The notes beneath the pieces are model-generated. The model worked only from the letters and a program-made list of their open reading frames with translations. It was not told where the DNA came from and ran no database searches. From the IMG/VR virus record IMGVR_UViG_3300032304_001987, positions 6,424 to 70,423 of that record: DNA of 64,000 bases. One strand, given 5' to 3'. The translations under genes were made by a program, and so were the position numbers. Numbering within the stretch: position 1 is the stretch's first letter; every line of letters begins with the position of its first letter. The DNA comes from a virus. This document shows, piece after piece, positions 1 through 64,000 of this stretch.

Positions 1-47
1 AGGCTGTGTCCATCACAGCCTTCCACCTTTTAAAGAATTAACCGGTA

Positions 48-395
48 ATGAACTATAAAATTGTTAAGTTAGACCGACGCCACGCCTACTATAAAGAGTT
101 TATCTATATGGTTGAGTTTCATCGTAGCCCCGACTGGGCCATTGGATCTACAGCCGGCACAGGAGTCTTGTCGTTTGATCGTGTGCGTAAGTGGATGAAC
201 GAGTCTTGGGGTTGGAGTCAGGATGTAGAAACCCGCAAGGAAATGATACGAGTGCATCGTGCCACTCAAACAGAAGTAACTGAAGTTAATCGACACTGGG
301 CTTGGAGTTGCAGGTATCAAGAATATCGTATCTACATGGACGAATCGGCCTTGACCTTGTTCCGTCTCAAATGGAGTATTGACAACAATGATTAA
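48..395 (+). CDS. hypothetical protein, F-x-L-K-W C-terminal motif family
   Basis: 115-aa Trp-rich ORF ending ...LTLFRLKWS... Confidence 0.7.
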   Translation: MNYKIVKLDRRHAYYKEFIYMVEFHRSPDWAIGSTAGTGVLSFDRVRKWMNESWGWSQDVETRKEMIRVHRATQTEVTEVNRHWAWSCRYQEYRIYMDESALTLFRLKWSIDNND

Positions 396-1815
396 CAATA
401 CTGAATTTAAAAATGCTTGTGAGTTATTGAATAGAAACTACACAATTGTCACACACCAGGGCAAAACTTACAACAAACAACAGCTTGATAATGCTACTAA
501 TTTTATAAAAAATCAGCTGTGTCAGCAGTTTGATAATCAACTAATGGGGCGAGTGGTATATCCTTATACCAACGAACTGTTTTGGATTGTGGCCACGTTA
601 AGAGCTTGCTGGCAACTAGGATGTACTGTCTTTGTTGCTGATTACAATCCTGGATACAGCAGAATACCTGAATTCAAAGATTTTCACAATTTTATTGATA
701 TTGTGGTTGGACACAACCAAGAGCATGTTAATTCATGTGACCAAATACTTATACAACGACCAAGAATTATATTTGAAAATTGTGATATTGAAAAATCGTA
801 CAATGCGGATTTTAATATTGTGCTGGATTTAACCTTGCCTGCGGTGACCACACACACCAGCGGAACCACTGGATACCCCAAGTTGATTCATTTTTCACAT
901 TGTGACGTTATAAACATTTCTAAAAGTCAGGCTAAATTCAGCCACATGCAAAAAGACGAAGTGGCAATTCATCAAAAAACTTTGCATCATGGTAGTTTGT
1001 TTTCAAATTATGCTTTGCCACTGTTAAGCATGTGTGATCGACACTATTGTTTTCACAATGCAAAAACAAATTCTTCTCCACTTGAATATGTGATTACATT
1101 GTTAGACCAGGTGATCAAACATGGCATAACCCGAGTCATGGTTCCATACGACTACATTCGTCGGTTAACCGAAGTTGATAACATTGATTTACAAAATAAA
1201 GTTATCATACACACCATCTTAGGTCCCACTGATCAAGAAATGAAACACATTGTGGAAAAAATAAAACCGCGTTCTGTAATAAACATGTGGGGTTGCAGTG
1301 AAATTGGATCCTGTTTTCATAGCGTGACCGATCAAACCAATGTGGAATTTTACAATCCCAACAGGTTTCATTTGATTAATCCAGATCTTGACTATGCTGT
1401 CGAAGACACCTGCATTCGCTTAAAGTGGAAATTTTCTGATCAATGTCATGTGATCGGTGACTATTTTAAAATTCAACAAGATGTTTTATGGTGGCAAGGT
1501 CGAGTAAATTTTATATCTAAAAATGGTATAAAAGTTAATGTATCAGCAATCAAGTCTTTTCTTGAAAACGCTTTCAACACCTTGAACTTTAGCATAGTTA
1601 TGGATTACGAACTCAATCAGCTTTATTTGGCCGTTTTTGATCAACTCATTCCTCCAGATCTGACCTTGCTAAATAGTATGTTAATCAACGAATTTGATTC
1701 TGTGTATACATTTAACAAAATCAAGGTTTTAAATTACAATAAAGTTTTAATGGGAGTTAAACCTAGCCAACCCATTTTGCTATACATGTTTAGAAACAAT
1801 GAACAAACATCTTAA
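379..1815 (+). CDS. AMP-binding (adenylate-forming, acyl-CoA synthetase-like) enzyme
   Basis: HTSGTTGYPK P-loop, WGCSEIG motif, GD and GR motifs downstream; AT-rich; start may be ATG 388. Confidence 0.75.
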   Translation: MTTMINNTEFKNACELLNRNYTIVTHQGKTYNKQQLDNATNFIKNQLCQQFDNQLMGRVVYPYTNELFWIVATLRACWQLGCTVFVADYNPGYSRIPEFKDFHNFIDIVVGHNQEHVNSCDQILIQRPRIIFENCDIEKSYNADFNIVLDLTLPAVTTHTSGTTGYPKLIHFSHCDVINISKSQAKFSHMQKDEVAIHQKTLHHGSLFSNYALPLLSMCDRHYCFHNAKTNSSPLEYVITLLDQVIKHGITRVMVPYDYIRRLTEVDNIDLQNKVIIHTILGPTDQEMKHIVEKIKPRSVINMWGCSEIGSCFHSVTDQTNVEFYNPNRFHLINPDLDYAVEDTCIRLKWKFSDQCHVIGDYFKIQQDVLWWQGRVNFISKNGIKVNVSAIKSFLENAFNTLNFSIVMDYELNQLYLAVFDQLIPPDLTLLNSMLINEFDSVYTFNKIKVLNYNKVLMGVKPSQPILLYMFRNNEQTS

Positions 1816-2029
1816 CCAAAGTCAAACCACGTATTGGGCACATTTTGCCTGGGCCATTGTTGCTGGATTACGTTTGATATGGGCTGGTATTGCTAGTTTG
1901 ATACATGCTATTCATCCTTCTTTGTTTCCTGGAACCGCAGCACAAACTGTGATAGACATGTACTATCAACGGTTACACGATCATCCCAATCCCGAATATC
2001 AAATTCAAATTAAAAAAAAGAAAAAGTGA
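1799..2029 (+). CDS. small hydrophobic protein, DUF6356-like
   Basis: HL...TYWAHF..A...G..L.....ASLIHAIHP.LF pattern recalled for this family. Confidence 0.55.
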   Translation: MNKHLNQSQTTYWAHFAWAIVAGLRLIWAGIASLIHAIHPSLFPGTAAQTVIDMYYQRLHDHPNPEYQIQIKKKKK

Positions 2030-2244
2030 AACTGCCCAACGCAGACTGGCCTTACATCTGTTACACCAGCCATCCTTACCCCGAAGTTCAGAAATGGTGT
2101 GATGTCAACATTGGAGTATTTGATCAAGAGTGGTATAAACTGGGCGAAGATATCATGGCCCAGAGCATATATACAGACTACAAAAGCACCTACCTGTTCC
2201 GTGATGAGCGGCATGCTGTGCTGTTTCGACTGAGGTGGGAATGA
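2026..2244 (+). CDS. hypothetical protein, F-x-L-R-W family
   Basis: GTGA overlap with the upstream stop; ends YLFRDERHAVLFRLRWE. Confidence 0.7.
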   Translation: MKLPNADWPYICYTSHPYPEVQKWCDVNIGVFDQEWYKLGEDIMAQSIYTDYKSTYLFRDERHAVLFRLRWE

Positions 2245-2453
2245 TACGAATCTTGGTCAAAAATGCACAGCAAGCCGTGGAGCTCAAAGATCAAATCCTG
2301 GCTGCTGGACTTGTGTTACACGAAGATTTTTCGTGGGAATACCGACCCGATCCTTACGACGGATATGATGACAGCCTGCATGCTCATCCTGAAGCTAGGT
2401 TTATATTCCGTGATCCAGCACAGGAAACTTTCTTTAGGATGCGGTTTGAATGA
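2241..2453 (+). CDS. hypothetical protein, F-x-L-R-W family
   Basis: ATGA-coupled start at 2241; ends FIFRDPAQETFFRMRFE. Confidence 0.7.
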   Translation: MIRILVKNAQQAVELKDQILAAGLVLHEDFSWEYRPDPYDGYDDSLHAHPEARFIFRDPAQETFFRMRFE

Positions 2454-2677
2454 ACAAGTTAGATGCATGGCCTCCGCCGGCCTGGACTGAAGTTGTTGTG
2501 ATGTGGGAGACCATGTTAAATAATAGTGACAGAAATCCCAATGCTATCACTGAGTGGTGCTATCGTTACCCTGGACACGGACGCTGGCACTTGCATGGAT
2601 GGAAACAGACCGAAGGATTCGCATTCCGTTTTGAGGATGCCAGAGACGCTACAGCATTTGGATTAAGGTGGACATGA
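2450..2677 (+). CDS. hypothetical protein, F-x-L-R-W family
   Basis: ATGA-coupled; ends FRFEDARDATAFGLRWT. Confidence 0.7.
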   Translation: MNKLDAWPPPAWTEVVVMWETMLNNSDRNPNAITEWCYRYPGHGRWHLHGWKQTEGFAFRFEDARDATAFGLRWT

Positions 2678-2955
2678 ACTACTACTACGAACTAGACGAA
2701 CGCACAGAAAAGGCCAACCTGGAACGCTGGCACTTGTGGTGCATGCCCAACTGTTCTCCGGCAGAAGGTGGCAGGATGTGTTTTAAAACACACGATGACT
2801 TTGTTGCCAACAGCCGTAGAGTCTGGTTGGAAAATGCCAATGGTGTTTACTTGGTCAAACCGCACTGGGGTATACACCGAGGTCGTGTAGATGATCGTGA
2901 GTTTACCATGATCAAACTGCGTGCCCGAACTATCAAGTGGTGGGAAGATGAGTAA
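2674..2955 (+). CDS. hypothetical protein
   Basis: ATGA-coupled start at 2674; ends VDDREFTMIKLRA... Confidence 0.65.
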   Translation: MNYYYELDERTEKANLERWHLWCMPNCSPAEGGRMCFKTHDDFVANSRRVWLENANGVYLVKPHWGIHRGRVDDREFTMIKLRARTIKWWEDE

Positions 2956-3274
2956 AGACGACAACATCCGTAATCATGTGTATGAATTCGGCCAACGCTT
3001 GGCGGACCGGGCAAAGGATGAATACTATGCCACACCTGAAGCCAGGATCGATACTATCTTAGGTGAAAATCAAGATATCTACCGGCGTCTGATGAAGGTC
3101 AAACAAGAATGGGATCAGCGTTGGAAATCTGGTGTTCATGACATGAGTTTTCCGGAATATCTGCGTGAAGTCTATGGCATAGAAATGACCATACAGCCCG
3201 AAGGTGTGGATCTACGCTATCGCATCTTGGATGAGCAAAAGCATACCTTGTTCTTGTTGAAGTTTGGCGCTTAA
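2948..3274 (+). CDS. hypothetical protein, F-x-L-K-F family
   Basis: ATG 2948 overlaps the upstream gene end; ends ILDEQKHTLFLLKFGA. Confidence 0.7.
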   Translation: MSKDDNIRNHVYEFGQRLADRAKDEYYATPEARIDTILGENQDIYRRLMKVKQEWDQRWKSGVHDMSFPEYLREVYGIEMTIQPEGVDLRYRILDEQKHTLFLLKFGA

Positions 3275-4146
3275 ATTCCTAGTTGAGACCTTGCTGTTTT
3301 TATAGGTATGTAAATTACCTGTTGCTTGCTAAATCTTTTTATCAGTTCAGCTTGCTTTAGTTTTCTAATTTCATGCACGTTTTCATAGCCATGATATTTG
3401 GGACGGCGAGTCATTACTGGCCATACCTGATGATAGGCTTCGATTTTTTCAGGACCTGAGTTGTTGGGATTTCCTAAGGGACTAGGTTCCAAAAAATTTG
3501 TAGCATTGTTTTCCAAACATTTTTTAATGCAGGGAATTTGCATGTAAGAAGCTACCAATTCTGAATTGGTCATATGAAAAAATGGATAGTGCAAAGTATT
3601 GTTGTCTTGACACCACTTGATAGGAGTCAGTAATTCTTCTGGATATCTAAGACAAACGGTTTGATTGTAGTTGTAATATACTTGTTCTCCACTTCCAATT
3701 AAAACACAAGCTTCTTGTGATTCTGCCAACTCCATCAAGAACAATTGAAAATACCTGTAAACGTTGTTGGCACGATAACCCTGATCAATGTATTTTTCAA
3801 CGCCATGATTTATAAAATCTAAAATGCTGATCTCAACAATTTGCTGTTTTATGTTGTATAATTGACAAAATTCCTGCGCATATTTTATGTCGTGATCATT
3901 GGTTCCTTCTTTGTGTCGAACAGTCAGGGCCGAAAATGGAATTTTTTTTTCTAACATAGCCAATGCAATGGCTTCACCGTCGATTCCGCCGCTGAGAGCA
4001 ATCACTATGGGACGTTTGGTAGAAGCAACTATTGTTTCTACCGTTTTAAAGACTTCATCCTTCCAAGACAATAGTGATCTTATCACCGGTTTTATTTGAA
4101 TATCAAAAGGATCAGTAGTATAATTGAAATTGACTATTGGTATCAT
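3271..4146 (-). CDS. N-type ATP pyrophosphatase (QueC / asparagine synthase C-terminal-like) protein
   Basis: IALSGGIDG PP-loop variant, D...A..FC....I motif; AT-rich, opposite strand to its neighbours. Confidence 0.65.
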   Translation of the reverse strand: MIPIVNFNYTTDPFDIQIKPVIRSLLSWKDEVFKTVETIVASTKRPIVIALSGGIDGEAIALAMLEKKIPFSALTVRHKEGTNDHDIKYAQEFCQLYNIKQQIVEISILDFINHGVEKYIDQGYRANNVYRYFQLFLMELAESQEACVLIGSGEQVYYNYNQTVCLRYPEELLTPIKWCQDNNTLHYPFFHMTNSELVASYMQIPCIKKCLENNATNFLEPSPLGNPNNSGPEKIEAYHQVWPVMTRRPKYHGYENVHEIRKLKQAELIKRFSKQQVIYIPIKTARSQLGI

Positions 4147-4241
4147 CTTGTGTTATACTTATAAAAAATTAACTCAATGTGTTAAATATTTTCAAAAATA
4201 ATAAACTGGTCTTGCGTTATTGTTCGAGTGAAAAGAGTACT

Positions 4242-4556
4242 ATGAAAATTACAGTTAAAAAGAACTTGATCATATTTCATTCACCAGGTGAATGGGAGAC
4301 TGTGCAGCATCGGCTGGTTCGAGATTATGGTATCAAAATTCGCCTGTCTTGGGTGTGCAAACGAGAACTGGGATTTACTGTACGACGCCACAAAGGTCTG
4401 GAAGAACACTCAAAAGAGGTTTGGGAAGTAATGAAAACGGAAGGTTGGAACCATCGTTACTATTATCAAGAACAGGTTCATCTTGACTGGTATAGTGAAG
4501 CCCAACAGACCTGGTTTGTGCTAAAATACCTAAATAACAGCACGGTTGACCAATAA
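4242..4556 (+). CDS. hypothetical protein, F-x-L-K-Y family
   Basis: ATG 4242 after AAGAG; ends DWYSEAQQTWFVLKYL. Confidence 0.7.
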   Translation: MKITVKKNLIIFHSPGEWETVQHRLVRDYGIKIRLSWVCKRELGFTVRRHKGLEEHSKEVWEVMKTEGWNHRYYYQEQVHLDWYSEAQQTWFVLKYLNNSTVDQ

Positions 4557-4574
4557 ATCCTTTTTTGCTATAAT
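4546..4574 (+). promoter_or_regulatory. sigma70-type early/middle promoter
   Basis: TTGACC-17 nt-TATAAT with TG extended -10; AGGAG SD precedes ATG 4604. Confidence 0.75.
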
Positions 4575-4603
4575 ATTATATACAGTCAGATAATAGGAGC
4601 AGT

Positions 4604-5896
4604 ATGAGCACAGCCGCTACAAGCCAGAACAAAAAAGAAGCCGACAAGTTCAAAGATCTTATCGGACCCATGGATCCCAAGCTGGATCGTGAGGTTCGTG
4701 AAAAACTAATCACAGCCCGTGTGGGCCTGTTGCTCCGGGCCAGTTTCTTTGGCAACTTGGCCACCCGTTTAAAATTGGTCAATGCCGACGAATGGTGTGG
4801 TACTGCCGCAACAGATGGTCGCAACTTCTATTATAACAGCCGATTCATTGACATGCTCCGACCCAAGGAGATTGAGTTCTTGTTTGGTCATGAGGTCTTG
4901 CATTGTGTGTATGATCACTTTGGCCGCCGAGGTGACCGTGATCCCATGTTGTTCAACGTGGCCAATGACTATGCTGTCAACGGTGACTTGAAAAAACATA
5001 GAGTAGGTGAGTTTATTACATCGGTGCCATGCCTGTATGACAGCAAGTTCGAAGGCAAGAGTTCAGAAGAAATCTATGATATCTTGTATGAAAATGCTGA
5101 AAAGATCAACATGAGTGATCTTATTGACAAGCTCCTGGACGATCACTTGGATGGCGAAGGTGACGGTTCGGGCGATGATGACGGTGATGACAAAGATGGC
5201 CGGGGCAAGAAACCCAAACTGTCGGCCGAAGAACGTCAACAGATCCGTGATGAGATCAAAGAAGCTGTGCTAGCCGCTGCCGCGGCGTCGGATGGTGCTG
5301 GCAACTTGCCCGCAGGTGTCAAACGCTTGATCCAGGACATGACAGCACCCAAGATGAACTGGCGTGAGTTATTGCGTATGCAGTTGGAAAGTACCATCAA
5401 GTCAGACTTTACCTGGATGCGTGCCAGCCGACGTGGTTGGCACATGGACGCTGTCATGCCCGGTATGAAGAATGACGAGCTGATCGATATTGCCATAGGC
5501 GTTGATGCGTCTGGTAGTATCGACGAACGCATGCTCCGAGACTTCTTGGCAGAAACCCAGGGTATCATGGACCAGTTTCAAAGTTACAAGATACATATCT
5601 TTACCTTTGATACCCGAGTGTATAATCCTGCACAATACAACAGTGATAACCTGGATACCATCTGCGATTACGAAGTCAAGGGCGGTGGTGGCACTGACTT
5701 CGACTGTATATTTGAATACTTGAAAGAAGAACAGATTGAGCCCAAGCGCCTGGTGGTGTTCACAGACGGTTACCCATTTGGAAGTTGGGGTGATGAAAAC
5801 TATGCTGACACAGTATGGATCATACACGGTAACACTACCGTGGTTCCACCCTGGGGTCAGTATGCTTACTATGAAAAGGAAACAGCACATGCTTGA
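4604..5896 (+). CDS. DUF2201-type metallopeptidase plus VWA-like domain protein
   Basis: TAATDG, HEVLH (HExxH), acidic Gly/Asp linker, DASGS MIDAS, GGGGTDF, VFTDGY. Confidence 0.88.
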   Translation: MSTAATSQNKKEADKFKDLIGPMDPKLDREVREKLITARVGLLLRASFFGNLATRLKLVNADEWCGTAATDGRNFYYNSRFIDMLRPKEIEFLFGHEVLHCVYDHFGRRGDRDPMLFNVANDYAVNGDLKKHRVGEFITSVPCLYDSKFEGKSSEEIYDILYENAEKINMSDLIDKLLDDHLDGEGDGSGDDDGDDKDGRGKKPKLSAEERQQIRDEIKEAVLAAAAASDGAGNLPAGVKRLIQDMTAPKMNWRELLRMQLESTIKSDFTWMRASRRGWHMDAVMPGMKNDELIDIAIGVDASGSIDERMLRDFLAETQGIMDQFQSYKIHIFTFDTRVYNPAQYNSDNLDTICDYEVKGGGGTDFDCIFEYLKEEQIEPKRLVVFTDGYPFGSWGDENYADTVWIIHGNTTVVPPWGQYAYYEKETAHA

Positions 5897-6059
5897 ACGT
5901 TTTAGATATTGGTACATGGCCAACGCCGTTGAAATCACCTGGTTCGTTATTGGAGCCATGATCATGAGTGGCTTGATCTACTTTGGTCAAGGGCAGTTGT
6001 TGAATGCTGTACTTTGCTGGGCCATAGCCGCGGCCAACTACTGGTTCCGCAACAAATAA
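5889..6059 (+). CDS. small membrane protein with two predicted TM helices
   Basis: ATG 5889 after AAAGGA; hydrophobic ITWFVIGAMIMSGLIYF and LLNAVLCWAIAAANYWF. Confidence 0.6.
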   Translation: MLERFRYWYMANAVEITWFVIGAMIMSGLIYFGQGQLLNAVLCWAIAAANYWFRNK

Positions 6060-6075
6060 GCTGATCAGTTTAGCC

Positions 6076-6103
6076 AAAACACCCCAATTTGGGGTGTTTT
6101 TTT
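6076..6103 (+). terminator. intrinsic terminator
   Basis: AAAACACCCCA-ATT-TGGGGTGTTTT followed by a T run. Confidence 0.8.
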
Positions 6104-6148
6104 ATGACAAAAATAAAATAGCATCATATATTGATCTTAAATATCTGC

Positions 6149-6361
6149 ATGGAAAACAATATTACAATTGCAGATTTAAATCTGTTAAAGAACATCATTG
6201 ATCTTGCCAGCACCCGCGGTGCATTCCGTGCTGGCGAAATGAAAGAAATCGGGGAAGTTTACAACAAACTAGCTGTATTTCTAGAATCTGTAGTAGCTCA
6301 GGCTGCCGCACAAGAAGCAGAATCACAAACCGCTGAACCCAGCGATCCCAAAGGAGAGTAA
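6149..6361 (+). CDS. hypothetical phage protein
   Basis: ATG 6149 just after TAAATA; ASTRGAFRAGEM motif. Confidence 0.7.
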   Translation: MENNITIADLNLLKNIIDLASTRGAFRAGEMKEIGEVYNKLAVFLESVVAQAAAQEAESQTAEPSDPKGE

Positions 6362-6363
6362 AA

Positions 6364-7089
6364 ATGGCATTTATGAAACACGTAGGCAAACACGGAGATC
6401 GCAAGATCTGCATCCTGTTCCGACAGGTCCCAGGCGAAGATCACATGGCCTTGATCATTTATCCAGAAGTGTTGCCAGCACACTGGCAGGACTCAATACA
6501 GAAAGCTCTGGAAAGCGACATTGCTCAACAAGCCGAGGAGTTAGCAGATGCATTGCATCGTTCTTATTTGCCAGATGGTCGTCCTGTGTTAGAAACTCTA
6601 CATCAAGAACGCATGATTAAAAAAGTTCGCACCAGTGATATTATTGTGACGCCCACAGCTCAAAGCAAGATTCGTCTTGATGAACTCAACAAAATGCTCA
6701 ACGAGATGAAACTGGGCGAAGAAGCCATCAAGAAGATGGCCCAGAATGATGCCAGCCGTGGCATGGTAGCGCCCGAAGTAAAAAGAAAAGCCGAAGCTGA
6801 GTTCAAAGCACAACAATCAGCACAGTCAGTACCAGCGGTGCCCAAGTTTCAAGCACCACAAGACGGTGCACTAAGCGATCGAGACATTGCTGCCAACATG
6901 GTTTTCCAGGCTAAAAAAATGGAAATCGAGGCCAAGCAGATGATTGCTGAAGCTGCTCGCATGAAGAAAGATGCACAACGCATGGATCCTAGAGTAGTAG
7001 CCAAAGAAGCACCAGCCCCTGTCGCAGAAGCCTCAAGCAAGCGCGGCCGTCCTGCAAAGACCAAGGCGGTGTCGGATGCAACACAGTGA
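6364..7089 (+). CDS. hypothetical phage protein
   Basis: 241-aa ORF, GGAG SD, helical C-terminus with KRGRP AT-hook-like motif. Confidence 0.75.
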   Translation: MAFMKHVGKHGDRKICILFRQVPGEDHMALIIYPEVLPAHWQDSIQKALESDIAQQAEELADALHRSYLPDGRPVLETLHQERMIKKVRTSDIIVTPTAQSKIRLDELNKMLNEMKLGEEAIKKMAQNDASRGMVAPEVKRKAEAEFKAQQSAQSVPAVPKFQAPQDGALSDRDIAANMVFQAKKMEIEAKQMIAEAARMKKDAQRMDPRVVAKEAPAPVAEASSKRGRPAKTKAVSDATQ

Positions 7090-7378
7090 TGATTTTTTAG
7101 ATCAATGGGAACACATAATTGCAGGTGTAAACAAAACAGATGTTCCCCTTGAATGCATCAAAAAAGTTGTTGTCAAACTCAAACAAGGTCGTCAAAAAAC
7201 CATAAATGTTCATAGCCTGCTACGGCAAGGTCTTGAACTCAGCGAAATAGAAACCATGCTCACAAGATTTTTTCAAGAGCACGATCAAGAAATTCGTGAT
7301 GTAGATTTTGTAGTAGACATCAGCTCAGTGGTGGAACTTGTCCAACCCGAAACCGACAAATTATTAGGCAAACTCTAG
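7076..7378 (+). CDS. hypothetical phage protein
   Basis: 100-aa ORF overlapping the upstream gene, followed by a terminator. Confidence 0.7.
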   Translation: MQHSDDFLDQWEHIIAGVNKTDVPLECIKKVVVKLKQGRQKTINVHSLLRQGLELSEIETMLTRFFQEHDQEIRDVDFVVDISSVVELVQPETDKLLGKL

Positions 7379-7400
7379 ATCGCAAGGTCTAGAGTTTTTT
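7370..7400 (+). terminator. intrinsic terminator with GNRA loop
   Basis: CTCTAGATC-GCAA-GGTCTAGAG (one G-U pair) then TTTTTT. Confidence 0.75.
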
Positions 7401-7408
7401 GCTATAAT
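7400..7408 (+). promoter_or_regulatory. extended -10 promoter, likely leaderless transcript
   Basis: TGCTATAAT, 5 nt before ATG 7414. Confidence 0.55.
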
Positions 7409-7413
7409 AAGGC

Positions 7414-7659
7414 ATGCGCAGAGTGACCTTTCATAGCTTTCCCATGGGCGATGTAGAAGATCCAGAGATCTATGCGGCCCAACCCATATATGAATGGCAA
7501 CAGACCGAACATGGTCAATGGGTCATGAGCCATTGTGCCGATCCTACATATAGCATTGGGCCCGATCCCAATTACATGGGATACAAAATTTCATTGCAAG
7601 GCGAACTTGAAGATCAAGACGCAGTGTTTCACGAACTCAAATGGGGATCTACTAAATGA
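7414..7659 (+). CDS. hypothetical protein, F-x-L-K-W-like family
   Basis: GDVEDPEIYAA motif; ends LEDQDAVFHELKWG. Confidence 0.75.
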   Translation: MRRVTFHSFPMGDVEDPEIYAAQPIYEWQQTEHGQWVMSHCADPTYSIGPDPNYMGYKISLQGELEDQDAVFHELKWGSTK

Positions 7660-8639
7660 AAATTCTAGTAACTGGCGGATTAGGCTTTATTGGCCATAAT
7701 GTTGTGTCTGAACTGGAATCTGCTGGGCATGATGTTGTTGTCACCGACACACGCACTACCTATGGTATTGTTCCTCAAAACGAGTTGGACTGGTTGATAG
7801 CAGAACGACGTAAAAAAATTAAAACAGACAGGATCTACGGCATAGATATTGCCGATAAGGACGGCATGACGTGGTTGATACAAACACATCGTCCATCAAT
7901 TGTGATACATCTGGCCAGCTTCCCCCGACAAAAGGTGGTCAATGCTGATCCCCAATGGGGCAGTCGTAGCATGAGCGAAGGCCTGCTAAACTTGTTGGAA
8001 GCCAGTGCGGCCAATCAAGTACAGAAGTTTGTGTATGTAAGTAGTAGCATGGTCTACGGTGACTTTGAAGACACCGTAGGTATTGGTGTGTTGGAAAGTC
8101 ACGCTACTAACCCTATTGGGCAATATGGTATCATGAAACTGGCCGGTGAGTGGCTGACTCGAGACTACACACGCAGAACTGGCATGGCACATGTTGTTAT
8201 TCGTCCCAGTGCTGTGTATGGTCCCTTGGACGTAGAAGATCGTGTGGTCAGCAAGTTCTTGATGGCAGCACGTCAAGAAGGCACTATACAGGTCAACGGT
8301 GCAGAAGAAAGTCTGGACTTTACCTATGTTACAGATGCAGCACAAGGCATAGCACAAGCTGCTGTCAGTGACAATGCCTGTAACACCACCTACAACATCA
8401 CCCGCGGGCGTGCTAGAACCTTGAAGGAAGCCGCACAACTAGCCATTGACATTGCCGGTCAAGGACACATACAGATCAACCAAGCTGATGAAAACTTTCC
8501 CAGCCGTGGAGCATTAAATATTCAAAGAGCTCAACTGGATTTTGGGTATGCTCCACAAGTAAACATTGAACAAGGATTCAAACTGTATTATGACTGGCTC
8601 ACTAACAATCCCGTTTACGGGATTAAAAAAACAGTATAA
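7656..8639 (+). CDS. NAD-dependent nucleotide-sugar epimerase/dehydratase (extended SDR)
   Basis: ILVTGGLGFIG, HLAS, SSSMVYG, YGIMK catalytic motif, DFTYVTD. Confidence 0.92.
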   Translation: MKILVTGGLGFIGHNVVSELESAGHDVVVTDTRTTYGIVPQNELDWLIAERRKKIKTDRIYGIDIADKDGMTWLIQTHRPSIVIHLASFPRQKVVNADPQWGSRSMSEGLLNLLEASAANQVQKFVYVSSSMVYGDFEDTVGIGVLESHATNPIGQYGIMKLAGEWLTRDYTRRTGMAHVVIRPSAVYGPLDVEDRVVSKFLMAARQEGTIQVNGAEESLDFTYVTDAAQGIAQAAVSDNACNTTYNITRGRARTLKEAAQLAIDIAGQGHIQINQADENFPSRGALNIQRAQLDFGYAPQVNIEQGFKLYYDWLTNNPVYGIKKTV

Positions 8640-9669
8640 CAACCTTCGCACCGAGATCTTAGATGTCACTGATGTGGTCTTGCGATCTGGGCATCTCATG
8701 GACGGCAACTACACCGCCGAGTTTGAAGCTTGGTTGGCCAAAAAGAACGGTGTCAAATATGCAGCCACTTGCCATTCGGGCACACATGCTCTGGAAATCA
8801 TTGCCGAATACTATGCATCACAGAAGTTCTGGCCCAACCCTCCCCGAGTGCTAGTTCCGGCCATGACCTATCCAGCCACCATCAATGCTTTCATGCGTGT
8901 GGGTTGGGACGTGGTCATAATTGACACCGACTACCACGGACTGATGGATTTAAGAAAAATAGACAATCAAATGAGTGTGCAGGCCATGGTAGCAGTGGGC
9001 CTGTATGGTCATGCGCTGAACAAGCACGAATGGCTCAACAATCACGGTGTAGTCATTGAAGATGCCGCACAACATTGGCTTAGTTATGGTTGTAGAAGAA
9101 TTGCTAATGCTGCTGCTATAAGTTTTGATCCCATGAAGAATTTAAACAACTACGGCAACGGTGGTGCCATTGTCACCGACGATGTAAATCTGTTGGAGTA
9201 TGCCCGTAGCACACGCAACAACGGCAAACCCACACACATGGACACAGGATCAAACAGCCGTATGAGTGAGGTAGATTGTGCGCAGATGCTGGTCAAGGCC
9301 AATCATATTGATGCTTGGCAGGCCCGTAGAGCCAAGATCAGTGCTTACTGGATGCAACGTCTCAAGGGCACAAGTGCAAGAAGCTTAATTGATGAAAACA
9401 ACCATCAACATCATGCCTATCACAAGTTTGTGATTGAAGTTTCAAATCGTGATATCTTGCAACGTAATCTGGCCTTGCATGGCATTGAAACACGTATACA
9501 TTATCGTGAACCGCTACACGAGATACCAGCTTATCAACACTTGCCCGGACCGGATGTGCTGAGTGCGGCCTCGGCCATGGCCCGCAGAGTATTGACCTTG
9601 CCCTTATACCCCGAACTTACCGATCTTGAAGTTGAATATATTATTGATCAGGTACTAGACCACGTTTGA
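8590..9669 (+). CDS. DegT/DnrJ/EryC1/StrS family PLP-dependent sugar aminotransferase
   Basis: SGTHAL, IEDAAQ, SFDPMKNL..YGNGGA, NSRMSE, LTLPLYP; ATG 8590 is the likely start. Confidence 0.92.
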   Translation: MTGSLTIPFTGLKKQYNNLRTEILDVTDVVLRSGHLMDGNYTAEFEAWLAKKNGVKYAATCHSGTHALEIIAEYYASQKFWPNPPRVLVPAMTYPATINAFMRVGWDVVIIDTDYHGLMDLRKIDNQMSVQAMVAVGLYGHALNKHEWLNNHGVVIEDAAQHWLSYGCRRIANAAAISFDPMKNLNNYGNGGAIVTDDVNLLEYARSTRNNGKPTHMDTGSNSRMSEVDCAQMLVKANHIDAWQARRAKISAYWMQRLKGTSARSLIDENNHQHHAYHKFVIEVSNRDILQRNLALHGIETRIHYREPLHEIPAYQHLPGPDVLSAASAMARRVLTLPLYPELTDLEVEYIIDQVLDHV

Positions 9670-11470
9670 TCATAGCATACGTGGCCAACCAGGCCCAGTC
9701 ATAACTTTTGCGTAGTTCGGCAACATCACCGCCGACACTTTCCCAGTATTCCACAGCGTCCTTCGCACCCAGATGACTCCAACGCACACGATCATCATGA
9801 TCGTTTCGGCAAAGGTAACCACGTGCTTCTTTGAGCCATTGTTTTAATCTATATTCATTTTCTACATTGGGCAGGCTGTCTTTTAGTTTGATGCACTCAC
9901 GGAAGGCAGTGCGCCAGGCCATCCAGGCTGAATCTGTGTAATAGGCAGTGCCACTCAAGATAGGTACAACCTCGTGTGCTGAATCCAATGTAAAGTCCAA
10001 TCCTGTACCAGTGTTGTCCAACACCAATTTCTTGTTGTAAGCAATCATGGCCTGATGCCCATACTCTAATCCATTTACAGGATTTCTAGCATGAAAAATA
10101 TAGTGTTTGGGTTCCTGCATGCGATCTGGTTGCCAAGACCAATCAAAGTCTTTGTTGACATGCAACTTGGCGAACACAGCAAAAAACCATGGTGTGGTGC
10201 TGAGTCGAGCCGCGGCATGATAGGCGGCCACACGTCCTGTGACTCCGCTGCTACGATGCAGGCGATGGCGGCTGTTGGTAAACAAGTGCAGGTGACCCCA
10301 ATTTTCATTGGCATTGGGCTCGCCGTTGTCAATAAAAACAATATCCAAGGGGGATTCGTTGTGCATGTGGCGTTGGGTTCGATCTATGTGTGCATAGTCA
10401 TATAGTTGTGTGCGTATGTAAGGCACAGCTACCTTGGGCACTATAACTTGACTGGCGCCTGCGCTGAGTGGCACAATGGTCTTGGTTTTTTCACTCCACA
10501 AGGGCACCGTGACAGTTTGTTCTACCGGTGTTGTGGCAAACACCGCCAAAGGACCCAACCAATCTATAGTCTTTACAGCTTCGACATGAGTGTCATAATC
10601 ATGGCGTATCACGGGCAACGGTCTGCGCGGTACGCTGACTCCAACAAAATTCAAATCATACCAATCCAATAACTGCAACTTTTCACTGCGATATCGAAAC
10701 GTAGGCACATGCATGAAGAACGTATCTCCAAACTTTTCCCCATCTGACGCAAACACATGAAGCATAGTGGCCTGCCACTGTTCTGGATGCCACGAAAAAT
10801 CAAAATCCGTGTAGTCACAGATACTAGAACATATCCACACAAACTCGTGTTCCTCTGGTATGCTCCTGACTAATCTGCGCAAGGTATCTAAGTAGTTGTC
10901 AAAATAACGCACGGTGCGTGTGGTATTGGCGATCTGTCCAGCATTACCGCACATGTGATCTATTTCATACACAGCCGTGGCCACGCGATTGATTCTGACT
11001 CGTATCTGATCCACGTATTTGACTTCTGTGGCGCCCGGAACAAGATATTGTGGTCCACCGGTCTTTTGGTGTTGTGTGGCAAACTGATAGATGTAAGGAG
11101 GATCTGTGAAATCTGGGTGCCACGACCAGTCAAAACTTTCTACGTCAAATCCACAAGGTATAGTCCAACTGGGCAGATCATAAAAACGACGCAAAACTGT
11201 TTCGTTGCGATAGTTGGTGTCAGTATATCCAGACCGCGGTACCAAATATGTACCTGAATCCTTTTGCCATTGACTGGGCCAGGCATGACGTTGATGACTT
11301 TGCCAAGGCACAGGCTCCCATAAAAAATTCCACCCAGAGTAATCAGTTAAATAGTTTACCCACCAAAAATATCTGGTCCTACTGAGTTGTTGTGCGTGTT
11401 CAAGGCTGTCAGCCTGCTGTTCATGAGCAAACAAGTTAGGCCGAGTTCCTGAATAAAATACGTCAAACAT
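9641..11470 (-). CDS. glycosyltransferase-like (GT-A-type) protein with repeated N-terminal modules; paralogue of 26586-27515
   Basis: C-terminal domain DIVFIDNGEP..GVTGRVAAYHAAA..ARNPVNGLEYG..AWRTAFRECIKL aligns by eye with 26586-27515. Confidence 0.6.
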   Translation of the reverse strand: MFDVFYSGTRPNLFAHEQQADSLEHAQQLSRTRYFWWVNYLTDYSGWNFLWEPVPWQSHQRHAWPSQWQKDSGTYLVPRSGYTDTNYRNETVLRRFYDLPSWTIPCGFDVESFDWSWHPDFTDPPYIYQFATQHQKTGGPQYLVPGATEVKYVDQIRVRINRVATAVYEIDHMCGNAGQIANTTRTVRYFDNYLDTLRRLVRSIPEEHEFVWICSSICDYTDFDFSWHPEQWQATMLHVFASDGEKFGDTFFMHVPTFRYRSEKLQLLDWYDLNFVGVSVPRRPLPVIRHDYDTHVEAVKTIDWLGPLAVFATTPVEQTVTVPLWSEKTKTIVPLSAGASQVIVPKVAVPYIRTQLYDYAHIDRTQRHMHNESPLDIVFIDNGEPNANENWGHLHLFTNSRHRLHRSSGVTGRVAAYHAAARLSTTPWFFAVFAKLHVNKDFDWSWQPDRMQEPKHYIFHARNPVNGLEYGHQAMIAYNKKLVLDNTGTGLDFTLDSAHEVVPILSGTAYYTDSAWMAWRTAFRECIKLKDSLPNVENEYRLKQWLKEARGYLCRNDHDDRVRWSHLGAKDAVEYWESVGGDVAELRKSYDWAWLATYAMIKRGLVPDQ

Positions 11471-12560
11471 GATTAGAATAGATGAAATTTACAACAACAC
11501 ATTTTGGCCTTGGCTGGAAAAAAATCGGCCGGGAACCAGAATGTTTTTTTGTGACCCGCCGGGACATACCGGCCCTGAACATCTATTTAATCTAGGCAGT
11601 GACAATATCATAGAAACTGATTATGTGTTTTTTCATGATCAAGAGCCTGTGGATGTAGATTTGTACGATTCATTGTTTCGAGATGTTATAAGACGCAACA
11701 ATGATATCAGACACAAACCTCCCGGACATGTCATAGTCAGTGAACGCGGAGAAAATGTTGAACAACTGACACAAAAATATGGTTGGCACAGTCATTATTA
11801 TTTTTATCATGGCTGGGCATGTCAGGATTGGTTTCGCGGCTATGATCGAACATTTTTAATCCCTCGTGCTCGAGATAGAGCGCCTACTCAAACTTTCATG
11901 AGTCCCAACAGAATTGTAGCAGGCAAAAGAGATCATCGTGTGTTGTTTCTTTATAACATATTTAAACAAAAATTAGACCACAATCATATCACTGCACCCA
12001 GAGTGTGTCAATATGAAAATATGGATATATCTAGTATAGCACAAAAATACACCAATGTATACCAGGACATTGCCACAGTATTTGACCAAACACAGTTGCC
12101 CAGATTATTTGCTGGAGAAGAAACGCAACAAATGACTTCGTGCTGGCTAGGCAACTTTGCCGAAGCACAGGACAGCTTGGTATATGTGCCTACCGAAACA
12201 GTATATTTTGGTCGTAGGACACACATCACAGAGAAAACATTCAAAGCCATTGCATTAGAAATGCCATTTGTGCTGGTAGCACCTGCGGGCAGTTTAGAAT
12301 ACCTGTGTGAATATGGATTCCAAACCTTTGGTGACATATTTGACGAAAGCTACGACGAAGAGACCGATGACATACGGCGTGTGGAACGAGTGGTCAAACT
12401 GCTTGGAGATCTGGATCAACTCACAGTCAAAGAACGGCAACAGATACATCGGGCTTGTTTGCCTCGAGTTGAGTACAACTACAATCATTTCTATCGTGGC
12501 GGTCTATCCGATATACTGTGGAAAGAACTAGTGGGCATGTTGAATGGCCTACAAGTTTAA
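11469..12560 (+). CDS. putative glycosyltransferase (TEK-motif, GT10-like) paralogue 1
   Basis: TETVYF..HITEKTFKAIALEMPFV...GFQTF...DESYD. Confidence 0.55.
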   Translation: MIRIDEIYNNTFWPWLEKNRPGTRMFFCDPPGHTGPEHLFNLGSDNIIETDYVFFHDQEPVDVDLYDSLFRDVIRRNNDIRHKPPGHVIVSERGENVEQLTQKYGWHSHYYFYHGWACQDWFRGYDRTFLIPRARDRAPTQTFMSPNRIVAGKRDHRVLFLYNIFKQKLDHNHITAPRVCQYENMDISSIAQKYTNVYQDIATVFDQTQLPRLFAGEETQQMTSCWLGNFAEAQDSLVYVPTETVYFGRRTHITEKTFKAIALEMPFVLVAPAGSLEYLCEYGFQTFGDIFDESYDEETDDIRRVERVVKLLGDLDQLTVKERQQIHRACLPRVEYNYNHFYRGGLSDILWKELVGMLNGLQV

Positions 12561-13734
12561 TTTTGCCGCTGATGCTGTGTTGCGAAACAAGGCCTATCCA
12601 GCCTTGGCCAAGTGGTCTGCACAACCTTACACCGCAGAATGGCGTCAGTTTCGATATCACTGGCCTTACACTGTTCCCTGTGAACTACACGAACACTGTG
12701 CTACTCATGAATTTCCATATCATACACAATCTCTAAACGACTGCACTGGTGCAGAAAATTTCTACACCATTGGGCTGGGATTTTTTGATTTCAATATTGA
12801 TTACATCGACCTGATACCCACCAAAGTTTTTGAACGTGGGCTTCGTGTGCTGTTTTACTACCACGAAGGCGATAATCCTTATCATATCAAACAAAGATTA
12901 GATAGCTTGTGTGACATGCATAAAATAAATCGCAACTGCTACCGATTTGTTTCAGGCAACACAGCAGCCGACCGTATAGAAAATTTTGCTTGGTTTCCAG
13001 ATCATGAATTGTTATACTGGCATCGCAACCAACAAGTGCCAGCTACCAGCATAGGCCCTGAGACTAGACCATATCGTTTTACCATATTGAATCGCACACA
13101 TAAATGGTGGCGTGCCACGGTCATGTCAGATTTGCAACGTTCTGGCATACTAGATGTCAGTCAGTGGAGCTACAACACTGACCTAACCTTAGGCGATGAT
13201 CCTGTAAACAATCCCATAGAGATAGATACACTTGATCTAAGAGACCACGTTACAGAATTCATGCGTCTAGGGCCATACACCTGCGACAATCTTTCTGCTG
13301 ATCAACACAACGATCATCATTTACATGTACCCGAACACTATACACAAAGTTATTGTCACATTGTGATAGAAACACACTTTGATGCAGATCAAAGTGGAGG
13401 GGCTTTCCTCACAGAAAAAACATTCAAACCCATCAAACACGGTCAACCTTTTGTGATTGTGAGTGCTCCTGGAACCTTACGGGCCTTGAGAGATCTAGGA
13501 TATCGTACCTTTGACCATGTGATAGACAACAGTTATGATTCAGAACCCAACAACACTAAACGTTGGCAACAAATATTATCTACCATACAACAAATACGCA
13601 ATCAAAATCCAGATTCTTGGTTCGAGTTGTGCCTGGATGACATACGTCACAACCAACAACATTTTTTGGCATCAAAAAAGTACAGATTAAATACCCTATA
13701 TGATAAACTCCTACACCAGCTGGCAACCACTTGA
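12544..13734 (+). CDS. putative glycosyltransferase (TEK-motif, GT10-like) paralogue 2
   Basis: IETHF..FLTEKTFKPIKHGQPFV...GYRTFDHVIDNSYD. Confidence 0.55.
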   Translation: MAYKFNFAADAVLRNKAYPALAKWSAQPYTAEWRQFRYHWPYTVPCELHEHCATHEFPYHTQSLNDCTGAENFYTIGLGFFDFNIDYIDLIPTKVFERGLRVLFYYHEGDNPYHIKQRLDSLCDMHKINRNCYRFVSGNTAADRIENFAWFPDHELLYWHRNQQVPATSIGPETRPYRFTILNRTHKWWRATVMSDLQRSGILDVSQWSYNTDLTLGDDPVNNPIEIDTLDLRDHVTEFMRLGPYTCDNLSADQHNDHHLHVPEHYTQSYCHIVIETHFDADQSGGAFLTEKTFKPIKHGQPFVIVSAPGTLRALRDLGYRTFDHVIDNSYDSEPNNTKRWQQILSTIQQIRNQNPDSWFELCLDDIRHNQQHFLASKKYRLNTLYDKLLHQLATT

Positions 13735-14719
13735 AGAAGTCATTGTAGGTCGTGCCTACACACCTGACTACTTTGATTTTATTGACAATGCTCAAGTTCG
13801 CAATCAATTACAGCAGATCTTGGCCGAAACCCAAGAGGATCTAGACAATCTTCAACAAACCATAGAACAATATGGTGCTCAGGTACGCAGACCAAACTTG
13901 CCCAGCAAGGATTCATTTGTATGGCACCAGACCGAAGGTGGCGGTGCTCCGTTGCCTCCACTGACACCTAGAGATTGGCAGATCAGCTTGGGTCAGAAAC
14001 TGTTGCGTGTGCTGGCCATGCCTGAGTTAGATGACATCTGTGCCGACTATGCTGATCAGGTCGTGAATCCTCACAAAGGTCAATGGGACTCTGATTGCAT
14101 ACTCAACGGTGCCAGTGCCAGTTGCATAGTGCGTGTAGGGCGCGATGTGTTTTTTGACAATAGTGATTTCTTGCGTCCAGATCAAACAGCCTGGATTGTG
14201 GAAAACTGCCTGGGTCCAGAATATAGAATACACGAAGCTGTCACCGACGGGCACGGCGATGCGGTGTTTGCTATTCTTAAACCTGGTGTAATTCTAAGTA
14301 GCAAACACGACATGCACCTGCACCTAGCTGAAGACTTTCCAGGTTGGGAAGTTCTAAAAATTTGGGATTCAAGTATCTGGGCTGCTATGGAAGTGGGCAA
14401 GTTCAAGTATGAAGAGTCGCCCGGTGCATGGTACGTACAAGGTCAAACACCCACACCTGAGTTTACTGCCTTTGTGGATACTTACTTAAACAAGTGGACT
14501 GGATTTGTAGCGGAAACAGTGTTTGATGTCAACTGTTTGGTGTTAGACGAAGAGAATGTGATATTCAGTGCCTATAATCGAGAAGTGTTTGATTTCTGCA
14601 AGAAGCACAGAATCAATCCCATAATCTCAGAATTGCGTCATAGTTATTTCTGGGATGGTGGTATAAGTTGTTGCACCCAGGACCTACGACGCCGCGGTGG
14701 GCTTGAGACTTATCTCTAA
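13700..14719 (+). CDS. amidinotransferase (glycine / inosamine-phosphate amidinotransferase family)
   Basis: NSYTSWQPLEEVIVG N-terminus, TPRD, GHGD, FDVNCL, C-terminal GGISCCTQDLRR with catalytic Cys. Confidence 0.85.
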   Translation: MINSYTSWQPLEEVIVGRAYTPDYFDFIDNAQVRNQLQQILAETQEDLDNLQQTIEQYGAQVRRPNLPSKDSFVWHQTEGGGAPLPPLTPRDWQISLGQKLLRVLAMPELDDICADYADQVVNPHKGQWDSDCILNGASASCIVRVGRDVFFDNSDFLRPDQTAWIVENCLGPEYRIHEAVTDGHGDAVFAILKPGVILSSKHDMHLHLAEDFPGWEVLKIWDSSIWAAMEVGKFKYEESPGAWYVQGQTPTPEFTAFVDTYLNKWTGFVAETVFDVNCLVLDEENVIFSAYNREVFDFCKKHRINPIISELRHSYFWDGGISCCTQDLRRRGGLETYL

Positions 14720-16182
14720 CTGAACACACGTACATTATAGGCGGTTTGAAATCTATCAGCGTCAGCACGATCATTGACCATAGGCTCGCCCCTGATGTTG
14801 AGACTAGTATTAAGCAGTAGAGGACATCCAGTACGGTCATACCAAGCCTCTAAGAGTCGCCTAATGCCTGAGCCGTCAGCCTCAACAGTCTGTACTCGGC
14901 TAGTACCGTCCACGTGACACACAGCAGGATATAAGTCAGGACGCTTACAAGTTCCGACTGACTGCATATAAGGGCTAGAGCTCCAGCCCCGGGGCATACT
15001 AAAAACTGCATCCACATATTCTGCAAGGATAACTGGTGCAAACGGTCTAAACTTTTGCCTACGTTTGATTTCATTAACACGATCCTTTATATGTATTCCT
15101 CTGGGGTCTGCCAAGAGGCTTCGATTTCCAAGAGCTCGGGGTCCAAACTCGGCTCGTCCACTAGCAACTCCAGCGATTTGATGTGTGTGTAGATGATCAA
15201 CGAGGGCATCAACAGGATATTCTCCTGCGATTGCATGGCCAAGGAACGCATTTGTCCAATGGAGGCAGCCTCCATGGGCCAGTGCGGCAGCACCAAGGCT
15301 ATTGCCAGCATCGCCAGGACAAGGCATGATCCAAATGTTTTCAAAATATTCACCGAGTTTTCTATTTGCAAGACAGTTTAGTGCAACGCCGCCCTGGTAG
15401 ACTAGATTTGAGCTCCAGTTGAACTGTTGAGCACGACGCATAACACTATATATCAATTCTTCTGTTAATGTTTGAGCACTTGCCGCAATATCTTCATTGG
15501 GCGCAGGCCACAACCAATCAGGATCAAGTCCTATGTGTAGATTGTTTTCCAACTGAGCACGGCATTCCGCCACGTATCGAGGTTGGCCATATGCGGCCAT
15601 GCCCATGGTTATGTATTCTTCGTCTAACGGGTGTAGGCCAATGCGCTGAGTAATTGCACTATAAAAGAGCCCAATTGATCTGGGATAACTCTGGCTCCAA
15701 AGTTTCGTATAGCGTGCTTTATTTTTGCTATCATATTCTGCTCCCCATATTGTGATGGTATCAAACTCACCAATGGCATCTATGACCACACAAGTGGCAC
15801 GATCATAAGCACTGGTTTGAAAACCTGCGGCTGCATGACACAGGTGATGATTGTAATTGACTGTGCGACGTAGCGGATGCTGGAGCCATGTTCCCAGTTG
15901 ATTTCGTAATACTTGTTTGAGTGTTAGATTTTTCCAATCTATGCCTTGGCCCGAAACAAAATTGCGTGCCTGTTTTAGCCAAGGACGCTCGTAGTAAGCG
16001 ATGGTATCTATTTCGTAATTGCAAAATTCCTGCAACAGTGGCTGGCACAGATTGGCATCATTTTTGTGTTTACTGTAGCGTTCACTGTGTCCGGCAAAAA
16101 CAATTTCGCCGTCACTCCTGACCAGAGTGGCAGCTGCATCATGGAATCCGGCACTGATGCCCAGTGTGTACTGATGTTTCAT
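14716..16182 (-). CDS. carbamoyltransferase (NodU/CmcH/TobZ family)
   Basis: GISAGFHDAAA, HHLCHAA, DAIGE, GGVALNC, PGDAG, EFGPRALGNRS, FRPFAP, HVDGTSRVQTV, LLNTSLN. Confidence 0.95.
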   Translation of the reverse strand: MKHQYTLGISAGFHDAAATLVRSDGEIVFAGHSERYSKHKNDANLCQPLLQEFCNYEIDTIAYYERPWLKQARNFVSGQGIDWKNLTLKQVLRNQLGTWLQHPLRRTVNYNHHLCHAAAGFQTSAYDRATCVVIDAIGEFDTITIWGAEYDSKNKARYTKLWSQSYPRSIGLFYSAITQRIGLHPLDEEYITMGMAAYGQPRYVAECRAQLENNLHIGLDPDWLWPAPNEDIAASAQTLTEELIYSVMRRAQQFNWSSNLVYQGGVALNCLANRKLGEYFENIWIMPCPGDAGNSLGAAALAHGGCLHWTNAFLGHAIAGEYPVDALVDHLHTHQIAGVASGRAEFGPRALGNRSLLADPRGIHIKDRVNEIKRRQKFRPFAPVILAEYVDAVFSMPRGWSSSPYMQSVGTCKRPDLYPAVCHVDGTSRVQTVEADGSGIRRLLEAWYDRTGCPLLLNTSLNIRGEPMVNDRADADRFQTAYNVRVFS

Positions 16183-16280
16183 TTATAGATGAAAGGGTCG
16201 CGCTTTCTCAGTTCCTTGAGTTTTTTTCTGTAGCGTATTTCCAACCGTATGCGATTGATCAAGTTTTTTATCCAGCTCAT
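16179..16280 (-). CDS. 33-aa basic peptide MSWIKNLINRIRLEIRYRKKLKELRKRDPFIYK (not in ORF track)
   Basis: Fills the gap exactly, with ATGA overlaps at both ends. Confidence 0.8.
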   Translation of the reverse strand: MSWIKNLINRIRLEIRYRKKLKELRKRDPFIYK

Positions 16281-17332
16281 TTTAAATTCCTTATTTGTTG
16301 TTGCATGTAGTCAGCATCACTCCAGCAGTAGTCATATGTGGCTCGAGCGGTGCTGGTCAAAACGGACATGACGTTTAGGTGAGTATTTAACTGTGCCCAA
16401 ATTGCCCGATAATCTTCTGTGCCAAAACTGCGCAACAAATCAACTTGTCCTATCTGTGGGTGCCCAATGGTCAGGGTTTTATCTTCAGGATCAATGCCAT
16501 TGGTCAACAACCATTCACGGAATTCGGCCAACTGTCGAATCTGCCAAGGAAACGTGCCCGGATTGTTGGCCCACTCTATGTCAAAATCCCCAGCAGCTTC
16601 AGTCTGTGCTTTGAGACTGGTAGTGGTCAATTCGTCTATTCTTGAATCACGTCCTTCATCTTGAAATACCTCCCAATGATGTTTACCAACTGCTTTGTTC
16701 ACACCCACATATACTCCACCCAGGCTACGATTTATGGTTTCTACGCCAAACAGTTCATAGTCTTCTGCATCCAACACAAATCTTGGCGCACCTAACCAAC
16801 ACATGAGTTGACTGGGGCGTTGCCAGGCTGGTGCTGTGTGTTTTTTACGCCACGACAACTGCCATGATTCAAACTCATGACACAGGAGATTTAACTGACG
16901 TATGTGCCAGCGTGTCTCGTTGTCGGCCCGCCAGTAGTGGTTGCTGATGTGTCCGCTGCCGCCTTGTAAGTCTTCAAAGTATCGGTGCAGTTGGTTGAAA
17001 TGGGCATGATCAACACCGCCACAATCATTTACACTGTTGGCTGTGTCAAACCAATCATTGATTTTATATCCTATGTCGCTGTCATTTATGGCTTGTATGC
17101 TGTGATTTATCTGTTGTAAAATGTATTCGCCATTTCTTGGGCTGTCAGCAAATCCAAAAAAACAATAATTTTTTTCCAAATGATATTGCTGTTCCAATAA
17201 AGAGTTCAACGCTTTTAACCATTTGCGACTGAGACTGTTGTCATAGACATTGGCATATACCCGTAATAAGTCTCCGGGCGTGCCTAGATCTATTTCTACA
17301 ACATCAAGTAGCAATTGCTTGGTACCAGTCAT
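16277..17332 (-). CDS. hypothetical protein of the radical SAM cluster
   Basis: Likely ATG 17332; His-containing motifs FNQLHRYFE, LNLLCHEFES, VGKHHWE. Confidence 0.75.
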   Translation of the reverse strand: MTGTKQLLLDVVEIDLGTPGDLLRVYANVYDNSLSRKWLKALNSLLEQQYHLEKNYCFFGFADSPRNGEYILQQINHSIQAINDSDIGYKINDWFDTANSVNDCGGVDHAHFNQLHRYFEDLQGGSGHISNHYWRADNETRWHIRQLNLLCHEFESWQLSWRKKHTAPAWQRPSQLMCWLGAPRFVLDAEDYELFGVETINRSLGGVYVGVNKAVGKHHWEVFQDEGRDSRIDELTTTSLKAQTEAAGDFDIEWANNPGTFPWQIRQLAEFREWLLTNGIDPEDKTLTIGHPQIGQVDLLRSFGTEDYRAIWAQLNTHLNVMSVLTSTARATYDYCWSDADYMQQQIRNLK

Positions 17333-18608
17333 ATATGTCCTGATTGGGTTTGAGTATGTCTGACATGGTGTAATTATCACCACGTATTTGTTCTAATTTT
17401 AATATGCGACGCTTGCCTTTTGCAACACCGTCTTGCCAGGAATCAGGCCACTGCTCAGCAAAGGTTGGTCGCTGTTTTAGTTGTTGCAACACATCTTGCA
17501 AGGCACCAGCGGGCAATTGTGCTATTAGACTGTCTATTGTGGTGTCTAGTAACTGTCTAGGAAGAGCCAACGGACTCATAATAATATCTGGCGTAAAACT
17601 AAAAACCACCTTGGCCAAGATGTCCACATTCAACTCATCGGCTAGACGTTGTATGTCAATGACTTCAAACAATCCAGGCAAGGTAAGTGTAAAGTCAATG
17701 CGCATTTGTCTGCGATTCTTGGCATATTCTAAACCTTGACGAAAATTGTCTAGCCAGGAGGCATAGGATAGCCCGGTTCGAATGTACTCTCCAATATCTC
17801 CAGTGCCATCCAGGCTCGCACATATCTGCCAGTCTCGAACATGTGACAATATATCGCCGTACAGATTGGTTCCGCGGTAGTCAACACGGCTAAGGTTAGT
17901 ATTGTATCTTGCATAAACACGTGGTCCATCTCCTAATTCAATTATTCTGCGCATGTACTTCCAGTGCTGTTCGTACATGAGTGGTTCTCCGCCCACCCAG
18001 TACACTTCTTCAACTCTGTGTTCTTCTACTGCTTGTGCAAATTCTGCTTCAATTTGTGTGTCTTGAAATTTGCTGATTTGTTGATGTATGTTTGTTTGCA
18101 TCCAATTGTTTTTTGGATTGGACCAATCAATCATGTCATGTTGTCGTTGTTCGGCTTCCCAACTGGAGCTCAGCATATCTCCACACATTCTGCATTTAAA
18201 GTTACACAGATTGCTGAATCTATAATCCCAGCTGACTGGCTGGACTGTGGTACGGCCAGTTTCATCGGTGGCGGCCATGCATTCATCGTACTTGTGTGCA
18301 AACAAACTGTTGAAATAGCTGCGATATACATCTGTATTTAATAATTTTTCATTGCACACTGCACACTCAGGCAAGATCTCTCCAGCACGCATTCTACGGC
18401 GCACACTTCGCATGTGTTCACTGTTCCAATGCTCTTCCAAGTTCATTGGACTGTAGACACCGGTGCCCGATTCTGTGTCAATGTACTGAGTAAAATTTTG
18501 TGCAGGCTCTCTGCTGGCACAGCACATGCGTCGCTCAGTTTGTGGACTCAAGTAGGTGTGAGTCCACGGTGCCATGCACAAGGTATTGGGTTTAATTGGG
18601 CCCGACAT
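17304..18608 (-). CDS. radical SAM protein with N-terminal SPASM/twitch-like domain
   Basis: CNFKCRMC, GGEP, YNTN; N-terminal CMAPW..CC..CAVC. Confidence 0.9.
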   Translation of the reverse strand: MSGPIKPNTLCMAPWTHTYLSPQTERRMCCASREPAQNFTQYIDTESGTGVYSPMNLEEHWNSEHMRSVRRRMRAGEILPECAVCNEKLLNTDVYRSYFNSLFAHKYDECMAATDETGRTTVQPVSWDYRFSNLCNFKCRMCGDMLSSSWEAEQRQHDMIDWSNPKNNWMQTNIHQQISKFQDTQIEAEFAQAVEEHRVEEVYWVGGEPLMYEQHWKYMRRIIELGDGPRVYARYNTNLSRVDYRGTNLYGDILSHVRDWQICASLDGTGDIGEYIRTGLSYASWLDNFRQGLEYAKNRRQMRIDFTLTLPGLFEVIDIQRLADELNVDILAKVVFSFTPDIIMSPLALPRQLLDTTIDSLIAQLPAGALQDVLQQLKQRPTFAEQWPDSWQDGVAKGKRRILKLEQIRGDNYTMSDILKPNQDIYDWYQAIAT

Positions 18609-19812
18609 AATCTATTGCTTGTGCAAATTCTGGTTGAACTATGGCCAAGTTTTGTTGACGTTTGCGATCTAGATCTGCTATCTTCATCCGCAAAATAAAT
18701 CCATCCAGGCTTGCACCGCCATTCATAAACTTAATGATGTTTTCAAATTCTGCACGATGACGTTTGCTGACCTGTGCTGATTGTAATCGTTGGGTTATTT
18801 GTTGTTTGACTGGTTCTGGCAAGGTATTAATACTAAAATAGTAAGCTTCATGCATCATATTCCAATACACAAAATCAAATGCCTGTGTGTCAATCCATGT
18901 GGCCAGATCCGCAAGATAAAGAACATTAAACACGTTCACTGTGCTACATACCTGCAGTTGTATGTTACTGTGTCGATCACGCATGAGTTTGAATTTCTGT
19001 ATGTTTTCTACAACCTCAGACCATAAAGCATTGGTTCGTTGATATTCAAATCTAGCACCCACATCGTCGATGCTGAATGCAATTTCAACTGTTTTAAAAT
19101 GTTGCCAGATCTGTTCAGCGTGCTCAGGCCATTGTGTACCATTGGTATTGTAGTGTATTTCTATCTGAGCGGCCAAGCCTCGATCTACCAAGCCTTGCAA
19201 CATATCAAAATGTTCTTGGATCATGAATGGTTCGCCGCCGGTGAATTCTATATAGCGGATCTGGTCACTTACTTGTTCTATCTCCGACCAGAAGGTTTGA
19301 TTTTCTCTGGGCCAGGCACCGGCACGCAACATCTGATAGTGATAATTGCTCTTGCGATTTTCATCAGCACTTAAATTGGCCAGCTCTTCTGTGGCAAATG
19401 TGCTGGAGCTCCACGATCCACATATACGGCATTTCAAATTACATATATTGCCCAGCTTCAAGTCTAAGAACATTAAGGGTTTGGCCTCTGCTGTCCATTC
19501 GGTTTCGTCAGCCAGCATATGCTTTAATCGATCCAGAGTGTGCATACGCTTACTGACTCGTCCGCTACGTTCTTCTCTCCAGCATTTACGGCATGTTTGT
19601 GGTTGTTTGCCATCAACAAACGCTTGTCTAAGTTCCTGCATGCTACGGCTGTTTTGTATGGTGCCAAACTCAGCATGGGCCAGATCGAACTTGATGCCGG
19701 TATCGTCTACCAGTTCATCTTCGGCCAAGCAACACGGACGTACAGTGCCAACAGGACTGGTTTCTAAACTGACCCAGGGTAGTACACAAAATCGATCATG
19801 TGGTATGTTCAT
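18592..19812 (-). CDS. radical SAM protein with N-terminal SPASM/twitch-like domain
   Basis: CNLKCRIC, GGEP, YNTNG; N-terminal CVLPW..PCC..CRKC. Confidence 0.9.
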   Translation of the reverse strand: MNIPHDRFCVLPWVSLETSPVGTVRPCCLAEDELVDDTGIKFDLAHAEFGTIQNSRSMQELRQAFVDGKQPQTCRKCWREERSGRVSKRMHTLDRLKHMLADETEWTAEAKPLMFLDLKLGNICNLKCRICGSWSSSTFATEELANLSADENRKSNYHYQMLRAGAWPRENQTFWSEIEQVSDQIRYIEFTGGEPFMIQEHFDMLQGLVDRGLAAQIEIHYNTNGTQWPEHAEQIWQHFKTVEIAFSIDDVGARFEYQRTNALWSEVVENIQKFKLMRDRHSNIQLQVCSTVNVFNVLYLADLATWIDTQAFDFVYWNMMHEAYYFSINTLPEPVKQQITQRLQSAQVSKRHRAEFENIIKFMNGGASLDGFILRMKIADLDRKRQQNLAIVQPEFAQAIDYVGPN

Positions 19813-21167
19813 TGTTGTTTGAGTATTCTATGAGTGCGTCCATTTGGTGCACGGGTTTCTTCTGGACGATATTCAATGATAGCTTCTAGTTCGGGTACCA
19901 CTGCCAATAAACTTTCGTTACGTGCCCAATCCAAATCATTTACAGTTCGCCAAAAGTCTGGGAGCAAATGACTGTTATCAGTGGCCATCATAAACTCTAT
20001 GGCTCCGCGGAATCCGCCCACAGCACGTTGAATTGTATCACGGGGTTCTAGCCAACGTATATGCTCTTCAAACTCTGCTTTGAACCGTTGCTTGATATCT
20101 GCAGGCAACATGTCGATACGATAGTCTTGCGGACCTTGTAGGATGTTTAGGTTAAAGTCTTGTGCCGCAATAAAGCCCGACTCTACCATGTAACGATGGA
20201 AACGTGTAAAGTTCCATATGTTCATCATGCTTAGGGTAGGGCTGATCATAAAGTCTATATGCGGGCATTGTTCTTTCAGGTCTCGCATATTTTGTTCTAC
20301 TTTGGCCCAGTCTGTGCCTGAACGTATAATTTCAGCTCGGTCACCCATGTCATCCAAACTGGCAGCCACGCACACGTTAGGGAAATGCTTCCATAAGTCC
20401 AGCACACTTTCTCGCTTGTAGCGTAGCTCGTTCAAGTTAGTATTATAAATTAGTCTAACATTGGTATTGCCTTTTTCTATCAGCAATTTAAGTATGCGAT
20501 TATGCTCTTCCATAATTAGCGGTTCGCCGCCGGCAAAGTATATTTGATCCAAGTGCGGAACATGCTCTTGCATTTGCTCCCACACATCTTCTTCGTGGCG
20601 GCCAGCAAATTGCACACGTGGGCGCAGTTCCTTGCCCCATAGTTTGACATCATCGTCGTACCAGCGACTGCTGAAGATACTGCCGCAACTACGGCATTTG
20701 AGTTGACATATATTACTGAAGCGAACGTCCCAATAGTGCAGCCTAAAGTCGGGTGTTGACCCATCTGGCAGTGTAGCGTCTACTTCGCCTATGTGTTGTC
20801 CAAAGTTCTTGTTTGAGTTGTTGCGCATACTGGCAAATCCAAAGCTTTCTTGCTCGTAGCAATCACCACACTCTGCACAAGGTCGATCCTCCAGCATGTT
20901 ACGGCGCATGGCCCGCATGGGTTCGTCGTTCCAAATCTCACGCATGGGTTTTTCTTTAAAGTTGCCCACAGGATGTGCGGCCTTGCCCAAACAGCAAGGG
21001 TAAGCACGACCGTCGGGCCATGCGTGTAAGTGTATCCAGGGTAGCATACAAAACGTATCTGATTCCATCAGTCTATGCTTTTGAACTTCTGTCAAGTCCT
21101 CTAATTTAATATAACTGGGCACACGATCTTGCCAATTGTACTTGCCTATAATTTTCTTTTCGCTCAT
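19809..21167 (-). CDS. radical SAM protein with N-terminal SPASM/twitch-like domain
   Basis: CQLKCRSC, GGEP; CMLPW..PCC..CGDC; ATGA-coupled start at 21167. Confidence 0.9.
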   Translation of the reverse strand: MSEKKIIGKYNWQDRVPSYIKLEDLTEVQKHRLMESDTFCMLPWIHLHAWPDGRAYPCCLGKAAHPVGNFKEKPMREIWNDEPMRAMRRNMLEDRPCAECGDCYEQESFGFASMRNNSNKNFGQHIGEVDATLPDGSTPDFRLHYWDVRFSNICQLKCRSCGSIFSSRWYDDDVKLWGKELRPRVQFAGRHEEDVWEQMQEHVPHLDQIYFAGGEPLIMEEHNRILKLLIEKGNTNVRLIYNTNLNELRYKRESVLDLWKHFPNVCVAASLDDMGDRAEIIRSGTDWAKVEQNMRDLKEQCPHIDFMISPTLSMMNIWNFTRFHRYMVESGFIAAQDFNLNILQGPQDYRIDMLPADIKQRFKAEFEEHIRWLEPRDTIQRAVGGFRGAIEFMMATDNSHLLPDFWRTVNDLDWARNESLLAVVPELEAIIEYRPEETRAPNGRTHRILKQQ

Positions 21168-22495
21168 AATGTGTTGTACCAATCAGCCAATGCTGGAAAT
21201 GTTTCGGTAAAGTTTTTGCCACGACGTTGATCGTACTGTGAGAAGAACTGTTTGAAATCGTTGTGTAGTTTGGGCATGTCAAATGCTTCGCTGTGCGGAG
21301 TTTTAACCACATCCAAATAATCAATCAAGCGTTGTAGATGATTGAGTTCATGCTCGTGCATGTATGGATTATTTTGATTGCGATATAAAAAATCTTGTAA
21401 TCTTACTTTGTATCGAGTGCGCAATTCATCGGGCAGGACCAGGGGATTTTGGAAGCTGGGGAAGCGCAGGATATTTAAAGTAAAGCTCACACGCTCACGT
21501 CCGTACATTTGCTTAAATTCTTGCAATTGATTCAGCAAGCCGGTCAGGCTATCCAAGCACAAGGCATTGATTGTTGCCATGCAATGTACTGCTCTCACAC
21601 GATTGCTGTCAAGCAATTTCTGAACATTGGCCGTCCAGGCAGTGTAGTCTAGGCCGTCACGTATGTATTCAGCTTGCGTGTATACACTTTCTTGGCTGGT
21701 GTATATGTCTACCTCTAATCCATTGATACTGTCTAACAATCGATCTAGGTCAACTTCGGCACCCAAGTTACTGTTGATAGCCAACCGTGTTTTACTACGT
21801 CCTGGATTGTTTTTGAACCAATCAATTAGTTTCCAGGTATCACCCGACATTAAGGGTTCGCCGCCGGTTATTCTTAGTTCTTGGAGTGTTCGGTGTAAAT
21901 CTGTTTCCCACCAAGCAAAGAACGCTTCAACGTAGGGATTAGTTTCACCAAAGCGGTATAGTTGACTGTTAGCATGATCATGAGTAAAGTGCCCACGCCC
22001 ATCAGACACCAGGCGCTCATAGGCGCCATTGCGTTGTATGTCTTTAACCCATGTAGTACTGAAAGCAGGATTACAATAGCTACAAGCGAATTGGCAAGTG
22101 CGATCGAATGCAATTTCAAGTGTGCGTAAATTGACGTCCGCTTGGTGCGGAGTTTGGTATGCTTCATTTAAGGCCTCTATAGGGTAAATTTTACTTTTAT
22201 ACACACGGTCGCTGATACTATCGCGACCTATGTCTTCGATCTTCCAACAATACTCGCACCCACTGGGTCTTTCCCCAGCTTGCATCATTGCACGATCTTG
22301 TTTTTTCTGTGCGGTGTTGTGTATGGCACTGGGATTGGTTGCTATGGCTTCTGGATCAATGACATGTGCCGGCGGATGATGACAACTGGTAGTCTGTCCC
22401 GAACCTAACCAGATAGTTGCATTATACCATTTGGCTGCGCAGAAGCTGGCACTTTTGGTATCCAAGACTTGACGGCGGAATTCTAAATCATTCAT
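21164..22495 (-). CDS. radical SAM protein with N-terminal twitch-like domain
   Basis: CQFACSYC, GGEP; CAAKW..SCHHP..CEYCW. Confidence 0.9.
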   Translation of the reverse strand: MNDLEFRRQVLDTKSASFCAAKWYNATIWLGSGQTTSCHHPPAHVIDPEAIATNPSAIHNTAQKKQDRAMMQAGERPSGCEYCWKIEDIGRDSISDRVYKSKIYPIEALNEAYQTPHQADVNLRTLEIAFDRTCQFACSYCNPAFSTTWVKDIQRNGAYERLVSDGRGHFTHDHANSQLYRFGETNPYVEAFFAWWETDLHRTLQELRITGGEPLMSGDTWKLIDWFKNNPGRSKTRLAINSNLGAEVDLDRLLDSINGLEVDIYTSQESVYTQAEYIRDGLDYTAWTANVQKLLDSNRVRAVHCMATINALCLDSLTGLLNQLQEFKQMYGRERVSFTLNILRFPSFQNPLVLPDELRTRYKVRLQDFLYRNQNNPYMHEHELNHLQRLIDYLDVVKTPHSEAFDMPKLHNDFKQFFSQYDQRRGKNFTETFPALADWYNTL

Positions 22496-23631
22496 TGATA
22501 TTGGTTGATAAATTGGGCAAAACGGTCAGGAAATTCTTGCCTGTGTGTGAGTCGGAGTTCAGCAAGCTGTTGCTGATTGTATTTACATGTATTATAGCAT
22601 TCATCCAAGAAACTTGCAAGATCCTGTTGGCATAAGTCTGTGATTACCTGTATCACACGGTCCACGCGATCTTGATGCTGTTCAATACTGTCAAATGTCT
22701 CATCAATCACGTGACCAAATGTCTTGAATCCTAGACGGTGCAAGTCACGGTAAAAGCCAGCGTTGCTGACCACTATGAATGGATGACCCATGGCCAATGG
22801 TTTGGCTATCTTTTCTGTGCGGAAACTGTAGGCACTTTCGGCACAGATGGTTTCAGTCACAACACTGAAGTAAGTGTCAATGTAGGGCGCAGGTTCAAGA
22901 TATATCTCTCCCCATTCCAGGTTGAATAATTCTTGTTTTAGATTGGTGGAATCTGCATTGATAGGCCCAAACACAGGTTCACGATAACGATCAACTTCAT
23001 ACTGATCTGGCAGGCGTTGCAGAGCCGACGAGGTGGCCATGACATCCGTGCCATTTTCTCTGAATTGGAAACTGCGCACAATAGTTGGCTTGGCATCCAG
23101 CATGGTCCACAAGGCTTGATCCAATACTCCAGATCTACGCAAACGTTCATACATGTATTTGCGATGTGGGCGGGCTCGACCATTTAGAAACAAAAATTTA
23201 TATGGTTTATTTTTTTGTGAAAATATTTTGTCAGTGTTGTGCTGTGCTTGTAAATTTTCTTGGTAGTCAAGAATTCTTGGTAGAAAATGTTCGTGTGTGA
23301 TGTGAGCATATTCTGTAGCAATCTCAGCGCCGGCGATGACTAATATTTTTCCTTCACGCACCAATTGATCTATGTGCAATTGTTTCAGCTGAGTTTCTAG
23401 TGTCCATGCTCCTTCGGCGCTGTTGCCAAACACAAATATATATTGACCAGTTTGTGCCAACTCACAAATCAAGGCAAGATTGTCTAACAAATGTTGACGA
23501 CCAAACACATAAATGGTGCCAGGTTCCAAGGTAACTTGACTAAAATCCCAAAAACTTTGATCAGTCCAAGGCTTGAGCAGGTCGTATACCTCGCTCATGG
23601 TATCGCTTACTAATTTACGACTGCCTAGCAT
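22492..23631 (-). CDS. putative glycosyltransferase (TEK-motif, GT10-like) paralogue 3
   Basis: FLNGRARPHR; VVTETI..FRTEKIAKPLAMGHPFI...GFKTF..VIDETFD. Confidence 0.55.
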   Translation of the reverse strand: MLGSRKLVSDTMSEVYDLLKPWTDQSFWDFSQVTLEPGTIYVFGRQHLLDNLALICELAQTGQYIFVFGNSAEGAWTLETQLKQLHIDQLVREGKILVIAGAEIATEYAHITHEHFLPRILDYQENLQAQHNTDKIFSQKNKPYKFLFLNGRARPHRKYMYERLRRSGVLDQALWTMLDAKPTIVRSFQFRENGTDVMATSSALQRLPDQYEVDRYREPVFGPINADSTNLKQELFNLEWGEIYLEPAPYIDTYFSVVTETICAESAYSFRTEKIAKPLAMGHPFIVVSNAGFYRDLHRLGFKTFGHVIDETFDSIEQHQDRVDRVIQVITDLCQQDLASFLDECYNTCKYNQQQLAELRLTHRQEFPDRFAQFINQYQ

Positions 23632-25549
23632 GATACTCACATTCTGACCACCAGGTGGCCATTTCTGGAAAGGTCTTTAAAAAATCCGTGCCGCGTCTGC
23701 GATCATGTTCACTAAAGAATCTATAAAAGTCTGCCTTGTTTTTTGTGATGTAGGCCAGATCCAGTTTCTGCCCGTCACGCATCCAGGCTATGTCGCGGTC
23801 CAGGCGTGCTATTTCGTAATCTTTGAATCCTTGAAATCTAGTATCTTTGGTTTCAATCTGTCGTATCATCCAGGCCCAAAGATATTCTAACTGTTCCACA
23901 TATGATTCTGGAAGGATCTGCAGACTTTGCCAAGCGGGTTGACGCAACACAGGTGTGTCAAACCATACACGCTGATAGGTTTTTGAATATATTTTACGCA
24001 GTCCTAGTATGCCAGCAAACAAGTTTGGCAAGCCAGTTACACTTAGGTTATTCATAGTTATAATAAAGGTAACACTATTACGATAAGGAACTTCTGTTAG
24101 GAATTGATTAACACGATCCCATAACAAGTCAAATTCTAGGCCGTGTCTGATATATTCAGCTTGCGGGCCAAAGCTGTCCAAACTAATATACTGCATAAAG
24201 TGTTCAAGCACTCCTTCTTGGCACAGTTCTTTACAATAGCCCAAATACTTCTGCCAGGTTTTTTCATCTACGCTGAAGTTTGACGTTACGTTTAAGTGTA
24301 GGTCTGGTTTAGGATTAGCTAGTACATAGTCAAATACCCGATAGGTATTCTTGTCTAGCATGGGTTCGCCACCGGTCATGCGGAAGTGTTCTAGTTCTGG
24401 ATATAGTGTAGGCCACCATTCCCAAAATGCATCTACATAAGGATTAGGTTGCGAGTTAGGGATAGGAAGATTACGCCCAGTGAAATGACTAGGGTCGTTG
24501 TGAATAGTACTAGTAGGATACCCGCCCCATTTAGTGACCTCTTGCTGCCATGTACTGCTGAATTGAGGACTACAATAGCTACAAGCCAGGTTACAAGCAT
24601 GATTAAAATTAACTTCCACATAGCTAGGTATAATATCATCGTTCCATTCTCCGCTAACAATTTTTCCAAAATCTTTTGCGGCCCAAGGCTCGCCACTACG
24701 ATAGTGTCTATCTGACAACTTACCGTTATCCTCCATAGCCCAACAATAGCTACACTCGCCGGGTCGTTCACCATCAAGCATAAGTTTACGCTGAGTTTTT
24801 TTGTATGCGGTATTATGCAATCCACTAGGACTACGCTGAATATCTTCTAATCGAATTTCATGTAAAGGTGGATGATAGCACGAGTTATTAAGTCCTGTAG
24901 GTAAATGTAAACTAACTTGTTTCCATTTAGCTAAACACATACTTGGGCTTATTTTGTCTAGCCTCTGCTTCATGATTTCAGCGTCACTTAAAAATTTAGA
25001 TTTAAATCCTTCAACAATTTTATCACCTGGTAGTTGATTTAAATCGTGTGGTTGGTATTCCTGGATGGCTTGTTGGTATTCCTGGCTGTTGACCGCAAGA
25101 AATTCTAATTTCATCATCTGGGCAAATTCTGATATATCGTTATTGATATCAACTATTATATCAGCTCCTTGTGTGTCCATTGGATATTGTTTATAGTACT
25201 TTTTATGATATGATAAATGGGCTTTTGCATGTTCTAATTTATCTGGCATATTTTTATTGCGGTGCTGGTCTTCTAAGTACCACTCTCGTTGTAGACTATT
25301 TTCTAAATTTGACTTAATAACTACAACTTTATGTCCAGGAAATAGTTGATTCAATAATGGAACATTTACACAGTGAGTAAGTATCAAATCTTGATTAGAT
25401 AATTTAGATTCTAGTGTTAAATACCGATATTCAAAATGTTGATCTTTGAGTAAGTGATCGTAGGTAGTTAGGCTAGTAAATTCTTGTTGTCCTTGCAGAA
25501 TATGATAATATCTATTGCCGCCTGCTCCTGGATAAAATGCTATAATCAT
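23615..25549 (-). CDS. radical SAM protein (twitch-like) with an extra AT-rich N-terminal domain
   Basis: CNLACSYC, GGEP; CLAKW..SCYHP..CSYCW; N-terminal ~180 aa begin IIAFYPGAGGN. Confidence 0.88.
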   Translation of the reverse strand: MIIAFYPGAGGNRYYHILQGQQEFTSLTTYDHLLKDQHFEYRYLTLESKLSNQDLILTHCVNVPLLNQLFPGHKVVVIKSNLENSLQREWYLEDQHRNKNMPDKLEHAKAHLSYHKKYYKQYPMDTQGADIIVDINNDISEFAQMMKLEFLAVNSQEYQQAIQEYQPHDLNQLPGDKIVEGFKSKFLSDAEIMKQRLDKISPSMCLAKWKQVSLHLPTGLNNSCYHPPLHEIRLEDIQRSPSGLHNTAYKKTQRKLMLDGERPGECSYCWAMEDNGKLSDRHYRSGEPWAAKDFGKIVSGEWNDDIIPSYVEVNFNHACNLACSYCSPQFSSTWQQEVTKWGGYPTSTIHNDPSHFTGRNLPIPNSQPNPYVDAFWEWWPTLYPELEHFRMTGGEPMLDKNTYRVFDYVLANPKPDLHLNVTSNFSVDEKTWQKYLGYCKELCQEGVLEHFMQYISLDSFGPQAEYIRHGLEFDLLWDRVNQFLTEVPYRNSVTFIITMNNLSVTGLPNLFAGILGLRKIYSKTYQRVWFDTPVLRQPAWQSLQILPESYVEQLEYLWAWMIRQIETKDTRFQGFKDYEIARLDRDIAWMRDGQKLDLAYITKNKADFYRFFSEHDRRRGTDFLKTFPEMATWWSECEYHARQS

Positions 25550-26097
25550 AATTTTGTTATTTTTATATAAAAAATATCAATGTCAAAAAGTCTGTCTGAA
25601 ATTGTTAATCCACCCAATGATAATATTAAATCTAACTCATTAATAATTTGATCATATGAAAATTTTAATCTATGAAATAACAAAGTAGTAATCGGAATGG
25701 CCACTATTATGTTTCCTTGTTGTTTTAGCATAGGAGCAAATTTATTAATAATTGTTGCACACCTGTTAATTGATTTGTATTTAAACTCTGTTAACCCGGT
25801 TAACATTATATTATTATACTGAGTATTTTCTACTATTTTGTCGTATGAATCAACAAAATTTATATTTTTTACATTTAATCTATTCCATATAATCTCTGAG
25901 TTGGTTAGTTCGATTATTTTATCGAACTGAATTTCCTTCATCAACGGGTATGGAAAACTGTCAATTGATATAGTTGTTCCTTGTAAAATGTTATTTTTTA
26001 TAAAATTTAACATGTTGGGAGACAGTGATCGAAATCTAAATACAGGATGTAATGCTTTATAAACCTGCCAGGCAAACAATACTTTTTTTATGTGCAT
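25546..26097 (-). CDS. AT-rich hypothetical protein, possibly a degenerate SAM-methyltransferase fold
   Basis: C-terminal ...MLKQQGNIIV... resembles the class I MTase L.pGG motif; weak. Confidence 0.5.
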   Translation of the reverse strand: MHIKKVLFAWQVYKALHPVFRFRSLSPNMLNFIKNNILQGTTISIDSFPYPLMKEIQFDKIIELTNSEIIWNRLNVKNINFVDSYDKIVENTQYNNIMLTGLTEFKYKSINRCATIINKFAPMLKQQGNIIVAIPITTLLFHRLKFSYDQIINELDLILSLGGLTISDRLFDIDIFYIKITKL

Positions 26098-26582
26098 GAT
26101 TTCTTTTTATAATATATGTTTGTTGTTGGGTGTACAAAATTAAAATATTTTCCATCATCATACTCAATATACGATTGTTTAATTTTTAAAAAATCTAACT
26201 TAGTGACTGATAAACTAACTATGTCAATTAAGTCTTGATCATAATTGTTTGTTAGCGTATTCCAAGATTGATCGGTGGTTATTAAGTATTTGTTAATTGC
26301 TATATAAACCCAATTTGGACTATTAGCTTGTATTTTTTGTCTAATTGTTACTAACTCCTCTTCTAATTTGTTATAAAGTTGATTTACAAAAATTACTAGT
26401 AGATCATTATTGTAAGGTGTGTTAATGCTACAAAATGGCAATTTTGATTGCCAATATTCAATATCGGGTTCGCCATCAAACGCTACACTTATAATATTAT
26501 TTTGTTTTATAAAATCAATAAGTTGTTCATCTTGCAAAATTTTGCAACCAAGTCCTTTCAATTGCTGGATTCTCCAACTCAT
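26088..26582 (-). CDS. AT-rich hypothetical protein
   Basis: 164-aa ORF overlapping the downstream gene; DDGKYFNFVHPTT motif. Confidence 0.6.
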   Translation of the reverse strand: MSWRIQQLKGLGCKILQDEQLIDFIKQNNIISVAFDGEPDIEYWQSKLPFCSINTPYNNDLLVIFVNQLYNKLEEELVTIRQKIQANSPNWVYIAINKYLITTDQSWNTLTNNYDQDLIDIVSLSVTKLDFLKIKQSYIEYDDGKYFNFVHPTTNIYYKKKSCT

Positions 26583-26585
26583 ACT

Positions 26586-27515
26586 TTACCAGCCTTCTTG
26601 GTTTCTAATTATATCAATTTCTTTAACCATAACACCTAGGTTGTGCCAGTTGGATCTGTAATGTTGTTTAAAGAATGCGCTTTCTGGGCCTAGCATTGTA
26701 ACCATTGGCAAATCTAGTTGCGTAGCTAAATCATCTGCAACACGACCTGCTAGTATTTCTGGATTGGAATCCTTTACTGTCTCCCATAACTTTTCTAATT
26801 CTGCAAAATCTTGTACCGTACGATGATCCCACGCTGGAGTAATCATTGTCATATAGGTGCCCATTCTAGCACCGGCAATTGCCCAGATCCCGTTATCCAC
26901 ATCACGCCCTACGTTGTGCCAAATAGTTAAATGATCTAGGTTACGCTGATGCACACGTTGTTTAAATTCTTGTAGCGTTGGCCGAGCTCCTTTGTTCAAG
27001 CACATTTTGACACCTTCGCGGAATCCAGCACGCCAGGCCTGGAATGCTGTGGCATTAGGGTAAGTGGTTGAGTAGCAATCGTGCATGGCCCAGTACAAAG
27101 GGTCAAAACAAAATTCAACTTGGGTTTCTGCTCGGCCATCTGTGGCTTCGTGAGTTTGCATGTTATTGACAAATGTTCTAGTCCACGAACTTAATCCACC
27201 GTTGCCATACATTAGTCCATTGATGTGATTTCTGGCACGCCAACGAAACACCGCCTGCTCATATTCTTCTGTGGGAAACTCCAAAGTGAGATTAAAAAAC
27301 TGTTCCGTGGGTATGTTGTCGCCATCAATGAGTATGAAACGTTCGGTTGAACTGGCCTTGGCAGCTGCCTTGTGTGCGGCATCACTACCTCGGACTCCGT
27401 CCACACGTTTGGCCCAGGGCACCATGTTGCGTATCCGAACCCAGAACTCTTCGCGTTGAGGTTCATCATAGGTCAGATAGATACAATCTAGGTCGGCGAT
27501 ATCAATGCGTTTCAT
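26586..27515 (-). CDS. glycosyltransferase-like (GT-A-type) protein
   Basis: IYLTYDEP, GVRGSDAAHKAAA, FILIDGDN (DxD), NGLMYGNGG, AWRAGFREGVKM. Confidence 0.65.
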   Translation of the reverse strand: MKRIDIADLDCIYLTYDEPQREEFWVRIRNMVPWAKRVDGVRGSDAAHKAAAKASSTERFILIDGDNIPTEQFFNLTLEFPTEEYEQAVFRWRARNHINGLMYGNGGLSSWTRTFVNNMQTHEATDGRAETQVEFCFDPLYWAMHDCYSTTYPNATAFQAWRAGFREGVKMCLNKGARPTLQEFKQRVHQRNLDHLTIWHNVGRDVDNGIWAIAGARMGTYMTMITPAWDHRTVQDFAELEKLWETVKDSNPEILAGRVADDLATQLDLPMVTMLGPESAFFKQHYRSNWHNLGVMVKEIDIIRNQEGW

Positions 27516-27861
27516 TGGCGATCATTTTCCATTTGGTATGAGTTTGATCTGGTGGTACTATAACACAAATGTCTTGCGGATGACAAGAAAGCCCGTCAGT
27601 GTCGCTGTGTTGAAGTTTTTTTACTGTTACTGCAGGTGGAATAATGTGCAATTTTTCATCTACCACACGCACATTCCAGCGTGACGAAATGTAAGTTTCG
27701 CGATCAACTTCGATATACTTACCAGGCAAGTCTTCCATGGTATAGCAATTGGGAGTACCATCTTCGTTGTAGTACAGTCTAAATGACACAGCTACAGGTT
27801 CTGGCCACTCAAACTCGGCCATTACTTTTAAAAAATTTTCTGTAGTTTGGTTAGTCATCAT
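27502..27861 (-). CDS. hypothetical protein
   Basis: Likely start ATG 27861 or 27858; FRLYYNEDG motif. Confidence 0.65.
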   Translation of the reverse strand: MMTNQTTENFLKVMAEFEWPEPVAVSFRLYYNEDGTPNCYTMEDLPGKYIEVDRETYISSRWNVRVVDEKLHIIPPAVTVKKLQHSDTDGLSCHPQDICVIVPPDQTHTKWKMIANETH

Positions 27862-28114
27862 TTCTTTGTTGATCTGCTCGGGCTTGTTGTTCAAAACTTT
27901 TTTCTTGTATGGTTTTTTCTCTCCAGGTCCTGCGTGGATTTGCACACAACAAGCAGTGCGGGCGACCGCAGTTCATGGCATGGTGTTTGGCATACCTGTG
28001 ATATTCTTTGACGGTGATTCCGTGTGCTCGGGCAATGCGAACCTGACGGATTTCTGCATCGCGTGTTTTGCTGATACGTCTGCTGTGTTTGATGCGTTCT
28101 TGATCGTTGCTCAT
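27851..28114 (-). CDS. small basic Cys/His (Zn-binding-like) protein
   Basis: ATGA-coupled start at 28114; KHHAMNCGRPHCLLCANPRR. Confidence 0.65.
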   Translation of the reverse strand: MSNDQERIKHSRRISKTRDAEIRQVRIARAHGITVKEYHRYAKHHAMNCGRPHCLLCANPRRTWREKTIQEKSFEQQARADQQRNDD

Positions 28115-28833
28115 TGTGACCACTCCTTTTGATGGTAATGCACAAACCCACTCTGTGCAATAGTGTTTATCCTGAAAGGATCTGTTTCCCAGATTAATTC
28201 TTTGGTCCAATCACGGCACTGCAAGGCGTTGATGTGTTGTTTCATATGTACAATAGTTGGACCAAGTCCAGCAGGCAACGTGACCTGTTGTGGTCCCATG
28301 ATCTGTGCGGCCATGGCATACACAAGATCGGTACTGGCAGTTTCTTCAGGAAATTTTAATAGTTTCCTAAACTCTGTCCAGTTTTCAAATATGCTTCTGA
28401 CCAGGCCAAAAAATTCTTGTGCAACCTTGCTTAATCTCCAATAGGTGATGGCATTGTACACATCCGGTAAGTGGTTGGCATCAAAACATTTTCTATAGTA
28501 TCTAGAAGTTGCTGGTTCGTTGTAATAAGTCCTTGCTCCTAGACTGACCACAACATCACGCAGTTCAAACAAGGTCCACCAATGGTCTACTGAGCTGGCC
28601 GCGATCATGTCGGCTTCCAGTTTGATGGTTTGTCTATAAGGACTGATCTTAAACATCTGCCAGTCATTGGCCCAACCACCCAGATCGCCGTGTGGCAACA
28701 TGTCTTGGGTCACTATGGTAACATGGGCCGTAGGATGCCAATGCAAGATGCTGTCACGCAGTTGATCAGCACAGCGTTCGTATTCTGCACCGATAGCTGG
28801 AATCAAGTATCCACGTTCATGAATTGCTGGCAA
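28111..28833 (-). CDS. GT8-like nucleotide-diphospho-sugar transferase
   Basis: GYLIPA...Y...A..L..SI, SPYRQTIKLEADM, HMK, C-terminal HYHQK. Confidence 0.65.
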   Translation of the reverse strand: MPAIHERGYLIPAIGAEYERCADQLRDSILHWHPTAHVTIVTQDMLPHGDLGGWANDWQMFKISPYRQTIKLEADMIAASSVDHWWTLFELRDVVVSLGARTYYNEPATSRYYRKCFDANHLPDVYNAITYWRLSKVAQEFFGLVRSIFENWTEFRKLLKFPEETASTDLVYAMAAQIMGPQQVTLPAGLGPTIVHMKQHINALQCRDWTKELIWETDPFRINTIAQSGFVHYHQKEWSQ

Positions 28834-29572
28834 CTATGTCTCCTAGTTGGCGTTTGCCCATGGCATGAAAGTCTTGTTGCAGTTCTATCCAGCGTGATCG
28901 GCCTTCTGTATTGATAAAATCTACTCTGTATCTATCTTGTTCAATCTGGGTCAAATCATGCTCGGGAGTAAGACTAGCCAACCGCCATGGTATTCCTGCA
29001 TGATTTAAGGTATGGCCGTTGACTGTCAACAAGGCAATACTCAGTGCGTGATCGTTCCTGTATGTGGGTGTAGAGTTTTTGTAGATGTTTCTGTAGTGCG
29101 TCCAGTTGTCTCGAATCATGACCATGGTGTCAAATATTAATTCTGCCTGACGACTTCGATTGAATATCATGACAGTGGCCCACCACATGGGCATGCCAAC
29201 ATCTCCAAACCAGTTCAAGCCTTCAAACGTGTTACAATCTGTGACATCGTAGGCCCAACGATGTGCTAGGAAATCTGCATCACACTCCAACACACTGCGT
29301 AGCTGATCTGTGGCTACCACATAATCAGCATCCAGCACCAAGGTTCTATCCCAGGGCGTGAGCCTATAAGCATCCATTCTATTAGTGTTGTGCCAGGCCA
29401 CGGTTCCTGCATCTGTGAAATGTCTTGTGCCCGAATCTGTTCTGGAATCGTCGGTGACTATGTGTGTTGGTATGCCTAGATGTCGTTCTATGTTTTTAGC
29501 TGACCAGCGGGCCATGGCCACATAATCCGTATGCTCGTTGTTGCGAGCAAATATCAGTGCGCCTGTGGTCAT
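28817..29572 (-). CDS. GT8-like nucleotide-diphospho-sugar transferase
   Basis: GALIFA....DY..MA, TPWDRTLVLDADY (DxD), RNDHALSIA, HAMGK. Confidence 0.7.
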   Translation of the reverse strand: MTTGALIFARNNEHTDYVAMARWSAKNIERHLGIPTHIVTDDSRTDSGTRHFTDAGTVAWHNTNRMDAYRLTPWDRTLVLDADYVVATDQLRSVLECDADFLAHRWAYDVTDCNTFEGLNWFGDVGMPMWWATVMIFNRSRQAELIFDTMVMIRDNWTHYRNIYKNSTPTYRNDHALSIALLTVNGHTLNHAGIPWRLASLTPEHDLTQIEQDRYRVDFINTEGRSRWIELQQDFHAMGKRQLGDIVASNS

Positions 29573-29877
29573 CTATTCTGATTGAGTTCTGTGTATTCTA
29601 CTAACCAGGCATTCATGCATTCTTGCCAGCGTTCTGCGGCCATGTTCCATAATTCTTTGGTATTTACTTTGACAGGATTATGATATAGATCTTCTATTAC
29701 TACTTCTTTGTCCATGGTGCAACAGTTCAACACACTCAGTAATTCTGGTCCGGCTGACCACATGCCACCGCAATAGGCAAAGGTCAACTTGGCTTGATAT
29801 TTTTCACGCAGGGTCCTGCGTGCGGCCTCGTGCTCAAATCTGGCACGGCTGTGGGAGATCAATTGGTCAGTATCCAT
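29569..29877 (-). CDS. hypothetical protein
   Basis: 102-aa ORF starting 6 nt after a TGCTATAAT element. Confidence 0.7.
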   Translation of the reverse strand: MDTDQLISHSRARFEHEAARRTLREKYQAKLTFAYCGGMWSAGPELLSVLNCCTMDKEVVIEDLYHNPVKVNTKELWNMAAERWQECMNAWLVEYTELNQNR

Positions 29878-29883
29878 GTGTAG

Positions 29884-29892
29884 ATTATAGCA
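29884..29892 (-). promoter_or_regulatory. extended -10 promoter, likely leaderless transcript
   Basis: TGCTATAAT on the minus strand, 6 nt before ATG 29877. Confidence 0.55.
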
Positions 29893-29903
29893 GAAAAACT
29901 GAT

Positions 29904-29930
29904 AAAAACAAAGCCCCTTGCGGGGCTTTT
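29904..29930 (-). terminator. intrinsic terminator ending the tail-fibre operon
   Basis: Minus strand AAAGCCCC-GCAA-GGGGCTTT followed by GTTTTT. Confidence 0.8.
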
Positions 29931-29949
29931 GGTAAAACAGTTGAGTCTA

Positions 29950-30954
29950 TTAGGCCACCGAAGCAGCAATAGTGGGTGTTCCCCAACTATTCGTTAAATT
30001 GGTTGTGCTGGGCGGAATATATGTCAACAAAGTGGTTGGTGCTGTGGCTGCACCAATAATGGTAGCTGGACTGGTAACCGCTGTACCACCCGAAATGTTT
30101 GAACTCACACCTGCGCCCGATGTACCATCATCCACCCAGGTTGTAGTAAAGGTCAATATTGTGCTTGCTGCGTTGAGTGCCACTGTGGTGCGGATGAATT
30201 CTGGTGTGTAGGGTGCTGTGATATTGTTGAGCTGGAATATGGTTGTGGCAGCTCCACCTGGGGTCAAACTGTAGAAACCTGTGGTTGTGGCCAAGGTAGT
30301 TTGTGTACCACCTGTGCCGTTTAATCGAGTGGTACCTGTATAGGTTGTCCCAGCGATGAGTTGAGCATTGCTGTTGACACGACCAGTGAAGTTGATGCTT
30401 CCGCATTGTCCGGCCAGGGTGTTCCAGTCTGGATCATGGTCTGTGCCTGTAGAGCTTTTACCATATTGCAATCTAACGATGCCGCCGGCATTGAAAAAGT
30501 ATCTTGCAGAATTAGCATCAGCAAAGGTAACGGTGTGAGTGAATGTGATGGTCCAAGCTGTAGTACCTGATCCTGTGGCTGTGGTCTTGCTAGTTGTGCC
30601 AGAGAATGTACCATATTCAGTGCCTGACGCGGCTGCATTGCCGCGATTGTTGGTGACAGTGGTGATGTCTGTGGCCACGTTGGCCAAGATAGCAATAACG
30701 TTTCCAGCTACTGGCTGTGTTCTTGATGTCAGCGTAGAACTGGTCTGAGTTCCTGATGTGGCCAAGTTGGCTACCAAGGTGGCCCATTGTGTGGCTGTTA
30801 CTGTGCCTCCAGCTGCGACTGTGCTGATACTAGTTTGTCCCCACCCAGCATCGCCCGATCCTGTACTCCAAAAACGATTAATTCCGGCTGTGGTATTGCC
30901 TATAAATGTATTATAATCTGCCGCTTCAATTAATCCGCCCACTGTGTATGTCAT
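29950..30954 (-). CDS. Thr/Gly-rich virion structural (tail fibre-associated) protein
   Basis: MTYTVGGLIEAADYN, ARYFFNAGG; very Thr/Gly/Ala-rich; last gene of the tail module. Confidence 0.7.
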   Translation of the reverse strand: MTYTVGGLIEAADYNTFIGNTTAGINRFWSTGSGDAGWGQTSISTVAAGGTVTATQWATLVANLATSGTQTSSTLTSRTQPVAGNVIAILANVATDITTVTNNRGNAAASGTEYGTFSGTTSKTTATGSGTTAWTITFTHTVTFADANSARYFFNAGGIVRLQYGKSSTGTDHDPDWNTLAGQCGSINFTGRVNSNAQLIAGTTYTGTTRLNGTGGTQTTLATTTGFYSLTPGGAATTIFQLNNITAPYTPEFIRTTVALNAASTILTFTTTWVDDGTSGAGVSSNISGGTAVTSPATIIGAATAPTTLLTYIPPSTTNLTNSWGTPTIAASVA

Positions 30955-30968
30955 TTTTTGTTCCTATT

Positions 30969-32159
30969 TTACTTGATGGTAACAATGGCTTCAACTGTGC
31001 CTTCTTGCGTGTCTTCTTTGGGTACTAAACTGCGACCAATCACATTGAATGCTGTGGCTTCGCCAGGTTTGGCACTTCTAGCCAATCCATTACCGGCGGA
31101 CACCAATCTGTCACCTTTGGCAACTTGACCAACAACTCTTACAGGAACTCGTCCAGTCATTGCAACTGGGGGATGTGTTGCGTCTGAGCCTGCACCGTCA
31201 TTCATTAGGTATGCTGCTCTGGTACTTATGACACCGAACACAGTTTCGCTTAATTCAGTGTTTGAACGTGTGATTTCTGCTGAGCCACCCAGTTCTACCA
31301 CGGTTCCGGCTTCGTAAACATCATCTGCTGCAAAACGTTCTGCTACGTCAGCATATTGAGCACGTGTGGCTGTGGCAAACACTGTGTTAAAATATGTAGA
31401 AGCACTGCCAATGTTGCCCACGCCGTTGGCATTGTTGTTGATCAAACTATTGACTCCAACACTGCCACTAACAACCAGATTACCGGTCATGCTATCATCA
31501 GTGTCGCTGCGTAAAAATTGTGCGCTATCCAATCCATCCAAGGTCTGCGAATCGGTAGATGTGCCCTGGAACAGATAGCTGGCAGCTGTGGACAGATTCA
31601 TACCAGGCTTGACCTGTTGTCCTGTGCCCCAACCTGTGATACTGCTTTGAGGAGTAAATGCCGAGTCTTGACTGAGAATAGCTACAGTATCATTGTCAAT
31701 GGTAAACGTGACCACTGGATGGCTGACACTGAGGTTGTCAATAATTGTTGTGGCTTGTACACCTGTTCCTGCTACAGTACTAGGACCCACTGTGAGGAAG
31801 GTGCTACCGGTCCATACTTTTAACAGTTGATTGGTTGTGTCATACCATAAATCACCGGTCACATTTGAAGTAGGAGCACTGGCACTGGCTGTGGCTGCAC
31901 TGATAGTCTTGAATGTGGTTCCATTGTAGACTTTGAGAAGGTTGTTGGTTTTGTCCCACCAGAGCTGACCTGTGAGCGGTGCTCCCGGAGCCGTGGTATT
32001 AGACCCATTTTCTAATAGGTGAATAAAGTTTTCATTCAAAAAGTCACCGTACCCAGCGTAGTTTTTACCAACCAAGGTCTGCGAGCTGGAAGTATTGATG
32101 GTTCCGTCGGGTATTACCGCAAAAATACTGCCATCAGTTAAGTTAATTGTATATGCCAT
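30969..32159 (-). CDS. tail fibre-like protein with C-terminal chaperone-like domain
   Basis: LVGKNYAGYG..NENF..LLEN, repeated GQLWWD/GDLWYD, LDGLDSAQFLRSD, YADVAERF..D..YEAGTVV. Confidence 0.75.
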   Translation of the reverse strand: MAYTINLTDGSIFAVIPDGTINTSSSQTLVGKNYAGYGDFLNENFIHLLENGSNTTAPGAPLTGQLWWDKTNNLLKVYNGTTFKTISAATASASAPTSNVTGDLWYDTTNQLLKVWTGSTFLTVGPSTVAGTGVQATTIIDNLSVSHPVVTFTIDNDTVAILSQDSAFTPQSSITGWGTGQQVKPGMNLSTAASYLFQGTSTDSQTLDGLDSAQFLRSDTDDSMTGNLVVSGSVGVNSLINNNANGVGNIGSASTYFNTVFATATRAQYADVAERFAADDVYEAGTVVELGGSAEITRSNTELSETVFGVISTRAAYLMNDGAGSDATHPPVAMTGRVPVRVVGQVAKGDRLVSAGNGLARSAKPGEATAFNVIGRSLVPKEDTQEGTVEAIVTIK

Positions 32160-32211
32160 TTTTTATGTTACTCCGTCCTAGTGTATTTACCGCAAATTAA
32201 TATACTCATAT

Positions 32212-32829
32212 TTATGCGGCACTCAAATTAGTTAAAGTCTGTATGCGCACAGTATAGTCAATCTGTATCTGTCTATTCAAGCTCTTTTGTACCGGGTGAA
32301 AAATCACGTGTGTAATTAGCCGCAAATCGGTAGTCGATCCGCTGACACATTTCAATCCCAGTTCGTCAAACACATATTCGCCATTGAAATTGGTTGAATT
32401 ATCAAAGGCCTGCTGTCCTGCAGGCTCACCATAGTCCAACAAACAGGTCACCAAAATATCGGTATAGGACTTGCCTGTGGTATGCAACACAGTCATTTTG
32501 TTGTTGGCCGGATCTGTGTTAGCAGCCGAATTATCGTCTACTACCTTGGCATAGGTCTCATTGTATAAATCAGCGTTTTGTCCAGTGACGTTGGGCGGCA
32601 AATATGTGATAACCCCAGTAGGATCCACGCTGCTTCCTCCGTTGCCAAAGGCCATTTCGTAGATCCATCCTCCACCTTGAGCTAGAGTTCTGTTGCTGAG
32701 TGTTTCGGCCATGGCAATTGAAATATTTTCGTAATGAATGGCATTCTTTTTATCAACTAGGACTTCGCCTGAATTGGGATCTGTGATCTTGACAAATCCT
32801 TCAATTTTACACAAACCTGGCACAATCAT
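32212..32829 (-). CDS. baseplate / tail-fibre attachment protein
   Basis: MAFGNGG, LDYGEP, FDELGL, HPVQKSLNR..IDYTVRI; position in the module. Confidence 0.6.
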   Translation of the reverse strand: MIVPGLCKIEGFVKITDPNSGEVLVDKKNAIHYENISIAMAETLSNRTLAQGGGWIYEMAFGNGGSSVDPTGVITYLPPNVTGQNADLYNETYAKVVDDNSAANTDPANNKMTVLHTTGKSYTDILVTCLLDYGEPAGQQAFDNSTNFNGEYVFDELGLKCVSGSTTDLRLITHVIFHPVQKSLNRQIQIDYTVRIQTLTNLSAA

Positions 32830-32972
32830 GCTCGTTTCTCCACAAATGTTTCTTGCGTTTTTGGATCAAATATTTTTACAAAACCTTCCACGCTGATACT
32901 GCCAGTCTCGTTGGGACGTTTTGGCGCAGATGGTGTTGCATTGATTGATTTTTGTTGGTCTTTTTGCGTCAT
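32826..32972 (-). CDS. 48-aa protein MTQKDQQKSINATPSAPKRPNETGSISVEGFVKIFDPKTQETFVEKRA (not in ORF track)
   Basis: TAAATA 4 nt upstream; ATGA overlap with the next gene; resembles that gene's N-terminus. Confidence 0.75.
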   Translation of the reverse strand: MTQKDQQKSINATPSAPKRPNETGSISVEGFVKIFDPKTQETFVEKRA

Positions 32973-32985
32973 CTTTTATTTACCT

Positions 32986-35900
32986 CTATATTTCGCCCCG
33001 TAAAAACCTTGCGGCCTGAGTATTGGTCATTTGCAGTGGAACTCCGTTGCTGGGTGTTCCTACACCCGGAGCATACCATGTAACTCCGCGCCGTACCAAA
33101 ATAGTAACCTCTACTCCAGCTGCTGGAGCGGTATCAAATAGGATATTTACAGGATTATCAAGAGTAATTGAATACCCAGCCATTGGTTGCAATAATGTAC
33201 CACCTACATAAACCTCAACTGCTTCCTCTAAAGTTGTACTATCTAATGAATCAACGTCAATGTTATCTGCAACAAACAATGTAGTAGATCCGTCTGCTAG
33301 GGTCGTTGTTTCAACAATATAATTTTGGAACTCAGCTGGTAACAGATTTCCGCGGCCCAAATCTGTCACAGTTGCTCCAACGGCATGATTGTCTGTTGCA
33401 GTCCCTGCTGTGCCTCGTAGTAAACTACTGATAGTATTGGTTGCAGTGTTACGTACACGATACATGATACGTTCACCGTTGATCATGACCACGCCCCAGA
33501 TGTTGATATCTACAGCTGGTTCGCTGAGTGCGCCGGCATTTGCCACATAGATGATGTCATCGGTTTGACTCAATTCTTGTGTCAATGTTGTTGTAGTCTG
33601 CGGTGTTATTCTATAAACTGCTTGCACTCCACGCATGTCTTGGAATATACGGAAAGCCATGGCTTGTGGCACTACACTTTCAGTGAACATGCTGATCATG
33701 ACCACATCTATGACACCAAGCACTCCTGCGTGTAAAATTAATTCTTGACCGCTGATCACAAAATCTACTCCAGGGAACTGCCGGATACCATTCAATGTTA
33801 CCCACAGTCTGCTGGGATCAGTTATAGTGCGACCCAGTTGGAGATCATTGACCGTGACTGTGTCTCCAGTAGAATAATCAAACTGTCCAGGAGTTGCTGA
33901 TGCCAGGCCTGCAGGATTATCATACAGGGTTTCGTCGTAGGACTCTGTCACAGTGATGCCTGTGGTCACTGGACCAACATATACCAAGGGCAATATGTTT
34001 TGTTGACGAGTATCATTCCAGGTAGTCACAGCAATAACATCGCCCAAGATTGGTTCTAACCCGCTGCCAGTCACAAAATTCAATTGGTTACCAGCTACAT
34101 AACACTGAACTCCGGTTTCCACATACACTTGTATTTGACTGCCAAGAGCAGGAGCAGTAAAGAAAATCACTTCTCTGGTATTATTCACATCATATGGTTC
34201 AACATAGAAATCAACGTTTAATACCTGAGGTACCTGGTCAACATACACATGCACTTGATTGTTGGCGATGGTGTCTTGTGTGAATCCCAAGCGTTGTGGC
34301 AACAAGTAAGCTGTGCTGCCATCACCAACATATTCGGCTCCGGCTGCTGTCCTGGCCCGTACTCCATTGACCGTAACGATCAGACAGTCGGGATTGGTAT
34401 AAACAAGACTGTTGTCCAGTTCATAACTGAGGCTGCTGCCATCTGCCACAATTATTTGTGTCTGTGGAGCACTCCAGCTGTAGTCAACTTCTACATTGTT
34501 GACCAAGGTTGGTCCTAGAGCAACCAAACTAATAAAGTCTGTGGCAGTATAAGTTGATCCAAATACAATAGTGGTGCCACCTGCGGTTGCGCTGGCATAG
34601 GTATAGTTGGTAACTATTATCCCGTTGACAAATATAACGAATTCTTGGATTTCATCAAAGGACACAGGAACTGTTAGTGTATTGCCTACGTCTGCACCAT
34701 TGTAGATTTGTTTGTAAAGCTGATTGCCGCCGCCTAGTTCATAAACACTGACAGCCATGACATCACCAGTGGTGGCCCCGGAATTAACAGTTATGACCTG
34801 TGTTGGCCAATCTACTGAGCACGCATAAGTTTGATCCAATTCAATGCCGGTGGTTTGATTGAAAATCACCACTTGTACTGGATATGGTAAAACTTCAGCA
34901 AAATTAAATGTCGGATTGGCACTGTCAAACACGAAATTGATCACGGTTTCAGGGAATCCGTGGCCGTCGGCCTCCCAGTCCGCTCCGGGTCTGGTGTAAA
35001 CACGCATGTCTAGGGTGTCAAATTCTGCACCAGGTACCAGCTCTTCAGGAGCATGACTGCTATAGGTGTCCACGTATGCACCGCCATCTACGTTGACGTC
35101 TGTGGCACGAGTGCCCAGATAGATGTCTAAATAACTGCTTTCGTACACAGCATCTAGAATAGCAGGATCGTAGGTTGGGCGGCCTTCCGGGCCATAAGCA
35201 ATATTGTCAAATGGATTGATGTCATAATTGCCTACGTCAAAACCAGTGTTTTGATTGAAGTTGACCCCGGTGACCTGGACTCCTGGATAATCAATACCAT
35301 CAATCAATAATGGAAGACTTAGGCCAGGTTGATTGGCAGTTGGAGTATAATAACCCATGGTACGATCTGCACCGCTCAAGGTGCCAGCATCTACCAAGAT
35401 CCATTGTGTAGGATCAAAGGTTGCACTTTGTACACCGGTGCTGTCGTCGCTGTTGGCTTCCCATACCCTGTCAAGATATCTTACCATGGTACCGTTGTCA
35501 TAGTTGACATCGGCTTCCCAGTCAACTATGTTTGAAGTATATTCACAGCGGTCGTATTTGATTGTGGTCTTGATACTACGAACAAGATTGTTGCCCATGA
35601 CAGCCACAGCACGAGCACCTAGACCGTTGCCGCCAACCAAGGTTATAATACATTCTGTTGAGAAACCCAGTCCTGGGTTTACTATTTCTATGGACACAAC
35701 TTGTCCAGCACTGTTTATAATTGCCAAAAGATCAGGTTCTTCAATGCATGTTCCAGAAATCAGCACCTGCGGAGCCACGGTATATCCAGCACCACCATCG
35801 ACCACGTTGACTTCAACTATGTTCAACAAGTAGTTGTTGTACCATTCGCGCCAAGGGTCAAGAGTCCATATTTCAGCATCTGGCGGGGTGTCGCTTACGA

Positions 35901-38900
35901 AATTTTCTATCAGGCTACCGCTGGGTGTGTAGGGTTGTCCGGCTTGATCAAATTGCAACACTGGGCTTATATTTTGCGGAACTTCGAGATCAGTATTCCA
36001 ATAAGCAGGCACGTCAAAATCGGTCATTGTGCCTGGATATGCATCATTACCATTATAGACCAGATTGAATTCTCTAATTTGCACATGATATGGTTTGACT
36101 TCTTGAATGTAATCGAGTACAAAATCTTGATTGTCTTGCAAGTATGTCTGGAACGGCAACAAGGTTCGAATCTTGTGATTGACATCGACCAAACTGGTTT
36201 TGATCAGCCATTCTGGAGCAGTAAATTCACTATAAACATAGTTGAACATAAGAATCAAACTGCGATTGCGTTCAATAGCAAGGTCACCACTGAACAACTG
36301 TTCATTGATTGCTTGTATAATTTTTCTTGTTTCAATCACAGGCTCTTGATCAAAGTATTGTGCATCAAACACTTCGACACCGAATCCAAAATTACCCAAC
36401 ACATAATTCCAAAGTTCTTCACGGAATTGCAAGGTACCGTCCTGTAATCCCACCCGATCCCACCCTAGGTCTGTGCGTAGATAGATTTCAAATTTGCCCT
36501 GAGCATTGGCCCTGACCTTGACACTGCTACCTACGGGAGCCGCTGAAAGATTCAGCGTGCTCAATGCTGCAAAATTTGACACTTCTGCCCTGGGCTGGAT
36601 AGTGCTGTTGTAACCTGGCAGATACCAGTCAATATGATACCAATACCGAGGAGTGCTGTAATTTTGAATTCTTACTAGTTGTGTTGCTTTTTCTCCTGGC
36701 AACAAATCTGATTCTATCACTTCGTAGATGCCCCATAGGCCATTTTGCGTGCTCACAGATACAACCAGATACAGATATCCTAGGGGAACTGCATTGAGAT
36801 TTTGAAAACTGAGTTCTTCAAGATTGGCCAATCTCAAATTCCAAGCTCCTGATCCCGATGATGGTTCTGGTTCCTCACTGTTTAATAGACTTAAATTTTT
36901 AGTTTCAATTATGGGATACTGCTTGAGAATTCTGTTGGCATATCCTAAATAATTTTCCAAAGCCATAAAACGGTTGACAAACATGCTTTGACGTGGACGG
37001 AACTGTACCCCATAGCGTTCTGCTGGACTTAAAAATGGGTCTGGCACAACAGAGCCTGCGCTGTCTACACCACAAAAACTATCTTGTAATTTACGATACA
37101 AAGTGGTATTTAAAAAGCTATCAGCTTCGCCATCGGCCACAAACTGGTACTCGGTGTGTATGTTGGCATCATTGGCTTGACGGTCGTAGCCCACATGTAA
37201 AATTGTGTCAGCAGCTGAAATAAATTCTAAACCATTGTAGATGGCCACAGTGCTGGCATTCAACAAGGCAATATAAGGTATACCACTGCTGCGCGGACTT
37301 TCAATGTAACGTGCAATTCCTGTGGTGCTGAGAGTTTTTCCGGCTGCGGTATTAATAGTTGTAACGCCGCGCACCCAAAAATAATAGGTGGTGACAAAAA
37401 TGTTTTCTTGATTGAGACTACTTCTCACTGTGTAGCTAGTGGTTGTCAACGAAATTCCTGGGCCTGTATAGCTGACCGGAGGCACTGAACTTGCTACCCA
37501 TTGATAAATGTCAACTCGACTGCCCGGGAATACTTGTCCCCAACGACGGCTTGCATATACTATGTCATCTTGGTTGGGATCAATGAATCTAACTTCATTG
37601 GTGTCCCACCAGATCTGCCCCACATGTTCTGGTCCCCAACTGTTGCCTTGATTGCGAACTGTGCCTGTGTTGTAATTAGCAGGGTCTACTGCTCCAATGT
37701 AGTCAATATTTTTGCGTGCAGCCCCAAGTATTTTTCCTTGCAATGGATTAAAGAAATCAAAATATGTTTGTGTGGTAGAAGTCAACTTGTCATACATGAA
37801 TGAAGTGTTGATCAAGTTTACATCTACCACAGGTTGTTGAGCATGTATGACTTTCCATGCAGGATCACTGTTGGGGTTATCAAATATTTTTACTACACCA
37901 TAATTACCAGTGGTGCCGCCGTTGTCATTGTCGGGTGCTCCTACAATCAATCTTCCGTTGGTAAAGTTTACACCGATGCCAAATTGATCATTGGTTTCAA
38001 GGTCATCAGTGAAGATCTGTTGTCCAAATACAAATTTACCTGGATTAGTGATACTTCCGTCGGCGCTGGACAAGAAATCGTAAGTGTATACTACTCCGCT
38101 GTTAAACACTGGATCAAAGAAGGTGGTGCTGCGATCGTCAAAGTAAGTGGCTCCACCATCAAATGTCACAGGATCGTAAATGTTGCCATTGGGAGCGCCT
38201 ATTACCAGGTTTACAGCACTGCTGTCTATGTGAACAGTTTGTCCAAAATAGGCAAAGTCGCTGGGGCTGGGGCTGGTCAAGATCTGTGTGTAAACAAAAG
38301 TTTCAAAACCGAACTGATCAAACGCTGTGCCGTTTACGCCTGGCAACACAGTTAATTTGCCATTGGGTGTGGCTGCTTCGCTGTTTTTCACCGTGATAGT
38401 AATGCGACCAGACACCACTGTGATGATACTACCGGCATCGGGCGCAGTGACAAAATTCAACTGCTCATAGTTGTTGCTCCAACTAAATCCCACAGTTTGT
38501 ACCACGTCATCTACTAACACTCTTGTGTTGGGAGTCACGGTGTATGTGGTACTAGAATATATAGTGCCCACATCAAAGGTCTTGTTTGTGCCATCGCCTA
38601 CAAAATTTAAATCTGGGGTGACCAAGGAGGTAGCATTGGGTATATTGGATTCATTGATTGTGTTAACCCATGCGTTTATCCAAGTGTCGGCTGCCCAATA
38701 TGTGGTATTGCCAATGGCTACTCCTACTGGCACTGCCTGGATGGATCGATAGATTGACGAGCCATTGGCTACATAATTTCCCAGCGCCCAGGTCACGGTA
38801 TTGGTCCAAGTAGGCACCGCTAGATCATAATCGTTGATTCGTAAACTATCACCAGCAACAAAAGTTGGATTGGCCACAGTACTGGTGGTCACACCATACA

Positions 38901-41900
38901 CTCGGCTTTGATTTACATTTCTTTCTACACTGCCGGCCTTTGGCAATACCCGACTATCCAACGGAGCACCAACATACAAACTACAATTGGTTGGGCAGAT
39001 GTCCACAGCTGATCCGTAGGCACTTTCGTCAATGGGAGTATCCGCTGATACCTTTTGTATCAACTTGAATTGATTGGTTTGAATCTCTAACACATCGCCC
39101 ACTGCAGGATTAGACACCAGCGTTATTTGATTTGTATCTAAATCTACGTCAACTTGACCATTGGCATATTGAGTGGTAGTTATACCGCCTTGAGTTATAT
39201 TTTGTATGTTCAAGAATGAATTGTTCAACAACACAGAAATTGGCTCGGCCACAGCACCAACAATATCGTAAGTTGTTACAGAAACATCATCAATCAAATA
39301 TTTGATAACACTACGGTCAACTATGTAAGCGGCGCCGGCCTGTATTTGCACAGTATTGCCATTGCTGTCAATCACGTCTACATCAGCATCACTGGCCCCC
39401 ACAATAACCTGTTGTCCATCTGTGGTTGTAGTAAGACTGCCGCCAAACTTGGCATTCGCTGGAAGTCCTGCTACAGTTATAGTATCACAGTATCTCCAAT
39501 AGGTAGTACTGGTTACATCAATAATATCTCCAATGCCCGGAGCCACATTGAATCTTAAATCCTTGGTTAGATCATTGCTGTCTGAATTAAATTCATAGTC
39601 AATATAAGGTCTTTGAAGGTTGCCATTGATTCTGACTGTAAAAGAATCTATATTTGTAGCTGTGTATAGATATGGATCCAATAAAAAGTCAACAGTGCTG
39701 CCGTCACCAGTAAACTGCACACCACTGCGACGACGTATTGTTAGTACCTGGTCAGCGTCCGGAGCAACAGCAAATGTAATACTGCTTATACCAACGGAAT
39801 AATCAACCCCTTCCGTGGCAGTAAAAGTTCCAACAGTGACCACAATCTGTGTGGTGCGATATGATTGATCAACCACAATGTCATTGATATAATTGAAACT
39901 CAACGTGCTACCGTCAGTGGTATACCTTGATACCTGCTCTTCTACATCTACACGACCATATGCATATACCTTGCCGCCTTGGGTGTCGTCGGGTGCGCCA
40001 ATATACATCCATCTTTCGTCCTGGCTTACTGCAAGGGCCTGGCCAAATCTCATAGGATCAATGCTGGGACTAGGACGAACTATCAGTTGTGTTTGACTGA
40101 ATGCTCCGGTGACACTGTTTCTAAACAAGGGTGTCACATAACCAAAATTATTTAAACTTTGACTGGCGGCTGCAGCACCCCAGTTGTTGCGCCCAAACAC
40201 CAGGGTATCTCCATAGGCCACAACATCAGTGGCCGGAAGCGTGATCAGTCCTTCGGCGGTGTATTCATTGTTGATGGTGTTGGAACGATACAAATATACT
40301 CCACCTGTATTGGAATTGCTGTTGGGACTTCCTACCAACACTGCCACAAGATTTTCAGTCTGTGTTACTGTGGTGCCAAATCCAGAATTGGTGATCTGAG
40401 GATCTGGCAGTATCTGCGAGATTGAACTAAATGGATCTTGTTTTTGTAGAACTTGCCAATGGCCAAGGCCATTGTTGTCTACATAGGCCAATGCACCTGG
40501 AATCAGATCATTTACATAAGGCAGATTGATAATATCACTGGCCTGTGCTACACGCATGGTCTGTAGATAAAATACCAAACCAGTACCAGTTATAGTGGTT
40601 TGATTGGTGTTGATAAAATTGTAAGCAATTGTGACGCTGGTAATAGACGGCACCGACAACACACGGTACACTCCAGTGACTGCGTCATTGAAATACCGCA
40701 CAATAATTAGATCTCCCACAGAAAGATCATGTGCTTGATTGAATTGTGCTATGCTTGTGCCATTGAGATTGTCAACCAATTGACGCATCTGTCCAGGCAC
40801 ACGACTGCATCTATACACATTCCAGTCATAACTGTTGCTCTTGGCAGCCCAAATAGTGGTTCCAAGTCCTATAGACTCAATATTTGCGCTGATACTAGAA
40901 GGATCGTCAAGACTAAACACTGTGATATCCACATCATCAATATTGACATATCCAGCACTGGGTAATGCTGTGTCAAGATTGGTGGTGTAGGTTGTTGGAA
41001 ATATATCCGTAGAAGTCAATCTAAAACTTTCTCTCCATACGTCATCCAACAAGACAGTCTGATTGGCCAGACTGGTTTGTTCTGGCAATATGACCTGAAC
41101 AGTGCTGGGATCTGAATTTAGATCAGCTTCGTTGAGTCTGAGTTCAATAAAACTTCTTACAGCGTTGGCTCCATAAGTGCTGACCAACACTCCCCAGTTT
41201 TCATAAATCTGATACTCTCCGATTTCTTTGCCAAGGTCGGCATTGGTAAAAATTTCAGCGGCTCGAGTGGTGCCCTTGGTTGGCAAAAATTGTTGATAGA
41301 GATTTACCTGACTTACATCGTCAAGATTTAAATCAACCATGTACTGTCGTGGACGAAATCCTATGAGACCGTAACTGAGCAGATCGTTGTCACTTTCAAG
41401 ATTGGCCACTTGTGTGTTATAGCTGTTGGCCAGTTGATCGGCCTTGTTGGCTAGGTTAGGCAACAGACCACCTTGTATTCTGGTATAATCGCTCTTGACC
41501 CAGTCATTGTACTCGAATTCACGTTTGGGCTGAACAATGGTCTGCGCTGACCAATAATTGTTTTTGTATATAACAATTTCGCCTTTGGTGTATTTGCGAT
41601 TGGCCTGCCATTGTTTGACTGTTGTGTTGTCGTTGAGTATGAATCCCTGGGCGTCCAGGGTGCCGTCCCACTCAGTAGAGGTAGCCGCTATAATTCTCAC
41701 ACGATTTTGTCTGGCCGCTGTGGTTGGATCATATATCAGGTCACTGAAGACGCTGACATTGTCCAGTATCACAATATTTTCATAATTGGTAAACTGCATG
41801 TTCAAGAAACTAATAGTCTGATTACCAGGAGAAGTAATGGAAAAGAAATCAGATTCGCGTTCAATGATCAGGTCTCTTGTGGGCAAGTTCTGACGATTTT

Positions 41901-44900
41901 GATCCAACAACAGATTTTCTGGGCTGGTGCTAATAATAGTATCCACCACAGCTCCAGGTTTTACTGCTTGCAACGTAGTAGCAGCTGGATTCAAGTTGAT
42001 TAGTGTGCCGGGTGTCCATCCTTGCTGACTGAAATACAAAAACTCTGTGGCCATTTGAGACCAATTCAATGTGTAACCGTTTTCCCTGTCGTTAAAGATT
42101 AGACCCTGTGTTTCCAAATACTTGCCATAACTCAATATAAAGTCAACTACCATGGTGGTATTGGTAAAGGTATAACCGTAGGGCACTTTGACCACGTTGT
42201 TGGTATATTGAGCTGGTACCCGTACTTCAGCGCCACCACCGCTTATGGACTGTAGCAATCCATTGCTGGAACTGGCCAACACATTGAAATAAGGTGTGGC
42301 GTTGTTGTATCCCCAGACCGAATATCCATCTGTGGTACGTTCCACAATCAAACTGCTGTAGATGATTCTATCAAAAGGTTGATTTTTATACAACAACAAG
42401 TTATAGCTATCATCGGGCAACAACAAACTGCTGTTGGTGCTGTTGGGACTGCTGCGCTCGAGAAAAATCTTAAGATACTGTTTGTCAGTGAAGCTGGCCA
42501 TTCTATAGCACAAGCGTACGGTTATGTTGGATAAATCTTTGGTCAGTTCTGTGGTGCTGTTGCGACCCAACTGTTGATTGTAATCCACGATCCAATCAAT
42601 GTAACTGGCCTTGCTGACTCCATTGCCATATATCTCCAAGGTACTGTCAACAGGTTGATTTGGCAAGGTAGCTGTGGTCAAGCGATATCGACCACGATAG
42701 AGATACTGTCCAAGCTCGGCATCAAATCTATACAAATCTCTGTCGGCAAACAGGCTGAAAAATTCTGCTGGCCGGGTCATGGCCAACAGGCGCATGATAG
42801 CAAATGGATAACTGGAACTGGCACGCCAAGAATATTCTACGGGGCCGCCATCACCGGGTACCCAGCTCTTGCGAAACGCCGAAGGGTCATAAGGACCGAC
42901 CACACTTTCAATTGGTGATAACAAGCTAAACTCAGTGCTGTTTGGAATAACCTTGGTCAGTCCAGGTCTGGCGTACTCAGGTCGCACATAAGGTGCCACA
43001 GGATCAGCGACCAGGCCTAGTTCAAGGTCGTCCCACAACACCAAGTTGTCGCTGGTATAAGGAGCAGGACCATAACGATTTTCCCACCAGGCTGGTTGTT
43101 CACTGAATCCCAGCATTTCCCAAGGTGTAAAATTGGGGCTGGTAGTATCATAAAAATATTGATAAATGCCGCGCCAGGCTCCCAACAATGGTTCACCGTT
43201 GATCTTGTTACCGGCTGTGCTGTAGTTGTAGGTAAACGGATCGTTGGGATTGTAGTTTTGTGTTGTATAATCTAACTTGTTGGCACCTACCCAGATCAAG
43301 AAACTTTCATTCAAGATATCGTTGATTTCAGTCAGACTATAATCAGTCTGGCGAAAAAATCCAGGAATGACATCGGCCGCTGTTAGTGGAATAGGATTTC
43401 CATCTGTTTTTAAATTGTTGTAAATGCGTCGTTCAAATTCTAACAGTATTTCGTCACGGAAATCATTGAATGCAATAGTGATACTGCCATCGTGTCCTTG
43501 AATAACCACTGTGGGTTCTACATAATTAGGATCCACAAACATCTGTGGCACAAACTTGGGATACAATCCCAGTTTGGTCGGAGTATTGGGTACAAAGTTA
43601 CCAGCAGTGTCAGAGTATTCTCTAATGGTTATGACATCACCTGTTTGTAAAGGTGTTGTAACTACAAGTCTTGGCGAATCCACTGATACTTCATATTCTT
43701 GGTCGCGTACCAGCAACACAGTTTCTGATCTTGAATTCTCTGTTGCACGAGTCAAGTAAACACTTAATCCCAAATAGTTGGCCGAAGTGTAATCATAAAC
43801 CTGATTTGTGTTGAATTCGGGCACTGTGATTGGCGTTATAGGATTAACAGATTCCGTGTATACTGCTCCCGTTGGCATCATGTCTGACCAATAAAATGGA
43901 TTGATGTCTGTACGTCCTTTGGTTATTTCTGCCACAGCTGAATCCAGTATACCAGCAATTCCCAGGTCTCCATAATCATTACTGACCACAGTTTCCAATA
44001 ATAGACTTTTGAATTTAATATATTCTCGACTGTTGTATTCTATGGCAGAAAAAATATTGTATTGTTTGCTGCGTTGGAAATAGCCTGCCAAAGTCAACGG
44101 ACTACTTTGTTGTAGAATTTGTAGTCCGTACGGTATAATGTTGCCTAGATCTCGGCTGTTGTTGGAGCCGATTATAGGCCCTTGCAAAGTGGTCAAATTC
44201 TGACCAATGGTTTCATAATGGGCACGTATGGTCCCTAGAGTAAAAATCTCGCTGTTGGCATTCAAAGGATTGTTTTCAAGATTCACAGGAACCTGATAGA
44301 ATGCTGTGGCACTAACTTGGTCACTAATTACAGACACTTCAATCACATCCCCCGGCACATACGCAGTGGTCAAAGTGATCGTGGTCGTAGTTGATGTGGT
44401 GACGTAGGTATAGTTGTCAGGTTTTTGGAATTGATTGTTTACATACAACTGTACCGCAGGAACACTGCCATTGTCAGGTGATACTGCCACGTCTAACAAC
44501 AACGGACTACCATCATAGCTGAATTGAAATTGTTGTCTTTGGACACTGGGCACTATTGCCGTTTGCCATCCAAGCTCTCTAACAAATGCAATTCGATCGC
44601 TGTACTGCCTGACAAAGCCTTCGCTGATGTATTTGGTTTGTCCAGTTGATTCAGTCACGTACTCAAATGTGTCAGTGTAAAGATTATTGGCAAACACAAT
44701 GTCGCCCACGTTGGCCAGGCTCAAATAACGCAAAGGAAATCCTAAAACTGTGTCTGCAATTGATCCGGTACTTTCAGCATAACTGAACAACTTGCTACCG
44801 CGGAATGTGCTACTTGTATACTTTATACGATTGCTGAAACTCTCTCCAGTACTGTCATATACATCAAACAATGGAGCTTGATTGACTGAGGTTTTGTCCT

Positions 44901-47364
44901 GAGCTGGCAACCATTCAACTCCGTCGTAGTAAAAACTTTTTCCCTGGAGAGTGGTTCCACTGAGGCATACCGTGGTTTGATTTATCAATACATCAGCATC
45001 GGCGGCTGGAATCAAATTAATCACTGGTTGAGCAATCAACGGAGGCACAGTATCCGGAATAATAAATTGCACTTCATAAATCTTGTTGCGTACCTGGCTG
45101 TCAGTATCTGCAGCAAAGATCACTTGAGTTCCAGAAATAAAATTGTATCCATCCACACTGTATCCAGTGGTTCCATTGATTTCGCTCAAGGCGTCGGTGG
45201 TTTCAAAGTCTATGATATTAACTGGTTGTTTGCCTTGGGTTCCAAAATTAAATAGCTTTGTACCCGCACGAAATTCCAAAATTGGCCGGCGTGCCCTAAA
45301 AAGATTGTCTGCGGCCGGAACAGTGTTGTTGTATTCGGCCGAAGCATTGATTACATCAATATGGAACCAACGATTGCTTCTAGTCCAAGGATTGAGATCG
45401 TCGCTGGCACGATTAATGGTCAGATAATCCGGAACCAATGGTGCATTCTCTGTAGCATCATATCCACCCACATCATAGGGTAAGCTGTCAAAAGGGATTG
45501 TGCCGCTTTGAGTGTAGGGTTCAGGAGTTACAAAATTTGTTACAGGCAACAACTGGATAGCAGTACCTACTCCTTCCACGTAGTATTCATTGTTGGCATA
45601 TGAAACAGGTTCAACATCTCCTCTGAATACTACTTTAAGACCATTGGTGAATACTACACCATTGGGAGACGTATAGTTTTTTTGACCAATGATGTCTTCA
45701 ACAAAGATTGTTTCTGCCTGATCTTGATCCAACAGTCTAATTTGTCCAAAAATTTCTGGATCGGTTCCGTCTTGATAAAACAACAAACTTTTTATAGCAG
45801 TCAACAACGGTATCTGTTCAAAATAGCCACTGGCGTTTTTGTACCAATTGGTGCTGGCATACGTGGTTCCAAACTGCACTTGAAATTTTTCTAAATTGGC
45901 TACCGGCAACACGCTGGTCAAAGTCATGTAAGTTTGTCCACCATTGGTGTTGTATTGTATTTGCCATACACTGTATCTTTGATCTTGACTGACAATGTCT
46001 GTGGTTTGGTCAAACGCAGTCGAATCATAAGACCCAACTGGACTTACCACGTTACCTGCATTGGGCAGAGGATCAAACCTGGAAGTGATCTGCCATCCGC
46101 CGTCTTCGGCGTTGGCCGTTTGATTCAAAAACACAATTGTTTTTCCGTTGAGATCTTTGATTCCGTCAATGCCATTGGAGTTGGCTTCAAAGAATGGATC
46201 CAAGAAAATGTTGTTGATTTGATTGAAATCCAACGTGGTCACCAGATCCACAGTTCCCGGCAGTTGGCCAGGGATATTTCCAATGGGTGCCAGTGTGTAA
46301 TAAAAATTCTGAGCAGTGCTTAAAGGAACATTGAATGTGACCGTGCCCAAGTCTTCACCGTTGTTGATCACGCCCAGCACATCTCTTGAACTGATATTAG
46401 GGGTGGATGGGATACGTCCACTGACTCCAGGATCTGTCTGTATCCAAAATCCAGGACCTGTGCCAGCAGTGGCATCAATCACGTTCATTGTGCCGCGCAT
46501 GTTGGCCTGGACTGGATTTACGTAGTACAATGTATCAGGAGCAGTTTGTGGAACTGTAAAGGTAATAGTGCCTGTGGCAGCTCCATTGTTGGTTACTCCA
46601 TCATCATAGCGATTTGTTGTGCCCAGTGTTGGTTCGGTTTTGATATAAAAAGGAAACACTCCGTCCATGACCAGGGTAAAGGTGTAGGTATTGCCCCGCA
46701 CCAAAGTAAGCGTGGGATTGGATTGAAAATCAATCACATAGGCTGATGTACGATCATTGGACACACGGAAATTGACATCTTCGGTGGCATTTTGTGCAAC
46801 CTGGAAATTGTAATTGCCGCCACGTAACAAAGTAACTGTGGGATTGTTGCCGGCCAAGCCGCTGAAGGTGTAAACACCATTGGCACGTGTGACTGTGAAA
46901 GTGTCAGTGAGCGGCACCCCGGTTGAGGATATGTCTGCTGAATCTGGGCCATCTGGTAGCCAATAATACTGACTGTAATTGACAAACTTGTCAAAGTCAA
47001 CAAAAGGATCCCAAGTATAATAATCACTGGTATACAGTCTATCAGCATTGTTGGTTTTGGCACCTTGCAAATTCAATGCTGCATTGATACCGGGATAGGT
47101 AATGGAATCTCGTATGACACCGGTGTCTGGGTCGAGACTGATCACTCCGGGTTCCAACTGATAGTTGTTGCGTTCGGCTGTGGGTTCGATTACATAACGA
47201 TCCGCAGCATTGACTCCGGGACCTATCTTGCGCCCAACGAATCCTTGAGTCTTTTGAAATGCAGGTTCTTGCGTGAGTTGGTCTAAGGTAGCATTAAGAA
47301 ACTGCCGATTGACTGGAGTTTGAAATATTTCTGGTAGAAATTCAACTGTACGAACTCGTGCCAT
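32986..47364 (-). CDS. giant (4792 aa) virion baseplate/adhesion protein
   Basis: Follows the gp6-like gene; VKPYHVQIRE motif, FG-GAP-like repeats, Ig-like GDGST repeats, CBM-like W..Y..G..V.Y modules. Confidence 0.8.
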   Translation of the reverse strand: MARVRTVEFLPEIFQTPVNRQFLNATLDQLTQEPAFQKTQGFVGRKIGPGVNAADRYVIEPTAERNNYQLEPGVISLDPDTGVIRDSITYPGINAALNLQGAKTNNADRLYTSDYYTWDPFVDFDKFVNYSQYYWLPDGPDSADISSTGVPLTDTFTVTRANGVYTFSGLAGNNPTVTLLRGGNYNFQVAQNATEDVNFRVSNDRTSAYVIDFQSNPTLTLVRGNTYTFTLVMDGVFPFYIKTEPTLGTTNRYDDGVTNNGAATGTITFTVPQTAPDTLYYVNPVQANMRGTMNVIDATAGTGPGFWIQTDPGVSGRIPSTPNISSRDVLGVINNGEDLGTVTFNVPLSTAQNFYYTLAPIGNIPGQLPGTVDLVTTLDFNQINNIFLDPFFEANSNGIDGIKDLNGKTIVFLNQTANAEDGGWQITSRFDPLPNAGNVVSPVGSYDSTAFDQTTDIVSQDQRYSVWQIQYNTNGGQTYMTLTSVLPVANLEKFQVQFGTTYASTNWYKNASGYFEQIPLLTAIKSLLFYQDGTDPEIFGQIRLLDQDQAETIFVEDIIGQKNYTSPNGVVFTNGLKVVFRGDVEPVSYANNEYYVEGVGTAIQLLPVTNFVTPEPYTQSGTIPFDSLPYDVGGYDATENAPLVPDYLTINRASDDLNPWTRSNRWFHIDVINASAEYNNTVPAADNLFRARRPILEFRAGTKLFNFGTQGKQPVNIIDFETTDALSEINGTTGYSVDGYNFISGTQVIFAADTDSQVRNKIYEVQFIIPDTVPPLIAQPVINLIPAADADVLINQTTVCLSGTTLQGKSFYYDGVEWLPAQDKTSVNQAPLFDVYDSTGESFSNRIKYTSSTFRGSKLFSYAESTGSIADTVLGFPLRYLSLANVGDIVFANNLYTDTFEYVTESTGQTKYISEGFVRQYSDRIAFVRELGWQTAIVPSVQRQQFQFSYDGSPLLLDVAVSPDNGSVPAVQLYVNNQFQKPDNYTYVTTSTTTTITLTTAYVPGDVIEVSVISDQVSATAFYQVPVNLENNPLNANSEIFTLGTIRAHYETIGQNLTTLQGPIIGSNNSRDLGNIIPYGLQILQQSSPLTLAGYFQRSKQYNIFSAIEYNSREYIKFKSLLLETVVSNDYGDLGIAGILDSAVAEITKGRTDINPFYWSDMMPTGAVYTESVNPITPITVPEFNTNQVYDYTSANYLGLSVYLTRATENSRSETVLLVRDQEYEVSVDSPRLVVTTPLQTGDVITIREYSDTAGNFVPNTPTKLGLYPKFVPQMFVDPNYVEPTVVIQGHDGSITIAFNDFRDEILLEFERRIYNNLKTDGNPIPLTAADVIPGFFRQTDYSLTEINDILNESFLIWVGANKLDYTTQNYNPNDPFTYNYSTAGNKINGEPLLGAWRGIYQYFYDTTSPNFTPWEMLGFSEQPAWWENRYGPAPYTSDNLVLWDDLELGLVADPVAPYVRPEYARPGLTKVIPNSTEFSLLSPIESVVGPYDPSAFRKSWVPGDGGPVEYSWRASSSYPFAIMRLLAMTRPAEFFSLFADRDLYRFDAELGQYLYRGRYRLTTATLPNQPVDSTLEIYGNGVSKASYIDWIVDYNQQLGRNSTTELTKDLSNITVRLCYRMASFTDKQYLKIFLERSSPNSTNSSLLLPDDSYNLLLYKNQPFDRIIYSSLIVERTTDGYSVWGYNNATPYFNVLASSSNGLLQSISGGGAEVRVPAQYTNNVVKVPYGYTFTNTTMVVDFILSYGKYLETQGLIFNDRENGYTLNWSQMATEFLYFSQQGWTPGTLINLNPAATTLQAVKPGAVVDTIISTSPENLLLDQNRQNLPTRDLIIERESDFFSITSPGNQTISFLNMQFTNYENIVILDNVSVFSDLIYDPTTAARQNRVRIIAATSTEWDGTLDAQGFILNDNTTVKQWQANRKYTKGEIVIYKNNYWSAQTIVQPKREFEYNDWVKSDYTRIQGGLLPNLANKADQLANSYNTQVANLESDNDLLSYGLIGFRPRQYMVDLNLDDVSQVNLYQQFLPTKGTTRAAEIFTNADLGKEIGEYQIYENWGVLVSTYGANAVRSFIELRLNEADLNSDPSTVQVILPEQTSLANQTVLLDDVWRESFRLTSTDIFPTTYTTNLDTALPSAGYVNIDDVDITVFSLDDPSSISANIESIGLGTTIWAAKSNSYDWNVYRCSRVPGQMRQLVDNLNGTSIAQFNQAHDLSVGDLIIVRYFNDAVTGVYRVLSVPSITSVTIAYNFINTNQTTITGTGLVFYLQTMRVAQASDIINLPYVNDLIPGALAYVDNNGLGHWQVLQKQDPFSSISQILPDPQITNSGFGTTVTQTENLVAVLVGSPNSNSNTGGVYLYRSNTINNEYTAEGLITLPATDVVAYGDTLVFGRNNWGAAAASQSLNNFGYVTPLFRNSVTGAFSQTQLIVRPSPSIDPMRFGQALAVSQDERWMYIGAPDDTQGGKVYAYGRVDVEEQVSRYTTDGSTLSFNYINDIVVDQSYRTTQIVVTVGTFTATEGVDYSVGISSITFAVAPDADQVLTIRRRSGVQFTGDGSTVDFLLDPYLYTATNIDSFTVRINGNLQRPYIDYEFNSDSNDLTKDLRFNVAPGIGDIIDVTSTTYWRYCDTITVAGLPANAKFGGSLTTTTDGQQVIVGASDADVDVIDSNGNTVQIQAGAAYIVDRSVIKYLIDDVSVTTYDIVGAVAEPISVLLNNSFLNIQNITQGGITTTQYANGQVDVDLDTNQITLVSNPAVGDVLEIQTNQFKLIQKVSADTPIDESAYGSAVDICPTNCSLYVGAPLDSRVLPKAGSVERNVNQSRVYGVTTSTVANPTFVAGDSLRINDYDLAVPTWTNTVTWALGNYVANGSSIYRSIQAVPVGVAIGNTTYWAADTWINAWVNTINESNIPNATSLVTPDLNFVGDGTNKTFDVGTIYSSTTYTVTPNTRVLVDDVVQTVGFSWSNNYEQLNFVTAPDAGSIITVVSGRITITVKNSEAATPNGKLTVLPGVNGTAFDQFGFETFVYTQILTSPSPSDFAYFGQTVHIDSSAVNLVIGAPNGNIYDPVTFDGGATYFDDRSTTFFDPVFNSGVVYTYDFLSSADGSITNPGKFVFGQQIFTDDLETNDQFGIGVNFTNGRLIVGAPDNDNGGTTGNYGVVKIFDNPNSDPAWKVIHAQQPVVDVNLINTSFMYDKLTSTTQTYFDFFNPLQGKILGAARKNIDYIGAVDPANYNTGTVRNQGNSWGPEHVGQIWWDTNEVRFIDPNQDDIVYASRRWGQVFPGSRVDIYQWVASSVPPVSYTGPGISLTTTSYTVRSSLNQENIFVTTYYFWVRGVTTINTAAGKTLSTTGIARYIESPRSSGIPYIALLNASTVAIYNGLEFISAADTILHVGYDRQANDANIHTEYQFVADGEADSFLNTTLYRKLQDSFCGVDSAGSVVPDPFLSPAERYGVQFRPRQSMFVNRFMALENYLGYANRILKQYPIIETKNLSLLNSEEPEPSSGSGAWNLRLANLEELSFQNLNAVPLGYLYLVVSVSTQNGLWGIYEVIESDLLPGEKATQLVRIQNYSTPRYWYHIDWYLPGYNSTIQPRAEVSNFAALSTLNLSAAPVGSSVKVRANAQGKFEIYLRTDLGWDRVGLQDGTLQFREELWNYVLGNFGFGVEVFDAQYFDQEPVIETRKIIQAINEQLFSGDLAIERNRSLILMFNYVYSEFTAPEWLIKTSLVDVNHKIRTLLPFQTYLQDNQDFVLDYIQEVKPYHVQIREFNLVYNGNDAYPGTMTDFDVPAYWNTDLEVPQNISPVLQFDQAGQPYTPSGSLIENFVSDTPPDAEIWTLDPWREWYNNYLLNIVEVNVVDGGAGYTVAPQVLISGTCIEEPDLLAIINSAGQVVSIEIVNPGLGFSTECIITLVGGNGLGARAVAVMGNNLVRSIKTTIKYDRCEYTSNIVDWEADVNYDNGTMVRYLDRVWEANSDDSTGVQSATFDPTQWILVDAGTLSGADRTMGYYTPTANQPGLSLPLLIDGIDYPGVQVTGVNFNQNTGFDVGNYDINPFDNIAYGPEGRPTYDPAILDAVYESSYLDIYLGTRATDVNVDGGAYVDTYSSHAPEELVPGAEFDTLDMRVYTRPGADWEADGHGFPETVINFVFDSANPTFNFAEVLPYPVQVVIFNQTTGIELDQTYACSVDWPTQVITVNSGATTGDVMAVSVYELGGGNQLYKQIYNGADVGNTLTVPVSFDEIQEFVIFVNGIIVTNYTYASATAGGTTIVFGSTYTATDFISLVALGPTLVNNVEVDYSWSAPQTQIIVADGSSLSYELDNSLVYTNPDCLIVTVNGVRARTAAGAEYVGDGSTAYLLPQRLGFTQDTIANNQVHVYVDQVPQVLNVDFYVEPYDVNNTREVIFFTAPALGSQIQVYVETGVQCYVAGNQLNFVTGSGLEPILGDVIAVTTWNDTRQQNILPLVYVGPVTTGITVTESYDETLYDNPAGLASATPGQFDYSTGDTVTVNDLQLGRTITDPSRLWVTLNGIRQFPGVDFVISGQELILHAGVLGVIDVVMISMFTESVVPQAMAFRIFQDMRGVQAVYRITPQTTTTLTQELSQTDDIIYVANAGALSEPAVDINIWGVVMINGERIMYRVRNTATNTISSLLRGTAGTATDNHAVGATVTDLGRGNLLPAEFQNYIVETTTLADGSTTLFVADNIDVDSLDSTTLEEAVEVYVGGTLLQPMAGYSITLDNPVNILFDTAPAAGVEVTILVRRGVTWYAPGVGTPSNGVPLQMTNTQAARFLRGEI

Positions 47365-50300
47365 TAAATTACTCCACTGCCAGGAGCAGTTCTAATATTG
47401 GTGCTTGTCAAGGCCTGGATCACTTCAATGTCGTTGACCGTGGCTCCATTGACAAAGATTTGATTTGGAGCAGATCTGATCTCGTATAAGTCACCAAAAT
47501 ATTTTTGTGGGTTGAGTGGAACCAACACAACACTGCTGACTATGTCGCCGATCTGGCTATGTATGTAAGCGCCTAATTCTGAAAAATAAAATGTGTCACC
47601 AAAGTCCCATTTGTCAAGACTGAAATAGGCATCCATGTTGGCCACAACTAAATTTTTGATTTCGCTGACACTGGCAGTGCTACCACTGGACCGGATGACC
47701 TTGATTGTGGCTCGAAGTTCTTCGGCAGCTTTTTGTCCAAACACTGGTTTAAAATCCACACTGTTTAGAATCATGTTGTCACTGATCATTTTGTATTCCT
47801 GTAAACCAGCATACTCTGTGGTCAGCTGATCAATGGTAGGCGGCACAGGCTTTTGCACAGTGCCAGTGACGTCTCTCAACCAGTTTTGATAGGCAGTGTA
47901 ATAGGCCAAGGTCACAATATAGATATCAATGATATTGGTACTGCCTGGATCAATCCTGGAAGTCAAAGGGCTGTTGTGACGGTATTGAAAATATAGATCT
48001 TGACGTCCGGTACGGGCAATAAATGCGGAGCTTTGTGTGAGCAATCGATTGCCGGAGAGATCCAGTGATAAAACATAAAATAGTCCTGTTTCATAGGCAT
48101 AGAATACCTGACCTGAAACATATTCTTCTTTGACCAATTCAATAGCATCCAAGGTAGAATATTGGCTGTTTACACGACCTTGTTCGACTAATAGATAGCG
48201 TTGCAAATTGTCAAAATCTACAGTTTCCTCCAAGAACACCCAAGGACTGTTGGCAGTGGGCGGGTTTGGTGCTGTGCCTACAATTTCTGTAAAGAAATCT
48301 GGGTTGTCAGGAACTCCGTCGCTGTCTGAATCTTCAAAGCTGACCAAAACCTGGAAGTCATCCACATATCCGTCGCTTTCCACAGGCTGACCGATAATTT
48401 TGAGTCGATTGTCTCCCTCCAGGGGCAGATTGTTGTTGGGTTTACTGTTGGTTTTTAACACATTAACAAAGTCGCTGAGCACTGTGCCAGTGCGGCTGTC
48501 ATAGATCTTTTGGTCACTGAAGAAGAAAAATCTTGTTTGTAGCACACTGCCAAAGTAGTAGTCTAAGCTGCGGCTGACCACAGTATAGTTGGTTCCATCA
48601 GTGGTGGTGGCCTGAATAAACCAGCTGGCATCAAGATTGCCACCCGAGACATCGCCTGCATACTGTTGACTCCAGGGTGCTGTGGCAGGTGCCAGATTGT
48701 TTGCAGTTATCAAATACCAAGTGCCAGCAGTGCCGGTAACCACTCCATCATTGTCATAGCCTAGACCAAAATTTTGATTGAGAGTGATTTGATCTATCAT
48801 GCTCTGACGCAAGGTATTGGTAAAATCCGTGACAAACAAAGGTATTACTTGTGTTAAAAGTGCGCCTGTTGGTACAAAATTATTGAGCACCACAGGTCCT
48901 TGACCATTGGCTAAATTACCTTGACCTTGATTGGTGCCATCTAGATATACTGCGGTAGGACTGGCCCAGATAACCATTTTTTCTTCGGCTCGTACTGGCA
49001 CGCCAGCTACCAATCGGTTGTTGGCATCAAAGAAATACCCAGCTGGCGGTTCAAACTTTATGAGACTTCCTACCACAACATATTTCATGTTGTTGGATGT
49101 ATAAGCGCCGATGGGCACTGGATTATTCAGACTGTTTTTAAAATAACCTGTGGTCTCGTTGGCCAGCACTGTGCTCTGATTCCACGAGTTGTTCAATGCT
49201 GTTAGGCTGGGTCTAGGAAAGTTAGCATAGTAAAATTGTTTTGCACCTGCTTGCAACAAAAGTGGAGTGATTTGATTGGTAACCACGTCACTGACATCGT
49301 TGGTGGTCAACCAAGCAAAATTAAATGCTGGCAGGTTGTTGGCTTCATACAATGCACCATCGCTGCTGAAAACATTGGTGCTGGAATATTTTCCTGTGTT
49401 GTCCACCAGATCTAGATAACGACTGGTTCCGATTGAAGCACGATTCAAAGCCTTGCTTTTTAAAATTGAATTGTAGGCGGTGAATGGAAAGTTGTTGTAG
49501 TCTTCGCCGTTGACCATGCGATTCTGTGTGTAGTATCGAGCTGGAGCACGCTGTTTGATTTCGTCGATGGTTTCACGAGCCTGGGCGTTGCTCACAGGTT
49601 CGGTTATGCCGCAGGTAAAGGTAACAGTTTCAATCTGTCCGGTGCGGCTCACATAGCTGATGGGAATCTGTACACTCTGCATTTCCTCTGGATTGATAAT
49701 GTATTGTAGCCCGTTCGACGCCCGTACATAAGCGCGGAATAATCCTACAGGTATGGCACTAAACACTCCGTCGCCAAAGTTAAGTGTGATCTGGTCGTTG
49801 GTACGAGATGTTACACTAAAGATTGCTCTTGTTCCTGGCGTCAATTGTTCAATGGCAGCTCCATAAACGCTTTCAACAAAGTTCCATTCTCTAGCAACAT
49901 TGCCTAGATTGTCCAGCTGGTACAACCAACGGTCGGTGTTGTTGATGCCTTCAATGTTGATATTGACCGTGCGATTGGCCACACGCTCAGGCAAGTTGAA
50001 ATCTTGATTTTGTAACACGCCCTGTTTGAACAGGAAAAAATATCCAGTGTTGGCTGACGCAAATCCCAGCTCGTCGTTGCGAAACAGCACATTGAATTGA
50101 CCATTGGGCAAGGGACTGGGTTCTTTGATGACTTTGTTGCCTTCAGTTCCTGTTGCAGTGGCATTGACCGCTTCAAATGGCATGTTAACGCCGTCGACTG
50201 TGGCGGTGTAGGGGACCACTGGTAAAAATCCAGGAACCAGATTAATGGTATATTCGTCAGTTCTCACGCCAATTATATTGTTACGGGCCCCGGGACGTCC

Positions 50301-50810
50301 AATGCGTTGTGTATCTACCAGGCTGGCATTGATAATGGCCGTAAACTGTTCTTGCCAATCAAAATTGCTAGGATCTGCCCAGGTGACCGTGACATTGGCC
50401 AAGTTGATGCCGTTGTAGTCAATGACATTTTCTGTGGTTTGCACAGAAAATACCTTGAGATACCCCGATGCTTCTGTGTTGCGCTTGGGTGTGTAGCTGA
50501 CCAGATTGGCCAATTTTACCACACTGTCACGTCGTTCAGCTGTGTCTAGATAACTTTCACGAGTGTTTAGGTCTGTGCGGAAGGCCAGAGCCTGGCCCAT
50601 GAATGCCATGACATCTAGTAGGGCAATGAACTCACTAGACTCAATGTAATCGTTAAAGGTTTCTGGATAGTACAGGCGCAGATAGTCCACAAAACTCTTG
50701 CGCAGTGTTTCAAAATCATAGCTTTGAAAGTCGGCTTCGCGATAGGTCTGATAGATTCGCTTCCAATCTTCTACACCAAATATCGCGGTTTGTCTAGTGG
50801 TTCTGGCCAT
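47364..50810 (-). CDS. baseplate wedge protein (T4 gp6-like)
   Basis: SYDFETLR, ESYLDTAERRDSV..LA..VSY.PKR, FGDGVF..IP.G, ETIDEIKQRAP..YYTQNRMVNGEDY. Confidence 0.85.
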   Translation of the reverse strand: MARTTRQTAIFGVEDWKRIYQTYREADFQSYDFETLRKSFVDYLRLYYPETFNDYIESSEFIALLDVMAFMGQALAFRTDLNTRESYLDTAERRDSVVKLANLVSYTPKRNTEASGYLKVFSVQTTENVIDYNGINLANVTVTWADPSNFDWQEQFTAIINASLVDTQRIGRPGARNNIIGVRTDEYTINLVPGFLPVVPYTATVDGVNMPFEAVNATATGTEGNKVIKEPSPLPNGQFNVLFRNDELGFASANTGYFFLFKQGVLQNQDFNLPERVANRTVNINIEGINNTDRWLYQLDNLGNVAREWNFVESVYGAAIEQLTPGTRAIFSVTSRTNDQITLNFGDGVFSAIPVGLFRAYVRASNGLQYIINPEEMQSVQIPISYVSRTGQIETVTFTCGITEPVSNAQARETIDEIKQRAPARYYTQNRMVNGEDYNNFPFTAYNSILKSKALNRASIGTSRYLDLVDNTGKYSSTNVFSSDGALYEANNLPAFNFAWLTTNDVSDVVTNQITPLLLQAGAKQFYYANFPRPSLTALNNSWNQSTVLANETTGYFKNSLNNPVPIGAYTSNNMKYVVVGSLIKFEPPAGYFFDANNRLVAGVPVRAEEKMVIWASPTAVYLDGTNQGQGNLANGQGPVVLNNFVPTGALLTQVIPLFVTDFTNTLRQSMIDQITLNQNFGLGYDNDGVVTGTAGTWYLITANNLAPATAPWSQQYAGDVSGGNLDASWFIQATTTDGTNYTVVSRSLDYYFGSVLQTRFFFFSDQKIYDSRTGTVLSDFVNVLKTNSKPNNNLPLEGDNRLKIIGQPVESDGYVDDFQVLVSFEDSDSDGVPDNPDFFTEIVGTAPNPPTANSPWVFLEETVDFDNLQRYLLVEQGRVNSQYSTLDAIELVKEEYVSGQVFYAYETGLFYVLSLDLSGNRLLTQSSAFIARTGRQDLYFQYRHNSPLTSRIDPGSTNIIDIYIVTLAYYTAYQNWLRDVTGTVQKPVPPTIDQLTTEYAGLQEYKMISDNMILNSVDFKPVFGQKAAEELRATIKVIRSSGSTASVSEIKNLVVANMDAYFSLDKWDFGDTFYFSELGAYIHSQIGDIVSSVVLVPLNPQKYFGDLYEIRSAPNQIFVNGATVNDIEVIQALTSTNIRTAPGSGVI

Positions 50811-50862
50811 GGTCTTCCTGTGTTTTTATTATTTATGGAAACAATAATCTGGGCAGTTTAAG

Positions 50863-51237
50863 TTAGATATAACTGGCGCGGCGTTGTGTTTGATCAAAAA
50901 ATATGCTGAGTCGTTGAGCATCTGTGCTAGGAACCACTGTGATTTCTACTTGTATGAGCATGCCATTCTGCTGAGGGAATATTTCTACCTGGTTGACAAA
51001 TATTCTGGGATCACCGCCGGCCACACGCTGTATTTCGGCCACAATGCCGCGCTCAGTTTCCTGCAGTTGATTTTCAAACACATAGTCCCAGATCACGGTG
51101 CCGTACCCAGGACGACCCACCACCTGTCCTTGACGAATGTTCAAAGCGTTTAGCAAATCGCGTTTGATCAACTCAAAATCTACTAGGGTAAATTTTTTGT
51201 TTTGATCTATGGTGTTGAATCCAATAAATGTGGCCAT
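50863..51237 (-). CDS. baseplate wedge protein (gp25/GPW-like)
   Basis: IKRDLLNALNIRQGQ....PGYGT.IWDYVFE....DPRI. Confidence 0.88.
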   Translation of the reverse strand: MATFIGFNTIDQNKKFTLVDFELIKRDLLNALNIRQGQVVGRPGYGTVIWDYVFENQLQETERGIVAEIQRVAGGDPRIFVNQVEIFPQQNGMLIQVEITVVPSTDAQRLSIFFDQTQRRASYI

Positions 51238-51253
51238 GAAGTATTTAATCCTG

Positions 51254-53116
51254 TTAAATTGTCACAGTTTGTCCAAAGGTTCCAGAAACAGAACGCAGTT
51301 GATTTTGTAAAAAATTTTGGGCCTGCTGTATGTCTAGTCTTGGTGCCAACGCAGCAAGACTTGGATACTGAAAAACCGGCGCAGGTATTTTGCTACTACC
51401 TGCTGCACGAGCCCAGGCCGCATCCACTGTGGCACGATTTACAGTGTTGTTGAAACCGCCGGCCACAGCAGTGCCTGAAACCAGATCTCCACCGCCACCA
51501 AACAGATCACCAACCGCACCTATGCTGGCAAAACTGCCAAGACTGCCAAGACTGCCAAAAGCCCCAGTCAGACTTCCTAGTTGACCTGTGAGAGCACCAG
51601 TCAGACTTCCTAGTTGACCTGTGAGAGCACCAGTGAGTTGGCCTTGCAAGGCGCCAAGATTTCCTAAATTGCTGAGATTACCAAGATTTCCTAAATTGCT
51701 GAGATTGCCAAGATTGTTGAGATTGCCCAAAGGATTAGCAAAGTTTGTGGCAAAACTCCCTGCTTTGCCAAATATGTCAAGACTGCTAGACAGATTGCTA
51801 AATGATCCAGGCACAAGATTTGTGAGATTAGTAGTTATATTGTTGAGGCTTCCAGTGAGTCCGCCGGCAAGGTTTGTGAGATTTGAAGTCAGTCCTCCGG
51901 CAAGATTGTTCAGATTTGAAGTAAGGCCGCTGGTTAGGCTACCGGCAAGATTGTTCAGATTGGTTCCAGCAAAGTTGGTTAGGCTACCGCCGATGTTGTT
52001 GAAATCAAGACTGCCGGTCCGGGCCCACAATGCTGTGGCCTGTGAGCCAAACTTGCTGGCATTGGCCACAAGCCCGCCTATGCTGCCCGTGATTTGATTG
52101 GTCAAGGTTGAACCTATGCTGGCAAAATTCAAGTTGGCCAGGTTGCCTAGGTTGCCCACCCCTGCTGTGAGGCTGTTGACGGCACCTGATGCAATGGTAT
52201 TGAGATTGATGTTGGAGCCGCTCAACAATCGATTTAGTGCGGTGGAGCCGGTCAGAGCATTTTGAGCTATACCACTGAGTGATCCTAGATTGACTCCCAA
52301 CAAGCTGGCCGCGGTCAAGGCACGCACAGATTGTAATCCACTGTTGGTATAGACCTGGCCAGTGGCCACGCTGATGCTGGGTGTAGGGGCTGTGGAGATG
52401 GTCCCATTGGACACCAACTCGTCGTAGCCCTGTTGCATGAGCTGAACCTGGGCGCGGTTTTGAAAATTGGCATCGCTCAACACATCATTCAATGAATATG
52501 TACCATCTTTGCCAGTCCAAACACTGGGACTGCTCATCACACTCACAAAGTCTTCTGGTTCTACCGCAAAAAATCTCAAGCTGGTACCAGGTTTGACATA
52601 ACCGGCCTGTTCAAGTTGATAGGCTGTAAATCCATAACGACCTATGCCTTTGTTTCTGCTGATTTGATCGCTTTCTTGATCCACTAGGGCCGCTATCTGT
52701 GCCTGGAGTTTTTGTATTTGATATGAACTAAGTGGGCCCACAGAGTCAGGCCCAAGATCTTCGCCCTTGATCAACACAACGTCTGCTTCGTCAATTGGGT
52801 TGGTCAGGGGCACATTGCCCAGGTTGGGTGTGCCAACAGGAACTGGTAGTCCTTGTATGGTTGACAGCAACCCTTGGCTAATAGCCAACACAGGGTTGCT
52901 GTCAACTCCAGCTGTGCCTCGATCCAGGCGACTGAGTTCAAATTTGGTCAGCCGGGTGGCTGGACTAGACAATGTTTGTCCAGATTCGTACCCTACTAGA
53001 CTACCGGCTGCCACTTGTTCATAAAAAATTCTGTCAGCTTGAGCCTGTGTGGCTCCGGCTGGTCCACGTACCACATATTCACCACCGCTGGGAAGAGTGT
53101 AGTTGAACTGACTCAT
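51254..53116 (-). CDS. virion protein with lysozyme-like domain and G/N/L/S/T-rich repeats
   Basis: ATGA-coupled start at 53116; GRYGFTAYQLEQAGYVKPG..WTGKDG..Q..AQ..LMQQGYDEL; low-complexity C-terminal half. Confidence 0.6.
   Translation of the reverse strand: MSQFNYTLPSGGEYVVRGPAGATQAQADRIFYEQVAAGSLVGYESGQTLSSPATRLTKFELSRLDRGTAGVDSNPVLAISQGLLSTIQGLPVPVGTPNLGNVPLTNPIDEADVVLIKGEDLGPDSVGPLSSYQIQKLQAQIAALVDQESDQISRNKGIGRYGFTAYQLEQAGYVKPGTSLRFFAVEPEDFVSVMSSPSVWTGKDGTYSLNDVLSDANFQNRAQVQLMQQGYDELVSNGTISTAPTPSISVATGQVYTNSGLQSVRALTAASLLGVNLGSLSGIAQNALTGSTALNRLLSGSNINLNTIASGAVNSLTAGVGNLGNLANLNFASIGSTLTNQITGSIGGLVANASKFGSQATALWARTGSLDFNNIGGSLTNFAGTNLNNLAGSLTSGLTSNLNNLAGGLTSNLTNLAGGLTGSLNNITTNLTNLVPGSFSNLSSSLDIFGKAGSFATNFANPLGNLNNLGNLSNLGNLGNLSNLGNLGALQGQLTGALTGQLGSLTGALTGQLGSLTGAFGSLGSLGSFASIGAVGDLFGGGGDLVSGTAVAGGFNNTVNRATVDAAWARAAGSSKIPAPVFQYPSLAALAPRLDIQQAQNFLQNQLRSVSGTFGQTVTI
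51564..51707. repeat. in-frame tandem duplications (33 bp x2 and 27 bp x2)
   Basis: CCAGTCAGACTTCCTAGTTGACCTGTGAGAGCA at 51564 and 51597; CCAAGATTTCCTAAATTGCTGAGATT(A/G) at 51654 and 51681. Confidence 0.9.
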
Positions 53117-54636
53117 TGTTTGGTAATACTCCATTCGTTGGGCAGATCTGGCGCATCCGGTGGAGGTGTTGTTTGTCCTTCTTCCAGGTTCACTTTCACA
53201 GGCACACCTTGATTGTGATAAGGATATGGTTCGTGTGTGGGAGCTCGTGTACAGATACTTTCTAGACCAGTGGCACTCACCGTCCATCCTGTGCTGGAAT
53301 TAAAATCTGTTTCGGGCATCAAGGTTTTGGTGATACCTTTAGGAGTAGTAATAGGCAACCCTGGAGCGCCGTTGAGATTGATGACTACACCTTTGAGATT
53401 CAATGGTCCTGTGGCGTCCAAGCTGGCCAATTTGCCTTTGAGTGCCAGAGTGCCGTTGCTTTTAACACCAAGTTGTGTAGACGCAAACAACGTGAGATTT
53501 TTTTTGCAGGCCACGTTTAGATCGCCATCACTTTGTATGGCCGTCCCAGCCACGCTTTTGATATTGATTTTTTTGCCGGCAAACATGTTGATGTCTTCGT
53601 CAGCATGCAGATTGATAGTGCCTTGTGAGCGCAGATTGATTGAATTGGTTGAAAACACATCAAGTGTTCCTTCTTGTCCTAGCTCAACCCAGGTTTGTCC
53701 ATTGGCGTGACAGATATAAAAACAGTTGCCATCGTCGCTCATGGTAATTTGATGGCCTTTGCTGGTGCGTATGCGTATCAAACTGTCATTGCCAGCCAAG
53801 TTGCCATCATCCATGACCAAGGTATGACCGCCACGTCGACCAATGACCTTGACATCTTCGGGCTTGAGATTTTGCAATTGTGCTGCCACATTGGCTTCGC
53901 CATCGGCACCACCACCTAGACCTCCTTGATAAATTGGACGCCCGGGAGTGCTCATGCCGTAGCAAGCACTGGGACTTTCTCGTTGACTACTTGACCCAAT
54001 GGTGCCGCGCACAGGATCATTGATCAAGCCCTGTTGAAACAAAGTTGCAGCCACATAGCTGTGTACTGGCTTGGGTTGATCAAAGAATCTGGGATTTTCG
54101 TTGATGGCAGTATTGGTACTAGCGTTGTTGATTTCTGTGACCGGCAACAAAGGGGCATTGGCAAAGTACGTGGCCTGATTGTTGTTTTCTGTTTGTGTTT
54201 GAGTTCTGGGCACACTTCCAATGGCCGGAATCATGTGGTTGATTCCTTGCTCGGGTATGCAACCCACATAATAACCTTGATTGGGATCACCTTCCACAAA
54301 GAAACACAGCACATTGACACCGGTGTCTGGAGGTGTAAACCACATGCCGTAGCTTTGTTGATTGCCGTTGAGATAGGTTCCTGTGCCGGCACTGCCGCCC
54401 TTGGGCGTGGCTCCATAAAATGGAGGGCAATAGCTTACTGTGCGCCACAAGCTGGGATCTTCAGGATTAGGACCAGCAAATTGCTCTATGTAAACCTGTA
54501 AGCGTCCCTGACGTGTGGGGTCAATGTTGTTGGTCACACGTCCAATAAATGGACCAAATTCAGTAGGACTCCCACCACGATCAAATTTATAACTACGTGG
54601 TTGCCCTCGACTACGTTCAATATTTTCTCCGGCCAT
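53113..54636 (-). CDS. baseplate central spike (gp5/VgrG/gpV-like OB-fold plus beta-helix)
   Basis: DPTRQGRLQVYI, GMWFTPPDTGVNVLCFF, GHTLVMDDG, GHQITMSDD, repeated beta strands, C-terminal THEPYPYH. Confidence 0.82.
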   Translation of the reverse strand: MAGENIERSRGQPRSYKFDRGGSPTEFGPFIGRVTNNIDPTRQGRLQVYIEQFAGPNPEDPSLWRTVSYCPPFYGATPKGGSAGTGTYLNGNQQSYGMWFTPPDTGVNVLCFFVEGDPNQGYYVGCIPEQGINHMIPAIGSVPRTQTQTENNNQATYFANAPLLPVTEINNASTNTAINENPRFFDQPKPVHSYVAATLFQQGLINDPVRGTIGSSSQRESPSACYGMSTPGRPIYQGGLGGGADGEANVAAQLQNLKPEDVKVIGRRGGHTLVMDDGNLAGNDSLIRIRTSKGHQITMSDDGNCFYICHANGQTWVELGQEGTLDVFSTNSINLRSQGTINLHADEDINMFAGKKINIKSVAGTAIQSDGDLNVACKKNLTLFASTQLGVKSNGTLALKGKLASLDATGPLNLKGVVINLNGAPGLPITTPKGITKTLMPETDFNSSTGWTVSATGLESICTRAPTHEPYPYHNQGVPVKVNLEEGQTTPPPDAPDLPNEWSITKQ

Positions 54637-56261
54637 TATGTGTCTCTGTTCCTTAGTTGTGCGTCTGGATTGTCTATTACGCCGGCCAACACATTGTTGT
54701 TTTCATCGGGCGTGACTATGGGTTGAATATCACCATCACTGCTTGGAGGTGTTGGTGGTGGACTATTTAACAATTGAGGGGCAGAATCATCTTGATTTGA
54801 TTCGGTATTTGCAGTGACGTCTGATTTTTGTACCAACAATCCGTTGACGTCGACCCATCCATTGTTGACGTCCTCGGCAGTGAGGTTTGCTCGGGTTCCG
54901 TTTGCTGTGCCTGGATTGTTGACAGCGGCACGTCCGGCATCTGTGGGCGTGGAATTTTTTTCATATTCAATCAAGAGACGTCCTTCTAGTTCTTGCTCAA
55001 ATCTACCTTTGCTGAATATGTTTTTGCACTTGATGGCAGTATAGGTAAAATTTAATTGGGGTTGTGTTCTGGGCTTGCCGCCGGGTTTGATTCCAGTGTT
55101 GTTGACTTCCACGAGTCCGGTGTCAAAATTATAATCTGTGGGCTGATTCCAAGAAATGTCAAACACCACTTCTTGACTGTCATAGTTGATGGTGCCATCG
55201 TTGTTGAATGGATCAAAATTAAAATTTCTAGCACTGACTCCTGCAGATATCTCACCCTGTTGCATCCAAGCAGGATCACCCACAATTCTTAGTCGAGCCT
55301 TGGCCTGGTCTGTGGGACTGTACAAGAAACTGGCCGCGTTGTCTCCAGCTTCGTTGGTATTGCCATCAGCACCCTTGGCATGATTTTCACTGGTAGGTAA
55401 AAAAGTCCTACGCATCTGATCTCTAAAGTCAGTGCGTGCCTGTTGCACCGGTACACTGAGACCACTGATAATCAAGCGATACAGGTTATTGTATTCCTGT
55501 TCAAAATTCAGTATTTCTTTGTTGGCTCCTGTGAACCAATAATTGTAACTTTTATGACTGCCACGATACCGACTGTTTTTGAACCAGTCACTGGGCAGGC
55601 TGTTGATGGCATAGGGAGTGATCACAAATTTCATTCTATAAGCATGATCGTGCCTGCGAGCATCATAGCCCAGTTGTGTGGCCTGCACACTGACCTTGTA
55701 CCAGGCTGTGATGCCTCCAGGCGGATTAGGATTGGGCTTGAGTTCTTGTGTTTTGGGATCAACAATGTAAAGTTGTTGATCTGTAATGTAACTACTGCTA
55801 CGCATGATCTGATCTATAAATTGCACAATCTGCATGCCGGCTGACACTGGCATGACACTGGCCTTGTTGTTGGTGCTGTTGCTGGCTGGACTCAGTGCGC
55901 CGGGTGTTTGATTTTGCATGGGCACCTTGCTTTTGTCTGTGGTGCCTTGACGTTTCATTGTGGCCGAGCCCAGCCCTTCGGTAAACTCTATTTCATATTC
56001 GTCAGGCACGTCGTACTTGCGATTGGGATCTTTGGGATCGGCTAGCCTGCGTTGAAAAGTGTTTAGAGCCTCGGCCAGTCCAGTAAACACATCTTTGGTC
56101 TTGCTGGGTGCGGCCGGAGCCTTGGCCGGGGCGCTTTGGCTACCGGTGTTGTTGCCGGCGGCAGCACTGACCGCGCCAATGGTACCAGACTGTCGTGAAT
56201 CGCCGGCCGCGGCATTGGTCAGGAAAGTGTCAAGTTCAGCGTCACTGATTCGGTTGGCCAT
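54636..56261 (-). CDS. baseplate hub / tail protein, C-terminal-type part (gp27/gpD-like)
   Basis: KSYNYWFTGANKEILNFEQ, LRIVGDPAW, FSKGRFEQELEG; directly upstream of the spike gene. Confidence 0.6.
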   Translation of the reverse strand: MANRISDAELDTFLTNAAAGDSRQSGTIGAVSAAAGNNTGSQSAPAKAPAAPSKTKDVFTGLAEALNTFQRRLADPKDPNRKYDVPDEYEIEFTEGLGSATMKRQGTTDKSKVPMQNQTPGALSPASNSTNNKASVMPVSAGMQIVQFIDQIMRSSSYITDQQLYIVDPKTQELKPNPNPPGGITAWYKVSVQATQLGYDARRHDHAYRMKFVITPYAINSLPSDWFKNSRYRGSHKSYNYWFTGANKEILNFEQEYNNLYRLIISGLSVPVQQARTDFRDQMRRTFLPTSENHAKGADGNTNEAGDNAASFLYSPTDQAKARLRIVGDPAWMQQGEISAGVSARNFNFDPFNNDGTINYDSQEVVFDISWNQPTDYNFDTGLVEVNNTGIKPGGKPRTQPQLNFTYTAIKCKNIFSKGRFEQELEGRLLIEYEKNSTPTDAGRAAVNNPGTANGTRANLTAEDVNNGWVDVNGLLVQKSDVTANTESNQDDSAPQLLNSPPPTPPSSDGDIQPIVTPDENNNVLAGVIDNPDAQLRNRDT

Positions 56262-56262
56262 G

Positions 56263-57732
56263 TCAGGCTCCTAGCACTGAAGAAATTGAACCGGCGGTGG
56301 TTTCGCCGGTAAAATTACCATTGTCGTTTACGACCGCACCCACATTAGATGGTACATTAGATGGTGCGCTGGTGTTAGGAGTAGGCGTGTCTCTGCGTTC
56401 ACCTGGGCTGGCTGGGTACACTGTGCCCACGGGTTTGCCAACCAAGACCTGTTCCACTGTTTGACCAACCAACTCAAATGCAAATGGAATACTGCCACGG
56501 TCTTGACTCTTGTTGTAAAAATGCGGGATAGGTTTGCCAGAGACTTCGTACTCAACCACACGGTCCTTGGGTATTCTAAACTTGATGTTGGTGATCACAA
56601 ACGGGTAAAATTTTTCTACTATGGCTCGAGGATCAGTGAGATTGGTCTTTCCGTTGGTGCCTCTGCGGCCGGTGGTTACCAACTCGCCAGCATCGTTGTA
56701 GCCATAGAATCTCACCACCAGACAATACTGTGCCATGGGGTAGTTGGCCGTTTTACTGACATTTTTTTCTTTGTAGAGATTGCTCACAGCGTTGTAGAGA
56801 TTTTCAATCAAGGTTATACCACTGGGTTCAGTGACTCGAAATTTGATATCTGTGGCTGTGTTGGCAGCCCCAGTGCCTTTGAGTGGCACCAGGCTGTCAA
56901 TTTCCAAATCATCTATGTAGTAATCTTTGTCAAAATACTTGTTGCGTCCTGCAGTGGCAACACTGTTGGCAGTGGCACCGGCGGCTTGTGTAGGGGCTCC
57001 TCCGCTCTGCATCAGCAGTTGCCAGCTGGCACAGTTTTTCTTTTGACTACGTGTCATTTCGTTGTATTGATCTGGGGTCAACAGATACCAGGTTATGGCA
57101 TAGGTATAGCTGGCATAGGCATCCAACACATTGGGCTCGGGCACTATACGTTGATTAAAACTGGCATTTATAAGTTGAGCCGTGGCGTTGCTGTTGGGTC
57201 TAGTGCCATCTTCTCTAGGGGCGCCCACACCCGATTGTGTTCTAACAAACGGAGCTTGTGCCGCATCTTCGTCGCCTGGAGTGGCAAATGGCAAGGGCGA
57301 TCCATCCCCGGCTGGTGGAGTAGCCTGTGTTTCTGTCAAGGGTCTGGCAGGATCGTTGGTACCGCGTTCTACATTGTTGGCATTGATTCTGCCATTGGGT
57401 GCTAGTACGCTAGCTGCTAGTACGCTGGACGGAGCGGATGGATTTGATGCAACTGCTCCCTCGGCACGTGCCTGTGCTTCCTCAGCAACAACCTGGCCTG
57501 AGCTTGCTGTGTTATCTTTGCCGTAGTTGTTGTATTCAGTTGTAAACTGTGCTAACTGAGCACGCAATTCAACCAAATAAGCTTCACCGCTTTCGATCTG
57601 TCTGCGCCAGACTGGTGCATCAGAGCTGTTGGGATTGGCTGCCAACAGAGCTTTGTCCCTCTCGATATTGCGAATGGTTTGTTGTATGACAGAATTGACT
57701 CTAGCTATTTCAGCTGTCCATGGATTGGCCAT
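56263..57732 (-). CDS. baseplate hub / tail protein, N-terminal-type part
   Basis: PNVLDAYASYTY, YYIDDLEI, IKFRVTEPSGITLIENL, LVVRFYGY. Confidence 0.6.
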   Translation of the reverse strand: MANPWTAEIARVNSVIQQTIRNIERDKALLAANPNSSDAPVWRRQIESGEAYLVELRAQLAQFTTEYNNYGKDNTASSGQVVAEEAQARAEGAVASNPSAPSSVLAASVLAPNGRINANNVERGTNDPARPLTETQATPPAGDGSPLPFATPGDEDAAQAPFVRTQSGVGAPREDGTRPNSNATAQLINASFNQRIVPEPNVLDAYASYTYAITWYLLTPDQYNEMTRSQKKNCASWQLLMQSGGAPTQAAGATANSVATAGRNKYFDKDYYIDDLEIDSLVPLKGTGAANTATDIKFRVTEPSGITLIENLYNAVSNLYKEKNVSKTANYPMAQYCLVVRFYGYNDAGELVTTGRRGTNGKTNLTDPRAIVEKFYPFVITNIKFRIPKDRVVEYEVSGKPIPHFYNKSQDRGSIPFAFELVGQTVEQVLVGKPVGTVYPASPGERRDTPTPNTSAPSNVPSNVGAVVNDNGNFTGETTAGSISSVLGA

Positions 57733-57733
57733 G

Positions 57734-58033
57734 TTAGAATCCCAGCACGTTGCGTAAGGTAGTTATCTTGGGCAGGTATATCAAGGCGTCGACTCGGAAA
57801 TCCAAGGGCGGTTTGGTCAAGGTGTTGGGGTTGCGTTGATAAAACACCCACCATAAATTGCTGTTGTCATACAAGTCAAAGGCCAGGAGATCTGGCCTAT
57901 ACTGATAGGTTTGATTGATCTTGAACAGTTGATCGTCGGCCTGCTTGGGTATGGGTCTGTTGATCATGACATCCAGGAAAAACTGGCTGTATCCTGTTAG
58001 GAAATAAGGGCTGACTGAATCATATGTGGCCAT
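57734..58033 (-). CDS. baseplate wedge protein (gp53/LysM-like)
   Basis: YQYRPDLLAFDLYDNSNLWWVF..RNP....P..DF....IYLP. Confidence 0.82.
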   Translation of the reverse strand: MATYDSVSPYFLTGYSQFFLDVMINRPIPKQADDQLFKINQTYQYRPDLLAFDLYDNSNLWWVFYQRNPNTLTKPPLDFRVDALIYLPKITTLRNVLGF

Positions 58034-59550
58034 TACCAGAATCCTCCTTTGATCAAGTTACCGTTGGCAAATTCTTTGACACTGAATTGTTTGCTGATCT
58101 GGTCGCGACTTTGTATGGGCAATAGACTGATGACCATTTCCATCTTGGTAGGCACATAGGTTGGACGATTTTGTCCAAAACTTGGTGGAGCTGGAGGATT
58201 AGGAATGGCACCCTTGGTCAACAAGGCCGCTGCCAATCTATTGAGTCCACCAAACGCACTGCCAGTGCTTACTGTCTGCCGATCTCGTTGATTGACCTGA
58301 TTTGTTCCCAGTTGATTGGGACTGCCAGCTCGAATATAGTCTATGTCTGCTGGCAAGGTGTAATTGAATTGACTGACCACACAAGGATGCTCGTTGAATT
58401 GAAACTCGCCCAGACCTGTCAAATAAGTCAATGGTGGTGGTGATCCACGTTGGGCGTCTTGTCCATAAAACATCTTGGTCACGCTTCTAAAAAATTGTAT
58501 CACGGCCAAGAGATAATTGGCTTCAGCTGTGTTTTGTGCTGTAAATGTGGCCGTGATCTGTATGGGATCTACATAGCTGTTTTGATAAAAGTAGCCACGA
58601 TAGTTGCTGTGTGTAAGATCGTAGTTGCTGTAGTTGGCCTTGTAGGCTGTGCTTATGGTTGGTGTGTAGGGGAATATTACTCCGTCGGTGATGGCCAATG
58701 GTTGCAGAATTCCAGGGGAAGGATCCTTGTACAGGTATTTGGCCCCGGGAGCCAATCTCAATCTCACACGCCAATCGCCGTTGTTGATCTGGCGTCGTTG
58801 GGCGCTGATGACCTGCTGTTGTCGGGCACGATCTCTAGCAGCTGACTCGTCTGTGGCTCGTTGAACTTCCTCTGTGCTCAGCACTCTAGGACCTTCAGGT
58901 GTAAACTCTGTGACATAACCAGCGGCATCTTCGACCGGAAGATCTTCCGGTAACACATTGAGTCCGGTCACAGGATCTGTCACAAATCCAAATTCATCCG
59001 GGACACCCAAATTGGCTCCATCGTTGAATCGAGTAACTCCTTCTTGTGTGGGTCCGTCTACGGCTGCGTCGACGTCCTCGGGCAGGACATTCAAGCCGGT
59101 GCTGGACTGCGTAAATTCTTGTGCTGGGGCAGGAGTCTGTGGATTTTGTGCAGGATTTATTTCGGCCGGTGGAGTGCCGGTAATTTGTCCTGCATCAACA
59201 ATCTGCTGTGGTTGGGGTGCCCCGGGACTTTGATTTGGGGCCAACGTCGTTGATGCTTGTGTATTGATGTTGGGTCCTTGCTCGGCCTGTGCATATTGTC
59301 GAGCTGCATCCAGCTGTGCCAGGTCTTCTTCATACTGTAGTTTTACTGTGTCTGCGTAGCTTTGTGCGGAATTGACCAACCGATTTCTGGCATTTAAAAA
59401 TTCTTGAGTTCCAGGCACCAATCGGCCCGCATCAACTTCGGCCTGCAATATTGCTCGGCCCTCGGCTACGCCGGCCAAAGCATCTTGATACAGCAAACGT
59501 GATTGATTTATGCGTCGTTGTGCTGTTTCTATTGTCGGTATAAATGCCAT
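58033..59550 (-). CDS. tail tube initiator / baseplate (gp48/gp54-like) protein with long disordered N-terminus
   Basis: DWRVRL, GVIFPYTP, FFRSVTKMFYG..GSPPP..L.G.G..F..PCVV..F.YTLP..DY. Confidence 0.6.
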   Translation of the reverse strand: MAFIPTIETAQRRINQSRLLYQDALAGVAEGRAILQAEVDAGRLVPGTQEFLNARNRLVNSAQSYADTVKLQYEEDLAQLDAARQYAQAEQGPNINTQASTTLAPNQSPGAPQPQQIVDAGQITGTPPAEINPAQNPQTPAPAQEFTQSSTGLNVLPEDVDAAVDGPTQEGVTRFNDGANLGVPDEFGFVTDPVTGLNVLPEDLPVEDAAGYVTEFTPEGPRVLSTEEVQRATDESAARDRARQQQVISAQRRQINNGDWRVRLRLAPGAKYLYKDPSPGILQPLAITDGVIFPYTPTISTAYKANYSNYDLTHSNYRGYFYQNSYVDPIQITATFTAQNTAEANYLLAVIQFFRSVTKMFYGQDAQRGSPPPLTYLTGLGEFQFNEHPCVVSQFNYTLPADIDYIRAGSPNQLGTNQVNQRDRQTVSTGSAFGGLNRLAAALLTKGAIPNPPAPPSFGQNRPTYVPTKMEMVISLLPIQSRDQISKQFSVKEFANGNLIKGGFW

Positions 59551-59571
59551 GTTTGTCGATTCCTTGTTGTA

Positions 59572-59577
59572 TATTTA
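59572..59577 (-). promoter_or_regulatory. late promoter-like TAAATA at the head of the baseplate operon
   Basis: GGTAAATATA upstream of AAGGA SD and ATG 59550; TAAATA recurs at 51242-47, 50830-35, 32977-82, 32209-14, 32184-89 (minus) and 6138-43, 59640-45, 61646-51 (plus). Confidence 0.65.
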
Positions 59578-59612
59578 CCGCCAAAATAAACCGCCCAGAT
59601 AATGATAAAAGG

Positions 59613-59640
59613 TTGACAACCGGGTATTTTGTGCTACAAT
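59613..59640 (+). promoter_or_regulatory. sigma70-type promoter for the gp55-like gene
   Basis: TTGACA-16 nt-TACAAT with TG extended -10. Confidence 0.6.
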
Positions 59641-59664
59641 AAATATATTATTAGGAGATCAGGA

Positions 59665-60579
59665 GTGTCAACAACTACCACGAGAACACCAGCAAAAGTC
59701 AATTATTTAAATAATCGCGACATCTTAAAAGAAATACACGCCAGCAAAAATACCTACTGTAGTTACCGTGATCCGGTACAGGATCACCAGTATGATATCA
59801 TCCTGCCCGCAGTGGAAAAAATCAATCAAAGAACCACGGCCGAGGCCCGCAGAAACCGTGCCGACAGACTCAAACGCGAAGGTACCATAGTAGATCCCAA
59901 AAAAATACCCAACACTGATCTAGTGTTCCGCATTACCTGTTGGGAACACATACCAATGGCACCCAAGAAAGTTTCCAAAACACAGGCCAAGAAAAAGAAG
60001 CTCGAAGATATATTTGAATTGGATCTGGTGGAGGAAGATGATCCCTTGGCAGAATTACTAGAGATTCCTGTCTTGGACGAAAAACATGTGCGCCTTAACT
60101 TTCCACCTTTTTATCACTATCGTCTAGACGACAACAAACAACCATTTCTGGTGGGCAAGAGCCACTGGCGAGGTGATCTCGAACACGGTGAGTTCAGCAA
60201 AGATCATGGCAACATGACCCGCAAGTTGGCCACCATGTTCATCAAGCTGTGCGAACGCTATGCCACTCGCTCAAACTGGCGTGGCTATACCTACAATGAA
60301 GAAATGCGCGGACAAGCACTACTACAACTCAGCCAAATTGGCCTGCAGTTCGATGAATCAAAAAGTCAAAATCCTTTTGCCTATTACACTGCCGCTATCA
60401 CCAACAGCTTTACTCGTATCTTGAATCTAGAAAAGAAAAATCAAAACATTCGCGACGATGTGTTGGAGATGAACGGACTTAATCCTAGCTGGACTCGTCA
60501 GAATGCTGGCAAGAAAAATCCTAATTTAGGTATGACAGTTACCAACATCGACACAGCCGAGTACAACAACGAAAATTAG
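59665..60579 (+). CDS. late-transcription sigma factor (T4 gp55-like)
   Basis: NYLNNRDIL, NWRGYTYNEEMRGQAL..FDESKSQNPFAYYTAAITNSF..LNLEKK; GTG start after AGGAG; adjacent to gp47/gp46. Confidence 0.82.
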   Translation: MSTTTTRTPAKVNYLNNRDILKEIHASKNTYCSYRDPVQDHQYDIILPAVEKINQRTTAEARRNRADRLKREGTIVDPKKIPNTDLVFRITCWEHIPMAPKKVSKTQAKKKKLEDIFELDLVEEDDPLAELLEIPVLDEKHVRLNFPPFYHYRLDDNKQPFLVGKSHWRGDLEHGEFSKDHGNMTRKLATMFIKLCERYATRSNWRGYTYNEEMRGQALLQLSQIGLQFDESKSQNPFAYYTAAITNSFTRILNLEKKNQNIRDDVLEMNGLNPSWTRQNAGKKNPNLGMTVTNIDTAEYNNEN

Positions 60580-60588
60580 CCAAAGAAC

Positions 60589-60617
60589 TTGCAAAGTTAA
60601 AACCCATAGTGTATACT
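60589..60617 (+). promoter_or_regulatory. sigma70-type promoter
   Basis: TTGCAA-17 nt-TATACT, 7 nt before ATG 60625. Confidence 0.55.
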
Positions 60618-60624
60618 GTAATTT

Positions 60625-61638
60625 ATGAGTCTATTTAAAAAAGTAGCTGTCTGCACGGATCTACACTTTGGTCTAAAATCAAACAGCCTGGTACACAATC
60701 AAGACTGTAGTAATTTTATTGACTGGTTTATAAAAACTGCCAAAGAAAACGGTTGTGAAACCGGCATGTTCTTGGGTGACTGGAGCCATCAGCGTGCGGC
60801 CATCAACATGCAGACCTTGCAGTACAGCCTGCGTAGTCTGGAAAAGTTAAGTGCCGCCTTTGATCGCTTTTATTTTATTCCGGGCAATCATGATCTCTAT
60901 TATAGAGACAAACGTGATATCTACTCTACCGAATGGGCCAAGCACATACCCAACATACAGATTGTAAACGATTGGTTCCAAGACGGTGACGTAGTAATTG
61001 CGCCTTGGCTGGTTGGAGATGATCACCGACGCATACCCAAGATGACAGGCCAGTACATGTTTGGCCACTTTGAACTGCCACACTTCAAGATGAATGCCAT
61101 GGTAGAAATGCCTGATCACGGAGAAATCAAAGTTGACAATTTTGGTGGTTTTGAACGTGTGTTCAGTGGGCACTTTCATTTACGGCAACAGAAAAAGAAC
61201 ATACACTACATTGGCAACTGTTTCCCGCACAACTATGCCGACGCTGGCGACTCGGCTCGCGGCATGATGACTTTAGAGTGGGGCCAGAAGCCAGTGTTTC
61301 ATTCATGGCCAGGACAACCTCTCTACCGAGTGTTAAAGCTGAGTCAAGTCATTGACCATGCTCCTGATTTATTGTCACCGAACATGCATGTCAGAGTGGA
61401 GCTGGACATTGATATCAGCTACGAAGAGGCCAATTTTATCAAAGATACTTTTGTCAAGGATTACAATTTGCGAGAGATGGCCTTGATTCCTGTAAAAAGC
61501 ACAGCAGTAGACACGGACATGGCCCCGGGCGAAGTTAAATTTGAAAGCGTGGATCAGATTGTCACAGATCAGATCACCAACATAGAAAGTGAATTCTATG
61601 ACCCTAAACTGTTGCTTAAAATATATCAATCATTGTAA
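60625..61638 (+). CDS. recombination endonuclease subunit (T4 gp47 / SbcD / Mre11-like)
   Basis: TDLHFG, LGDW, PGNHD, GHFE, SGHFH metallophosphoesterase motifs. Confidence 0.93.
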   Translation: MSLFKKVAVCTDLHFGLKSNSLVHNQDCSNFIDWFIKTAKENGCETGMFLGDWSHQRAAINMQTLQYSLRSLEKLSAAFDRFYFIPGNHDLYYRDKRDIYSTEWAKHIPNIQIVNDWFQDGDVVIAPWLVGDDHRRIPKMTGQYMFGHFELPHFKMNAMVEMPDHGEIKVDNFGGFERVFSGHFHLRQQKKNIHYIGNCFPHNYADAGDSARGMMTLEWGQKPVFHSWPGQPLYRVLKLSQVIDHAPDLLSPNMHVRVELDIDISYEEANFIKDTFVKDYNLREMALIPVKSTAVDTDMAPGEVKFESVDQIVTDQITNIESEFYDPKLLLKIYQSL

Positions 61639-61676
61639 AACATACTAAATACGTAAAGATAACCTAATGGAGTTGT

Positions 61677-62414
61677 ATGGAAAATATTTACTATGTTTAC
61701 GCATTGATTGACCCAAGAACAAATTTACCGTTTTATGTAGGTAAAGGAAAAAATAATCGTATGTTGCAACATTTAAAAGAAGGTGCTACAGGCGGAGTAA
61801 AAAAGAATAATAGAATAGCAGAAATTAGAGCCGCAGGGCTTGAACCTGTTGCGGTTAAGTTAGCTGGAAATATGTTTAATAATGAAGCTTACAATTTAGA
61901 AGAAGATATTATCTCAGAATTAGGTAGAGAAGATATTGAAAAAGACGGAGTTTTAACTAATAATAGACTACACGCCCGGGGTCCTGTTATGACTGACGAA
62001 GTTCGATTAGCAATATCTTCTCGGCGTACAGGAATGACATTTAGTAAGGATCATCGTAAGAATTTAAGTTTAGCAAAAGCCGGAAAAACATATGAAGAAA
62101 TTTATGGTATCGAGGGTGCTAAAAAGAGGCGAGAACAATTAGCAGAAAAAAGAAGGCCGATGTCTGAGGGAAGAAAAAATAATATCTCAGCGGCTAAAAA
62201 AGGTATGGATGCTCCGCATGATTGGAGTGTAGCTTCTCGTAAAAAAGTAAGCGATAAGCTAACTGGTGTTCCTAAAAATTTAACCGACGATGAGCATAAA
62301 CGTCGTCAAGAAGTAAACAATTTTTTAATGCAATGCCCGCATTGTAGTGCGGAAGGTAAGGGGCTATCAATGAAACGATGGCACTTTAATAACTGTAAAG
62401 AAAGAGTACATTGA
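61677..62414 (+). mobile_element. free-standing GIY-YIG homing endonuclease with NUMOD3-like repeats
   Basis: YYVYALIDPR...FYVGKG...R..QH; HRKNLSLAKAGK / KNNISAAKKG repeats; CPHC..RWHFNNCK; AT-rich; between gp47 and gp46. Confidence 0.85.
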
Positions 62415-64000
62415 TTAAGCTAAAAAGATTGACAGTAAAAAACTTTATGTCCGTCGGTAATGCGACACAAGGTATTAATTTTGATCGGCAAGATTTAACC
62501 TTAGTTCTCGGCGAAAACCTTGACTTAGGTGGAGATGGATCTCGCAATGGAACTGGAAAAACAACAATTATCAACGCTCTTAGCTATGCGATGTATGGTA
62601 CAGCGTTAAGCAACATAAGACGCGATAATCTCGTAAACAAAACTAACGGTAAGAATATGTTAGTGTCGTTAGACTTTCAAGTAGGTAATCAGGAATTTCA
62701 AATCGAGCGTGGTCGCAAGCCCAATGTGTTGAAATTTTACATTAACAATCAAGAACAGACCATTACCGATGAAGCACAAGGCGATTCAAGAGAAACACAA
62801 GATGCCATTGAACACACCTTGGGACTCAGTCACGACATGTTCAAACACATTTTGGCTCTCAACACCTACACTGAACCATTTTTGAGTTTGAAGGCCAACG
62901 ATCAGCGAACCATCATTGAACAACTCTTGGGCATTACCATGCTGAGCGAGCGTGCTGATCGTATCAAAGAACACAATCGACAGACCAAGGAAGGCATACA
63001 GCAAGAAGAATTTCGCATACGTGCCGTACAGGAAGCCAACAAACGTATAGAAGAACAGATTGAGGCATTACGACGCAGACAAACCTTATGGATGACCAAG
63101 CATGAAGAAGAGATTGAAAAACTCACGGCCGCGCTCGAAGAGCTCAAGAAGATTGACATTGAAGCCGAGATTGCGGCCCACAAGGCACACCGAGTATGGG
63201 ATCAGAAGCGCAAAGATCTTAACGACCTGGCTGGACAGATCTCCCGCACGAAGCTTGATAAAGATCGCGAGAACAAAAGCATTGAGAAGCTTGTCAAAGA
63301 GATTGCGACTCTTGAAGCTCACACATGTCACACCTGTGGGCAGGCTTTCCACGACCATAAGCACCAACAGGTCCTGGCAGGTAAACAGGCTGATCTGGAT
63401 CGAGCGCGAGAAGCGTGCTCAGAACATACACAGCTCTTATCAGAGCTTGAGACTGCCCACACCGCCCTGGGCCTGCTAGGCAAACCTCCGGTGATGTTTT
63501 ATGATCGTGAGGAGGATGCCATCGATCATAGATCTAGTCTGGCTGCGTTGCAAACGCAGTTGGAAAACAAACAGGCCGAAACCGATCCGTATGGCGAGCA
63601 GATCGCTGACATGCAAGGACAGGCCCTGCAAGTGGTCAGCTATGACACACTCAACGAGCTGACCAAATTACAAGAACATCAAGATTTCTTGCTCAAACTC
63701 TTGACCAGCAAGGATTCGTTCATACGCAAGAAAATCATTGAACAGAATCTGAGCTATTTAAACGCTAGACTTACGCACTATTTGGATAGAATTGGCTTGC
63801 CGCACACTGTGGTATTCCAGAATGATCTCAGTGTCAGCATTGAAGAACTGGGTCGTGAACTAGACTTTGACAATTTGAGTCGTGGTGAGCGCAATCGACT
63901 GATTCTTAGCATGAGTTGGGCATTCCGCGATGTGTTTGAAAGTTTATATCAGCCCATCAATGTGTTGTTTATAGACGAAATGATTGATTCGGGTCTAGAC
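62411..64000 (+). CDS. recombination ATPase subunit (T4 gp46 / SbcC / Rad50-like), truncated by the window end
   Basis: TTG start, KNFMSVGN, NGTGKTT Walker A, coiled coil with CHTC zinc hook, LSRGE signature, LFIDE Walker B; missing from the ORF track because it has no stop in the window. Confidence 0.93.
   Translation, partial: MIKLKRLTVKNFMSVGNATQGINFDRQDLTLVLGENLDLGGDGSRNGTGKTTIINALSYAMYGTALSNIRRDNLVNKTNGKNMLVSLDFQVGNQEFQIERGRKPNVLKFYINNQEQTITDEAQGDSRETQDAIEHTLGLSHDMFKHILALNTYTEPFLSLKANDQRTIIEQLLGITMLSERADRIKEHNRQTKEGIQQEEFRIRAVQEANKRIEEQIEALRRRQTLWMTKHEEEIEKLTAALEELKKIDIEAEIAAHKAHRVWDQKRKDLNDLAGQISRTKLDKDRENKSIEKLVKEIATLEAHTCHTCGQAFHDHKHQQVLAGKQADLDRAREACSEHTQLLSELETAHTALGLLGKPPVMFYDREEDAIDHRSSLAALQTQLENKQAETDPYGEQIADMQGQALQVVSYDTLNELTKLQEHQDFLLKLLTSKDSFIRKKIIEQNLSYLNARLTHYLDRIGLPHTVVFQNDLSVSIEELGRELDFDNLSRGERNRLILSMSWAFRDVFESLYQPINVLFIDEMIDSGLD

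Follow-up and report, generated by a model that had tools for sequence, protein, structure and literature searches.

A conserved enzyme block adjoining the tail-fibre genes of an uncultured giant phage, with a proposed role in building and tailoring a glycan

Layout and gene content of the block

The window, that is the whole stretch of DNA analysed here, is a 64,000-nt fragment of an uncultured giant phage (IMGVR_UViG_3300032304_001987, positions 6,424-70,423). ORF calls place a conserved enzyme block of ~22 kb at 7.4-29.9 kb, adjoining the tail-fibre genes and encoding an extended SDR, a DegT aminotransferase, an amidinotransferase, a carbamoyltransferase, five radical SAM paralogues and seven glycosyltransferase-like ORFs. 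These enzymes had been named in an earlier sequence-only reading, and ORF calls and family searches find all of them at the coordinates listed below, abutting or overlapping as that reading had described. Its borders (7656..29572) do enclose the enzymes, but the conserved unit also takes in 7414-7659, 29569-29877 and a 33-codon ORF that had been overlooked. Counts of loci refer to IMG/VR loci with full flanks.

7414..7659, plus strand: conserved ORF of 81 aa that opens the plus arm; no Pfam or PHROG match; orthologues in 5/5 relatives and 50/51 loci
7656..8639, plus: extended SDR of NDP-sugar epimerase/oxidoreductase type (Pfam Epimerase 4.3e-42; phrog_540, annotated as nucleotide-sugar epimerase, 5.6e-51)
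8566..9669, plus: DegT/DnrJ/EryC1-family PLP sugar aminotransferase (Pfam 5.2e-59)
9641..11470, minus: protein of 609 aa that contains the FDWSWHPD-type repeat three times; no match in Pfam, PHROG or NCBIfam
11469..12560, plus: predicted GT-B-fold glycosyltransferase-like paralogue 1, 363 aa
12544..13734, plus: predicted GT-B-like paralogue 2, 396 aa, aligning with paralogues 1 and 3; 47/51 loci
13700..14719, plus: amidinotransferase, AGAT/StrB1/HsvA/SxtG family (profile 1.5e-18)
14716..16182, minus: NodU/TobZ-family carbamoyltransferase, 488 aa (Carbam_trans_C 4.7e-47; Carbam_trans_N 5.8e-33; phrog_1601 7.4e-89)
16179..16280, minus: 33-codon gene for a basic peptide ending in DPFIYK
16277..17383, minus: 368-aa protein, phage-restricted fold
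17304..18608, minus: radical SAM 1 (NCBIfam NF033640, 296 bits); CX3CX2C in 18/18 orthologues
18592..19812, minus: radical SAM 2 (338.7 bits); motif in 18/18
19809..21182, minus: radical SAM 3 (402 bits); 79-92% identity in 22 IMG/VR loci
21164..22495, minus: radical SAM 4 (293.3 bits); motif in 17/18, the eighteenth being a gap
22492..23640, minus: predicted GT-B-like paralogue 3, 382 aa; orthologues in 5/5 relatives at 43-48% identity
23615..24950, minus: radical SAM 5 (308 bits over residues 201-633)
24950..26582, minus: low-GC segment with the N-terminal extension of radical SAM 5 and ORFs of 183 and 164 aa
26586..27515, minus: 309-aa GT2-like protein (GT-A lead), LIDGDN motif invariant; DxD in 17/17
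27502..27945, minus: conserved 147-aa ORF; orthologues at 36-55% identity; no family match in Pfam (also at E<=10) or PHROG
28111..28833, minus: 240-aa GT-A-like protein (lead), LEAD motif, paralogue of the 251-aa protein; phrog_1903
28817..29572, minus: 251-aa GT-A-like protein (lead), LDxDY motif in 15/15
29569..29877, minus: conserved ORF of 102 aa that opens the minus arm; orthologues at 47-81% identity; no family match in Pfam (also at E<=10) or PHROG

All block products are predicted to be soluble, cytoplasmic enzymes. No 19-residue window in any cassette ORF reaches a Kyte-Doolittle value of 1.6, hence no transmembrane helix is predicted, and Pfam gave no match to Wzx-, Wzy- or WecA-type families in the cassette. 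The segment at ~24950-26582, with a GC content of 0.35 versus about 0.44, is an insertion private to this contig: it has no homologue in 22 loci or five relatives, and its ORFs match no Pfam or PHROG family. Radical SAM 5 carries in this contig, through an in-frame fusion, a private N-terminal extension of ~200 aa; the relatives match only its C-terminal 70%.

Conservation across relatives

The block is syntenic, with the same gene order, in 5/5 near-complete relatives (317-344 kb), and a core consisting of the SDR, DegT, 609-aa, GT-B1, amidinotransferase, carbamoyltransferase, 368-aa and radical SAM 1 and 2 genes is present in 51/51 loci. Co-occurrence of the genes in related phages, on which the sequence-only reading had staked its case together with the integrity of catalytic residues, is thus seen in all five near-complete genomes and, for the core, in all 51 loci, and the motifs are intact in all orthologues examined. 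This supports a phage-encoded set of sugar-directed enzymes that is inherited together. More divergent copies, in which radical SAM 2 is only 35-43% identical, keep the gene order. The IMG/VR loci differ in accessory radical SAM, GT-B, SDR, amidinotransferase and carbamoyltransferase genes, which occupy fixed insertion points. Variable accessory genes at fixed points are the pattern of surface-glycan loci.

The cultured Ralstonia phage RsoM2USA has a reduced version of the block, in the order fibre, 102-aa, 251-aa, 240-aa, 309-aa and radical SAM. The homologues are gene 349 (radical SAM 5, E 7e-103), gene 350 (309-aa, E 3e-83), gene 352 (240-aa, E 4e-37), gene 353 (251-aa, E 4e-53) and gene 354 (102-aa, E 3e-13).

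Enzyme families and the proposed product

The SDR motifs GGLGFIG, YGIMK and SSSMVYGD are kept in 6/6 orthologues. The last of these stands where 4,6-dehydratases have an Asp-Glu pair, which is absent in all six. This rules out a 4,6-dehydratase and is a point against the proposed pathway, which needs a keto-sugar. The DegT protein, which may in fact begin at an internal ATG, has PseC as its best NCBIfam match (1.7e-41, under the cut-off of that family); its SFDPMKN motif is invariant in 6/6 orthologues and the gene adjoins the cassette in 5/5 relatives. The amidinotransferase has no Pfam match even at E<=10, but matches solved AGAT, HsvA, StrB1 and SxtG (phmmer, 6e-15 to 2e-9). Its PRD, HGD and GGISCCT motifs are invariant in 15/15 orthologues, while a profile comparison left the AGAT triad's Asp without an aligned counterpart; identity is 81-93% across the 80 IMG/VR loci kept of 189 matching stretches.

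The carbamoyltransferase, whose HHxxHAA motif is kept in 15/15 orthologues, is translationally coupled to the 33-codon gene, whose start and stop overlap, respectively, the 368-aa gene's stop and the carbamoyltransferase ATG. Among 63 distinct nucleotide versions of the small gene, residues 14-33 are nearly invariant with many codons differing synonymously. It lies upstream of the carbamoyltransferase in 95/97 copies, within 30 nt in 80 of those, and the other two have divergent versions of it.

All five radical SAM paralogues score well above the NF033640 cut-off of 170 bits (293-402 bits) and have an N-terminal twitch domain. This differs from BtrN, to which they had been likened, and the likeness does not hold: among solved chains, viperin, SkfB and BlsE come closest, and these match over the core only.

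The count of about seven glycosyltransferase-like genes stands, with evidence that is uneven between ORFs. The 363-, 396- and 382-aa paralogues, which share an invariant E..T..TEK..K..P core in their alignment, are predicted to have a GT-B fold by an AF2 model (pLDDT 86), Foldseek and VIA-align. The 240-, 251- and 309-aa proteins, with no Pfam or PDB sequence match, may be GT-A-like, weak leads that come solely from invariant DxD/ExD motifs and language-model neighbours. The 309-aa protein (75% mean column identity in the orthologue alignment) has as its nearest Atlas cluster a viral one named 'Glycosyltransferase 2-like'; the LEAD motif of the 240-aa protein is found in 15/17 orthologues, the other two being gaps; and the Atlas neighbours of the 251-aa protein, at 0.95-0.98, are nucleotide-diphospho-sugar transferase, PF03407 and GT8 clusters. 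The latter protein has at least 6967 metagenome homologues, and the 120 listed are all unnamed or 'hypothetical protein'. Residues 373-594 of the 609-aa protein are homologous to the 309-aa protein (BLASTP, E 3e-8) with loss of the DxD.

From these families, a guanidinylated, carbamoylated aminosugar glycan, as had been proposed, is a reasonable inference for the product. The accompanying analogy with aminoglycosides and aminocyclitols is not borne out, because its defining step is missing: of the 27 ORFs scanned with Pfam, also at E<=10, none matches a sugar-phosphate cyclase or an inositol-phosphate synthase. 'Aminoglycoside-like' therefore applies to the enzyme families only. Since no nucleotidyltransferase is encoded in the block, nucleotide sugars would be drawn from the host. 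A sugar would then be oxidised or epimerised by the SDR, the resulting keto-sugar aminated by the DegT enzyme, the amine converted to a guanidino group by the amidinotransferase with arginine as donor, and a carbamoyl group added by the NodU/TobZ-type enzyme with its nearly invariant 33-residue partner peptide. The five N-twitch radical SAM enzymes, whose divergence is ancient, would carry out further C-H chemistry, and three GT-B and three GT-A-like transferases would assemble several sugars or attach them. Gene content, intact motifs, the folds of two families, solubility, conservation, synteny and the coupling of peptide and carbamoyltransferase come from the analysis itself; the sequence of steps in this scheme, its end product and, above all, its acceptor are inferred.

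Transcription signals, fibre genes and the acceptor

The block is flanked by the following features.

7371..7408, plus: candidate terminator (hairpin, T-run) and extended -10 TGCTATAAT, read from the sequence, heading the plus arm
29884..29929, minus: intrinsic-terminator-like hairpin after the fibre gene, then T-run and TGCTATAAT
29950..30954, minus: Thr-rich fibre-like protein, 334 aa, candidate acceptor (T 23.1%, S+T 31.1%)
30969..32159, minus: tail-fibre protein whose C-terminal domain is of intramolecular-chaperone type (PHROG tail-fibre families; weak Pfam Peptidase_G2), preceded by the late-type motif GCGGTAAATA

We tentatively read the block, with slightly less than even confidence, as a soluble glycan-building and -tailoring island whose most likely acceptor would be the fibre apparatus of the phage itself, and there especially the Thr-rich 334-aa protein encoded next to the block. 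As had been noted, the gene for this protein (29950-30954, 23% Thr) is the immediate upstream neighbour on the same strand, and its Thr-rich composition is kept in 13/13 orthologues (T 18-24%) despite 39-71% identity.

The shared strand does not amount to co-regulation, however, as the sequence in between holds a terminator and a -10 element separate from that of the fibre genes, and the block appears to have its own sigma70-like (TGnTATAAT) promoter after a terminator rather than the late-gene motif. In the minus arm, TGCTATAAT sits 6 nt upstream of the ATG that opens the 102-aa ORF; the hairpin 3' of the fibre gene is found in 12/12 distinct intergenic sequences of relatives, with TATAAT after most. 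In the plus arm, the element is exact at 7400-7408, ending 5 nt upstream of the ATG that opens the 81-aa ORF; relatives have a comparable -10 in only 6/24 distinct upstream sequences. In one relative (G001), the TGnTATAAT class is found ahead of 16 genes, all of them non-structural, whereas structural and lysis genes are preceded by TAAATA[CT]. Early production of the enzymes is therefore possible, which would suit a host-directed role equally well. Soluble glycosyltransferases can act on host lipid-linked intermediates too.

DNA, also put forward as a possible target, is disfavoured. In VIA-align the GT-B model matches the T4 DNA glucosyltransferases best, with a margin over FucT of only 1 Z unit. 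ThyA-type hydroxymethylases and TGT were not found in the relatives, which argues against DNA.

That no pathway of this composition has been characterised in a phage holds, but uncharacterised modules composed in the same way have appeared in print since 2010. Phages CP220 and CPt10 have a similar module, located in CP220 after the baseplate spike genes, and host-recognition clusters of pelagimyophages combine fibres, glycosyltransferases and radical SAM cassettes. S-SCSM2R is a further phage with a similar module, and its amidinotransferase homologue (ORF266) is reported from CsCl-purified virions. Mycobacteriophages are a precedent for phage virion glycosylation (Freeman 2023, as cited in another paper). 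On the side of genome layout, and touching on the fibre apparatus as acceptor, the block adjoins fibre genes here, and comparable links are seen in RsoM2USA, CP220 and the pelagimyophage clusters.

Conservation of the island and its variable parts

The window spans positions 6424-70423 of an IMG/VR viral contig of 70.4 kb, for which CheckV estimates ~20% completeness, and encodes myovirus baseplate proteins (gp25-like, gp6-like and gp5/VgrG-like) as well as fibre proteins, one of 4792 aa and smaller ones. Since its IMG/VR relatives are 317-344 kb long and two of them have terminal repeats, the window represents one part of a jumbo-phage genome. None of 50,697 phage records was matched when the 22-kb block was searched by megablast.

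In the five near-complete relatives (G001 to G005), gene order and orientation are the same as in the window from the 81-aa ORF that opens the plus arm through to the fibre genes that adjoin the minus arm. When radical SAM 3, the third of five paralogous enzymes, was used as bait, the surrounding genes were present in 22/22 IMG/VR loci. With the amidinotransferase as bait, 189 IMG/VR stretches were found to encode relatives; 80 amidinotransferase loci were kept, and in the 51 of these that have full 10-kb flanks nine core genes are invariably present (51/51), namely the SDR, DegT, the 609-aa ORF, GT-B1 (the 363-aa member of the GT-B paralogues), the amidinotransferase, the carbamoyltransferase, the 368-aa ORF and radical SAM 1 and 2. 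Genes near the edge of the fetched range have lower counts only because insertions shift them beyond it. The treatment of these genes as a single locus in the sequence-only reading is thus borne out, both by the common order in the five near-complete genomes and by the constancy of the core. Accessory copies of radical SAM, GT-B, SDR, amidinotransferase and carbamoyltransferase genes occur in the same 51 loci, inserted mostly at the convergence point of the two arms and behind radical SAM 1. One insertion is private to the contig studied here:

~24950-26582 (-): insertion with a GC content of 0.35 and ORFs of 183 and 164 aa

It gives radical SAM 5 an in-frame N-terminal extension of ~200 aa, and neither the two ORFs nor the extension have a family match or a homologue in the relatives. 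Two genes upstream of the island also set this contig apart from the near-complete relatives:

379-1815 (+): AMP-binding/adenylation-domain protein
3271-4146 (-): PP-loop ATPase (Asn-synthase/QueC-like)

Since neither occurs in any of those five genomes, the pair may represent additional accessory genes for tailoring.

Gene order is retained in distant copies (radical SAM 2 at 35-43% identity), which come from contigs assigned to MAGs from unrelated phyla. A search of GTDB genomes with the radical SAM 2 orthologue alignment gave nine loci, eight of which have phage-cassette genes on MAG-binned contigs, while the ninth is a weak radical SAM match only; none of the nine provides a bacterial neighbourhood for the family with an N-terminal twitch domain (N-twitch). 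As a host hint, the MAG bins of these loci are unreliable. Two contigs, L145 and L146 (148 and 183 kb), carry two different versions of the whole island in one Haliscomenobacter MAG (Bacteroidota), and this pair could be either mis-binned jumbo-phage DNA or a host hint. In the published 'moraphage' group, jumbo phages reach 307 kb, infect Bacteroidota and have four glycosyltransferase orthogroups in their core. This group was not adopted as the clade under study, and the paper on it mentions neither radical SAM, carbamoyl nor amidinotransferase.

Enzyme families and their counterparts in other phages

All the enzymes named in the sequence-only reading are present, each being confirmed by ORF calling and family scans, and the motifs aligned in the amidinotransferase, the carbamoyltransferase and DegT are kept in every orthologue examined. 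The SDR (7656-8639) is an extended SDR that matches Pfam Epimerase (4.3e-42) and phrog_540 'nucleotide-sugar epimerase', and its SSSMVYGD motif is found in 6/6 orthologues. In 4,6-dehydratases an Asp-Glu acid/base pair lies ahead of VYG. This pair is absent here and the TIGR01181 score is 112.6 for a cut-off of 365, so that an NDP-sugar 4,6-dehydratase of the RmlB/Gmd type was rejected; the sequence supports only a predicted epimerase/oxidoreductase-type extended SDR, with no finer class. DegT (8566-9669) matches PF01041 at 5e-59 (200.7 bits, cut-off 19.8) and has an invariant SFDPMKN motif in 6/6 orthologues, the conserved Lys of the DegT SF..K motif having a functional role. It reaches no equivalog cut-off (PseC, 142 against 423).

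The amidinotransferase (13700-14719, 339 aa) has no Pfam match even at E<=10. Phmmer nevertheless aligned it with the solved AGAT (6.4e-15), HsvA (5.5e-13), StrB1 (2.6e-12) and SxtG (2.1e-9), and a profile of ten orthologues reached 1.5e-18 against solved members, with three aligned blocks at the N-terminus, in the middle and at the C-terminus. In these blocks GGISCCT is aligned with GGFHCWT (Cys), GHGDA with MHIDA (His) and PRD with PRD (Asp), and the three motifs are invariant in 15/15 orthologues, which makes the protein a predicted member of the AGAT/StrB1/HsvA/SxtG family (pentein superfamily). We take C407 and H303 of AGAT to be catalytic, D170 and D305 to be substrate-binding and D254 to be the triad Asp. 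The aligned block starts one residue past D254, where the window protein has an invariant CILNGASAS, and Asn136 or a shifted residue may replace the triad Asp. The carbamoyltransferase (14716-16182) contains both Carbam_trans_N (Kae1-like, 115.2 bits for a cut-off of 24) and Carbam_trans_C (YrdC-like, 160.1 bits for a cut-off of 27), and its HHxxHAA motif is kept in 15/15 orthologues. Its score against the NodU equivalog NF041651 is 118 bits where the cut-off is 1000, over residues 228-478 only, and we consider it a member of the superfamily rather than a NodU orthologue.

The five radical SAM enzymes belong to NF033640 (N_Twi_rSAM, 'twitch domain-containing radical SAM protein' in NCBIfam), with 296, 338.7, 402, 293.3 and 308 bits for radical SAM 1 to 5 at a curated cut-off of 170, and matches that run in all five from model positions 1-2 to 388-398. 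Cysteines C45, C64, C105 and C108, followed by CX3CX2C (C159, C163 and C166), are invariant in the five paralogues, and CX3CX2C is kept across orthologues. Pfam places SPASM at residues 9-108, before Radical_SAM, so the auxiliary domain is N-terminal. The paralogues are only 21-27% identical to each other but 65-92% identical to their own orthologues in relatives, and are thus old and individually maintained. The comparison with BtrN made in the sequence-only reading is not upheld, because of the N-terminal twitch domain and because the nearest solved chains are viperin, SkfB and BlsE, which match the core only; a PDB sequence search at E<=1 did not retrieve BtrN. Our literature search found neither a paper naming the NF033640 accession nor, under its product name, a sign of that family being treated.

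The count of 'about seven' glycosyltransferase-like genes stands as well, but the evidence for them is graded. None of the seven ORFs has a Pfam, NCBIfam or PDB sequence match, Pfam at E<=10 giving only noise for the 609-, 363-, 396-, 368-, 382-, 309-, 147-, 240-, 251- and 102-aa ORFs. Profile searches of PDB sequences with the orthologue alignments A1 (309 aa), A2 (GT-B family, 37 sequences) and A5 (240/251 aa) returned zero matches, and Pfam on 28 A5 members gave scattered single matches only (E>0.02). The AlphaFold2 model of the 363-aa protein (pLDDT 86.4, pTM 0.87) retrieves with Foldseek almost exclusively GT-B glycosyltransferases, 13 of them at E<=0.001. The 363-, 396- and 382-aa paralogues are accordingly predicted from the model to have a GT-B fold with two Rossmann-like domains, and they share an invariant E..TEK..K..P core that presumably resembles the GT10 motif. 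For the 240-, 251- and 309-aa ORFs, the leads pointing to putative GT-A glycosyltransferases are motifs (LDxDY in 15/15 sequences of the 251-aa ORF, LEAD in 15/17 of the 240-aa ORF, the other two being gaps, and LIDGDN in 17/17 of the 309-aa ORF) and Atlas neighbours (0.95-0.99) in viral clusters annotated as GT2-like, nucleotide-diphospho-sugar transferase, PF03407 and GT8. A5 has at least 6967 metagenome homologues in a large protein database; the 120 matches listed are all unnamed or 'hypothetical protein' and have no Pfam domain. The 609-aa protein contains a degenerate C-terminal copy of the 309-aa domain (E 3e-8) in which the DxD is lost. The 368-aa protein, modelled with a pLDDT of 83.8, has no Foldseek match in the PDB at E<=0.001, and its identification as a cyclophilin was not adopted; in BFVD it has ten matches at this threshold, every one an uncharacterized phage protein.

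The sequence-only reading knew of no characterized pathway of this composition in a phage, and our literature search found no paper characterizing one. Similar modules are nevertheless already in print, uncharacterized, for CP220/CPt10, pelagimyophages and S-SCSM2R. According to Timms et al. 2010 (PMC2853527), the Campylobacter phages CP220 and CPt10 have an interchangeable module of unknown function with five radical SAM genes and a putative glycine amidinotransferase. In the CP220 genome (NC_027997) this module, which includes two nucleotide-diphospho-sugar-transferase-like genes, forms a same-strand row just after the baseplate spike genes, and its amidinotransferase is homologous to that of the window (E 6e-6 by tblastn, 4e-12 by profile). 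However, at 250-340 aa the radical SAM proteins of CP220 are shorter, and no window profile matches them at E<=1e-3, one of them having a Cys-rich stretch near its C-terminus, and the CP220 stretch has a PAP2 phosphatase instead of any annotated carbamoyltransferase, DegT or GT-B gene.

The host recognition clusters of pelagimyophages and cyanomyophages combine fibres and glycosyltransferases with radical SAM cassettes that come and go, according to PMC7029224, and ORF301-310 of Synechococcus phage S-SCSM2R encode glycosyltransferases, a DegT-like protein, a radical SAM enzyme and an amidinotransferase in tandem, as in the window (PMC12801897). S-SCSM2R ORF266 is 31% identical to the window amidinotransferase, and a homologue of that enzyme was detected in purified S-SCSM2R virions in the same paper. 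These are T4-like marine phages of 150-250 kb in which 2OG-Fe(II) oxygenases are prominent, whereas such oxygenases are absent here. The fixed set of five N-twitch paralogues is described in neither paper. No carbamoyltransferase is annotated in the S-SCSM2R stretches examined, nor does the word occur in the pelagimyophage paper (PMC7029224). In the marine virus AG-345-D19, a 7.9-kb contig has amidinotransferase, carbamoyltransferase (E 2e-149) and N-twitch radical SAM genes side by side.

The only cultured phage found to have part of the island is Ralstonia phage RsoM2USA (MG752970, 343.8 kb), in which genes 348-358, downstream of a giant fibre gene and baseplate wedge genes, form a reduced syntenic version. 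Its order is that of the window (fibre, 102-aa, 251-aa, 240-aa, 309-aa GT2-like and radical SAM genes), with profile E-values from 3e-13 to 7e-103; the radical SAM protein most resembles enzyme 5, there is a second 309-like gene and an SDR is encoded nearby. RsoM2USA differs in having no DegT, amidinotransferase, carbamoyltransferase with its 33-residue peptide (see below), 368-aa protein or GT-B paralogue, and in missing four of the five radical SAM enzymes. Genes 348-358 are all annotated as 'hypothetical', and the words 'radical', 'ORF349', 'ORF350', 'ORF353' and 'ORF355' do not occur in the RsoM2USA paper (PMC8504454).

The aminocyclitol or aminoglycoside analogy drawn in the sequence-only reading fares less well than its list of enzymes. 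The island has families in common with StrB1, TobZ and BtrN, which perform, in turn, amidino transfer from arginine, O-carbamoylation via carbamoyl-AMP and a radical SAM reaction that involves an auxiliary Fe-S cluster. However, it has no cyclitol-forming enzyme, neither a 2-deoxy-scyllo-inosose synthase nor an inositol-phosphate synthase being detected in the 27 ORFs between 6.3 and 32.8 kb (Pfam E<=0.01; E<=10 for unassigned ORFs), the SDR is devoid of the dehydratase Asp-Glu pair, the twitch domain is N-terminal here but C-terminal in BtrN, and the gene set is found in a phage where it is linked to fibre genes. It is very improbable that the product is a free aminoglycoside-like or other small glycoside metabolite, produced in the infected cell and acting on the host or on competitors. 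The families common to the streptomycin (StrB1, StsC-type), tobramycin (TobZ) and nucleoside-antibiotic (BlsE) pathways and the solubility of all the enzymes would suit such a metabolite, and the authors of the S-SCSM2R study read their similar DegT/radical SAM/amidinotransferase row as genes for antibiotic synthesis (PMC12801897), but the block contains no sugar-phosphate cyclase, exporter or self-resistance gene, the presence of six or seven transferases suggests a polymer or a macromolecular acceptor, and the position beside fibre genes is conserved.

A short peptide coupled to the carbamoyltransferase

One short gene of the minus arm had been overlooked in the sequence-only reading:

16179-16280 (-): 33-codon ORF that occupies the space separating the 368-aa and carbamoyltransferase genes

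It encodes a basic peptide with the C-terminus DPFIYK. Its ATG overlaps the stop codon of the upstream 368-aa gene and its TGA overlaps the ATG of the carbamoyltransferase, and the peptide is translationally coupled to the enzyme. Among 63 distinct nucleotide versions of the gene, residues 14-33 (EIRYRKKLKELRKRDPFIYK) are almost invariant while Leu21, Leu24, Arg25 and Pro29 are each specified by four to six codons, and the peptide is therefore a real protein under strong purifying selection. Such an ORF lies upstream on the same strand in 95 of the 97 carbamoyltransferase copies with enough upstream sequence (loci from overlapping contigs being counted separately), and within 30 nt in 80. The other two copies have divergent versions of the peptide, one of them in the marine virus mentioned above, whose carbamoyltransferase is only 51% identical, and the peptide was never seen without a carbamoyltransferase in the copies examined. 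Because its distribution follows that of the carbamoyltransferase and not that of the radical SAM enzymes, the peptide may simply be a small subunit.

A short peptide gene inside a cluster is also what a RiPP precursor would look like, and here it is the 33-codon ORF, linked to the carbamoyltransferase. In a RiPP-like pathway the invariant peptide itself would serve as substrate or carrier. The C-terminus of HypE receives a carbamoyl group from HypF, and in mycofactocin biosynthesis, which also involves MftF, MftC modifies the C-terminal Val-Tyr of MftA. By analogy, the carbamoyltransferase might load the invariant DPFIYK end, or the twitch radical SAM enzymes might modify the peptide, after which glycosyltransferases would glycosylate the product, as in mycofactocin. 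The strong selection on the 63 versions and the coupling to, and joint travel with, the carbamoyltransferase (95/97) are in line with this, as is the fact that SPASM/twitch radical SAM enzymes are mostly peptide maturases, with SkfB among the nearest solved chains. We nevertheless regard it as unlikely. No RRE/PqqD-type domain or peptidase is found among the Pfam matches in the block, the peptide follows the carbamoyltransferase and not the radical SAM genes, and SDR and DegT indicate sugar substrates. Furthermore, RsoM2USA has radical SAM and GT-A-like genes without carbamoyltransferase or peptide, and therefore the radical SAM enzymes are independent of the peptide.

Transcription units, product and acceptor

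The minus arm begins with the 102-aa ORF beside the Thr-rich fibre gene (29950-30954). Between the end of that gene and the 102-aa ATG lie a strong hairpin resembling a terminator, a T-run and, 6 nt ahead of the ATG, TGCTATAAT. The hairpin is kept in 12/12 distinct intergenic sequences of relatives and TATAAT in most of them. Over the full window TGCTATAAT is not enriched (28 occurrences at up to one mismatch, for 18.5 +/- 3.9 expected), and the evidence in its favour is therefore its intergenic placement only. In the complete relative G001, two classes of motif are enriched upstream of genes. TAAATA[CT] (28 such genes scanned) precedes sheath, baseplate wedge, adaptor, fibre, virion-protein and endolysin genes (nine clear structural or lysis cases plus two fibre-like ones), whereas TGnTATAAT precedes 16 genes, including the 102-aa gene but none that is structural. 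A TAAATAC 6 nt before the G001 amidinotransferase start was attributed to chance, structural genes showing a spacing of 18-24 nt. The plus arm of the window has the same TGnTATAAT element, a comparable one being present in only 6/24 distinct upstream sequences of relatives.

29884-29892 (-): TGnTATAAT element of the minus arm, only 5-6 nt before the ATG
7400-7408 (+): TGnTATAAT element of the plus arm, only 5-6 nt before the ATG
G001, genes at 14768, 88840, 241613 and 312972: TGnTATAAT close to the ATG

As a spacing of 5-6 nt leaves no room for a ribosome-binding site, leaderless mRNAs are suggested in this group of phages, perhaps including that of the minus arm. The minus arm itself looks like a separate transcription unit with a putative sigma70-type promoter, and not simply a part of the late fibre operon.

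What the island makes is probably a glycan, built and heavily tailored by a cytoplasmic pathway. This is supported by its composition, by the solubility of its enzymes, by the number of transferases and by the combination of a conserved core with variable accessories. Transmembrane helices are predicted in none of the cassette proteins, and the block encodes neither a flippase nor a polymerase or polyprenyl-phosphate transferase. That this glycan is placed on the virion is a tentative proposal, to which we attach slightly less than even confidence. The fibre apparatus is favoured as the acceptor since the linkage to fibre or baseplate genes persists in unrelated phages, the adjoining fibre protein keeps 18-24% Thr in 13/13 orthologues, and membrane and DNA-modification components are absent; the promoter evidence and the published host-surface interpretation weigh against it. 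There are precedents for particles decorated by viral enzymes. In Mimivirus, fibril glycans are made by the virus's own glycosyltransferases and sugar-modifying genes, and mycobacteriophages are reported to decorate their capsid and tail with glycosyltransferases and sugar-modifying genes of their own. In both cases the glycans were demonstrated by glycoproteomics, whereas the island is known here from its genes. To our knowledge, neither system includes radical SAM enzymes, amidinotransferases or carbamoyltransferases.

That host-surface interpretation, given in PMC7029224 for the glycosyltransferases of pelagimyophage host-recognition clusters, corresponds to a scenario of envelope remodelling, which we consider rather unlikely. 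The soluble enzymes would act at the inner face of the inner membrane on host lipid-linked O-antigen, core or capsule intermediates, and the changed glycan, exported by the host Wzx/Wzy/ABC machinery, would block superinfection or stop progeny from adsorbing to debris during the long latent period of a jumbo phage (270 min for RsoM2USA). The sigma70-like promoter class of the minus arm, which accompanies non-structural and probably early genes, would suit this, and many LPS glycosyltransferases are peripheral GT-B or GT-A proteins without transmembrane helices, WaaG and PimA being among the fold matches. However, the block lacks not only a flippase, polymerase, ligase and polyprenyl-phosphate transferase but also GtrA/B/C-type genes and any membrane protein, it is physically tied to fibre/baseplate genes in very different phages, and its maintenance in phages with probably different hosts (MAG bins of unrelated phyla) is a poor fit to one host glycan pathway.

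The sequence-only reading had also listed DNA as a target, which is probably wrong. For hypermodification, transferases would glycosylate phage DNA bases and the other enzymes would tailor the attached sugar. Systems of the glucosyl-hmC, hmU-derived and 7-deazaguanine kinds are marked by a ThyA-family pyrimidine hydroxymethylase or a DNA transglycosylase (TGT/DpdA). Phage glycosyltransferases that build diverse DNA glycans are reported (Pyle 2024), a sigma70-like promoter would suit an early function, and genes for a GTP cyclohydrolase and a QueD-like enzyme are present outside the island in G001. In the five relatives searched (two of them complete with terminal repeats), however, a ThyA-family hydroxymethylase (PF00303) was found in 0/5, while 10/14 control genomes were positive, and TGT/DpdA (PF01702) in 0/5, against 14/14 controls, a search that a very divergent DpdA could escape. 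ThyX, present in 5/5, denotes ordinary dTMP synthesis, the block is tied to tail genes and not to replication genes, and the T4 enzymes exceed fucosyltransferases by a Z margin of ~1. Taken together, this makes DNA modification extremely improbable. In three relatives ThyX directly precedes the 81-aa/SDR start of the island, whereas G001 and G005 have it elsewhere in the genome, and in the window it is not at that position.

G002:C1:21156-21722: ThyX
G003:C1:9476-10063: ThyX
G004:C1:126598-127197: ThyX

G001, in which TGT/DpdA was not found, encodes in addition several further enzymes and proteins, among them a NifU-like protein that may supply the many radical SAM enzymes:

G001:C1:30420-30803: NifU-like Fe-S assembly protein, behind a late-type motif
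G001:C1:51311-51532: ribosomal protein S21
G001:C1:172178-173017: GTP cyclohydrolase
G001:C1:178168-178617: QueD-like enzyme

Decoration of the fibre can be combined with a role for the peptide in a hybrid peptide-glycan pathway, a speculative scheme that we think has a small but real chance of being correct. The invariant peptide with its DPFIYK end would be a dedicated acceptor or carrier for the carbamoyltransferase, in the style of HypE for HypF, and the N-twitch radical SAM enzymes could also take the peptide as a substrate. The product would be a radical-tailored glycan or glycopeptide bearing guanidino and carbamoyl groups which, once on the Thr-rich tail fibre, would form a phage-made, rapidly diversifying and positively charged sugar coat, with host-range determination or protection of the fibre as its role. 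If true, this would assign reactions to NF033640 for the first time and add a new type of post-translational modification to those of virions.

If the reading of the island as a glycan pathway is right, giant phages that are abundant in the environment (at least 6967 metagenome homologues of one gene and 189 IMG/VR stretches for another) spend ~7% of their genome on an unusual decorated sugar, with a guanidino, carbamoyl and radical C-H editing chemistry that is undescribed on any virus particle. The island offers a concrete biological setting for five members of NF033640, a catalogued family without a known reaction, and exposes the carbamoyltransferase and the 33-residue peptide as a strictly coupled pair. 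It is testable thanks to this pair and to RsoM2USA, a cultured phage with the core of the island that provides an experimental entry point.

Beyond the small fibre genes, the window contains one very large ORF:

32986-47364 (-): single ORF of 4792 aa with FG-GAP and CBM_5_12 traces, flanked by the baseplate wedge gene on one side and small fibre genes on the other

Its counterpart in RsoM2USA, ORF361 (2541 aa), is 'most likely' the virion band of >288 kDa detected by SDS-PAGE/MS (PMC8504454).
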